From Prorocentrum cordatum (taxonomy: Eukaryota): a stretch of DNA of 55,273 bases. Shown here piece by piece: positions 1-55,273 of this stretch; positions within the stretch are counted from its first letter, which is position 1; each line of letters opens with the position of its first letter. The position numbers and the translations under genes are program-made. The notes beneath the pieces were generated by a model. The model was not told the DNA's origin. It saw nothing but the letters and a program-made list of their open reading frames with translations, and ran no database searches. The stretch is from positions 62,001-117,273 of the forward strand of contig CAUYUJ010000171.1 in the NCBI GenBank assembly GCA_963575745.1, in the 5' to 3' direction.

Positions 1-1422
1 GCACATCAACAAAAAATGCTCGGGACGACCAAAATCTGGTTTTGCAGGAAAGGGTGTCGCTTTCCCAACTAGCCAATGTCTCTTTGTGGGGGGGGGGGTG
101 ACCTGGCGTCACCAAAAGAAGGCCGGAAATCCAGACGGCCAATGGTTCCCTCCGAAGGTCCGCCTCGGGCCTGGGCACCATCACTGAAGAACGGCCAGGA
201 ATGACTGGCCGGCCCCTTGGGGCGGGCGGAAACCCAAAGGACCCGCGCCGCCTGGGGCGCTCGGCAGAGAGCCCCTGACATCCGACGATTTCCAAGAAGC
301 AATTACTGGGATGTCATCGTCGGAAGGATTAGGGAAAATTGCGCCCCAGTGGGGGGGGCTGCCACGCTGGGTTTGGCTGCGGACTAAGCGGGATCCAGCC
401 AGTGTAACATGTAGTCAACCGGAGTCAGCGGGACGGGGACCAGGGCAAGCTCAAAAATTGACCAACCTGGAGTTGCATCTGGACGTCTTGATTACTGTCC
501 CACATACGGGGTCCCCGGAGTGAGAGGGATGAGCGAGCAAGACAGCCAGTCAGCATATACCCGCCATGTGGAATAAATAGCGCCTGCACAGGGCACTTGC
601 CCGCAGGACACTCCACAAAGGCGCGTGCGCCTTGAGGGTCACGCGCAGAGAGGTGTGAGAAGAGGACAACTGCGAGTGTCCCCACCGGCCTGGCCTGAGA
701 CATCTTCCACACCCGGAGCGACCCTTTCCCCATGGCAGATTCTTCCTCCCGGGTCCTCTCGTGACGGTCCCAGGGCCCGGCGAAGGCCCACGGAGGCCCC
801 GAAAGCAGCCGGAAACCTTCCGTCGCGAGCATTTCGCGACGCGAGCATGTCTCGGGAGGCCACCCAGCGCCCCTCCTCGGGGATCTGCTGACCCAGGCCA
901 ATCCAAACTCGGGTCAGTCGGGCCTTGCAGGATCCTGCAAGATCCTGCACCGAAACCCGAGTCAACGCGAAGGATCCTGCAAGACCATGCAGGATCCTGC
1001 ACCCAAGCCCAGGTCAATGCGACCCTGGCCCCGCAGGATCCTGCAAGATCGGGCGCTCTGGCTGACCCCCGTTTGCATTTACCCCCGTGTCAAGGTTCCC
1101 GACCTTCCTCCTTATCGAGCACGCCGGGCCACCTCTCGTTTCCGTTCGCGCTGCGCGAATCGCTAAGGGAGGCTGCCGTTGCGCCCCTTTCCCGAGAAGG
1201 GCACCTCCTCGGCCCAAGCCTCGATCCGCGAGGCCTGCCTGTCTTCGCGCCCCCACGGCTGACCTCGCGAGACGCTCGCAGACATGCTCGCGTGGAACAA
1301 AGATCAGGACGGGAGGTCCTTGGCAATTGTCGGCCCGTGGAGTGAGGCCCTCGCCGGGCCTCGGAACAGTCAACGGCACGACTCAGGACGGCAAACTGGC
1401 CCAGGGGAAAGGGTCGTTATCT

Positions 1423-1616
1423 TCAAGAGCGGCCAAGAGGGGGGTGTCCAAGAGGGGGGGGTGCAAATCATGACCGGCGTCATGTGCGCGGCCCAGCGGG
1501 GGGGCCAGGGACGTGATGAAATAAGAAGAGGCGCCATGAAATCTGGGGAAATGTCATGGACCACGCCATGATATCCCCCCCCCCCTGGTCATCACCCCCC
1601 TCGTTGCCGCCCCCGA
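1423..1616. mobile_element. MITE family A (~194 bp), copy 1
   Basis: TIR tcaagagcggccaagagggggg / cccccctcgttgccgcccccga; flanked by tatct/tatct. Homologous to 18179, 31610 and 35690. Confidence 0.85.
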
Positions 1617-3413
1617 TATCTCTGGGGACCGCACATTGAAAAAATCAGGACGGCGCACGTCTCGGAAGTCGTCCCCCCCTTGGCCACGGCCACTTCGCCC
1701 CGCCTCGAGAGCCCTTGGGCCCTCGCAGATCCATCCCGCTCCAAAGAGTGCCGCAGGAAGATGGGGTCTGGGGGCTCTGGACGTGATTTCGCGCGATGCG
1801 CTCCTCCTCCTCCTCCTCCTCCTCCTCCTTCTCCTCCGCCTCTTCCTCCTCCACCTCCTCCTCCTCCGCCTCTTCCTCCTCCACCTCCTCCTCCTTCCTC
1901 CTCTCTCCTCCCTCCTCCCTCCTCCTGCTCCTCCTTCTCCTCAGGGGAGAGGGGCGCGCAGGAGCCTCGCCCGCTCCCCCCCCCCCCCCCCAGCACGCGG
2001 GCGGATCGACAGGCCCCACCGCAAACACCGGAGCTGCCGCGGCTCCGCCCAGGATGTTGCAACCGCTGCTGCCACCACCAAGCCGCCGCCGCTGCCACCC
2101 ACGCCGCCGATGCTGCTGCGGGAGCTGGGCAGCTGCAAGGCTTGAGACCGACTGCCTCCAAGTTGAAAAAAAAAAAACGCTCCTCGATTGTCAGCAGGTG
2201 TCGCCCGTGGACCTGCGTGGGCAGAACACCGAGCTAGAACGTTCAGCATGCCTTGATGGCCAGCTCTCCGTCGTGTCAGTCCCCCCTCCCTCCAGCCGCA
2301 CCCTCAGTAGTGGGGGCGATGTGGTGCCCGCGTTGTGGAGAGCTGGTGCCCGTCGACAAAAACAAACACACCCGCTTTGCACCCATGGATCACCGAGCCA
2401 TTTCCCAACCGCGACACCACGACTCCTCCTGGAAGCTGCGTGCCAGCAACAGCCGCCCAGCCACTGGAGGCTGCTGAGGCATATTGGTCGCTTTCAGAAG
2501 CATGGGGCGGCGGTGATGGCAGCGGGATAGGTGCAGCAGCCTACGCAGAAATCACCTCGTCGAGAAACCAGCAATGATGTCACCATATGTCAAGCCCTGG
2601 TTCCACTGTGTCTCAAAATCACTCTGCATACTGCGAGACGTTTAACAAACTGGTTTCAATATTTTTTGACTGGCAAGCTTAATCAGGGCGCGGGCGGCAC
2701 CCACTAAAATAACTTGCCTGGCAAAGAACCGAACCCTTCTAACCAAGCGGCGACTATAAACTGGACCGTCCAATACACAAGAGGACACTGAGGGATCTGC
2801 AGTACCCTTTAAACGCTTCGCCGAACAACTTCAGACCGCACTCAATGTTCCCAATTCACGCACGCACTCTCGCGACTCAAATCGCAGACGGGGGAGCCAC
2901 GGAAAGTGTGAGGAGTGTGCCGAAATGGGGCGGGGCGACGCCATGCGAACGCAGCCGCTGGAGCGCTCGGTTGAGCTCCATGTAGTACGGCCACGAAGCG
3001 TGCGAGGAGTGTGCCGTGCGAGGAGTGTGCCGAAGTGGGCGCGGGGACGCCATGCGAGCACGCCCACTGGGGCCATAGGTGGAGCTCCCTATGGGGCCAC
3101 GGCGAGCGAGGGGCCCCTGCGCCCCAATGGCGACGATCGCAAACCACACCCCGTCATAAACGCACCTATTGCAGTCGCCGGCGGAGAGATCCTGCGAGGA
3201 GGCGGCCCTGCCGCTGCATCGCCGATGCATCGCCGATGCATTGGCGACGTCGGCGATGCACCGGCGACGTCGGCGTGAAGATAATAGGGCTCCACACTTT
3301 TTTAAGTTGTTTGTTGCTCTTCTCCTTCCAAGCAACCTTCGGTTCTGGGCGACGCACATTCTGCAACGGTAAGATGAAGATATCACTGAATACCTCTGGG
3401 AAGTGGTGAACAG

Positions 3414-3596
3414 TACTCCAGATTTCGTAATAAAGGGAGGGGGGTCTCATTTCGGGGGGGGTCTCTTCCAGGCTATCTTGGAGGGCCTGGGGGGGTCTGG
3501 GGACGATGTTTTGGAGGGTTCTCCCACGGGGGGGGTCTGAAATGGCTCGTCTTGGAGGGTCCAGACCCCCTCCCTTTTATTACGAAATCTGGAGTA
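3414..3596. mobile_element. MITE family F (~180 bp), copy 1
   Basis: TIR tactccagatttcgtaataaagggaggggg / cccctcccttttattacgaaatctggagta. Confidence 0.9.
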
Positions 3597-4014
3597 CAGA
3601 ACATTGGTGCTAGCAAAACTGTCCCTCTTCGGGGGCTGTGTGGACCTCAAGAAATCCTGGCCTGGACCGTCTTCGTCATTGGGAGCTCGCCGACGACACC
3701 TGCGATGCGGGCCGCGGGCCGATCCTCCGACCCTATCTGCCGGGACCCCGTCTGGGGAGGGGAGGAGGCGGAAAGGGTGGAAAAGGGGGAGGAGGAAGAG
3801 GATTAGGAGGAGGAGGAGGAGGAGGAGGAGGAGGAGGAGGAGGAGGAGGAAGAGAAGGAGGAGGAGGAGGAGGAAGAGAAGGAGGAGGTGCTAACGAAAC
3901 TGTCCCTCTTCGGGGGCTGTGTGGACCTCAAGACAGACTGGCCTGGACCGTCTTCGTCATGAGGAGCTCGCCGACGACACCTGCGATGCGGGCCGCGGGC
4001 CGATCCTCCGACCC

Positions 4015-4191
4015 TCCTCCAGATTGCGTAACAAAAGGGAGGGGGTCTGGACCCTCCAAGACGAGCCATTTCAGACCCCCCCCGTGGGAGAACCCTCCAA
4101 AACGTCGGCCCCCCCAGGCCCTCCAAGATGGCCTGGAAGAGACACCCCCCCGAAATGAGGCCCCCCTCCCTTTATTACGAAATCTGGAGTA
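4015..4191. mobile_element. MITE family F, copy 2 (opposite orientation to copy 1)
   Basis: Same TIRs. The paralogous element-free site accctatctgc lies at ~3730-3740. Confidence 0.9.
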
Positions 4192-6006
4192 TCTGCTGGG
4201 ACCCCGCCTGGGAGGCCCAGAACGATCCTTTCGGGGCGGCCCGCGCGAGCGGCCGGCGCGGGACCCCTCCGCGATTGGAAGCGAGGGCGCCGACGTACGA
4301 CCTCACGCGGGCAACCCGCGCGCAGACGTCCGCGCTGTTGACCCCCTCTTCCCTGCGTCGCTCAGAGGCAGAGATCCTGATGGCCCTCCTCCTCCGCCTC
4401 CGCCTCCTCCTCCTCCTCCTCCTCCTCCTCCTCCTCCTCCTCCACCTTCTCCTCCTCCTCCGCCTCCTCCACCTCCGCCTGCTCCTCCTCGGGGACCCCG
4501 CCTGGGAGGCCCAGAACGATCCCTTCGGGGCGGCCCGCGCGAGCCGCAGGGCGCGGGACCCCTCCGCGATTGGAAGCGAGGGCGCCGACGCACGACCTCG
4601 CGCGGGCAACCCGCGCGGAGACGTCCGCGCTGTTGACCCCCTCTTCCCTGCGTCGCTCAGAGGCAGAGATCATTTTTGTTTTTTTTGTCCCCCCCTTTTT
4701 TTTCTTCTCCCTTTTTCCTTTTTGTTTTCAATGTTTTTCATTTGTTGTTCCCTTTTTGTTTCCTTTGTTGTTTCCTTTCCCCTTTTGTTTTTTCCTCTCC
4801 CTGTTTTTTTTTGGGTTTCCTGATGGCCCTGATTCTCCGACCCCACCTCCTCGGACCCCATCTGGGAGGTCTCGGATGCGGGCGCGTTGAGACAGCGGCA
4901 GCTGAGTCGGTCCCCGGACCCCCTCTCGGCGTCCGAACGCGCCAGTTTTCCGAGCCGCGCCAAGCTGTGGCGACGAGGGCCCCCGAAGGCAAACTACCGC
5001 TGTTTCAACTCGCCCTCCTCTGATAGTCGCCGACAGTAGGGGAACAAAACACCGCGTAAGCACAAACGTCGTAGAGGTCCGCACGGATTTCTTGGATCCG
5101 CGCTGTACTCCCCTCCCTGGTGCGCAGAACGCGCAAGGAGTGGCACCAGAGGCGCCGATCCGAGAAATCCGCGCAGAACTCTGAAAGTTTCTATTCATTG
5201 AGCAGGAGCCGACCAGGAGCCGACCGCCCCAGCATTCCTATAGGCTTACCACGACATGTTCTTGGAACAGAAAAGTGCTATATCAACGAAACAATGTCTT
5301 GTTAGCATAAGCTCGTTGTATCAGAACAAGACGGCCTCAACCAAAAATGTTCTAAGAGCATTCCGTGCGGACCACAAACGGGTCTTTGAGCATTACTTGC
5401 TGGGCCTATCGGCCAGCCAGGGCGCCTAGCCACTGCTCGACTTGTTTATTTGTTCAGACGCGTGGAGAGTCGGCGGTGGACAAACCTCCCTTTAGCAAAC
5501 CACCCTGTAGTGGAAAAAAGCCTAGGACCGACACCGACGCACCTGGACCCGCAGAAATGGCGGCCGCGACGCCCTCTCGCGAACCGAAGACGGCCAACTC
5601 GCTAATCGACGTGCCAGGATAGGAGGCCGATCAACCTCCGGGAGAGATCATTGAAGGGGCTTTGGGACACAAATAAATACACACAAATAAAAGGATTCCC
5701 CATATTTTCCAATATTTTCTGGGTTTTTGTCTTCCCCACCACTTCCCATATTTTCCCATATTTTCTGGGGGTCGGCGATTAATTGTGTTTGTGTGTTTCT
5801 TTCCCTCCTGAATCATGCGGGGAGGCGACGGCCCTACCGCATACACGGGCGGGCTAAGCTGCGCCGCTGCGGCCCGCCGCAGCGCACCGCCGCGGGCGGC
5901 CAGCGCCCGCGCGGGGCAGCCTCCGGCGAGGAGCGCCGCCAGCACAGCGCGCGCGCCGGCGGCCGCCGCAGGGCCGGCGCGCGGGGCCTGCGAGACATCG
6001 AACCAC

Positions 6007-6532
6007 CACCTCCTCCTCCTCCTCCTCCTCCTCCTCCGCCTCCTCCTCCGCCTCCTCCTCCTCCTCCTCCTCCTCCCTCCTCCTCCGCCCCTCCTCCTCC
6101 TCCTCCGCCGCCTCCTCCTCCTCCTCTTCCACCTCCTCCTCCTCCTCCTCCTCCTCCTCCTTTTCCGCCTCCTCCTCCGCCTCCTCCTCCTCCTCCGCCT
6201 CTTCCTCCTCTCCGTCTCCTCCTCCTCCTCCGCCTCCTCCTCCGCTTCCGCCGCCTTTTCCTCCTCCGCCTCCTCCCCTCCCCCGCTTCTCCACCTTCTC
6301 CGCCTCCCCCTCCGCCCGCTCCTTCTCCTCCACCTCCTCCTCCTCCTCCTCCTCCGCCTCCTCCGCCTCATCTTCCTCTTCCTCCTCCTCCCTCCTCCTT
6401 CGTTCCTCCGCCTCCTCCCTCCTCCTCCTCCTCCTCCTCTTCCTCCTCCTCCTTTTCCGCCTCCTCCTCCTCCTCCTCCTCCTCCTCCTCTTCCTCCTCC
6501 TCCTCCTCCTCCTCCTCCTCCTCCTCCTGCTT

Positions 6533-6568
<36 letters not shown>

Positions 6569-6570
6569 CG
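6007..6570. repeat. Large imperfect (CCT)n tract, representative of about 20 CCT/GGA tracts (e.g. 1800-1940, 3790-3888, 17261-17455, 20320-20578, 21108-21352, 22615-22840, 24540-24933, 25364-25680, 26958-27090, 44390-44460, 50450-50550)
   Basis: Directly visible trinucleotide tracts with phase shifts. Confidence 0.95.
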
Positions 6571-6594
6571 CGTACGGCGAAGAACTGCTCAAGT

Positions 6595-6870
6595 CTGCGC
6601 GGTGCCTCACTCCGCTGGACCTCCCAGCAACCCTCGAAAGCGGCGGCAACGTCGCAGATCGCAGGCCCCCAAGGATGGCGAGGTCCCGCCCAAATGTGTG
6701 CGGTGCTCCACTCCGCTGGACCCACCAGCAGCCCTCGGAAGCGGCGACAACGTCGCAGATCGCAGCCCCCCAGGGACGGCGAGGTCCCGCTCAGGTTTTC
6801 GCGGTGCCTCACTCCGCTGGGCCCACCAGCAGCCGTCGAAAGTGGCGACAGCGTCGCAGATCGCAGCCCA
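6595..6870. repeat. ~100-105-bp tandem repeat (about 2.6 units)
   Basis: gcggtgc..cactccgctgg.c..ccagca and cgtcgcagatcgcag occur three times. Confidence 0.85.
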
Positions 6871-7369
6871 GGAAGCAGGAAGAGAGGAAGGAAGGACGCG
6901 CGAGCAGTGCTCTATTCAAAACGAAGACCCAACCAAGGAGGGTTGGGAAAACTGATTACTCCGACGGTAATGGGCATTCCCTCGACGAATCTGGAAATAA
7001 TCCTCACCGTCGCCCTCGTGATTGTTGAGACGTCCTTACTTTCTCCTCTGCGTCATCCTCCTCCTCGCCCTGGCGCGGACTTTCCCCCCGCCCCCCACGG
7101 TGCCCTCTCCTCGCCTTTTCTGTTGTTTTCCTCCCGCGCCATCTCCCCCTCCTCTTCTATGGCGTGAGCGCGCGCGTCGGTTTTCCTCGGCACCGTCGCT
7201 GCGTCGGCCAGCACGGCGCAATCTCTCATTGCCACGTTGCGCCGCAGCCGTCGGGGCAACCCCGCAAGCCCGGCGGGGCTACCCCGCGAGCCGCTGGCGC
7301 GCGAGACCAACCCGCTGGAAGAGCCCCGCTGGCTCTGAGCGAGGCGCCGCCGCGCTCGGGCGGGGGGGG

Positions 7370-8105
7370 GCAGCGCGAAGCCCAGCCCAGCTCTGCCGCG
7401 AGCTGCTCCGCCTCCGCCCTGGAGCTATCCGCTCTGATGTCGAACTCTAGGAGCGCCTTCCGCAAGGATGCCAGCGGCCCTCGCTCCGGGAACTCCCGCG
7501 GCGGCGGCCGCGGGATCAGCGCGTACCGCATGCGCGTGGCTCGGGAGAACATGCCGTAGAAGTGCAGCTACCGCTGGTCGTCCAACGTGCCCGCGCGGCC
7601 AGCGTCCTCGCCCTTCGCGCAGTCGATGGCGACGCCCTTGCGCGGCGTCTGGCCCCGCGACAGCGTAGAGGCGAGGCACGGCGCGCGCGTCGCGGTGAAC
7701 CCCGAGCGGCGAGCGGCGCGCGGTCCGAACTTTGCCGCGTGAGCTCCTGCCCACTGGGCCTGAACATCAGCAGGCTCCGCGCCCGCGCCTCGGCCTGGCC
7801 GTCGTCGTCGGCGCCTTCGGCGCTGTGTCGCAGCAGCTCGGCGACCTCCTGGTAGATCGGGGACTCCTTGAAGCCGTGCGCCTGCAGCCAGATCCCCTGC
7901 GGTAGGAAGCGGGGGCGAAAGAGCTGGCCTGGCGGGCACTCCTCGTGACGCTGCTCGTCCTCGGGGTGGAACTCGAAGGACGCGACGGTGTCCCGTTGCT
8001 CCTGCACGAGCCCGAACTTCTTCTTCAGCACTTCCTGCACTGCGGTGAATCGCACCTCCATGCCGGCGTGGGCGGCCAGTAAGACGCCGTGGATGCCCCC
8101 CCGTC
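7370..8105 (-). pseudogene. PIF1-family (SF1B, Helitron-type) DNA helicase C-terminal half, frameshifted
   Basis: GGIHGVLLAAHAGMEVRFT..KKKFGLVQEQRDTV (2B-domain pattern L.VGM.V.L...GLV...G.V); then RRSGFTATRAPCLASTLSRGQTPRKGVAID (motif V, SQGQTL..V.ID) and LHFYGMFSRATRM (motif VI, LYVALSR). Confidence 0.75.
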
Positions 8106-8154
8106 TAGCGCTTGTTCGGGACGCTCAGGAGGTGCATGTTCGGGGACGCGCAAC

Positions 8155-8595
8155 AGTGACGACAATTAGAAGGTTCCGATGACCCGCCTCGGATTATAAA
8201 CATGAGCTGCGGGCCCCATACGGCGGAAGCTCCCGCCTGATATCTCCTCGCAGCCTACACCCGCCTGATACTTCACCCATATTCAGGCCTCAGGGCCCCA
8301 AAAGTGACGACAGTTAAAAATTTTCCGATGACCCACTCGGATGACCAACGTGAGCTGCGGGCCCCACAAGGAGGGGGGGCCCGCTTCAGACTTCCCCGCA
8401 ATTCACTCACAGACGAGGCTCCCGCCCGAGACTTCCTTCATATTCGGGCCTCAGGAGCTCAAAAAACGTGTCGACAATTATAGGGTTCCGATGGCCCGCC
8501 CGGACTGCTAACGTGAACTGCGGGCCCCATGGGGAGGGGGCTCCCGCCTGAGACTTCCACGCAATTCACTCACAAACGAGGCTCCCGCCCGAGAC
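8155..8595. repeat. Three ~150-165-bp tandem repeats
   Basis: gaca.tta....ttccgatg.ccc...tga.ctgcgggcccca at ~8160, ~8308 and ~8473. Confidence 0.85.
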
Positions 8596-9469
8596 GACAC
8601 ACAGGCAAGTGATGGTGATGATGATGATGATGATGATGGTGATGCTGATGCTGGGGATTATGATGATGTGAATGGTGCTGATGGTGAGGATGAGGCAGGT
8701 GGTGATGATGGCGTGTGAATGATTGAGTGCGTGAGAGGGCCACACAGGGGAAGTGAGTGAGCCAGTGGGAGAATGAGTCAGTTATGCGTGAGTGAGGATG
8801 ATCGGGCGAGGGTGCGATGGTGATGTGAGTGTGCGGGTGTGAAACGAAAGAGGCCGGAGCGCCGGAGAGACCGTCATCAACAAAGACCGCTCTCCCTTGC
8901 AAAGTGAATGAGTAAGTCATTAGTGAATGAGGGTGATCGGCCGAGGGTGAGTAAGTGGACGACGATGAGGCTTGATGGTACTGATGCGAGAGTGGTAGTC
9001 ATGATGATGAGTAAGATGATAGTTGATGGAGATGAGGATGATGTGGTGATGATGAAAATCATATGATTATAGGAAGAGTGGGTGTGAAAATGAAAGGGTG
9101 TGGGAGGACTTCGCGAGGTGTCCAGAGAAAACAAAAAAACTTGGGATGTGGGGATAATCAAAAAGAAAATATGAAAATGCTGTGTTTCCCATGTTTTTGA
9201 TGTCGGAGGCTCAAGCAGTAGAAGAGCACAGCGTTTTCAGACTCCAAGGCTCCAAGACGATATGTCTTGAATTGTGTGTTGTACTTCCCGATGCCGGAAA
9301 CCTTGTAAAACACAACGTTTTCGAACTCTTGAGGCACACGCTGTGCTTTTATTTTTTAGCCTTCGACACCAAACACATTGAAAACACAAGACGTTTCACA
9401 CTTTCCACTGGTTTTCAATATTTTTGTTCTGTGTTTTTATTGCTCACCCGAGTTTCCTCCTCAGTACCC

Positions 9470-9720
9470 CTCCTCAAAGGAATCAGTGTATAATCCGCCA
9501 CTAAAGGCATCAATCTGGAATCCGCTACAAAAAGGCATCAGTTTGTGATCCGCCACAAATGGAATCCTTTGTGCAACTCGCTCCATAAAGCGAATGAAGC
9601 AATCCGCCACAACAGGAAACCTGTTGTAATCCGCCACAAAAGAGATCCGAGTGTAACGAACCCAAAAATGAATCAATGTGCAATCCGCCGCAAAAGGAAC
9701 TAACATGTAATTCGCCATCG
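9470..9720. repeat. ~30-45-bp minisatellite (atccgccaca core)
   Basis: Seven to eight atccgc(c/t)ac units. Confidence 0.8.
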
Positions 9721-9899
9721 AAGAAAGCTTCACTACCCAACGCTATCGCAAGAAGAAGAATACTCATTAAAAAGGCAAAACAAACAATGAAAGCGAAACA
9801 CCTAAAACAACACATCGCTAAATAGAACCAGAGTTTGACGCTACGGGGAGGAAGGGGCGGAGGAGGAGGAGGGGGAGGAGGAGGAGAAGGAGGAGCGCG

Positions 9900-10480
9900 C
9901 GCACCTCCCTTGTCTGCGCCATGTTGAATGCACATGGCCGCGCGCGCGGCTGCGCGCGCGTGCTTGATTTGAACTGGGTTCGCGGGGCCCTGCTGTCTCA
10001 GCAGAGGGCGGAGCCCGTGGTAGATGTGGAAAGCTAGCGCGAGCCTGTGGTGATATAGGAGGCGCCCATTCTCCAAACGCACCGGAGGGGACTCGGACAC
10101 GGGGGGGGACTCGGGTTGGAGTTCGGACGCCCCGCTCAGGTGGCGGCAAAAAATGTCGTCTTGGAGGGCACCGGGGGCCTCGCAACCGAAACGGCAGCGA
10201 CGTCGCGGAAGAATCCAAGCGCCCGCAAAAGACGTCACATGTGGCCGCGACCGACTGGGAGCTCCTCTGTACAACGACCCTCTGAGACTCCTCCAGCGGA
10301 GCCCAGGGACATGGGCCCAGGGGCGGACAGGCTGGGGAACCGCTTTGGGAGCCTCCGCGCTGTAAGATCAGGCACTCTGTCTGGGATGATCTGAAGCTGG
10401 ATGCTAAGGGAGAGCTGCAACTGTAATCGAGGAGGCTTCTTGTGGTCCAGAGCGTGCTGGGCAGCCGATTCAGCGGCGAG
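9900..10480 (-). pseudogene. LINE ORF2 C-terminal remnant (CCHC zinc-knuckle region), probably the displaced 3' end of the 13600-17262 LINE
   Basis: Translations LQLQLSLSIQLQ..DLTARRL..F followed by RRCRFGCEAPGALQDDIF and RLALAFHIYHGLR resemble LINE C-termini. Same strand as, and downstream of, the RT. Confidence 0.55.
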
Positions 10481-10994
10481 GCGGGTTTGTCTCAAGATCG
10501 GGGGAGGGAGGGGAAGAGGGGCGAGGGGTCCGAGTTCGAACGAGGGGGGAAGAAGGAGAAGGGCCGGGCAATTCCCGCGGCAACGCCGCCGGCGCTCCAG
10601 GGGCGCCCTCAGAGCCCCGCACGAGCGCGGCCCCAGCCTCGGGGGGTCTGCCCCGCCAGCCCCCACACGCACGCCAGCCCCATCGTCTGCAGAGGCTCTG
10701 GGGCCCTGGGCCGACGCAGCGACTGCAACTCGCGCGAAGCAAAGGGCGATGGGGGGAGGACGGAGCAATGTCAGCAGAGCGCGGGACTCAAGCCGCAGCA
10801 GGCGGGCAAGGGGGAGAAAAGAACTGGGCGGCGTACGTAGCACCCCGCAGTTGCGGGTAACAGTGAGGGGGCGGGCGCGGGCGACGCGGGCGTCGAGCCG
10901 GCGGACCTCGTGGCCCTCACCTTCCCTGTCGATGGCGCCCTCCTCTTCCTCCTCCTGCTCCTCCTCCTCCTTTTCCTCGTCCGCTTTGGCTTTT

Positions 10995-11768
10995 TCAGTG
11001 AACGTAGTTTGGGTCGCGGGTGGGTCGCGGGCTCTTCACCTCCACCTGGAAGGAATTTAAGAACAGCCCGCCGCAGGCCCCGAAAATTTTGATTTGTACA
11101 GTGAACGCGGTTCGGGTCGCAGATTCTGCACCTGGACCTGGAGCGAATGCAAAAGAAACCCGCCGCAGGCGCCGAAGTTTTGGCTTGTTCAGTGAACGTA
11201 GTTTGGGTCGCGGGTGGGTCACGGGCTCTCCACCTCCACCTGGAAGGGATACAAAAACAGCCCGCCGCAGGCGCCGAACATTTTGATTTGTACACTGAAC
11301 GCGGTTTGGGTCGTGGGTGGGTCGCAGGTTCTCCACCTGGAACGGATGCAAAAGAAGCCCGCCGCAGGCGCCGAAAATTTTGGGTGGGTCGCGGAGTGGG
11401 TCGCGGGTGGGTCGCGGGCGCGGTTTGGGTAGCGGGTGGGTCGCAGGTTCTCCACCTGGAACGAATGCAAAAGAAACCCGCCGCAATCGCCGAACATTTT
11501 GGGTAAGTCGCGGGGTGGGTCGCGGGTGGGTCGCGGGTGGGTCGCGGTGGGTCGCGGGTGGGTCGCGGGTGGGTCGCGGGTGGGTCGCGGGTGGGTCGCG
11601 GGTCGGGTGGGTCGCGGGTGGGTCGCGGGGTGGGTCGCGGGTGGGTGGGTCGCGGGTGGGTGGGTCGCGAAGTGGGTCGCGGGTGGGTCGCGGGGTGGGT
11701 CGCGGGTGGGTCGCGGGTGGGTCGAAGGGTGGGTCGCGGGTGGGTCGCGGGGCGGGTCGCGGGTGGGA
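10995..11768. repeat. Tandem ~120-190-bp repeats grading into a (gggtgggtcgc)n minisatellite, followed by (CAA)n
   Basis: Repeated gtgaacgtagtttgggtcgcgggtgggtc and ccacctggaa; 11-mer array at 11510-11768. Confidence 0.9.
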
Positions 11769-11827
11769 CGACGACAACAACGAACAACAAACAACAAACA
11801 ACAAACAACAAACAACAAACAACAAAC

Positions 11828-11866
<39 letters not shown>

Positions 11867-11956
11867 GCAGCAACACCGCCACCAACAACAACAACAACAA
11901 CAGCAACAGCAACACCACCAACAACAACAACACCACCAACAACAACAACACCAACA

Positions 11957-13460
11957 ATCATCTTAAGACTGTTCGCCCTTATCTGCTCGAGTGTCCAATA
12001 ACGTGTATTTCCCAAACCCTGGATACCCGCCCTCCCCGTCTTCGATCGAACCCCTTCTGGGGGGTATACCTTTCTTCCCTGCAGGCCAGGCCCCGGCAAG
12101 CGGCGGGGCGGCCGCGGATCGTCGGCCTGGCCAGCGGCAGCGCTGATCGGCGGATCGGCCGCGGACCGTCGACCCGACCCCCAAAGGGACGAACAGGGGA
12201 CCAACCACGACGAGGACGACGACGACGACGTCGACGACGACGGCGACGACGACGACGACGGCGACGACAACGACGAGCGAAAGCGAGAGCGAGAGAGAAC
12301 GACAGCAGGGCCACGACGGACACGAAGTAGGCCACGAAGCGCGACAGCGGGGACACGAAGAGAATACGTATGGGGCCACGAAGAGCGCGAACGAGCGGGG
12401 GTCACGAAAGGCAGATAATGCGGGGCCACAGAAGGCAACGATGGGGCCACTGAAGGTAGCAACTGGGCCACGTAGGACACTGAGGGGGCCACACACGGCG
12501 ACAGCGGGGCCACGAAGTGCATGCACGGGGCCAAAACGGGCGCGAACGAGCGGGGGCCACGCAGTGCATACGTATATTGGGCCGCGGAGGGCAAGAACGG
12601 GGCCACTGAGGGCAGCAACGGGGCCACGAAGGGCAGCGAGGGGGCCACGAAGGGCGACAGCGGGACCTCGAAGGGCATGCATATGGGGCAACCAAGGGCG
12701 CGAACGAGCGGGGGCCACGAAGGGCATACATATATGGGGCCACGAAGGGCAGCGAGGGGGCCACGAAGGGCTGCAACGGGGCCACGAAGGGCAGCGAGGG
12801 GTCCACGAAGGGCTGCAACGGGGCCACGAAGGGCTGCAACGGGGCCACGAAACAAAGCGATGGGGTCACGAAGGGCTGCAACGGGGCCACGGCTGCAACG
12901 GGGCCACGAAGGGCAGCGAGGGGGCCACGAAGGGCTGCAACGGGGCCACGAAACAAAGCGAGGGGGCCACGAAGGGGCCACGAAGGGCAGCGAGATCCCG
13001 ATTCCTGGGTAATCTGTGAGGGAATCCTAAGCGTGAGCGCGACTCCTGGGTGCCTGGGTGTCGGGAGCGCGGCGCTTGAGTAAATTGCAAGAAAGTCCAA
13101 CGCAAGGGCGCCGCTATTCTATAGTAAATTGCAAGCAAGTCTCCAGCGAGAGCGCGACTCCAGAGCGCCGGCAGAGCGATTCCTGAATAAATTGTAAGGA
13201 AGTCCCAAGCGAGAGCGCGATTCCGGAATAAAATGCGAGGAAGTCTTGGGCGGGAGCGGGGGTCCTGGCTAAATTGTAAGGAAGTCTCAGGCGGGAGCCG
13301 CTGTTGTTGTAAACCGGGGGCCAACGACACAGTTTGACCTTCAAGACTTTCCCTGATACAAAACAGGGTGCGAGCCCCGGGAAGGGCACTTCAATCGACA
13401 AAAAAACAATGTGCGCTGGACGGGGGGGATCAACAACAATTATTCTTCAGGAGTTCACCA
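11957..13460. repeat. Dispersed composite repeat, homologous to the tandem units at 53322-55273 (partial copy 26500-26805)
   Basis: Starts aatcatcttaagactgttcgccctt; contains a (GAC)n tract, an expanded ggggccacgaagggc array and aaattgtaaggaagtc repeats. Confidence 0.9.
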
Positions 13461-16027
13461 ACAAGAAGAATCCGCATCGCGGAATTCCGCTTCAGCCACG
13501 CACCCAGGGACAGTGAATGACCGTTCGGTTCAGCCCCCTCACTTTGACGACAGACAGGGAGGAATGAGCATCCTATACATCACATGACGCTCGCGTCGGT
13601 CGGCGATCGCGCGCCTGCAACCTGCCTGCATCTTGACCGCTACTTCTGGCCCCCAGGAACAAGATTGTCCTGGGGGGAGGCAACCGGTCCGAATTGGATA
13701 TCTACTCCGAGTTTCTTAATACGCGTCGGGGGGGCGTCACCCCCGCCGACAGCCCCACATCGACCCCCGTCGCGGGCAGCCACCGCGCGCCGAAGGCGCT
13801 CCGACCCCCGTCGCGGCGCGACGACGAGGCGAGGCTGACCCCCGTCGGGGGGGGGACCCCCCCCGCGCTTATCAAGAAACCCAGAGTAGGTATCCCGCCC
13901 AGGCAGCAAGGAGGAGGAGGAGGAGGAGGAGCAGAAGGAGGAGGGGGAGGAGGACGAAGAAGAGGAGAGGAGGCGGAGGCGGAGGAGGAGGAGGAAGACG
14001 AGGAGGAGGGGGAGGAGAAGGTGGAGGAGAGGTATCGCGCAGAAGCGGGGAACGTCAGAATCCGCCCAGGCAGGGCCGAGGCCACGCATGGCCTCGCGAA
14101 ATTCCCCCACCTCCGCGCCGCCAAGAACCCTCCGCGCGGGGACGAGACAGCACTTCTTTGGCCGGAGTTCGAGACGGGCCAACTCAGCAGCAGCTTCGAA
14201 GTGGGAGCAAGGGGAGCAAGGAGAGATCAGGGAGGGGGACGCCCAAGTCATCGGCGCAGGCACCAGCAGCGAGGAGAAGGGGGGAGTTGGAACGACCTGG
14301 CGCGTCCCTCTCGGGAGCCACGGGGCGGAGGCTGAACTGCGAGAGCCGCGTTGCCCTCCTCGCAAGCGGCGGTGATGCGGCGACAGACTGGGCCCGCCGC
14401 CAAGGCCCGCAGCGCGCCGCTCAGGGGACGTCCCTGAGGGGCCCCGCGAGAGATTTCAGAAAGACGGTGCCTCTTGGACCCAACCTTCAAGAAGCCGACA
14501 CTGTCTGACGCGAGCGCCCGAATCGCATTCACATACCTTCGGGGATTTGCACCTCAGGAGGGCAGCGCGGAACCACTGATTGGACATACTATGGAGCGCG
14601 GCTCGAATATCATATGAAGTAAAACTGGGACGACGCCCAGGAGCACCCTCACCAGTGCTGCTCAAGCGGGCCTCAGGCCTGAAAACAACCGTAACATAAC
14701 TTCACGCAAAGCACCTCCAGCTGATGGGACAGCCCTCCACGCGCTTCGCGGGGGGCGGTCAGGGCAAGGGGGGAGGCCCTCCAGCGTTTCAAAGCTCTCG
14801 CAGGATCTCCGGGGGCGGGGAGAGGGAGGTGGGGGGCGACGGTCAAGATATTGGGAGATGGCGGCCACAGAGCCCGACGCCGCCGCGAAAATGGGCTGCC
14901 AGCGGGGCCTGATCAGCGCGCCCATCCCGGAGGAGTCGCGGCAGACGGAGTCGACGCCGCTCTGCGCGTGCTTCAGGCTATTGAGAGCCAGGCGCCTGCG
15001 CGAAGGGTTCCACGCCAGCGCCTGCCGCAGCGACGTCTGGTAGATCTTCGCGCGCTCTGGAATGCCCGCAGGCGAGGCGTCGCCATGTGCCCGCCAGTCG
15101 CGAGCACGTCGGCCAGCAGCGCGAGCAGCCTCCAAGACAGCCCCCTCAAAGCGCAACTGGCTGGTGGCGAGCGTCGCATCGCGGAACTCGGCGGGGCGCG
15201 CGATGTAGACAGCGCCGTCCTCAGCGATGTCAGCGAAGCGCCCGGCGAGCGGTGGCGACCCACGAAGGCGGAGTGCGAGCCGAGCATCCTGACGCCACGC
15301 CGCCCGAGCGAACGCACCGCAGCGTCGCGCACTTCGGCTCGGCCGCCCTGGTGCCAGCAGGCGGCCGGATCCCTGTTTGAAGTTCGCCGCAAGTAAGACA
15401 GACCAGCGGCCAGGTGCATCGGCCCTTTTATGCGCAGCCACTTGGCGTCGGCGTCGAGCTCGTCCAACTTTGCGCCGCCGACGCAGTTCTGAAGAGTCTC
15501 GCGGCACTTGGGCCGCTTGAAATGAAGTTGGGGATCGAGCACATCTCATGCGACGGCGGCCGCTCGGGAGCGTGGTCTAACACGGCCCAGTCCGACAAGG
15601 CCTCTTGGATAACATCCACAGTGGCGTCGCAACCAGCAACAAAACGCGTGCACAGCGAAACGAAGAACCGATCAATCGCGCTCGAAGTCTCCGCGGAGCG
15701 AGTGTAGTGCGCGGGGAACGGACTCTCGAGCTTCATCATGCCGTAGCCGGACAGGTGACACAAGAAGGCTTCAACCTGAGACGCACGGCCATCGCAAGAC
15801 AATAAGATAATCTGGCCTGACGTCTCTGCGGGAAGAGTGAGGACTGGTCGACAGCGTCGCTCACGTTGAAGTCACCCACGTCGACGGCCAGGCGGGACAG
15901 CTCGCCATGCTGATCCCACGCCGCATTCTGATGCCAACAAGCGCGAGTGGGACCACGGGGTTCTCGTGGGATGTCGCAGGCTGTGCACGCTCGTGATCCT
16001 CACCTCTTTGCCCGTCGAGGGACTAGG

Positions 16028-16197
16028 TAGACGTCGTTAATTTCTAATCGTGCTCGTTTCTAATTGTGCTTGCTTCTAATTGTTCCTGGCCCCCTGGTGG
16101 CCAGGAAGAGGCCCAGGATAGAACACTTAGAAATGAAAGCATCTTTGCTACCAAAAAAACAAAACATGTTCGAATAATTAGAAATGAACAATGTGTA
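16028..16197. mobile_element. MITE family G, inserted in the LINE APE domain (second copy 24192-24361)
   Basis: Imperfect TIR tagacgtcgttaatttcta / tagaaatgaacaatgtgta. Shares the core gtggccaggaagaggcccaggatagaacacttagaaatgaaag with 24261-24303. Confidence 0.75.
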
Positions 16198-17245
16198 CGT
16201 CCATGGACAAGGATGTGATGATCCACCTGCGGGATCTGGTCAGAAGATGGTCGGTCGAGGGTGTCCTGAAAGCGCCAATGGAGGACGCTTGCGACGACAC
16301 CCTTTTCAGCCCGCACGTCATTGAAAACAGCACTCACGTCGCCCTCTTAGCACGGGAAGCCTCAGGAGAACAGGTTGCAGGTAATGCTGAACTGGTTGAG
16401 GAGAGAAGTGGGAATAATCTCGTGGCCATAGACGTCCTGGAGACAGAGGACGCGCCGTGAGAGAGGAATGCGCTCGATCTTCTGAAACGGTTGCCGTCGG
16501 CGCTTGTGCTTGTAGCAACAGAGACCACGTGCGTTCCAGCTCGCCACGCGGAGCTCTGGTGAGCCGCCACTGTCAACTCCTCATGGCCTGTCAACGTCCC
16601 GTGGCAGCCACCGCTCGTTTGGATAAGGTCTACGCAGGCGTGTCCACACACTGGAACTGTTGGCGGAATTGGTCGGCAAGCGCGGAGAAATTGATCTCGA
16701 GCTGAGTGGTGCCCTCAGGAGACACCGCGAGCTTAGTCGGGCCGTTGACGCCCTGGAGGACGACCTCCAGAATCGGGATCGAATTGGCGCTGATGCGCCT
16801 TTTCGCACGAAGGAATCGCCATTCATGCTGGGGCCTTACGCGCTGAAGAAGTCCGAGGAATCTCTTGCCCTGCATTTCTCGTCGAACTTACGTTGGACTT
16901 TTGTCGGGGTTGATGTAGAGCGCATCCCGGGTACCACTGACAGAGAGGGCCATGACGACGACACGTTTCTCCAGGGGGCTGAAGCTGCTGAGCCTGCCGC
17001 ACTGCGGGAACCACACCAGGCGCGCCCCCAGGGAGATGAAGAAAGAGAACCTTGCCAGGCGACTGCCCATTCAGCGTGTCCTGCTCGTCTGTGATGCTAG
17101 TGTCGGTGGCCCCGGGAGCGATGCCGTTCTTGAAATGTTTATTAATGGCGGGTTGTGCGCAGCCGATCCTTAAGATGCTCGGCTCGGGTGGCCTGTCGTA
17201 GTTGGCCAGGCGCGAGGTCGACAACTCCTGGAGCATCGTCGCGAG

Positions 17246-17262
17246 CTTGTGCCAAAAACAGG
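17246..17262 (-). other. Relict dinoflagellate spliced leader at the LINE 5' end
   Basis: Minus strand reads cctgtttttggcacaag, an 11/12 match to the SL 3' end ttttggctcaag. ATG follows 9 nt later. Confidence 0.55.
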
Positions 17263-18178
17263 AGGAGAAGAAGGAGGAGGAGGAGTAGGAGGAGAAGGAG
17301 GAGGAGGAGGAGGAGGGGGAGAGGGAGGAGGAGGAGGAGGAGGAGGAGGAGGAGGAGGAGGAGGATGGAGGAGGAGGGAGGGAGGAGGAGGAGGAGGAGG
17401 GCCGAGGAGGGCCGTCCTCCTCCTCCCTCCTCCTCCTCCTCCCTCCTCCTCCCCCAGGTCCATCTTCGAAGCGCACAGGCTGGAGCGGGAATCTCAAAGC
17501 ATCCTTGCGCGGCGCTTCGGTGAGAGCACCATGGAGGCCTGTCGCGCGCGGCCCAAACTCCGCAGGGACAGAGGGGATGCGAAATACGCGCAGATCCCCG
17601 ACGGAAGCGCCACGTTCTACGACATCTGCGGGGCGCTCGGAAGAGAGCGACATTTAGCCCGCTCGCGTGCAGTTCCCGCTACTAACGACTGGGCGAGCGA
17701 GAGATACGCGCAGCGCTCAAGCGGGAGCGCCACTTCCAAGCAACATCTGCGCGGCGCCTGCGCAAGAGCGACGTGTCGCCCGCTCGAGCACACGCCCCGA
17801 TGCCGACACGTGGACGAGCGAAAGGTACGCGCCGCTCCCAAGCGGGAACGCACATGTCGGAAACACGCGCGCGGTGCTGCCTGGGACGATGGCGACAGTT
17901 CGCTCTCTCGCGCGCGGCGCGCGCCGCGCCCCACGCGGGGGGGGGGGCAGGCTGGGCCGGGCCAGGTCAGGCAAGCCTCGAGCGCTACGTTCCTCCTCCT
18001 CCTCCTCCTCCTCCTCCTCCTCCTCCTCCTCCTCCTCTCTGCCACCCATGTTGCAGCATCGACGACGAAACGGCAACGTTGCAATGCAGCAGCTTCGCTC
18101 GCCCTCAACGGACCGGAGGGCCCTGCCCGCTCAGGATGGCCATCGGGGCGCAGGATAAGCGAGTGGGGCAATCTACCT

Positions 18179-18373
18179 TCGGGAGCGGCCAAGAGGGGGG
18201 TTTCCAAGAGGGGGGAGTGCAAATCATGGCCGGCGGCATGTGCGCGGCCCAGCGGGGGGGCCAGGGACGTACGTATTGAAATCAGAAGAGTTGCCATGAA
18301 ATCGAAGGAAAATCATGGCCCCCGCCATGATATCCACCCCCCCTAGTCATCACCCCCCTCTTTGCCGCCCCGA
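18179..18373. mobile_element. MITE family A, copy 2
   Basis: tcgggagcggccaagagggggg ... cccccctctttgccgccccga; no clear TSD. Confidence 0.85.
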
Positions 18374-18612
18374 TATCTGTGAGGAGCCAGGATAGGAGGA
18401 CAGGAGTAGGAAGAGGTCACATACCCTGTGGGACGAGCCTTGCAACCACATCTGTGGCTACTCATCGATTGGCAGGCTCGAAGGCAGGTTAACCCCGCCT
18501 GGCATGTACTGCCATATTGCCGAAGAGCTGCGCTCGGTGCAAGCAAAAAGCACGGCTTTCAAGGAAACGACTGATCATGAAAGCCGAGAGCAGCAAGGAG
18601 CGGAAAGAGGAA

Positions 18613-18794
18613 TACAGTCGAGGCCTTGACCTAAGGAACCCTAAATAAGGAACGAGAGGCCCCTTTTACCCATAAGATGAACTTCGGTTTCCTATCGAAA
18701 AGAGAAAGGAAACCTGAGGCAAGCTGTGAAATACTTAAGGAACGCGGAGCCCCTCCCCAACCAAAAGGGTTCCTTCTTCAGGGCCCCGACTGTA
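18613..18794. mobile_element. MITE family H (other copy 45803-45981 with a partial tandem copy at 45660-45795; related sequence at ~20086)
   Basis: TIR tacagtcgaggcc / ggccccgactgta; shared ttgacctaaggaaccctaa. Confidence 0.8.
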
Positions 18795-19257
18795 GGAGGT
18801 GGAATGCACTCGAGCAGACCGCCTGCGCTCTCGCACGCGCCCCCCCCCGCGACCGGAGCGCTCGCGGAGCGAGCCAGGCCTCCGCCCTGCGCGGCCGCCT
18901 GCCCGGGGCGGCTCGGCATTGCTGCGGCGCTTCATTACCCATCTGATCGTATGAAGCAGGGGAGCCTGGGCCAGCAGGTGGCGGGCAGGTCGATGCGTCA
19001 GACGGCGAGGGAACTTCCAGGCCTCGAAGATCGAGGGCCGAGACACGATGTGCAGGGGGGGCCTGGGCCAGCAGATGACGGGCAGTTCGATACGCCAGAC
19101 CGCGAGGAAGCGTCCAGGCCTCGAAGCTCGAGGGCCGAGGTCCGACGTTTCTCGCCGTCTCCGGCCCCTGCTGTGGCCTCTGGAAGCCCCGTCCGACAGC
19201 ACACACCCACAGCCCCCCCCCCCGAATTCCACCCCGAGATATCTGGGGGGGCGCATA

Positions 19258-19468
19258 TCGGCGGCGAGCGAGCGAAGGGGGGAAATGAGAAGGAGAAGGC
19301 CTTCTCAGAAGGCGGAGGCTCGGAAGTCCCCTGGCCGTCAGACAAGTGTTCTAAGCAGTCCCCGACGAGACAGACAACTTTTCGGAAGGCGCGAGGGCTT
19401 CCGAGAAGTCCCGCCGCCCTCTGAGAAGGCCTCGTCCTTCTCGCATTCCCCCCCTCGCTCGCCGCCGG
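19258..19468. mobile_element. MITE family J, copy 1
   Basis: TIR tcggcggcgagcgag / ctcgctcgccgccgg; 5-bp TSD gcata. Confidence 0.8.
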
Positions 19469-19888
19469 GCATAGGAACGGATGCCACGGCGAGGGCATGT
19501 GTTTGTTCCCTACCTAGGCTCTGCCTAGAAGGGTTCTTACTCTCTTAGCTTAAAGGGGCTGGGCAGTGGAAATCGCCCCGGGCGGTTCCCCCAGTCCCCT
19601 GGGAGCGGTTCCCCCCAGTTCCCTGGGAGCTTTAGCTTTAGCTTTAGCTTTAGCTTAGCTTTAGCTTAGCGTTACTGTTACTACTACTGCTGCTTTCCTA
19701 GGGGTTCCAACTCCTAGGTAGGGTCGCACTGGGACAGTTCTCTCTGCAAGGGCGAAGGCCCGCGGTGAGGTGAATTCCATGCAGGACGGCAGCGCGCGCT
19801 CGGCCGCCGCGGCGGCCGACCTCGCCGCGGGCTCGCGCCTCCCGCACCGCCTGGCCCCTGGAAGGAATCTGGGGCCTGGAGGGAAGGA

Positions 19889-20071
19889 CACTCCAGATTT
19901 CGTAATGAAAGGGAGGGGGTCTGGACCCTCCAAGACAAGCCATTTCAGACCTCCCCCGTGGGAGAACCCCCCAAAACATCGTCCCCAGACCCCCCAGGCC
20001 CTCCAAGACAGCCTGGAAGAGACCCCCCCCCGAAATGAGACCCCCCTCCCTTTATTACGAAATCTGGAGTA
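19889..20071. mobile_element. MITE family F, copy 3
   Basis: cactccagatttcgtaatgaaa ... ttattacgaaatctggagta, flanked by agga/agga. Confidence 0.9.
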
Positions 20072-21633
20072 AGGAACCATCGGATACAGTCGGGCCGCTG
20101 AAAGAAGGAACGCTCAATAAGGAACGAAACCCCTTCTTGGCCCTGTAAGCGCCTCCGTGCCCCAGGAGGGCAAGAGGAACAGCGCTGGAGGGACCTAAGG
20201 AGCATCGAGCCCCTTCCGAACCCAAACTATTCCTTATTTCAGCGTCTTGACCCCAAGGAACCCAGGGCCTGGAAGCGGGTGGCACTCCAATCGTGGGTTG
20301 GCCATGGGCACCACGGCCGCCCTCCTCCTCCTCCTCCCTCCTCCTCCTCCTCCTCCTCCTCCTCCTCCTCCTCCTCCTCCTACCTCCTCCCCTCCTCCTC
20401 CTCCTCCTCCTCCTCCTCCTCCTCCTCCTCCTCCTCCTCCTCCTGCTCCTCTCCTCCTCCTCCTCCTCCTCCCTCTCCTCCTCCTCCTCCTCCTCCTCCT
20501 CCTCCTCCCTCCTCCTCCTCCTCCTCCTCGCCCTCCTCCTCCTCCCCCTCCTCCTCCTCCCCCTCCTCCTCCTCCTCCGAGGAGGAGCCCTCTCCAAGGC
20601 CAGAGCCCCCCGTGGGGGCACCAGAGTGTACCGATGCCGCTGATGCCCAGACCTCTCTCCGGGGTGCGTTCTGCCCAGGACTCCGAGGCGAGTGCCGCGG
20701 TGGCGACGAGGGCCGCCCAGGAGGCCCCCCCCGAAAAGGGAACACAAGGCCAGGGCAGCAGGATGGGTCTCCTCTGGCTCCTGGGCACATTCTCCAACGA
20801 ACGCCCCCGCCGTAGTTGTCAGCTCATGACTCGCAGCCGGCTGGCCCCAAGGAGGGCTCGACCCCTCTCCATGAGGCAGCCTCTCGGCCAGGACTTCTCT
20901 CTGCCCGTGCCCGGGGATCAGAGGTCAGAGGTGGCCCCAGCGGAGGCCAAACCTGAGGGAAAACGCCAAGACTGAGAATTTCAAAACCGTGCCCTGGTCG
21001 ACCCCCTGGGCTCGAGACCTGGCTGCGGCCCACGGTTCAAAAATCGTGACGGCGGGTTGTCCCACGTGTTGGCCTGCACGGTTTCCCCCGGGGCCGTAGG
21101 CGACCCGAGGAGAGGAGGAGGAGGAGGAGGAGGAGGAGGAGGAGGAGGAGGAGGAGGAGGGGGGGGAGAGGAGAGGAGGAGGAGGAGTATGGAGGAGAGA
21201 AGGAGGAGGAGGAGGGAGGGGGAGGAGGGGGGGAAGGAAGGAGGAGGAGAAGAGAGGAGAAGGAAGAGGAGAAGAGAGGAGGAGGAGGAGGAGGAGGAGG
21301 AGGAGGAGAGGAGGAGGATGAGGAGGAGGAGGAGGAGGGAGGAGGAGGAGGGGGGCTCGCCTAAGCCCTTCGGAGAAACCGTCCACCTGGGACCGGCAGA
21401 GAGCGCCTCGGTATGCAGTCTTCTGCGTCGAGCGATCCCCACCCGAGAACGCGAGGCGGGATCCCTGGGGAGCACTGGCACACTTTGGGCCTGGCGGCAG
21501 CGGCATTCTGTCGTCCCTTGTCGAAGACACTCGGCGGGATCCCCGGGGTGCACGGGAACACTGTGGGCCTGGCGGCCGCTGTGCAGGATATGCGAGGCGG
21601 GTCGGGAGCCCTTCTTTCAATCTGCAGCCTGTC

Positions 21634-22034
21634 TCGGCGGCGAGCGAAGGGGGGAAATCCGGGGGCGCGCAAGCATGGATTAGCGATCCATGGATTTGGC
21701 GCGCGGTCGCCAAATCCATGGAGCGGGGGAGGTGCCCTCCCCAAAATGCGGCTGGTGGCGCCTCGCTCGGCGGCGGCAATCAACGATGTCCTATGGAAAC
21801 GGGAACCGTCGCTAATCCGCGCCCCCCTTAATCCATGTTTGCGATCGCTTGAGACATGAGACGGGGCGGGCCGTCTCGGAAGGCTCGGAGGCCCCCGCGG
21901 CCTACTGAGAAGTTGTCTGAGCCTTCCCAGAAGACACCGAAACATATCTCGGAAGGCGCGAGCGCTTCCGAGAAGTCCCGCCGCCTTCTGAGAAGGCCTT
22001 CTCCTTCGCACCCTTCCCCCTCGCTCGCCGCTGG
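21634..22034. mobile_element. MITE family J, copy 2, with a nested palindromic element at 21659-21852
   Basis: 5-bp TSD ctgtc. The nested element (gcaagcatggatta / taatccatgtttgc) is flanked by gaaat/gacat and is absent from copy 1. Confidence 0.8.
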
Positions 22035-22849
22035 CTGTCGGGTAGGGACAAACTGGCCCCAGGGAAAGGGTCGAGATCCCTGGGGGGCCACGTCACGAAC
22101 CAAAAATAGCGACGTCGGAGGAGCGGGGATATCGCAGTCCTCTCGCTACAACCAGGCGTTCGAAAAGTGGGAATAGGGGGGTCAGAGGAAAATTGCGATG
22201 GGCAGCCCCTGAGTGGAGGAAAGAGGCTCCAAGGGGCTCCCAAGAGGCTCCCATGATGCCCCCAAAAGGCCCCCAAGAGGCTCCCAAGAGGGGGCCAAGA
22301 GGCCTCAAAACTGCTCCCGAGAGGCCCCTGGGTCAGCGCGAAGGATCCTGCAAAGACCCTGCGGGATCCTGCACGCTTTCCATGCTGACTCGTTTTTTGA
22401 CGGCCCCTGGGCCCGGCGAGGGCCCCTCGAGGCCGAAAAATGCGAAAAACCTACGTCTTGATGTTTTCAATACGTTGGATCTCTGGGCAGGCTCCTGCAA
22501 GAGCGGGCGCCCTGGCGGACCGCCCCCGCTCGCACCGGCCCCCGCCTCCTATGGGCTCCTGGCCCTGGGCTCGGCCCGTCCCGCCGGCCGCCCGGGAAGG
22601 GGCCCCGCAGACAGCTCCTCCTCTCCTCCTCCTCCTCCTCCTCCTCCTCCTCCTCCTCCTCCTCCTCCTCCTCCTCCTCCTCCTCCTCCTCCATCTCTCC
22701 TCTCTCCTCCTCCTCCTCCTCCCTCCTCCTCGTCCATCTCCTCCTCCTCCTCCTCCTCCTCCTCCTCCTCCTCCTCCTCCTCCTCGTCTTCGTCCTCGTC
22801 CTCGTCCTCGTCCTCCTCCCTCCTCCCTCCTCCTCCTCCCCCCCAAAAA

Positions 22850-23965
22850 CGGCTCGAGATAGCCTCCAAGACGGCCAAGACGGACTCCAAGTTCGCCCAG
22901 GATGGTCCCAGGTGGCCTCGAAAGACGACGGTCCGAGGGCGTCCAAGCTGTCTACAAGCTCGCCTCGGGAGCCTCCCAGACGGCCCAAGATGGCCCCAAC
23001 GAGGTCTCCAAGACGGCCCAAGACGGCCCCCAGGAGGTCTCCAAGATGACCCAAGAGGACCCCAAGATGGCCTCCAGGAAGGCCCGAAGAGGCCAAACAT
23101 CACTGATGTTCCTTAAGTTGTTTGGACAAATGTTGCCATTTGCTTCTTTTCGGCCTTCCGACGGCCCGACATGGCCCAAGAGTCCGCAAAGATCACCCCA
23201 AGATCGCCCACGAGTCCTCCAAGATGGCCCCAGAACGGCCCGAGATGCCCCCAAGACGGCCAAAAGAGGGCCCCAAGACGGCCCAAGAGGCATCCAAGAC
23301 GCCCCAGATGGCCTCCAAGACGGCCCTGGAGCACCCTAAGAGAGCCCCAAGTCGACCCAGAGAGGCCCCCCAAACGGCTTCCCACAACGTCAGACGGGCC
23401 AGGAGGCCGTCAAGACGGCCCAAGATGGCTCTAAGATGGCCCAAGACGGCCCAAGAGGTCCCCCCAAGAGGTCTTCAAGACGGCCCAAGAGGTCCCCAAG
23501 ATGGCCTCCAAGGCCCCAAGAGGCCAAGGTCACTGATGTGTCTTGATTTGTTTGTTGACGGATTTTGGCATTTGCTTCTTTTCGGCCTTCCGACGGCCCG
23601 AAACGGCCCACGAGCCCGCAAAGATCGCCCCAAGATCGCCCAAGAGGCCTCCAAGATGGCCCCAGAACGGCCCAAGAGGCCCCCAAGACGGCCCCAAGAC
23701 GGCCCAAGAGGCCTCGAGCATGCCCAAGATGGCCTCCAAGACGGCCCTGTAGCACCCTAAGAGAGAGTCCCAAGTCGGCCCAGAGAGGCCCCCAAGACGG
23801 CTTCCCACAACGTCAGACGGGCCAGGAATGCCCCAAGACGGCAAAAGAAGCCTCCGAGAAGCCCCCAAGGCCCCCAAGAGGCCCAAGGAGGCCCCCAAGA
23901 TGCTTCCAAGAGGCTCCCAGGAAGCTCCCAGCAGGCCCCAAGAGTGCCCCCAGAAGCTTCCCAGA
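22850..23965. repeat. ccaaga(c/t)ggc-type satellite-like family (also 22225-22330, 29040-29365, 44020-44110; inverted at 38725-39460)
   Basis: Dense ggcccaagacggccc / gcctccaagatggcc motifs, with a ~430-bp internal duplication. Confidence 0.85.
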
Positions 23966-25789
23966 TGCCCCTCCTCCTCCTCCTCCTCCTCCTCCTCCTC
24001 CTCCTGATCTTCCCCGCCATCCTCCCCCAAGCGTCCCCCGAAGGGTTTCTACAACGGCTGGGGGAACACATGGTCCTATAGCTTGGCAGAGCTCTTACCA
24101 CACCGCTCGGCCACACGGCCGATCCCAGGAGGCAGGGGGTGGCGGTGATTCGCCGTAGGCGTCTTCGATACCAGCCTCCGGATGGATTTGCTACACGTCG
24201 TTCATGTCTAATCGACCTCATTTCTAAGCGTGCTCGTTTCTAATTGTTCCTGGTCCCGTAGTGGCCAGGAAGAGGCCCAGGATAGAACACTTAGAAATGA
24301 AAGGATCTTGGCCCCCAAAAAGACCAAAGAACTTTCGAATGATTCGAAATGACCGAATGTACCTAAACCTCACCATCTTAGGCCGCCCCCACCTGCAAGA
24401 ATTCCCGGAGCAAGCCTCGCATTCCTTCTGGACCCTGGCGTGCCGGGAAGCGAGGCCACGACTGGGGAAGCCCAAAGCACGCCACCAAATCCCTGCGAGG
24501 TCCCCCGACGTAGGCTCCACGGGTCGGGTCCCCACGAGCCTCCTCCTCCTCCTCCTTCTCCTCCTCCTCCTCCTCCGACTCTTCTCTCCTCCTCCTCCTC
24601 CTCCTCCTCCTCTTCTTCTTCTTCTTCTTCTTCGTCCTCCTCCTCCTCCTCCTCCTCCTCCCTCCTCCTCCTCCTCCTCCTCCTCCTCCTCCCTCCTCCT
24701 CCTCCTCCTCCTCCTCCTCCTCCTCCTCCTCCTCCTCCTCCTCCTCCTCCTCCTCCTCCTCCTCCTCCTCCTCCTCCTCCTCCTCCTCCCCTCCTCCTCC
24801 TCCTCCTCCTCCTCCTCCTCCTCCTCCTCCTCCTCCTCCTCCTCCTCCTCCTCCTCCTCCTCCTCCTCCTCCTCCCTCCTCCTCCTCCTCCTCCTCCTCC
24901 TCCTCCTCCTCCTCCTCCTCCTCCTCCTCCTCCCCACGAAAAGAAAGCGGCACGCACTCTCCACGCGGTCTCTCCCGAGCTGCGCATCGAAGCTGCCCAG
25001 TTCCAGCATCCAGACAGGAATAATGCCAGTCGGACTGCGCACGGGAATGCTGTTCCCCACTGGTGTCCCACATTGCCAACGAGGGGAGACACCAGCTGCC
25101 ACGGTGGCAAGACGCATGCCTGAAGGTGTGCAGAGGAGGAACAAAAATACCCTTGCGTACCCCTGCGGCAGAAGACCCTAAACAGCTTTATGCTTTATAC
25201 GGCTTCGATGGGGACCACGATGGAGGTTTACGATGGGGGGCCTACGGGGGGCCACGGGAAAAACCAGGAGGCCGCGTCGCCCCAACCGGATTCCGCATCG
25301 GGCAGTCCGCCGATCCGCTCCGAGGAGCAGTTGCACAGCACCCTTGCAGGCAACCTGCCAGGTGGAGGAGGAGGAGGAGGAGGAGGAGGAGGAGGAGGAG
25401 CAGAAGGAGGAGCAGAAGGAGGAGGAGGAGGGAGGAGGAGGAGGAGGAGGCTCAGGGAGGAGAAGGCGAGGCGAGGAGGAGGGATGGCGGCGAAGGGTGG
25501 AGAGCGGAAGAGCGGAGGAGGGGTGAGGGTGCCGTGCGCCTGCTGCTGCTCCTCCTCCCAGCTTCTCTTACTTCTCTTCCTCCTCCTCCTCCTCCTCCTT
25601 CTCTTCCTCCTCCTCTTCCTCGTCCTCCTTCTGATATACCGTCGCACTCCTCCTCCTCCTCCTCCTCCTCCTCCTCCTCCTAATCCTGTTTCTTCGTCTC
25701 CTCCCCCCCTCCCCCAAGCATCCTCGTCCCTTTTTTTTTTCTCCTCGCCACCATCCTCCACCCATCACCCACCTCCCCCCCCGGGGCAG

Positions 25790-26450
25790 GACTGGCGCAG
25801 AAGGACTCTACCTGCCTACGTGCGCCAATCCATGACAAGTGCGCTCCACGACCCGCAGCGCAACTGCTCGCAAGTGACCTGGTCCGCCGTGGGGGCTTCC
25901 CGATCCATCACGTCGTGGCAAGCATGTGATCTTCGGACGTTTGCGAGCCCGCACTCTCGGCGAGCGCGCTCGGCGAGGTCCTGGCCAGGCGTGCCCTGGG
26001 CCCAGGAGGGGCGAATGCGCGCTCAACTAAGTTTGGGGTGCGTCAATTCTGTAGTCGACCCCCTGCCCGAAGGATGGATAGGGCGAGAGCCTTTTCGCAG
26101 CGCAATCGTCCCTCAGTGAGGGTTTGACCACGGATAGGGCTCGCCTAAGATGATCCGCGAGAACTGGTCGGGATTCACCAGGTTCATGGGAATCTTGCGG
26201 GCGAACATGAAGGACGAATTCCTTAGCACCCACAGAGCCCTGTCCGTGGCAGCCAGAAAGTGGGCCGGATGCCAGAGACCAGCAAGCACACACCACCGCC
26301 CCTCAGTTTGGGACTCCAGAGGTATGAGTCGCGGCCAACGAACACCAGGAAAACAATCAGAGGTGAGTTATTGTGTTTCGAACGCCCTACCAGGCAAATC
26401 GGGAAGGAGGGTCCAGGCGGCCTGGTCGAGCAGGCGGGTTTCTGAAGCGC
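25790..26450 (-). pseudogene. Possible second LINE ORF2 post-RT fragment
   Basis: Complex, non-repetitive sequence. Translations such as LAGLWHPAHFLAATDRA and LRAVALRVVERTCHGLAHVGR loosely resemble post-RT LINE regions. No catalytic motif seen. Confidence 0.3.
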
Positions 26451-26834
26451 ACGTCCTGCATGAATCGCGAAGAAGTCTCGAACGACAGCTCGATTCCCAA
26501 ATCAATCGTAAGGAAATCCACAGCGAGAGTGTCTCCTGAATGTCGAGGGCGCGGCATCTGAATAAAATGAAAGGGAGTCCCACGCGAGAACACGATTCCT
26601 GAATCAATTGTGAGGAGGTCCCGCGCGAGAGCGCGATTGGGGAACACATTGTGAGGAAATATCGGGCGCGAGCCGTTGCTGTTGTACTTCGGGGGCCAAC
26701 AACGCAGATTGAGGAGGAAGACTTCCCCTGATGAAAAAAGATTGCGAGCCCTGGGAAGGGCATTTCAATCGAAAAAGCACATACGTTACCAGAGGGGAGA
26801 TCAACTATACATATTCTTTGGACAGTGAGAGTTC

Positions 26835-26893
<59 letters not shown>

Positions 26894-27233
26894 AACAGCC
26901 TGCAGCCTCGAGACCTCTTCGCGACGAAAGGGATCGGGGAGAGGAGAAGGATGGGAGAAGGAGGAGGAGGAGGAGGAGGAAAAAGAGGAGGAGGAGAAGG
27001 AACATAGGGAAAACGAGGAGGAGGAGGAGGAGGAGGAGGAGGAGGAGGAGGAGGAGGAGGAGAAGGAACACAAGGAACACGAGGAGGAGGCCGTTGTGAG
27101 CGGCTGCCGGTCTCCGAGGATGGCCCGAGCGCTCGCAGCCGGGGTAGCAGGAGAGCACCGCCGAGAGCTGCCAGGCCACGTGGGCGCCGTCGGCGCCCAG
27201 GGGGTCGCCCCAGGTCTCGAAGGTTCGGCACGA

Positions 27234-27662
27234 TCGGGTCGGGCGAAAGGGGGGGATAGCCAAGGGGGGGTTTGAGAATCAGCTCGCGTACCCAGATGGT
27301 CTGGTACCGGAAATTTTCGGTAGCGATTTCGACGCACCCTGAATTTCGGTAGCGACCGGATCTTCGTTTGAGGGCGTTGAAATAGCGGATTTCAGAACGC
27401 TCTGATACTGGTATTGGGCGCTACATTTCGGTATTTCGGTAGCGACCGATCTCTGCGGAGCGCTACCGGAAATTTTCGGTAGCGGACCATCAGGGGGGGG
27501 TTTGAGAATCAGCTCGCGCAGCCGACTTTCCCGGCGCCTCCCGGCGCCAGAGGCGGCCCATGCGTCGAGGAACGGGCCCCTCGGTGGGGCCGAAACCGGC
27601 TGCGTGCAGCAAATTTCGTACCCCCCCCCCTTTAATAATTCCCCCCCTGTCGCCCGACCCGA
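27234..27662. mobile_element. TIR element K with internal duplication
   Basis: TIR tcgggtcgggcgaaagggggg / cccccctgtcgcccgacccga; 5-bp TSD cacga; internal tttcggtagcga repeats. Confidence 0.8.
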
Positions 27663-27727
27663 CACGAGCCCTGGGTCTCCGTCAGGAACTTGTCGGAGGC
27701 CTGCCCTCTCCTCCTCGTCGCCGTCGC

Positions 27728-27777
<50 letters not shown>

Positions 27778-27935
27778 TCGTCGTCGTCGTCGTTTTTCGC
27801 GGGTTTTTCGGGGCCGCGGGGGACCCAACCTGGGCGCGCCAGCCGCTGCTCCTGCTTCGGTCTCAGCCATCTGGGGACCCATCTGTGCCCGCACCAAAGG
27901 TCACTCCGGCGAAAGGTCACTCTTACGTCTAGTCG

Positions 27936-27989
<54 letters not shown>

Positions 27990-29364
27990 CCGGGCGGAGG
28001 CCGGCCATCGCCAGCGCGCTCGCCCAACGCACCGCGGGAGGTCCGAGGAGCAGCGGCATCGGCATCCAAGGTCGAGGGGATTCTGTCTGATTGCCGCACT
28101 TTGTGACAGCTAGGGGGCAAATCAGTGACTCGACGGCGAAGCAATCGGCGCGCCAGAGGCGTCCCAACCGTGAGCCGCGCCAAACGCGCGCCGAGCATGC
28201 AAACGCAAGCAAGCTGGAGACGTCAATTGCGCTCCACGTGCGCGCCAAATGCGTGCCAATGAACCAATCGTGGACCTAGGTGGCCTCACACGAGTCAAAG
28301 CAGCATACACACATGTACATACTCATAGATGTGTAGATATACCTATGTATGTGTATAGCTCGCCCCGTCTACCAAACTCTACCTCCAGATTGCTGTAGAT
28401 CTGAGTGCTACCCTCCACCCCCCTCCAAGTACTTACCTTCCCGTTTTCCTTAGACTTCATTCCTTCTTCATCGTCGCTTTTCCTCTTCCCCTTCTCCCTA
28501 GTGTTCTTTCCCTTATCGGTTCTTTCTAATGTTCAGTGTTTCCGTCTACTCCATCCCCTTCCTCCTCCCCTTTTCCCCCATCGCTCTCTCACTCATGTAT
28601 CCTTGTCCGTATCTTCTCTCCCCATCTGTGTTGGACATGGGGTGAGTAGGGGAGGAGGACGAAGAATACGAATGGAGAAGGAGGAGAAAATGATTGGAGG
28701 AGGGCGGTGGTTCGAGAATGAATGACAAAGATGCTCCACCCGGCTTTGGCGATCGTCTCAGAAGCGACCCGCAAGACGTTTGAGGCTTGTGGCGCGTTAA
28801 TATATCAACAAAAAATAACATATGATGGGCGCAAGACTGCGAAGGTGTGTGCTGTCTGCTGTCATGTGTTATATGGTGCCATTTGTTGTTTGTCCTTTTG
28901 TCTCTCCAGTCCTGTTTCCTGCCTCCTGTCTACTGTCTGGTAAAGGGGCCCCGCCGCGTCACCAAACAGCCAACGGGGGAGGTGAACCTCAAATCCAGGC
29001 TGCTCCGGGCCACCCCAGGATTCTTATGGTGACGCCACCGCGCGGCCAAAACGACCCGAGAGGCCTCCAAGATTGCCCGACGAGGCCCCGAAGAGAACCG
29101 CAGGAGGCCAAGACGGCCAAAGATGGACCCAAAATGTCCCACGATGGTCCCAAGACGGCCCAAGACGCCGCCAGGACGGCCCAAGAGGCCTCCAAGAGGC
29201 CTCCCAAGAGGGCCCCACGAACCAAACATCAACGATGTTCCTGACGTTTTGGAAGGTTTTGGGCCTTCTCGCCTTTTCGGCTTTCCGACGCTCCGAAACG
29301 GACCAAAATGTTCCCAAAATCGCCCCACGACGGCCCTAGAAGCTTCCATAAAGGCACAAGAGGC

Positions 29365-29382
29365 CTCTCTCTTTCTCTTTTT

Positions 29383-29433
<51 letters not shown>

Positions 29434-29705
29434 ATCTCTGTCTCATGTTGTTTCTAAGCCTCTCTTTTTCTCTTCGTTTTTTTTTTTGGTCTCTCTCTCT
29501 CTCTCTCTCTCTCTCCCTCTTTGTCTTTCTCTCTCTCTCTCTCCTTCCCTCTCTCTCTCTCTCCCTCCCTCCCTCCGTCTCTTTCTCCTTCTCGCCCTTT
29601 CTCTCTCGCTCTCTCTCTCTCTCTCTCTCCCTCTCTCTTCCTAGTTTTTTCTCGTTCGCCTCCACTCTCCCCCGCCGTCCCTCGCCCTCCCTTTCTCTTT
29701 TCTCC
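29365..29705. repeat. (CT)n-rich tract (other dinucleotide tracts: (TA)n(TG)n 51288-51394; (TA)n 34716-34739)
   Basis: Directly visible. Confidence 0.95.
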
Positions 29706-30181
29706 ATCTGCATTTTCACCCAGGCGCTCTCTCACCTGCAAACGTCGCCGCCGCAGTGGCCGAGCGCGCGCCGAGCTAGAAGACAACCCGAGCGACGGCG
29801 GCAGGCGCATCGCTTTGAAGCTGCTACTTCGCGGCGTCGCGCTGGCGTCGCGCTGCAGAATCGCGCGCGGGCAGGAAGGCGCGCTTGATAATAAGGCAGC
29901 GGCGCAGCGACGCGCACCGACGGCGCCCCTACGTTCTCGCTCCCACCCGCCAGCGACATCTCTGCCCCAAGCAATTCGGGCGCTTCTGAACGCATCGTCA
30001 TCCGTTGGCTCCCGCGTCCGTCGGCGCGGCGTCATCCGTTGGCTCCCGCTCCCTTCCCTCCTCTTTTCGTTGGCAAGGCACCGCAGCTCCGAGGCCGCTC
30101 CGGGCCCCCCGCGGCGGGCTGCAGCGGCGCCGCCGAAATCGGCGGCACGTGGGCGGCGTGCGCGCGCGCGAGGGACGCGAG

Positions 30182-30394
30182 TTTGGACGCCCGACATGGG
30201 TACCGAAAGAATGGGTACGATGCCCAACAACAAATGTTGTCCCAAGCCAACAGCGGCCGCTGTTGGGCAGGCGGCCTTCTGTCTCGAATGGACACAGGCC
30301 GCGGCGGCGCGGACAGCGGATTTTGTTCAAAATGAACAGGAACTGCTGTTGGGCACCGTACCCATTGTTTCCGTGCCCATCTCGGGCGTCCAAA
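30182..30394. mobile_element. MITE family B, copy 1
   Basis: ~47-bp imperfect TIR starting tttggacgcccga; homologous to 34283-34502. Confidence 0.85.
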
Positions 30395-31252
30395 ACGAGG
30401 AGGGCCAGCGGGGAGTCGAACTGTGCTTCGCCCTCGTGCGTCCGAGTTTGGCAAGGCCCCTTCCCCGGTCGCCCGCGCCGCCGCCGCGTCGCCGCCGTCG
30501 CGGCGGGCCGCTCCTGGCTGGACGTGGGCCGCCGGGGCCTCGCACGGCGCGGCGGCCGCCCGCGCCTTCGCCCCGCGGGCGCAGCGGCGCGGGCGCGGTC
30601 GCGGGGGCGACGGTGACGGGCAGAGCGCCGCGGGGAGGCCCGCGGGGCAAGCGGCGCGCGACGCTCCGTCGGCCGGCGGCGGCGCCCCGCGACGGCGCGG
30701 CCGCGCGGCCTGCCCCCGAGAGGGGGGATGGCCGCATCGTGAGGAAGACGCTCGCGAAGCGGCCCGCGCAGAGGAAGACGGCGAAGACTTCGCGCGAGGC
30801 GCGGAACGAAGACGGCGACATCTCGGGAGGGGAGACTCGTGGCGAGCATGACGTTGAAGGACTTGCACAAGATGAGCGACGAGAGCATCGTGGACGTGCT
30901 GATCGGCGACGGCGTTCTGCAGGACATGACTGGACGGCAGTGCTCTTGCTGCGGGCGCGGCGCCCCCGGACCTCTCAAGCTATTTGAAGGACGGGGCAGG
31001 CGGTGCAGGCGCGGCGCGAAGAAGCGCCAAAAGCTGGTCCTGCCGCGCGCCGAGCACTTGATCTCCAAGGTCGGGAATGGGCCCCAACAGACCCCTCTCC
31101 AAGATCGGGCGGCGGCGGTGCACTGCGCCATCCCGAGCGCCCCCCCAGTCCACGGCCCACTGCCTGACAGGCCCGAGGCACAAGACGATCGGGGACATCT
31201 GCCGCGCGAGCGACATGGCCCGCAGCCTCTGCGCGCGGGAGATGGAGAAGTC

Positions 31253-31425
31253 TAAAACAGGGCTAGGATCGGGATAAATTGCTCCAGAGCGTTCCGGAGC
31301 GCTCTCAGAGCGTTCCGGAAAGCTCTGGAGCGGCCGCGGCGCCCAATACATCCTCCAAACCCGCCGATTCTCAGAGATTTCGAGCTATCCCGATCCGATT
31401 TTGTCCCGATCTTCGCGTCGTTTTA
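31253..31425. mobile_element. TIR element D, inserted in the Merlin transposase
   Basis: Ends taaaac / gtttta; 5-bp TSD aagtc. Removal restores the in-frame sequence EMEKSVEVG. Confidence 0.85.
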
Positions 31426-31609
31426 AAGTCCGTTGAGGTCGGCAGTGAATCGGGCAACGGGACGCGGCGCGACGTCGAGGCGGACCGGACGAGGTCGACC
31501 TCGAGAAGGCCATCGTCGGTGACGACGGCCCGCCGCCGCAGGAAGCCACGGCGGCTCGGGAGCAGTGGTGCGGCGTTCAGTAGCGGGGGGGGGTCCGCGC
31601 GCGCTTATC

Positions 31610-31803
31610 TCGGGAGCGGCCAAGAGGGGGGTGTCCAAGAAGGGGGGGTGCAAATCATGACCGGCGGCATGTGCGCGGCCCAGCGGGGGGGCCAGGGACG
31701 TAATGAAATAAGAAGGGGCGCCATGAAATCTGGGGAAAAATCATGGCCCCCGCCATGATATCCACCCCCCCCTAGTCATCACCCCCCTCTTTTCCGCCCC
31801 CGA
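31610..31803. mobile_element. MITE family A, copy 3, inserted in the Merlin transposase
   Basis: Same TIRs; 7-bp TSD gcttatc (31603-31609 and 31804-31810). Confidence 0.9.
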
Positions 31804-32449
31804 GCTTATCTTGACGCAGCCCGTTCCGCGGGCGCCCGGGCCAGGGAGAAGTTTGCGCGGAAGCACCTCCAGAGCCGCAGCGTCGCTCTCCACGCGGGCG
31901 GCGCCCGCACCTGCAAGCTCAAGATATCCGGGATGATTCGCGACCGCGTGGTTCACGCGAAGAAGAAGAAGCCGAAGGACCAGAAAGGGAGCCCAGTCAA
32001 GCGCTACGGGAAGGCCGCGGACCCCCCCCCCGAAGCACGCCCAATAATTCAAGCACATCGCCCCTGGAATGCAAAGGGCGGCGATGTGCATGGGGGGCGC
32101 GCGGGTGGTCGACCGCTTCCGGCAGCTTCTGCGTGGCTACCTGAAGTGCAGGTCTGGGGCCGTTGGCAGCGCGCCCTTGCGGAATCGCATTCGGTCTGAT
32201 CATCGGCGGGCCCATTGGCATCGGGAGGGCGACTCGTAGTCAAAGGCGGGCGAGATGCCGAAGCTTCTGGGCACGCGAGCGCAGCCTCGCGGCGGGGCAT
32301 CGGCATCGCCCGCGCGCGGGCGGCAGCGCAGACGATCGGCGTCGTCGCAAGGCGCAGGCGTTAGCATGGAGAGGGGCCCGCTGTTGCAGGACATTGGATT
32401 GCGCCGATCTGCGCATGGGAAGGGCGCGAAATGCTCCAATGATTTCGGG

Positions 32450-34165
32450 AACATCCGCAAATAATGCAATGCTGGGAAGGGAAATGCACATTCGCTGCTC
32501 TTAGGTATCAAGGCTATAGACCAACTGTTTATCCCAAACATTAAAAACGCAGAACGCACCCCTCACGGGGTTCGCATGTGTCAGAGCTAATGAAACACGA
32601 TGATTTCGAGATGTTTCCAGGCATAGAATGCCCCCTCACAGGGCTCGTAGGTGCCAAGGGAAAACAAATATGGGTTCAAACCGTTTTCGAATACAAAACA
32701 CACCCCTCGCAGGGTTCGTAGGTGTCAGGCCCTCAGAATACAATGGTTGATTAGAGGTTCTAGAATGCGGAACACACACACCACAGGGCTCGTAGGCCTT
32801 AGGGCTAAACAATACACTGGCTTTTGAAGATTTGCAAACACAGGACTCACACACCACATGGATCTATTTTTGAAGGTGGGCGAACACAGAACGCACCTTT
32901 CAGAAGGTTCGTAAGTGTGAGAGCTACAGAACACAAAGTTCGTTCAACTATTCCTGCACAGTGGCATGCGCGAGATCCATCCAGGATGTCTTGAGAAATT
33001 GCGAAACAATCATCAATCTTCTATTTTTTGTTGTAATGTAAGAACGTACGTTTACAGCCTGACCCCTACGAACCCCTTGATGGTAGCAGTCTGTTGTTTG
33101 AGGTATCCTAACATTATTTAATCTGGCATCTGCAAAACCTGCGGGGTGCACTCTGGGAGCCCAACAATGACAACACAATGTTTTCACGTCGCATGTCACG
33201 GAACCCTGTGATGTCATTCGTTTGTTTGTCGTAGGTTTGCGGAAACATGTGGTTTCATTGAACTGCTTGTGTGTTGTTGTTTTTGCTGCGCCTGTATGAT
33301 TTCATCAACGCCGCCGGCGGCGGATCAGATCCGCCCAATATCGCCTGGGGCCAACAATGCAAGAAAAGACAAAACAACTCAATGAAATCACGAGGTTCCC
33401 AAAAACATATGACAAAACAAACTGGATGAAACTACAAGGTTTCGCGACATGTGATGCGAACGCGATGTGTTTTCATGGCTTTGGGGTTGCCAGAAGGCAC
33501 CCCTCACAGGTTTCATGGCTGCCATATATGAAAAGAAAAAACTTCGTTACAACATAAAACAAATCAGGAAACACATTGCAACCAGCACAAGGATCGAAGG
33601 GGTCATGATTGGGATCAACAAAGTGCCTGAAGTATGCTATATGTTGTTGTTTTGTTTTGGACGTTTTGGCGATATCCTGGATGAGGGGCGCAAGCGTAGC
33701 GTTGTATATACATATACATCTACCTTGTTTTTTGCACCCATGAGCCCTGCGAGGGGTGCGCTCTGTGTTCTAGACCATGAACACAACCAGTGTGTTTTCA
33801 GTTCTGACACCCACGAAAGCTGTGAATGTGCATTCTTTGCTCTCAAATCTTCAAAACACAATCCTGTTTTTTTTCAGCTTTCAGCTATGGCACCGACGAA
33901 CCACATGAGGGGTGAGTTCTGTGTTTTTAAGCCGTCAAGAGCCATTGTGCTTCTAAGGCATGACACCTACGAACCCTGTGAAGGTGTGTTCTGTACATTC
34001 CAACCTGCTTGTTATTACCACCTTGCGTTTTTAGCCCTGACACATACGATCCCCGTGGAGGGTGTTCTTCGGGTTATGTTAAATGCAAATGTAACCTTCC
34101 GGGTTAGGGGCCTGCTTCTTTCTGATTGAATGCGTTTTCCGGATTGCATGAATATGCCAGATCAA
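32450..34165. repeat. ~1.7 kb degenerate AT-rich palindrome (foldback element) centred near 33325
   Basis: Mirror pairs: 32980/33683 (catccaggat), 33061/33604 (gacccct), 33125/33523, 33189-33270/33365-33455, and subterminal accctc.caggg.tcgtaggtg repeats at 32555-32920 vs 33735-34065. Confidence 0.75.
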
Positions 34166-34282
34166 CTTTCTCCAAATAGGCTTGCCTTATAGGAGTCCTA
34201 GCTCATCATACGAAAAATTGTCTTTAAGACCCCCCCCTTTTTCCAATGGCGCCCCCCATATCTCCAATGGCGCCCCCTTTCC

Positions 34283-34502
34283 TTTGGACGCCCGAAACTG
34301 GTACGGAAAAAAATTGTACAATGCCCAACAACAAATGTTGTCCCAAACCAACAGCGGCCGCTGTTGGGCAGGCGGCCTCCTGTCCCGAATGAACAATTAA
34401 CACAGGCCGCGGCGGCGTGGACAGCAAATCCGGTTCAGCAGGAGCAAGAACGGCTCTTGGGCACGGTGCCCATTCCTTCCGTGCCCACTTCGTGCGTGCA
34501 GA
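34283..34502. mobile_element. MITE family B, copy 2
   Basis: Same internal sequence as copy 1; 7-bp TSD cctttcc. Confidence 0.85.
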
Positions 34503-35689
34503 CCTTTCCCCCCCCCCTCTTCTGCTGTTTGCGCCGGCTGCGGCGCGTGGACGAGACCTCCGAGGGCCCCGGGCGAGAGCTGGCGGCGGGGGGCGCGCCG
34601 GCTGCAGCGGCGCGCGGGCGGCGCGCGGGTGGCCCCTGGAGGCCGCGGCGCGCTTCGAAGCGCAGCTGGCCGCGGGCGCAGGCCTTCTACAGGGCAGTTT
34701 TTAACATGGGATTTTTATATATATATATATATATATATAGGGTTTTAATATATGACTACTGTATGGATGAATGCATGCGTGAACTCATCGTTGTTTTTTA
34801 TACTAAGTCCCTGCATGTTTTATACATGATCCGCACGCGGAGCATGTAGTAAAACCGGCGCTGTACTTTTGCCTAGGCGTCAGCGGCGCATCGCCGCAGC
34901 GCAAGGTCTGCGCTGTGCGGCAGTTCCACGGCGACAGACTCCACGAGTCCGCGCTGAACGGGCCGATGACCACAACACTTCCTCAGATGTGTATTCCGCG
35001 AGCTCGTCGCCCCCACTGCGTCCGTCTGGAGCGCAGTTGAATAGCCCAACGCCTCCGCGACGTGGATAAGAGGGTGCGCGAGTGGATCGACGTATCCGGG
35101 AAGGAAAAATATGAGGGATGAGACAAACGCCCCTACCCTGGGTTACAAGTGCGTGGCCTGTAAACCTCCTGCGAGCTCCCAAAAGCTAGAGAGCCGCCAG
35201 TAAGCCGCGCGACACGCGCGATACGCAGGGTCGATCCCGTCAGCCCACAGGAGGTTCGGCGCACAGCGCGTCGCAAACCAGGGTAGGGGCGTTCTTTCAG
35301 CCCTTGACAATAGCCCTGAGATCCGATGTCGTGATTTTTTCAATACGGGGCCCCTGGAAGTCTCGACCAATTCCCCAGGACCGGTTTGTCATCCCGAGCC
35401 GTGTTTTGACGGTCCCGAGGCCCGGCGAGGGCACCTAGAGACCGAAAACCTTGAAGAACGTCCGTCTGGATTTGTTCAATACGTTGGATCTCTGGGGACG
35501 TATACGGGAAGGAAAAATGGCTCCCGAACTGCTGCGGAGCTGTCTGCGCGACGCGCAGGCGCCAAGACGGAGCGGGCTGGCCGCGGCCCCCGCTGCGACA
35601 ACGGCGCGCAAGGCGACCTCGGCCGCAGGTGGGGCGCCGCATCTCCGGGGGGCCCTTCCTGGACTCCCCCCTGGCGAAGCGGAGGACGC

Positions 35690-36112
35690 TCGGGGGTGGC
35701 CAAGGAGGGGGGCGTCCAAGAGTTTGGAGTCCCGAAAAACGGTGCGGTGACAGACCGTGCGGTGACCTCGAAACCCCCGAAGACCTCACCGCACGGTCCG
35801 TCACCGCACGGTCTTGGGACCCCAGAGGCCCCTGTTGCCTGAGACATCCTCGGAGAACGACCCGAGTCCCAAAACCGTGCGGTGACCCCGAATCCCCACC
35901 GACTCACCGCACGGTGTGGTCACCACCCCGTTTGGGGACCCCCGAGTCTAAGAGGGGGGGGTGCTAATCATTACCGGCGGCACGTGCGCGGCCAAGCGAG
36001 GGGACCAGGGACGTGATGAAACAAGAGGAGGCGCCATATAATCTGGGGAAGTACCATGGCCCCCGCCATGATATCCCCCCCTAATCATCACCCCTCTCTT
36101 TGACTCCCCCTG
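35690..36112. mobile_element. MITE family A, copy 4, carrying a nested TIR element (35723-35945)
   Basis: Family A sequence is split at gtccaagag/gtctaagag (9-bp TSD, 1 mismatch) by an element tttggagtcccg...gggacccccga with internal accgtgcggtga repeats. Confidence 0.8.
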
Positions 36113-36554
36113 CGAAGCGAAGGACGTGGTCGGGGAGCGGAATGGCCGCGAGCGTCCCGGGACGCTTGGGCGACATCGTTTGGGAGCCCACAAAGGACGT
36201 GCGCGCCCAGCTATGTACATGAACACGGTCCCTTGAAACGCGAGACCGGCCGCGTGATACGAACATTCGCGCAACGCGAACTCTCGAAACCAGCGAGGAT
36301 TCATGTACGTGTACGTCCTTCTTTCGCTCCTGAAACGTGCATGTTCCGAAAATGTGACGGGCAGGGGCCTCGAGACGCGTGCGCGAGCGTCTGAACAGAA
36401 AGTCCACCACTTCCCGTTGAAGGTCGGGAGAGGACTGGGCTCTGTGAGCCGTCGCCTCTGCGGGGTCGTAGATGCAGAGTTGCGCGTCCTTTGGACTGCG
36501 GCCGGCTGCTGCCCGCAGACCGCTTTGGTCGTGGATGCAGAGGCGCCCATAGAC

Positions 36555-36746
36555 TTATGTCGGGCGTGTCCCCCTACAGAAGGATTTTCAAAGAAAAATT
36601 AAAAATACCCCCAAAATACCCCAAAGAGGTCAAGAAAAATTCAAAGAATAGTCCCCAGACTATCTTTGGACTATTCTTGGACAATGTTTGGGGTATTCTT
36701 TATTTCTCGTCGAGAATCCCCCTGTAGGGGGACAGGCCCGACTTAA
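36555..36746. mobile_element. MITE family C, copy 1
   Basis: TIR ttatgtcgggcgtgtccccctaca / tgtagggggacaggcccgacttaa; perfect 8-bp TSD ccatagac. Confidence 0.9.
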
Positions 36747-36977
36747 CCATAGACCTGAGCGCGTGGCCGTGGGGTACGAACGCAGGCGGTCCTTTGCCGG
36801 ACGTGCTGCCCGCGCTTGGTTTCCGTCCAGAGGCAGCGCTCTCGCTGTTGCATGATGCGAGTCCACGCGCGCAGTGGCGCGGACGGCTGCGCTGCACGAA
36901 GTGGTCATGGGAAGGGCCTGGACGGAGGGGCCGCGCCACTTCGGCGGGAGCGGAGGGCGGTGCGGGGATGACAGCTA

Positions 36978-37145
36978 TAGGAAGGCACCAACTGTACACC
37001 AACACCGATCCTGGCCAGGATCACCCTGGGCCCAGGATCGGTGTATACGCCCTCCTGCCTTGGGCAAGAAGGCATATACACCGATCCTGGGCCCAGGGTG
37101 ATCCTGGGCCAGGATCGGTGTTGGTGTACAGTTGGTGCCCTCCGA
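36978..37145. mobile_element. Near-perfect foldback element E (168 bp)
   Basis: The whole element is a palindrome (aggcaccaactgtacaccaacaccgatcc / ggatcggtgttggtgtacagttggtgccc); 4-bp TSD gcta. Confidence 0.85.
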
Positions 37146-39749
37146 GCTAGGGAGCCGCACTTGCAGCACGCGCCGAAGGCGTTGTTGCGAGAGCATTGGC
37201 AACGCGCGCGCTCGGCGAAGACGCGCAGCGCCCCGCACCGCGCGCCGGAGCCTTCGAAGTGGCCGGTTGGAGAGAGGAGCGCTCTGCGAACAGGATTGTC
37301 GCGCCACTCGTCTTTCGACCACCATCCTGCGCAATGTCCGTTACGTATTCCGGGGGTTGCCCCAGGCACAGACAGGACGAACCAATTGCGATGAGCTGGG
37401 CAAGTGGGCGGGTCATTCGAGGAGGCGTGCAGCGCTATGCGGGTGGACGTCTGACGGCACCAGGGCACGATGCATGTCGGCGCGTAGCGTGCTCGGCTTG
37501 CTGACCGCAGCTGCAACCGGACTCCGAACCTCTTGCAGGGAGTCTCCACTTGGACGGGCGCGGTCGGCACCGGCAGACACCGGCGTCGATGGGCGCGGCG
37601 CGCCGGCGGCGGTGGCAACGGCAGCATGTTGGGCGCGGGCTGTGCTGAGTGCAGAAAAGAATTTGGTACACTGCTTGAATCAATTTCTTCCCGCGCGCTG
37701 GGAACGAGCATTGCGGTTTGGCGCAGCGTTCGCACGTGCGCGCCTCACCCCTGTCGGGCGCGGTAGCTAGTTCCCTGAGGCCGCTGCCAGGGAAGGCCAG
37801 CGAGGGAACATTCTACACGCAGCTACAATGGCGAAGGGCCCGACGCGGTAAACGCACCCGATGGCTTGGTGGCTACACGGGTTTCCCTGGAGATTTCTTG
37901 CACTGACATCGATTTACCTGGACGTACCTCGCTTTATCTGGCCTGATCCGAGCAAGTCGACTCGAGGAGAGTCGTCACGCACTAAGGGAAGTCGGGTCCA
38001 CCTCCTTCGGGTCCACCTCCTTCCTGCTCCCTCCCCCTCCCCTGTCCTCCTCAGAAGTTCCATCCTTTCTGGACGGGGAGCTGAGGAGCCATGGCAACGA
38101 CAGGGCATGAGGGGGCCTGCTCAGGGGGGTGGGTCGCCGATGCGTCGCCGCCAAATCTGCCACAGGCCGCCGATGACGGAACCGCACGATCTCTAGGCGG
38201 AGTGGGCTATCGAGCCCCAGTTGAGCGACGATCGGAAAAGGGTCTTACGCGAGATGGCACAGCGACTCTACGCGGCGGCTTCGGCGGGCAGCCAGCGCGG
38301 CACTCCACGTTGGAGGCGAGGGCGCTTACGCGCGACCTTACGCAGGCAGCTTGCGCGCCAATGTCGGCGCAGACGACCCCGTCTTTTTCCGTTTTCCAAT
38401 CTGCGATCAACGGGCGATGGGGGATCGATCTCTTCCCCCCTGAGCCCAGAGTCTACCCCCCCCAAACGTTGCCCTGAGTGATCCTCGTCGACTGGCTTCC
38501 GAGTCATAGCTGCAGCCTTGAGCGGCCGCTCGGGACAATCCAGGCACCCCTGGACGCCGTTCGGTGAGGCGCACCTGGTGAAAAGACCAGGGCAGAAAAA
38601 CCTGCAGGATCATAGGAAGATGTCCGAAATCTCTCGTGGGCCTGTCTAGCCTGAGGTCCAACGTCACGAACACATTCAACATCGTCGCACAACTCGAAAG
38701 GAGCCCTGGACTTCATATCCGCGGCCTGAGGGGCTTTCCTGGGGGCCTCTCGGGGCCCTGTGGGGCGTACTGAGGGCCTTTGTGGGGCCTCTGAAGGGGA
38801 TCTTGGAACAGAAAGCTCGAATCTCCAATTCACGTTCGCTTTCTTGGGCCACTCCTGGGGTCGTCTGGAGGCTCATCTGGGTCGTCATGGACGCCTCATG
38901 GGCCGTCTTGGCGCCCTCTGAGGTCGCCTTGGAGCCGTCTTCGGGGGGACGTTTGACCGTCTTAGGGGGATTTCGGGGTCCTCTCGGGCCGTCGTAGAGC
39001 GTCCGAATCATCGAACGTCGAGAGGCCGGAAACCGTCAACAACCGATGGAAAATAAACGGTTCTTGCCTCTTGGGGGCCTCTGGGAGGCCTCTGGGGGCG
39101 TCTTGGGGGCCTTTGGGGAACCTCTTGGGGGCCTCTTGGGGTTTCCGGGGGGGCCTTTCGGCGCGGAGCACTCGAATTGCCAGCTCGCGTTCGCCATCTT
39201 GGGCCACTCCTGGAATCGTCTGCAGGGCTTTGGGTGCCGTCACGAACGCCTCTTGGGCAATATTTGCGGCTTCTGGGACCGTCTTGAGGCCGTCTTGGGG
39301 GGCGTCTTGGCCGTCTGGGGGGGTCGAAAGCCTCTTAGGCGCTCTGAAAGCATCCGAAAGGGTCCGAAACAAGAAACGCCGACAAGCTGGGAAACCTCAA
39401 AAACCGAAGGGAAATAGTCGATAATTGCCTTCTGATTTCCTCTTGGAAGCGCCTGGGGGCGTCTTGCGGGCCTGGCTGGGATAGAATGAGTTCACAGGTC
39501 GGATGGACATTGGGTCAGAACCAGATTCGTTTTGCATCGGTTCCCGGGGAATCGATAAGTCCAGGGAAAGGGGCTGGTAGAACCGAGTTGTTTTCAAAAA
39601 CGAGAATGTATGCGATGCAACATATGCAGTGCAGTTGACGCGGTGCAATACATGCGGTGAGACAAAATTTTGTTCGCAATCAAATGTCAACTCCACTGCT
39701 CGCGCAATCATCCCACCCACCCACCCGCAACTTGTTTGCTAAACCCATG

Positions 39750-41815
39750 CGGGAGCGATTGCGATGAGTTCTGGGTGTTGGCTGGTGCATCTCTGCGGCC
39801 GCGCTAGCCCGCGCACGCTCGCGCTAGCAACGGCCAGCTAGTTTGGCGCGACCGATGCGCACGCGGTGGCGCTGACCGTTCGGCACATGCCAGCGGGCAC
39901 TTCAGTGCAAGTCGGCGGCATGGGCGGGCGCGGTATCATGGCAACGTCGTCAACTGTAGACACAATGATAATAGTGGCGATGCTGGCGACGATGCTGACA
40001 CCGACGACGGGGCAGCCAGTGACGGCGCCGATGCTGATCACGCCGGCGACGATGACAGCGTCTTCGCGTCGGTGATGCAGGTGATGGAAGGAATCCGAGA
40101 TTCGCGCGCAGGAGACGCGGGAGAGTGGCTCGCATGCTACTATTCGCCACGGATCGTGCCACCCCCAGCACGCGCGCAAGGGCGTTGGAAAGATTTCGAC
40201 ATGCGCGCGCGAAGCCCGATTGGTAGCATTTTATGAAACTATTGTAAACATTTGGGGTTTTCTTAAGAATCCGCAAGAACGCGCACGCGTTTGTTGAAAG
40301 TCCGTGTTGTGATACCCTGTTTTTGGTTTTTTAATGCTGTTTTGACACTTGATTTTGCAATCTTTCCGAAACCGAAGGGATTTTGAAGGATTTCGGCATG
40401 CGCGCGCGACGACGCGCGCATGCGCACTTCGTCCCATTGATTGTAAATCCGGGAGCGATTATGATGAGTGCTGGGTGTTGGCTGGTGCATCCCTGCGGCC
40501 GCGCTAGCCCGCGCACGCTTGCGCTAGCAACGCCCAGCTATTTTGGCACGACCGACGCGCACGCGGTGGCGCTGACCGCTCGGCTCATGCCAGCGGGCAC
40601 TTCAGTGCGAGTCGGCGATATGGGCGGGCGCGGTATCATGGCAACGTCGACAACGGTAGACACAATGATAATAGTGGCGATGCTGGCGACGATGCTGACA
40701 GCGACGACGGGGTAACCAGTGACGGCGCCGATGCTGATCACGCCGACGACGATGACGGCGTCTTCGCGTCGGTGATGAAGGTGATGGAAGGAATCCGAGA
40801 TTCGCGCGCAGGAGACGCGGGAGAGTGGCTCGCATGCTACTATTCGCCACGGATCGTGCCACCCCCAGCACGCGCGCAAGGGCGTTGGAAAGATTTCGAC
40901 ATGCGCGCGCGAAGCCCGATTGGTAGCATTTTATGAAACTATTGTAAACATTTGGGGTTTTCTTAAGAATCCGCAAGAACGCGCACGCGTTTGTTGAAAG
41001 TCCGTGTTGTGATACCCTGTTTTTGGTTTTTTAATGCTGTTTTGACACTTGATTTTGCAATCTTTCCGAAACCGAAGGGATTTTGAAGGATTTCGGCATG
41101 CGCGCGCGACGACGCGCGCATGCGCACTTCGTCCCATTGATTGTAAATCCGGGAGCGATTATGATGAGTGCTGGGTGTTGGCTGGTGCATCCCTGCGGCC
41201 GCGCTAGCCCGCGCACGCTTGCGCTAGCAACGCCCAGCTATTTTGGCACGACCGACGCGCACGCGGTGGCGCTGACCGCTCGGCTCATGCCAGCGGGCAC
41301 TTCAGTGCGAGTCGGCGATATGGGCGGGCGCGGTATCATGGCAACGTCGACAACGGTAGACACGATCATGATACTAACGATGCTGGCGACGATGCTGACA
41401 GCGACGACGGGGTAACCAGTGACGGCGCCGATGCTGATCACGCCGACGACGATGACGGCGTCTTCGCGTCGGTGATGAAGGTTTTGGAAGGAATTCGAGA
41501 TGCGCGCGCGGCAGACGCGCAAGAGTAGCTCGCATTGTATCACGTGACACGGATCGTGCCACCCGAGCACGCGCGCAAGGGCGTTCGAACGATCTCGACA
41601 TGCGTGCGCGAAGCCCGTTTGGTAGCACGTTACGAAGTTGTTGTAAACATATGTTTCTCTGGAGAATCAGCAAAAACGCGCACGCTTTTGTTGAAAATCC
41701 GTGTTGCGACACTTGGCATGTTTTTTGGACACTCAATTTTGAAATCTTTCCAGAACCGACAGCTGTTGAAGGATTTTGGCATGCGCGCGCGACGACGCGC
41801 GCGTGCGCACTTCGC
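39750..41815. repeat. Tandem array of three ~700-bp units
   Basis: gggagcgatt.cgatgagt/atgatgagt at ~39750, ~40451 and ~41151; identical ORFs repeat at an exact 700-nt offset. Confidence 0.95.
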
Positions 41816-42104
41816 CTCGTTTTTTGGGGGGATCCGTGCACAAAAACTATGTTAGAACAAAACGTACCAGCGTATAGTATTCTTTGCATGGGGAACCGAA
41901 GGTGGACCGATACCGGCCTGGCTGGGATACTACGAATTCACAAAAAGGATGGACATTGGGTCAGAATCATATGTGTTTCGCATCGGTTCCCGGTGTATCT
42001 CTAAGTCCGATGGGGGGAAGATGGTAGAACCTATCTCCTTTTTTAAAAGGATAATATATGCGATGCGTCCTGTATAATGCAATCTATGCGGTGCGATGTA
42101 TGCG

Positions 42105-42460
42105 ATGCGGCGACGGCGACGGGCGGCATGGGCGGCGACGGGCAGGGATGGCGGCGACAGGCGGCGACGGCGATGAGTGGCGACGGGCGGCACGGGCGGC
42201 GACGGGCGGGGATGCCGGCGACGGACGACGGCGACGGGCGGCACGGCGGCGATTTTGCGGCGATGGTCCCGAAGCGATGGCGACGGACGGCGACGGGCGG
42301 GACGGGCGGCTAGCGGGCGGGGATGGCGACGACGGGCGGCGACGGCGACAGGCGGCGACGGGTGGCGACAGGCGGCATGGGAGGCGACGGGCGGGGATGG
42401 CGGCGACGGGCAGCGACGGCGACAGGCGGCGACGGGCGGCACGGCACGGCGGCGATTTTG
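42105..42460. repeat. ggcgacgggc GC-rich minisatellite
   Basis: Repeated gacgggcgg / gatggcggcgac. Confidence 0.85.
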
Positions 42461-42624
42461 CGGGGAGGGTCCCGAGATGGTTAACGCAAGTAAGAACTCC
42501 TAAGTGCAAGCACCCATCTGTGACGCGTGCGTGTGTGTATATATGTGTGTGAAAATATAAGAACCTGCGCTATATACGTGTGTATATATACATATTCCTG
42601 TATCATGGGGCAGGTGCCATCTGG

Positions 42625-43699
42625 TCAGACTCGGATGTCAGATGAGGCGCGAAAAACTACGACCCCGACGCAGTGCGAACACGTTCCCGGAGTCAACAAT
42701 ATGGCCTGCGAGGCAGCGGGAACTAGGCCTTGACATTTGATCAGCTGGATGAACCCTGAACAACAGGCAAAGTTGAACAGGACATCTACATCCACCTCGT
42801 CACGTTGAATAGCGGTCGCTCGAATGTGCCTGGATATATCCGAAGTGGCCATCGTGGATTACACGGCGCTGATGTCATATATTTCACAAGCAGGATATGT
42901 TGTAACAGTGGGGGTGGGTCGGCTGCTTCCCTTGCAACACCCTCCTCCAATCTGCTGAAAACTGCGGCCCACATCACTGCCACAAGATTGACCAATACCG
43001 CATGTAATGGAGGACGTGTTTCTTTCGTCACCCGCAACACCAAATATCTGCGCATAGTCCAGTGCGATCAGGTACCCGCGCAATCAGAGTATGGATATCA
43101 TCTGGTCGTACTCCACTGGCACATGCGAATCCAAAATGATATAATTCGCTGTCCCTTCCCAATCCATCAAATTACCATCCGCGCCTGCACTGTCATTATT
43201 CCCGTGGCCAAGAACCCAGGAAAGGTTCTCTAAGTATCAGCTGGACTCCGTTGAAGTCATGAGATGTCGCTGCGTTGAGCGTCCCAGCCTTCATGCCCGG
43301 GACGTCTTCCTTCTTTATGTTGACCATACATTTGCACTCAGCTATGCGCTTCGCAAGTGCAATCACTGTTGTGGACAAAAATTCGTGTTCAAATGTCGTT
43401 GCCGTCCGTTGATCTCCAACTTGGATCGGCAGATGTGGGATCGCGTGGAGGACTCTTGAACGCTCGTCAAAAATTGAATTTTACTTGAGCAGCTATCCAG
43501 TTAACCCCAAGTGGTCCGTATCGAATGTCTGTTCAGGCGAAACGCAATCCCTGACATTGTCCCTGGCTCTGTATCAGGCAATGGCGGATGCGACAGCAAA
43601 CCGCTGGCGCTAAAAGTCACCAGAAGAGAACAAAAAGGCCGCATCAATTATCGTACTGACGGAACAGTGCGAAGCCAGAACGGAAATACGAATGTCCAT
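42625..43699 (-). pseudogene. SL-headed retroposed pseudogene, tentatively C5-cytosine DNA methyltransferase (DNMT5-like)
   Basis: AT-richer unique block with an ATG 3 nt after an SL relic. Weak motifs in the expected order across frames: VLASHCSVS (I), AECK (IV), DFNGV..YLEN (VI), LRGY..LDYAQIFGV (VII/VIII), LIKCQG (IX), SGNVF (X). Span ~350 codons with many stops. Confidence 0.35.
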
Positions 43700-43702
43700 T
43701 CT

Positions 43703-43720
43703 CTTGAGCCGCAATGGTTA
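43703..43720 (-). other. Relict dinoflagellate spliced leader
   Basis: Minus strand taaccattgcggctcaag vs SL tagccattttggctcaag, 15/18. Followed by agaATG. Confidence 0.7.
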
Positions 43721-44358
43721 AAGATCGACAGGGAGGGGGCTTGGCAGATTTCGGCATCTGGGGGCCCTCTCCGGTCTGGTTAGAACGCACCGCGATTGGT
43801 CCGAGGAGTTGCGGCATCGGTATCAAATCGCGACGGGGGGGGGTTAGTAGACTGATGCCTGCATCTGGGGGCCCTCGCCGGGCCCTGGGACCGCCAACAA
43901 AACTGCTGAGGATAGGTAGCTGGCCAGATGGAAGTGCTCCAGAACTCTGGGGGGCCATTTTGCGAACAAAAACACGATGTTGGAATTGGTTCTGCTCCTC
44001 CGGCTCCACCTTCCAAGAGAACCCCCGAGACCGCCAGCAGGCGCCCAAGAAACTCCCAAGAGGCCCGAAGAGGCACCCAAGAGGCCACCAGAGGGTCCCC
44101 AAAGAGCCTCACCCGTGGACTTCATCCATCGCCAGGGGGTCGGCGGAATGGCGTCAGCCTCTTCACGAGAACGGCGCCCTTGCATCGTACCGTGTTTGGA
44201 CTCCAGTCTGGCCCCGCTCCAGCGCGTTATGGTGCATGGTATAGCTGCTCGGCTCTGGGGGGCCGGAGAACTCAGCACCGTGCCATTCCTGATTGGGAGA
44301 TCGGTGCAGCCTCGGAAAGCGCCGACGCGGCACGGTGCACACATGTCGTCCCCAGACT

Positions 44359-44374
44359 CTTGAGCCACGATGCT
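44359..44374 (-). other. Relict dinoflagellate spliced leader
   Basis: Minus strand catcgtggctcaag vs SL cattttggctcaag, 12/14. ATG 14 nt downstream. Confidence 0.5.
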
Positions 44375-45052
44375 CTCCCTGCCAGCCCAGGAGGAGGAGG
44401 AGGGGGAGGAGGAGGAAGAGGAGGAGGAGGAGGAGGAGGAGGACGAGGAGGAGGAGGAGGACAACGATTTAAACATAAAAACTCGGGAGTCCGCGCGGAT
44501 CGGCGCTGGACCCGGAAGCGCCGTCACGGGGGTCCAGCGCCGATGCGTGAAATCCGCGCGGACCGCCGAGTTTTTATGTCTATGCCACCGTTCCCCAATC
44601 AGTGCTTGCACTGAAGAGGTCCCAGCGGAGATTGCAAAATTTGGCGAAAACTTCCCGCTAATTTTGGTTTGTTTTGGACTCCGCCTAGGATCATCCGAAG
44701 ACGCCCTTAGGACGCATCCCGCTGATTTTGGCAACGGGCTGGGTTCCAGGGTTCCTGGCTCCGGGTTCTCGGGTTCCTGGTCATTGGTTCCAGGCCGATT
44801 TCGGTGGCTTCCGGGTTCCCGGGTGCCCGGTCGATCTCCTCTATCGAAAACCGTCCACTGATTGTTTTTTGAGGGGAGGGCAGGGATGGGCGCGGACCGC
44901 ATGCTTCAACATCCGCAGTCGTAACGCCGCGAAAGCACTGAGCGGATTCTTCTTCCGAAGCGCTGGGCAAATTACCGGTGCAAATATCTCCCACAACATC
45001 AGCACTGATTGGGGTTCTTCTCTGGTGTAACGCCATTGTCCGTTCCCCTAGG

Positions 45053-45533
45053 TTTAGGTCGGACCTGTCCCCCTACAGGGGGATTCCCGACGAAAAATTA
45101 AAAGTACCCCCAACATACTCCAAAAATAGTCCAAACATAGTCTGGGGACTATTTTTTAAAATATTGTTTCACCTTTTTGGGGCATGTTTGGGGTAATTGT
45201 TTATTTTCGTCGAAAATCCCCCTGTAGGGGGGACACGCCCGACATGACCCTACCCCTGGGGAAGGGGTCGGGAGCTTCTGGGCCCGGACTATTTTTAAAA
45301 GTACTTCTTGACCTTTGTGGGGGCATGTTTGGGGTAATGTTTTGTTTTTCGTCGAAACTCCCCCCTGTAGGGGGGACACGCCCGACATAACACCACTCCT
45401 GGGGAAGGGGTCGGGAGCTTCTGGGCCCGGACTATGTTTAAAGTACTTGTTTGACCTTTGTGGGGGCATGTTTGGGGTAATGTTTGATTTTTCGTCGAAG
45501 CTCCCCCCTGTAGGGGGGACACGCCCGACATGA
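45053..45533. mobile_element. MITE family C copy plus two tandem ~143-bp re-duplications of its right half and flank
   Basis: ccccctgtaggggggacacgcccgacat occurs three times (~45218, ~45361, ~45504). Confidence 0.8.
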
Positions 45534-46004
45534 GCCCAGGTGTCTGAGCTGGCCCTGCTCCTCCCGCGCCTCCCGCTTCCCTCGCGCGCGGCTGGCGGCC
45601 GCACGCCGCCGCGGGCCGCGCGCCCACCCCCCTCGCGGGGCCGCGCGGTCGAAGGTCGAGAGCCATCCACAGTCGGGGCGTTGACCTAAGGAACCCTAAA
45701 TGAGGAACGAGGCCCCCTTTTTCGTAAGTTAAACGTCGACTTCCCATCGAAAAGTGAAGGGAAACCTTAGGCAAGGTGTGGAACAATGAAGGAAGAGCCA
45801 TCTACAGTCGGGGCGTTGACCTAAGGAACCCTAAGTAAGGAACGAGGCCCCTTTTTTCGTGAGTTAAACGTCGGCTTCCCATCGAGAGCTGAAGGGAAAC
45901 CTCAGGCAAGGTGTGGAACAATCAAGGAACATCGAGCCCCTCCCCAACGAAAGGGGTTCCTTCTTCAAGACCCCTACTGTAGTTGGGCTGTCAGCAACAT
46001 ACGA

Positions 46005-46534
46005 ATCATGACAATATGAATCATCATCATCATCATACTCACCAGCATCATTTTCATCATCATCAACAACACGATCACCACCACCACCATCACCATCACC
46101 ATCACAATCGCCATCACCATCACCATCACCATCATCACCACCATTGTCATCATCATCATCATCACCACCACCACCACCATCGTCACCATCAAAACCACCA
46201 TCGCCTTCACCATCATTATCATCACCACCACCACCATCGCCGTACTATCGCCATCACCACCACTGACGCCATCATCATCATCATCACCACCACCATCATC
46301 ATCATCATCACATCATCATCATCATCAGCATCATCGCCAGCATCATCAGAATCAGCATGGCCATCATTGTCATGAGGGGCATCATCGTCATCATCATGAT
46401 CATCACGTTGTCGTTGTCGACATCATCGCCAGCAGTATTATCATCATCAACGCCTTCATCACCAACACCATCACCAACACCATCACAATCACCACAATCA
46501 CTACCATCAGCACCAACATCAGCATCAGCATCAC

Positions 46535-46575
<41 letters not shown>

Positions 46576-46604
46576 CGGCCATCATCGTTATCACCAACAT
46601 TACT

Positions 46605-46653
<49 letters not shown>

Positions 46654-47008
46654 CTAGCATCAGACACCACATCATCATCACTATCATCATCGTCATCATC
46701 ATCCTCATCATCACCATCACTGTCATCGTCACCAGTATCCGCATCGTCAACATTAACAGATTCATCATCATCCTCAGCAGCACCATCGTTATCGTCATCA
46801 CCAGCATCATGATCATCATCACGATCACCATCACCATCCCCATCACATCATCGTCAGCATCATCATCGTAATCATCATCATCACCACCATCATCATCATC
46901 ATCAGCATCGTCATCGTCATCATCATTGTCATCATCATCATCGCAATCACCAACATCATCATAATCATCATCTTCATCATCATCCTCAGCATCCTCCTCA
47001 TCAGCATG

Positions 47009-47048
<40 letters not shown>

Positions 47049-47058
47049 CGGCCATCAT
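46005..47058. repeat. Degenerate (CAT/CAC)n microsatellite (similar: 49180-50245; opposite strand 8610-9065)
   Basis: Directly visible. Confidence 0.95.
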
Positions 47059-47328
47059 CTCCCCCAGCGATCGAGGCTCAATGCTTCTGGACGCTCCTGG
47101 CCTTCCTGTGCCTAATTATGATCCATATCCACCGCCTGCCGAGGTCCACGAAGATCGATCGCCCAGGCGGCGGTTCTGTAGCAACCCCCGGCTCGGAGCC
47201 AGCGGCCACGGCGGCGGTGACGACCAGCGTCGATGACGATGACGACGCCGCCGAACTGGACATCCGACGACGTGTTCTCTTCTACCGGCCGCGGCCCCAG
47301 AAGTTCCCAACCCCTTCCCAGGGTAGTG

Positions 47329-47513
47329 TTATGTCGGGCGTGTCCCCCTACAGGGGGATTTTCGACGAAACATAAAAAATACCCCAAACAATACCCCAAA
47401 AAGGTCAAAAAAAAAAAAAGTCCCCAGACTATTTTTGGACTTTTTTAATTATGTCTGGGGTATTTCTAATCTTTCGTCGAAAATCCCCCTGAAAGGGGAC
47501 AGGCCCGACTTAA
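47329..47513. mobile_element. MITE family C copy
   Basis: Same TIRs; degenerate 8-bp TSD gggtagtg/ggatagcg. Confidence 0.85.
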
Positions 47514-47565
47514 GGATAGCGTTTCGTTCTGGACCCACTTTGAATGGCCCCGGGGCTCGAAAACG

Positions 47566-47769
47566 TTGGAGGCCTGGAAATTGGCACCAACACCAGCACA
47601 AGAGGTTACCTCCACATGGGGAAACTGATCCTAAATTTCGGTGTTGGTGGTAATATTTCGGTCACCTTGGAAACCAACATTTCACCACCATCACCGAGAT
47701 TGGGATCGCCCACCCTCGGTGGACGCACACCGCCGATCTTGGTGTTGGTGTCAACCTCCAGGCCTGCGA
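47566..47769. mobile_element. TIR element L
   Basis: TIR ttggaggcctggaaattggcaccaacacca / tggtgttggtgtcaacctccaggcctgcga; flanks aaacg/aaccg. Confidence 0.7.
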
Positions 47770-47956
47770 AACCGCGCCCAGAAGCCGGCGTGGAGGAGAC
47801 ACGACCAGACGGCTGAGCCCCCCTGTGCTTTTCGGGCCGCAGCTCGGTCCTCTGGCGGCCGTGCCCCCCAGAACGCTCTCCACGAGGCGCAGTCGTTGAG
47901 AGGCACCCCCAGGCTGGGAAGCGCCAGAGGACCGACAAACACGTCCAAGAGCGCCC

Positions 47957-48113
47957 GACGACGACGACGACGACAGACGACGACGACGACAGACGACGAC
48001 AGACGACGAACGACGACGACGACGACGACAGACGACGACGACAGACGACAGACGACGACAGACGACGACGACGACAGACGACGACAGACGACAGACGACG
48101 ACAGACGACGACA

Positions 48114-48158
<45 letters not shown>

Positions 48159-48205
48159 AGACGACAGAGGACAGACGACAGACGACAGACGACAGACGAC
48201 GAGCG
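47957..48205. repeat. (GAC)n / (GACGACA)n microsatellite
   Basis: Directly visible. Confidence 0.95.
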
Positions 48206-49757
48206 ACGACGCGCGACGACGCCACTGGCGACGACGGCCACGCTGGCAGCGGGGCCCCGCGAGAGCTCCGCGGAGAGCCCGCTGGAGGAAGCGGGGCCGT
48301 CGCCCGCCGGGGGAGCGGCCGCGCGCGGGGCAGGGCGTGGCCTGCTGGAGTCGGGGGGCGATCGGCGAGGATCGAAGGCCACGCCCTTCTGCTCCTCCCT
48401 CCTCCTCCTCCTCCTCCTCGTCCTCCTCGTCCTCCTCCTCCTCCTCCACGCCCTGCTCCTCCTCCTCCTCTTCCTCCTCCTCCTCCCCCTCTTCCCCTCA
48501 ACTTCGGCCCCAAAAGCGCCTCCGTGCCCGAGGAGGGCCAGAGGAGCAGCCGTGGGATCACCCGAGGAGCGTCGAGCTCCTGCCCAAGCCGTTCCTCACT
48601 CCGGCGGACCTGGCTGCCGAGGCGACCGCCGAGCGCGGCGCGCTTCGGCCGTCGGGCCGTCCGGAGATCTTCGCGTCTCGAGGAGCGGATCGACTGCAGA
48701 AGTCACGTACCCCAAACTTATGCCTTGTCGAACCTCCAACAAGATGCGTGGCATGTTGGTAGGTCCACGGACGAAGCTCTGCATTCTTCGTAGGTTCGAC
48801 AGAAACTCGGGGATGAATCAACATGGAATCACTCCCGTACTCGAGCAGTTGCTATTCTTCACAACGGCGGACGAGGGACCTTCTCACATGAAGGTCCTAG
48901 AAGGCCTTGGGGCCTCGAAGAAGCGCTCTGCCCTGAGATCCTGGCGGTTCGATGTTGCACACCAGGCGTTTTCGCCCGGCCTTGGGCCCTGGGACTTTCA
49001 CAGATCGATCGAGCTCGAAAGATGGCGCAGAAGGATGGGATCTGGGGCTCCAGTCGTGATGTTTCTCATGGCATGCGGTGGGGAAACAACTCTGAAGAAC
49101 TAAATCCTCCTCCTTTTACGCTGGACTGTCTGCGGCAGCCGAAGCGTAGCGTCAGTCTTCCTCCTAATCCTCCTCCCCCTCATCGCCATCACCATCACCA
49201 TCATCATCACCATCACAATCATCATCATCACCATCATCACCATCATCATCATCAACCATCATCACCACCATCACCATCACCATCTCCATCACCATCACCA
49301 TCATCACCATCATCATCAACATAGTCATCATACTCATGATCATCACCCTCAGCATCGTCATCGCCATCATCATTGTAGTAACCACCATGATAATCTTCAG
49401 CAGCTCGTCATCATCAGCCACACCATCCTCATCATCTCAATTCGCATCATCATCGACAGCATCATCATCGTCATCATCAACATTATCGTATTAACCACCA
49501 TGATCATCAGCAACACAGCATCATCAGCATCATCATCGTCATCGTTATCGTCATCGTCATCAGATCACCATCGTCACCATCATCATCGCCAGCGTCGCCA
49601 TCATCAGCAACATCACCATCAATATCAACATTATCAACCACAGCATCAGCATCATCGTCGTCATCGTCGTCATCAGCATCATCATCGCCATCACCATCAA
49701 CATCGCAAACATTACACGCATCAGAATAACCAACATGATCGCCACCAACACCATGAC

Positions 49758-49790
<33 letters not shown>

Positions 49791-51282
49791 GTTCGGCATC
49801 ATAATCATCAACACCAGCAGCATCCTCATTATCTTCATCGTCACCATCAGCATCGCCATAATCATCATCAACAGCAGCGTCCTCGAAAGCAGCATCAGCA
49901 TCGTCGTAATCGACGACATCGTTGCAATCAGCATCAACGTCAGCATCATCATTCACCATCATCAGCATAATGATGATGATCATCATCATCATGATCATCA
50001 TTATCATCAGCAGCATTATTGTTCTCATCATCGGCATCATCATCATCGTCATCATCGCCACCCTCATCCTCATCACCATCACCACCACCATCACCATCAT
50101 CGTCATGATCAACATGACCATCTTCATCTTCATCAGCATCATCATCAACCTCGTCATCATAATCGTCATAATCATCACGACCATCATCATGATTATCACC
50201 ATCATCATTATCATCATCATCACCATCGTCATCCTCATCCTCCTCATTCTTCTTGTCCTCCTCCTCGTCGTCCTCCTTCGCCTTGTTCTTTTCTTCCCTC
50301 AGCCGCTCGGCCGCCCCCTACTCCTCACTTTCCTTCTCCTCCTGGCACCGCAGCTGAGGGGGGGGGGAGCAAGGCGCAGCAGCGTGTCCGAGGGGGAGGG
50401 GAAGGGAGGAGTGCGCTGGCGGAAGGGAGAGGGAGGCAGAGCAGCGGTAGGGAGGAGGAGGAGGAGGAGGAGGGCGAGGAGGATAGGAAGAGGAGAAGGA
50501 GGAGGAGGAGGAGGAGGAGGAGGAGGAGGAGGAGGAGGAGAGGCGAGGAGGAGAACCAGGAGGGAAATGTTCCCAGCGGCGCACAGCACTAATCGACACG
50601 ACAGTTGCGTGTCCTCGCACGAATGCAGCGCTCGCGAGGGTTTGGAAGAAGCGCGCGCAACTCGGGGCCGGGCGTCGCGAGGAGAAACACGACGGCGGAA
50701 TCGTGCGGCGCAGGAAGAGGAGGAGGATGATCACGAGGGAAAAATAAGAAGGATGATAAGAAAAAAAAAACGGCATGCAGGAGAAAAAGAAGGAAGAGGA
50801 GATGGAAGGGAGAGTAGAAGCGGGAGGGAAGCAGGGAGGGGGAGGGAATGGGAAAGAAGAGGAAGAAATAGAGGCAACGAAAACGAAAAGAGGATGCGGA
50901 AGGGAAAAAAGTGACGAGGAGGAAAATGGGGCCAGATGAAGCCGAGGCAGACGAGGAGGAGGAGGAGGATAAGAGGAAGAAACATAATAATGATACTAAG
51001 AAGAAGAAAAATAATAATAATAATAAGTGGGATCAAGAAAAAGGTGCATTCCTTCGTGGCAGCGAGGAGTGGGTAGGGGCATCGGTATCCCTTCCACCTC
51101 TGAATCGAGCAACAAACAACTACATAGACATAAACTTTTGGAAGTCCGCGCGGATTTCTTGGATCCGCGCCGGACCCCCCTCCCTGGCGCGCGGAGCGCG
51201 CCAGGGGCGGCGCCAGAGGCGCCGCCGGTGGGGCCCAAGCGCGTATCCAAGAAAATCCGCTCGGAGCGCCAACATGTTAACG

Positions 51283-51338
<56 letters not shown>

Positions 51339-51348
51339 CGTGTGTGTG

Positions 51349-51380
<32 letters not shown>

Positions 51381-51589
51381 CGTGTGTGTGTGTGTTTTGT
51401 CCTCCGGCTGAAGAAAGATGTGACGCAGGAGGAGAACAGAAGGCCGCAGAAACCGGCATCCAAACATTCGCTGTGCCGCGACGTGGGCGCCCTCAGAGAG
51501 GGGGCCAGACTGCTTCGGAACTGCCGGGGCGAGCTGATGCACGGCGCGCAAGCTGCCGCCGAAGACGCAGGGTGCCAGGGGGCTCCTGG

Positions 51590-53275
51590 CACCTGCTCCG
51601 TGGAGGGGAGGCCGTCCACCGCCACGGTGAAGAACGCATCGTCTTCGGCGAATTACTTATAGGTACGGCGGCGCGCCGATGGGGGGCACGCGAGAGAAGG
51701 CAGGCCCTCTCCGAGGGCGCCGGAGCCTGGGAGAAGCGCTCGAGAGCTTCCCAGAAGGCCGACGGGGGCCTTTCCGAGCCTCCTGAGACGGCCCGCCCAC
51801 TCTGCCTCTTCGCTTGGGCGCGCCACCGATGGTATGCACCAGCACCAGAACTAAATTTTGCACCGGGAGGTGGGTGGATGCCATGACCGTGGACACTCGA
51901 ACCGTTCTACCGTTGAATGAAACATGTCTTTCAGATGTCTTCTACAGGTCAAGACTGTTCGACCAATGCTTAAAGCATGCTCTAGCATTTTGAAGACATG
52001 CCTGGAACATGCTTTAGACATCTCTCCATCGACCGTCGTCCACAACCGCAGAGGGAGGAGAGCTGGGCGGAGGCAGGGTCGACACATCATGGCCAGAGGC
52101 ACGTGCGTGGACGAGCGGGGGGGGGCCAGGGAGCGTACCGAAAGAAGGGGGGTGGGGCCAGGAAACCCGCCCACTCTGCCTTCTCCCCTGGGCAGAGCGG
52201 AAGGGGCATAAACATAGACATACAGCAAAAAACAAGAATGAAGAGCATGTGCATAAACATGAAGAAGACCAACTATAAACAACAGCACACATCTAACGAA
52301 TAACGAACGGCAGAAACATAACCTTTTGGCGCTCCGCGCGGACTTCTTAGATCTGCGCTGGACCCTCTCCCTGGCGCGCGGGGCGCGCCACGGGCGGCGC
52401 GGGAGGCGCCGCCAGGGTGGCCGGCGCGAAGCGAAGAAATCCGCGCGGGGCGCCAGAAATTTATGCTTGTGGCGTTTTTTCTTCTTCGATTCCCCCCTGA
52501 GCAGAGCTGAGAGGTGCAGCCTCTAGAGCGGAGAAGTGCCGCGCGCGGTCTCTATTCACAGCCGGGCGCGGGACCTGCTCCGTGGAGGGGAGGCCGTCCA
52601 CCGCCACGGTGAAGAACGCAACGTCTTCGGCGAATTACTTATGGGTACGGCGGCGCGCCGAGGGGGGCACGCGAGAGAAGGCAGGCCCTCTCCGAGGGCG
52701 CCAGAGCCTGGGAGAAGCGCTCGAGAGCTTCCCAGAAGGCCGACGGGGGCCTTTCCGAGCCTCCTGAGACGGCCCGCCCACTCTGCCTCTTCGCCTGGGC
52801 GCGCCACCGATGGTATGCACCAGCACCAGAACTAAATCTTGCACTGGGAGGTGGGTGGATGCCATGATCGTGGACACTCGAACCGTTCTACCGTTGAATG
52901 AAACATGTCTTTCAGATGTCTTCTACAGGTCAAGACTGTTCGACCAATGCTCAAAGCATGCTCTAGCATTTTGAAGACATGCCTGGAACATGCTTTAGAC
53001 ATCTGGAAAGTACTCGGCTACATGCCTCCTCTCCATCGACCGTCGTCCACAACCGCAGAGGGAGGAGAGCTGGGCGGAGGCAGGGTCGACACATCATGGC
53101 CAGAGGCACGTGCGTGGACGAGCGGGGGGGGCCAGGGAGCGTACCGAAAGAAGGGGGGTGGGGCCAGGAAGCCCGCCCACTCTGCCGTCTCCCCTGGGCA
53201 GAGCGGAAGGGGCATAAACATAAACATAAACAGCAACAAACAAGAATGAAGAGCAGGGGCATAAACATGAAGAAG
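51590..53275. repeat. Direct duplication of ~690 bp (period ~980 bp)
   Basis: acctgctccgtggaggggaggccgtcc at ~51591 and ~52572. Confidence 0.9.
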
Positions 53276-53321
53276 GACAATGATAAGCAACAGCAGCCAC
53301 AACACCACCACCAACAACAAC

Positions 53322-53572
53322 AATCATTTTAAGACTGTTCGCCCTTCTATGCTCGAGTGTCCAGTAACGCGTATTTCCCAAAACCTCGACACCCGCCCTC
53401 TTCGTCTTCGATCGACCCCCTTTTGGGGGGTATACCTTTCTTCCCTGCAGGCCGGACCCCGGCAAGCGGCGGGGCGGCCGCGGACCGTCGGCCTGGCCAG
53501 CGGCAGCGTTGATCGGCGGGGCGGCCGCGGACCGTCGACCCGACCCCAAGAGGGACGGACAGGGGACCGACC

Positions 53573-53617
<45 letters not shown>

Positions 53618-54646
53618 TCGAAGACGACGGCGACGACGACGACGACGGCGACGACGAGCGAAAGCGAGAGAGAGAGAACGACAGCAGGGCCACGAAGGGC
53701 ACGAAGTAGGCCACGAAGGGCGACAGCGGGGACACGAAGGGAATGCGTATGGGGCCACGAAGAGTGCGAACGAGCGGGGGCCACGAAGTGCAGATAATGC
53801 GGGGCCACAGACTATGGGGCCACTGAGGGTAGCAACTGGGCCACGTAGGACAATGAGGGGGACACAATTGGCGACAGCGGGTCCACGAAGGGCATGCACA
53901 TGGGGCCACAACGGGCGCGTCTCCTGGGTGCCTGGGTGTCGGGAGCGCGGCGCTTGGGCAATTTGCAAGACATTCCCACACAAGGCTATTCTCAGTAAGT
54001 TGCAAGCAAGTCTTCAGCGAGAGCGCGACTCCAGAGCTCTCGGAGAGCGATTCCTGCATGCATAAATTGTAAGGAAGTCCTAAGTGAGAGCGCGACTCCT
54101 GAATACAATGCGAGGAAGTCTCGGGCGGGAGCGGGGGTCCTGCCTAAATTGTAAGGAAGTCTCAAGCGGGAGCCGTTGTTGTTGTAACCCGGGGGCCAGG
54201 GTGCCAGTTTGAGCAGGAACACTTTCCCTGTCAAAAAACAGGGTGCGAGCGTCGAGGGGCGCACTCTGATTGAGAAAAACAGTATGCACCGGTGGGGGGG
54301 GGATCAACAATAATTATTCTTCAGAAATGAAAATTCAACAATAATAACATCAACAACAACAACAATAATCATTTTAAGACTGTTCGCCCTTATATGCTCG
54401 AGTGTCCAATAACGCGCATTTCCCAAACCCTCGATACCCGCCCTTCTCGTCTTCGATCGAACCACTTTGGGGGGGTATATCATTCTTCCCTGCAGGCTGG
54501 GCCCCGGCAAGCGGCAGGGCGGCCGCGGACCGTCGGCCTGGCCAGCGGCAGCGCTGATCGGCGGGGCGGCCGCGGACCGTCGACCCGACCCCAAGAGGGA
54601 CGGACAGGGGACCGACCACGACGACGACGACGACGACGACGACGAG

Positions 54647-54730
<84 letters not shown>

Positions 54731-55273
54731 TATGTCGAAGACGACGGCAACGACGAGCGAAAGCGAGAGCTAGAGAGAACAACAGCAGGGCCACGAAGGG
54801 CACGAAGTAGGCCACGAAGGGCGACAGCGGGGACACGAAGGGAATGCGTATGGGGCCACGAAGAGCGCGAACGAGCGGGGGCCACGAAGTGCAGATAATG
54901 CGGGGCCACAGAAGGCAACCATGGGGCCACTGAGGGTAGCAACTGGGCCACGTAGGACAGTGAGGGGGACACAAATGGCGACAGCGGGGCCACGAAAGGC
55001 ATGCACATGGGGCCACAACGGGCGCGACTCCTGGGTGCCTGGGTGTCGGGAGCGCGGCGCTTGGGCAAATTGCAAGAAATTCCAACGCAAGGTTATTCTG
55101 CAGTAAGTTGCAAGCAAGTCTCCAGCGAGAGCGCGACTCCAGAGCTCCGGGAGAGCGATTCCTGAATAAATTGCAAGGAAGTCCCAAGCGAGAGCGAGAT
55201 TCCTGAATAACATGCGAGGAAGTCTCGGACGGGAGCGGGGGTCCTGGCTAAATTGTAAGGAAGTCTTAGGCGG
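53322..55273. repeat. Tandem ~1045-bp units of the same composite repeat (second unit truncated by the window end)
   Basis: aatcattttaagactgttcgccctt at 53322 and 54367. Confidence 0.9.

What the first reader, a model, noticed from the sequence alone, without database searches (positions are those of the whole stretch)
7370..32275. Directional T:A->C:G hypermutation of transposon remnants (reverse of RIP and CpG decay)
Seen: in three unrelated families, departures from expected motifs are nearly all explained by T->C or A->G on the coding strand, often creating CpG. RT (VL)QGCPLSG reads APQGRPLSG. PIF1 SQGQTL reads SRGQTP. Merlin HTDG..Y reads HAGG..C, and expected Trp codons read Arg (DRFR). 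These regions are crowded with cgcgcg runs. Established: neutral decay usually drifts toward AT, and dinoflagellates replace part of their T with 5-hydroxymethyluracil (5hmU). Inference: a repeat-targeted, GC-directed mutagenesis (5hmU:G mispairing, biased repair or GC-biased conversion) could act as genome defence and create methylatable CpGs. The ancestral motifs are recalled consensus sequences, not alignments.
Basis: partly seen in the sequence, partly recalled or inferred. Interest (0 to 1): 0.8.

Follow-up and report, generated by a model that had tools for sequence, protein, structure and literature searches.

The report
Dead transposon helicase gaining CpG sites
Only one of the three supposed transposon remnants is demonstrably real, a dead helicase gene fragment, and it has decayed mainly by T-to-C changes that create CpG, but it has changed no faster than its relatives and neighbouring repeats do not share the pattern, so it looks like a family-specific repair or conversion bias, not a genome-wide defence by hypermutation.

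Summary
All four motifs stand where stated. Only the "PIF1" one lies in a provable remnant. Window 7379-8100 (-) is the C-terminal part of a Helitron-type PIF1-like helicase, with one frameshift and one stop. The RT call rests on a language-model lead only. The Merlin motifs occur at chance frequency.

For the helicase I polarised changes against DNA of three close relatives plus outgroups. The window lineage has 24 AT>GC against 6 GC>AT changes at codon positions 1+2; the relatives together have 17 against 28. TpG/CpA>CpG hit 13 of 67 sites at risk (19%); the other three transition classes hit 2-6%. Other decayed copies repeat this (35 of 345 against 22 of 484).

It is not hypermutation: 46 private changes against 41 and 44 in two relatives. 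It is not repeat-wide: another repeat family 4 kb away gives 16 AT>GC against 42 GC>AT transitions, a tandem repeat 38 against 33 changes, and paralogue contigs are symmetric. CpG is undepleted across the whole window (o/e 0.95).

Best reading: a CpG-favouring biased repair or conversion acting on this GC3-rich family, exposed once protein constraint was lost. A 5hmU-based defence is not supported.

The parts
7379..8100 (-). Dead C-terminal fragment (about 240 codons) of a Helitron-type PIF1-like helicase gene. GC 0.706; GC1/GC2/GC3 are 0.725/0.504/0.898.
   Evidence: tblastn places P0003 residues 121-250 on 8100-7696 and residues 243-358 on 7726-7379, in a different frame. There are 28 relatives, 5 of them with PF05970. 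Distant long members carry Helitron_like_N. No N-terminal part and no second copy occur in the window. Composition.
7696..7741 (-). Zone holding the frameshift that splits the helicase reading frame.
   Evidence: The two tblastn segments overlap here in different frames. One paralogue contig shows insertions at 7711 and 7712 and a deletion at 7724 relative to the window (table 4).
7568..7570 (-). In-frame stop TAG where relatives have the second Trp of the conserved WW (TGG>TAG).
7643..7660 (-). SRGQTP, the decayed form of the family's conserved SQGQTL (CAG>CGG and CTG>CCG, both creating CpG).
14251..14553 (-). 101-codon ORF holding APQGRPLSG. A possible, unproven reverse-transcriptase remnant, single-copy in the runs laid.
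   Evidence: No HMMER support. Atlas lead to RVT_1-bearing clusters, score 0.91. QG.PLS was reached by 23 of 200 shuffles and PQG.PLS by 4 of 200. Depth about 0 over 14008-15759.
31759..32196 (+). ORF holding HAGG..C and DRFR. The Merlin transposase call is not supported.
   Evidence: No Pfam match at E<=5 and no PDB match at E<=10. Motifs at chance frequency. The nearest Atlas clusters are POP1_N, but recognition is low.
11900..13460 (.). Copy A of a three-copy repeat family (B 53270-54340, C 54320-55273). Used as a comparator inside the finding's span.
   Evidence: 872 ungapped columns at 90-93% identity. Private transitions in A: 7 AT>GC against 19 GC>AT, with TpG-class 2 of 84.
39747..41814 (.). 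Three tandem copies of a 700-bp unit, used as a comparator. CpG o/e is 1.55 in 40001-42500.

Best explanation
The span holds one demonstrable transposon-gene remnant: the dead 3' part of a Helitron-type PIF1-like helicase gene.

Its lineage is shared in part with at least four other decayed copies found in other assemblies. That lineage has lost protein constraint, because replacement sites change as fast as silent ones. It changes mainly by T>C at TpG on either strand (TpG or CpA to CpG). Its total divergence is the same as that of sister lineages.

The most likely cause is a GC- and CpG-favouring bias in mismatch repair or gene conversion (gBGC type: T:G mismatches beside G resolved to C:G). 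I take it to act on this GC3-rich family in general. The same preference shows at silent sites of intact relatives, where C outnumbers T about 12 to 1 at third positions before G. In dead copies it becomes visible as odd amino acids (L>P, Q>R, H>R, W>R, M>T, V>A).

Shown: direction, dinucleotide context, replication in other copies, absence of any rate excess, and absence from two neighbouring repeat families.
Inferred: the mechanism, and that it is a fixation or repair bias, not a raw mutation bias.

It is not a repeat-wide hypermutation and there is no sign of a defence role.
For: Family.

Four-lineage DNA polarisation over 225 codon columns:
- Window private changes: 24 AT>GC, 6 GC>AT and 4 neutral at positions 1+2; 0, 7 and 5 at position 3. 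Outgroups back 22 of the 24 AT>GC calls.
- L001: 3:3 and 0:11. L002: 6:16 and 4:7. L009: 8:9 and 1:15.
- Window 24:13 against sisters 22:61, Fisher p=1e-4.
- Branch totals: 46 against 23, 41 and 44.

Context:
- Window transitions: TpG-class 13 of 67, other A/T 6 of 106, CpG 4 of 127, other G/C 5 of 237.
- Sisters pooled: 3.5%, 2.5%, 2.4% and 3.4%.
- Only the TpG class differs between window and sisters (p=1e-4).

Neutrality: position 1+2 changes 34 of 428 sites (7.9%), against position 3 changes 12 of 199 (6.0%).

Replication in 9 protein-only copies, using L001 codons:
- TpG-class 35 of 345 against other A/T 22 of 484 (p=0.002).
- Unique sites without the window: 25 of 83 against 19 of 125 (p=0.015).
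- 14 sites are hit in two or more copies, 10 of them TpG-class, in a pattern that does not fit one tree.

Silent sites of intact L001: C3pG1 85 (o/e 1.14) against T3pG1 7 (o/e 0.64). L002 57:6, L009 56:8. Low-GC3 outgroup L004 25:38. GC3 is 0.80-0.92 in all six close relatives.

At the protein level, window-specific departures run 14:5. P0003 gives 17:5, P0005 9:1 and P0029 6:2. All 28 other family members pooled give 96:114.
Against: Sister lineages L002 and L009 carry frameshifts relative to P0003 yet show no AT>GC excess at positions 1+2 (6:16 and 8:9). So 'any dead copy of the family' is not enough.

Why the bias should follow this family is unexplained. Repeat family A/B/C lies 4 kb away, and the tandem repeat also has partners for conversion, yet neither shows it.

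The most recent, window-only differences from paralogue contigs run the other way. In the remnant, 4 rows have G/C in the window and A/T elsewhere, against 7 the reverse. Over all 40 best-supported rows the counts are 13 against 20.

Third positions are 96% G/C, so they cannot measure the rate ratio. Four of the 5 sister AT>GC calls there are contradicted by outgroups.

Counts are small (about 20 events in the window, about 60 in other copies). Copies share ancestry, so events are not fully independent.

No recombination, polymorphism or methylation data were available. No whole genome is held.
Confidence: 0.55

Rival explanations
1. First reader's reading. A base-modification-linked mutagenesis is aimed at this transposon family. 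Examples would be 5hmU mispairing with G, or a modification-dependent glycosylase that turns T into C at TpG. It would act as or alongside silencing, raising GC and making methylatable CpG.
For: The bias is family-specific, not regional. It is restricted to one dinucleotide class. The same sites recur in several copies. 5hmU is enriched in repeats in two dinoflagellates (PMC11572971 and PMC11071213, passages).
Against: There is no excess of total change over sister lineages (46 against 41-44). Two other repeat families in the window lack the bias. The reported 5hmU context is TA and TC, not TG (PMC11572971 passage). A. carterae has repeat-enriched 5hmU but a genome less GC-rich than its genes. 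The newest window-only changes are mostly GC>AT. 'Mispair' occurs 0 times in either 5hmU paper.
Confidence: 0.12
2. Plain neutral relaxation. The dead copy simply drifts to the window's background composition (about 60% GC, CpG o/e about 0.95), with no special bias. The AT>GC excess arises only because codon positions 1+2 start below that level.
For: The window is 0.599 GC with undepleted CpG throughout. The 700-bp tandem implies an equilibrium near 0.62. The spectrum from paralogue contigs is symmetric: 248 against 218, 173 against 162, 248 against 213 and 242 against 212 places in four runs. Starting GC at positions 1+2 was 0.57.
Against: An equilibrium of 0.60 is rejected for the window lineage (24 of 37 events against 0.413 expected, p=0.003). 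0.70 gives p=0.08 and 0.80 gives p=0.59. The excess sits in one dinucleotide class, 19% against 6% for other A/T sites (p=0.011; 13 of 49 against 5 of 85, p=0.001). The tandem does not show that contrast (0.101 against 0.095).
Confidence: 0.12
3. The pattern is not real. It would come from ascertainment by the first reader, wrong ancestral states (parallel CpG loss in the relatives read as CpG gain here), or non-independence of copies.
For: Misinference at CpG sites is a known trap (PMC2631073 passage). The copies share ancestry. Counts are small.
Against: Polarity at replacement sites is anchored by residues conserved in 28 family members and by outgroup nucleotides (22 of 24). The test covered all 225 columns, not just the motifs. 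The result repeats without the window copy. p=1e-4 survives correction for about 40 lineage-by-class comparisons.
Confidence: 0.07
4. Sequencing or assembly artefact. Modified bases (5hmU, 5mC) would be miscalled as C or G in the assembly.
For: Modified bases are abundant in dinoflagellate DNA (PMC11572971 passages). The changes are T>C on both strands.
Against: A contig from run X3 is identical to the window over 7928-8122, which holds three of the AT>GC changes. A contig from run X1 is identical over 14663-14914 (table 8). The same derived residues occur in proteins from other assemblies (P0003, P0005, P0066, P0073). I could not check whether these runs are independent of the assembly's own data.
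Confidence: 0.03

Closest known systems
Episodes of GC-biased gene conversion in coding sequence. Examples: the mouse Fxy gene after its move into the pseudoautosomal region, and human accelerated exons (PMC2631073, passages read; PMC12290510, listing and start of abstract only).
   Same: A lineage-specific cluster of AT>GC changes, many altering conserved amino acids, against an otherwise GC>AT-biased background (Fxy: 28 of 28 replacement substitutions AT>GC). No selection is needed.
   Different: Here the sequence is a dead transposon gene fragment. The bias follows the sequence family, not the chromosomal neighbourhood. It is concentrated at TpG>CpG. No link to recombination could be tested.
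GC enrichment of multigene families by ectopic (non-allelic) biased conversion (PMC2720389, PMC3924838 and others, search listing only).
   Same: Repeated copies exchange sequence and the G/C allele wins. Derived states are shared between copies in a pattern that does not fit one tree.
   Different: Conversion tracts were not shown here. Two other repeat families in the window do not gain GC.
RIP of fungi and CpG decay of methylated repeats (recalled, not read here).
   Same: A directional, dinucleotide-specific change in repeated DNA.
   Different: The direction is opposite (TpG>CpG, not CpG or CpA>TpG or TpA). There is no excess of total change. It is not general to repeats. CpG transitions here are no faster than other G/C transitions (32 of 1573 against 75 of 2574).
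Helitron-type Rep/PIF1-like helicase proteins.
   Same: The remnant aligns with the C-terminal helicase half of this family. Relatives carry PF05970, and distant long members carry Helitron_like_N.
   Different: The window copy lacks the N-terminal ATPase part and any Rep domain, and it is broken.

Membership tests
PIF1-like (Helitron-type) helicase | Significant sequence similarity to proteins that carry the PIF1 domain PF05970 | tested here: met
   P0003 E=7e-41 and P0004 E=3e-37. Of 28 relatives, 5 have PF05970 precomputed. My own scan of 10 long members found PIF1 in 6 and Helitron_like_N in 2.
PIF1-like (Helitron-type) helicase | PF05970 ATPase domain present in this copy | tested here: not met
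   No Pfam match in the window ORFs or the read-through. Homology is confined to 7283-8100. The copy is a 3' fragment.
PIF1-like (Helitron-type) helicase | Conserved C-terminal blocks (SQGQTL, WWLHLYVMFSRAT, LLLRPPPRE) recognisable | tested here: met
   Aligned. The window carries SRGQTP, R*LHFYGMFSRAT and LIPRPPPRE.
Reverse transcriptase (RVT_1) | Profile match to an RT family | tested here: not met
   No match at E<=5 or E<=10 on the read-through. No PDB RT at E<=10. Only an Atlas feature lead.
Reverse transcriptase (RVT_1) | Catalytic Y/F-x-D-D box downstream of the QG.PLS block | tested here: not met
   No Y.DD or F.DD match near 14 kb in any frame. The translation shows none.
Merlin (IS1016-like) DDE transposase | Profile match to a DDE transposase family, or motifs beyond chance | tested here: not met
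   No Pfam or PDB match. HAGG 3 seen against 2.4 expected, DRFR 1 against 0.74, H..G....[CY] 13 against 12.6.
Repeat-targeted hypermutation (RIP-like, reversed) | Excess of total change in the affected copy over sister copies | tested here: not met
   46 private changes against 23, 41 and 44.
Repeat-targeted hypermutation (RIP-like, reversed) | Acts on repeated DNA in general | tested here: not met
   Family A/B/C 16 against 42. Tandem 38 against 33. Paralogue contigs symmetric.
Repeat-targeted hypermutation (RIP-like, reversed) | Directional, dinucleotide-specific spectrum | tested here: met
   TpG-class 13 of 67 against 2-6% for the other classes.
GC-biased gene conversion or biased mismatch repair | AT>GC excess among fixed changes irrespective of coding effect | tested here: met
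   24:6 at replacement positions in a copy evolving neutrally. Other copies repeat it.
GC-biased gene conversion or biased mismatch repair | Older or shared changes more AT>GC-rich than young private ones | tested here: inconclusive
   Shared among six copies: 14:5. Window-only against paralogue contigs in the remnant: 4:7. The sister stems are not AT>GC-rich.
GC-biased gene conversion or biased mismatch repair | Link to recombination or conversion tracts | not testable with these tools
   No genome, map or population data. The only hint is a non-tree-like sharing of sites.

The most novel reading that the evidence does not exclude
In this GC-rich dinoflagellate-like genome the usual hierarchy of point changes is inverted in a transposon gene family. 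T>C at TpG is the fastest class and CpG loss among the slowest. A modification-linked repair activity could cause this by resolving T (or oxidised T) opposite or beside G towards C:G. Such an activity would explain how a lineage with default CpG methylation keeps CpG undepleted at 60% GC. It would also make transposon genes gain CpG as they die.
Probability: 0.18. Interest if true: 0.7.

Novelty: new variant of a known kind. Interest (0 to 1): 0.45.

Why it matters
If the CpG-creating bias is general in this organism, it would help explain two features: the highest GC contents among dinoflagellates, and the lack of CpG depletion in a group whose relatives methylate nearly every CpG.

It also carries a practical warning. 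In such genomes dead genes drift towards Arg, Pro, Ala and Gly codons. Odd 'motif variants' can therefore look like directed mutation. Tests for selection on transposon or duplicated genes would be misled in the same way.

As it stands, the evidence covers one family and about 80 events.

Tried and rejected
- Pfam on 281 ORFs of 110 aa or more across the whole window found no RT, helicase or transposase. 14 of 145 had weak unrelated matches below cut-off, and 0 of 136 matched at 1e-4.
- P0003 alone has no Pfam match at E<=1 and no helicase match in PDB sequences at E<=1.
- Earlier notes of this scan: nothing near the window, nothing by sequence for the three loci, nothing for hypermutation words. 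A look-up for 'GC3' gave only other genomes.
- Sequencing runs: the best holder has 0.16 of the words, and no RNA holder is listed.
The shorter stretch 7000-24500 was laid, so the Merlin locus was never covered. Only 40 of 899 difference rows were shown.
- An amino-acid-only test for changes that always create CpG gave 7 of 30 against 10 of 59 across the subfamily (p=0.57). It was too weak to show the context effect.
- Widening the alignment to 178 sequences mixed in distant homologues. It showed only that bias tracks GARP content (rho 0.37, p=0.015) and not the degree of departure.
- Splitting the sister branches into shared and unique changes gave no consistent trend.
- Literature searches for dinoflagellate plus GC-biased gene conversion, CpG depletion, or mutational bias found no paper reporting a polarised substitution spectrum. 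I read only listings, plus passages of PMC11114475.
- The POP1_N lead for 31759-32196 has no HMMER support.

Full report
**What is in the window**

The window is 59.9% GC, with local values of 0.50-0.69. CpG is not depleted anywhere: o/e is 0.95 overall, 0.90 in the finding's span, 0.85 to its left and 1.05 to its right.

It is dense in microsatellites, satellites and dispersed repeats. None of 281 ORFs of 110 codons or more gave a credible Pfam match. No whole genome is held.

Earlier notes of this scan call the genome a GC-rich marine protist, probably a dinoflagellate. I did not test that. A passage of PMC11114475 gives 59.7% as the highest GC described for a dinoflagellate genome.

**The observation**

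Their meaning differs by locus.

*Helicase.* The read-through of 7205-8104 (-) hits two proteins at 73% and 69% identity. Both read SQGQTL and DDQWW where the window reads SRGQTP and DDQR-stop.
- tblastn maps P0003 residues 121-250 to 8100-7696 and residues 243-358 to 7726-7379 in another frame. So the copy has a frameshift, one TAG stop and no N-terminal part.
- A second search found 28 relatives, 5 with the PIF1 domain. An exhaustive search found 365 cluster representatives at E<=0.001.
- Of 10 long members I scanned, 6 have PIF1 and 2 have Helitron_like_N.
This is the C-terminal half of a Helitron-type helicase.

*RT.* The RT motif lies in a 101-codon ORF (14251-14553, -).
- It has no HMMER support: Pfam at E<=5, and at E<=10 on the read-through; none of 8000 scored candidates at E<=0.1; PDB sequences at E<=10.
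- It has essentially no paralogue depth in four runs.
- 24 of 30 nearest named Atlas clusters carry RVT_1 in a minority of members, at score 0.91. PQG.PLS was reached by only 4 of 200 shuffles.
- It may be a very old RT remnant, but nothing can be polarised there.

*Merlin.* The motifs occur at chance frequency and no search supports a transposase.

*CG runs.* (CG)3+ runs are not enriched in the span: 32 of 82 in 45% of the window.

**Polarising the helicase changes**

*Protein level.* I aligned the two window frames with the 28 relatives. I took as ancestral any residue shared by at least two of the four closest relatives and by the majority of the rest, or unanimous in at least three of the four closest.
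- Of 161 such columns, 30 had changed.
- 27 resolve to one nucleotide step: 18 T>C or A>G transitions (10 and 8), 1 AT>GC transversion, 6 GC>AT and 2 neutral.
- At columns conserved in 70% or more of the other sequences, the window departs 14:5 (AT>GC: GC>AT). P0003 gives 17:5, P0005 9:1 and P0029 6:2. All 28 other sequences pooled give 96:114.

*DNA level.* A scan of metagenome contigs with alignment A2 returned 43 loci.
- Three independent close lineages cover the remnant: L001 (intact 478-codon ORF, 84% nucleotide identity to the window), L002 and L009. All have GC3 of 0.85-0.91.
- I used the 225 codon columns present in all four lineages and dropped P0003 positions 238-250 around the frameshift. 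A change was counted as private when the other three agree.

| Lineage | Pos. 1+2 AT>GC : GC>AT | Pos. 3 AT>GC : GC>AT | Total private changes |
|---|---|---|---|
| Window | 24 : 6 (4 neutral) | 0 : 7 (5 neutral) | 46 |
| L001 | 3 : 3 | 0 : 11 | 23 |
| L002 | 6 : 16 | 4 : 7 | 41 |
| L009 | 8 : 9 | 1 : 15 | 44 |

- Outgroup nucleotides support 22 of the window's 24 AT>GC calls.
- Window 24:13 against sisters 22:61 gives p=1e-4.
- The window's total of 46 is no larger than L002's or L009's, so there is no hypermutation.
- Replacement and silent positions change at similar rates in the window (7.9% and 6.0%), as expected for a dead copy.

**Dinucleotide context**

Using the three-of-four consensus for context:

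| Transition class | Window | Sisters pooled |
|---|---|---|
| TpG/CpA > CpG | 13 of 67 (19.4%) | 3.5% |
| Other A/T > G/C | 6 of 106 (5.7%) | 2.5% |
| CpG loss | 4 of 127 (3.1%) | 2.4% |
| Other G/C > A/T | 5 of 237 (2.1%) | 3.4% |

- Only the first class differs between window and sisters (p=1e-4).
- The protein-anchored count gives the same picture: 13 of 49 against 5 of 85 (p=0.001).
- Misreading parallel CpG loss as CpG gain is a known trap (PMC2631073 passage). It is unlikely here, because polarity at these sites rests on residues conserved across the family.

**Replication**

L001 is near the centre of the subfamily. P0005 and P0004 are about 90% identical to its product. I used L001's codons as ancestral at the 257 of 478 residues where L001, L002 and L009 agree.

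I scored the 9 of 36 proteins that are 70% or more identical to L001. P0009 was left out because it is L002's own product.
- Pooled amino-acid-changing transitions: TpG-class 35 of 345, other A/T 22 of 484, CpG 5 of 461, other G/C 20 of 723 (TpG against other A/T, p=0.002).
- Counting each site once and leaving the window out: 25 of 83 against 19 of 125 (p=0.015).
- The strongest single copies are P0003 (14 of 83 against 9 of 125), P0066 (5 of 19 against 1 of 41) and P0073 (7 of 34 against 4 of 31).
- Fourteen sites are hit in two or more copies, ten of them TpG-class. The combinations do not fit one tree, which points to recurrent change or exchange between copies.

**Is it a property of repeats, or of the place?**

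No, on three counts.
- Repeat family A/B/C (872 ungapped columns). Copy A sits inside the span, 4 kb from the helicase. Private transitions run 7:19, 7:11 and 2:12 (AT>GC: GC>AT), with TpG-class at 2, 1 and 0 of 84.
- The three 700-bp tandem copies give 38:33. TpG sites change at 0.101 per site against 0.095 for other T/A. CpG sites change at 0.041 against 0.074 for other C/G.
- Contigs of four public runs were laid at 80% likeness on 7000-24500. Places where the window has A/T and others G/C number 248, 173, 248 and 242. The reverse number 218, 162, 213 and 212.
  - Of the 40 best-supported rows, where nearly all other copies differ from the window, the window holds G/C in 13, A/T in 20, and 7 are neutral.
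  - Six of the 15 window GC>AT transitions are ordinary CpG losses. One of the 9 AT>GC transitions makes a CpG.
  - Within the remnant the rows run 4 against 7.

So the newest, window-only changes look conventional. The CpG-gaining changes are older and largely shared with other copies.

**Mechanism**

*Plain drift to the window's background composition is not enough.* An equilibrium of 0.60 GC is rejected for the window lineage (p=0.003). 0.70-0.80 is not. Drift also would not pick out TpG.

*The family's silent sites point the same way.*
- GC3 is 0.80-0.92 in all six close relatives.
- At the silent third-position/first-position boundary, intact L001 has 85 CpG (o/e 1.14) against 7 TpG (o/e 0.64). 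L002 has 57:6 and L009 56:8.
- Low-GC3 outgroups have the usual excess of TpG, for example L004 with 25:38.

I therefore read the remnant as a copy in which loss of protein constraint exposes replacement sites to a C-over-T preference before G. That preference already shapes unconstrained sites in this family.

The most economical cause is biased resolution of T:G mismatches to C:G, in heteroduplexes between copies or alleles or after misincorporation. This is the gBGC type of process that produced 28 of 28 AT>GC replacements in mouse Fxy (PMC2631073 passage). This step is inferred, not shown.

*Weak points.*
- L002 and L009 carry frameshifts but no such bias.
- I cannot say why two other repeat families are spared.
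- Third positions are 96% G/C and cannot measure the rate ratio.

*The 5hmU idea fares poorly.*
- The passage I read says 5hmU prefers TA and TC in C. cohnii.
- In A. carterae, 5hmU is enriched in repeats, yet the repeat-rich genome (44.8% GC) is less GC-rich than its genes (54.6%).
- Neither 5hmU paper mentions mispairing (PMC11572971 and PMC11071213, passages only). Their supplements were not seen.

*A base-calling artefact is unlikely.* A contig of another run is identical over 7928-8122, and the same derived residues occur in proteins from other assemblies.

**Verdict**

The headline interpretation is not supported. That covers repeat-targeted hypermutation acting as a defence, and 5hmU as its cause.

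I found no paper reporting such a spectrum in dinoflagellates (searches; listings and a few passages only). I file it as a new variant of a known kind, of moderate interest. It rests on about 20 events in the window and about 60 in other copies.

Noticed in passing
whole window; 39747-41814; 11900-13460 with 53270-55273; 7379-8100: CpG is not depleted (o/e 0.95). In all DNA-level sets together, CpG sites change by transition no faster than other G/C sites (32 of 1573 against 75 of 2574, p=0.09). This is unexpected if this organism methylates CpG by default, as the dinoflagellates in PMC11572971 and PMC5890265 do.
   Followed up: partly
L001 residues 272-474 (window 7379-8100 and proteins P0003, P0005, P0066, P0073): Fourteen derived sites are shared by two or more decayed copies in combinations that do not fit one tree. 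The window shares some with P0003 and others with P0005, while P0003 and P0005 share others again. This suggests exchange between copies or recurrent hits at the same TpG sites.
   Followed up: partly
window 8168-8751, 11088-13423, 19264-19847, 22768-23935: These stretches have very high summed contig depth in four public runs (up to about 48,000 in X1 and 69,000 in X2). They are high-copy repeats of unknown kind flanking the helicase fragment.
   Followed up: no
window 40001-42500: A 700-bp unit in three tandem copies has CpG o/e 1.55 and many (CG)3-4 runs. The middle copy has no private transitions at all.
   Followed up: partly
window 31759-32196 (+): The nearest Atlas clusters are the N-terminal domain of RNase P/MRP subunit POP1 (score 0.95, 184 shared features). 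Recognition is low and there is no HMMER support. It could be an exon of a real gene or low-complexity resemblance.
   Followed up: partly
window 6009-6569, 20321-20578, 24539-24933, 46020-47048, 49187-50247: Long degenerate trinucleotide arrays (CCT, ATC and CAT, up to about 350 units) give multi-frame ORFs of 300-450 codons that are not genes.
   Followed up: no
L001 (2090 nt, ORF 140-1573): A metagenome contig carries an intact 478-codon member close to the centre of the subfamily. It may be near the active master element of the window's dead copy.
   Followed up: partly
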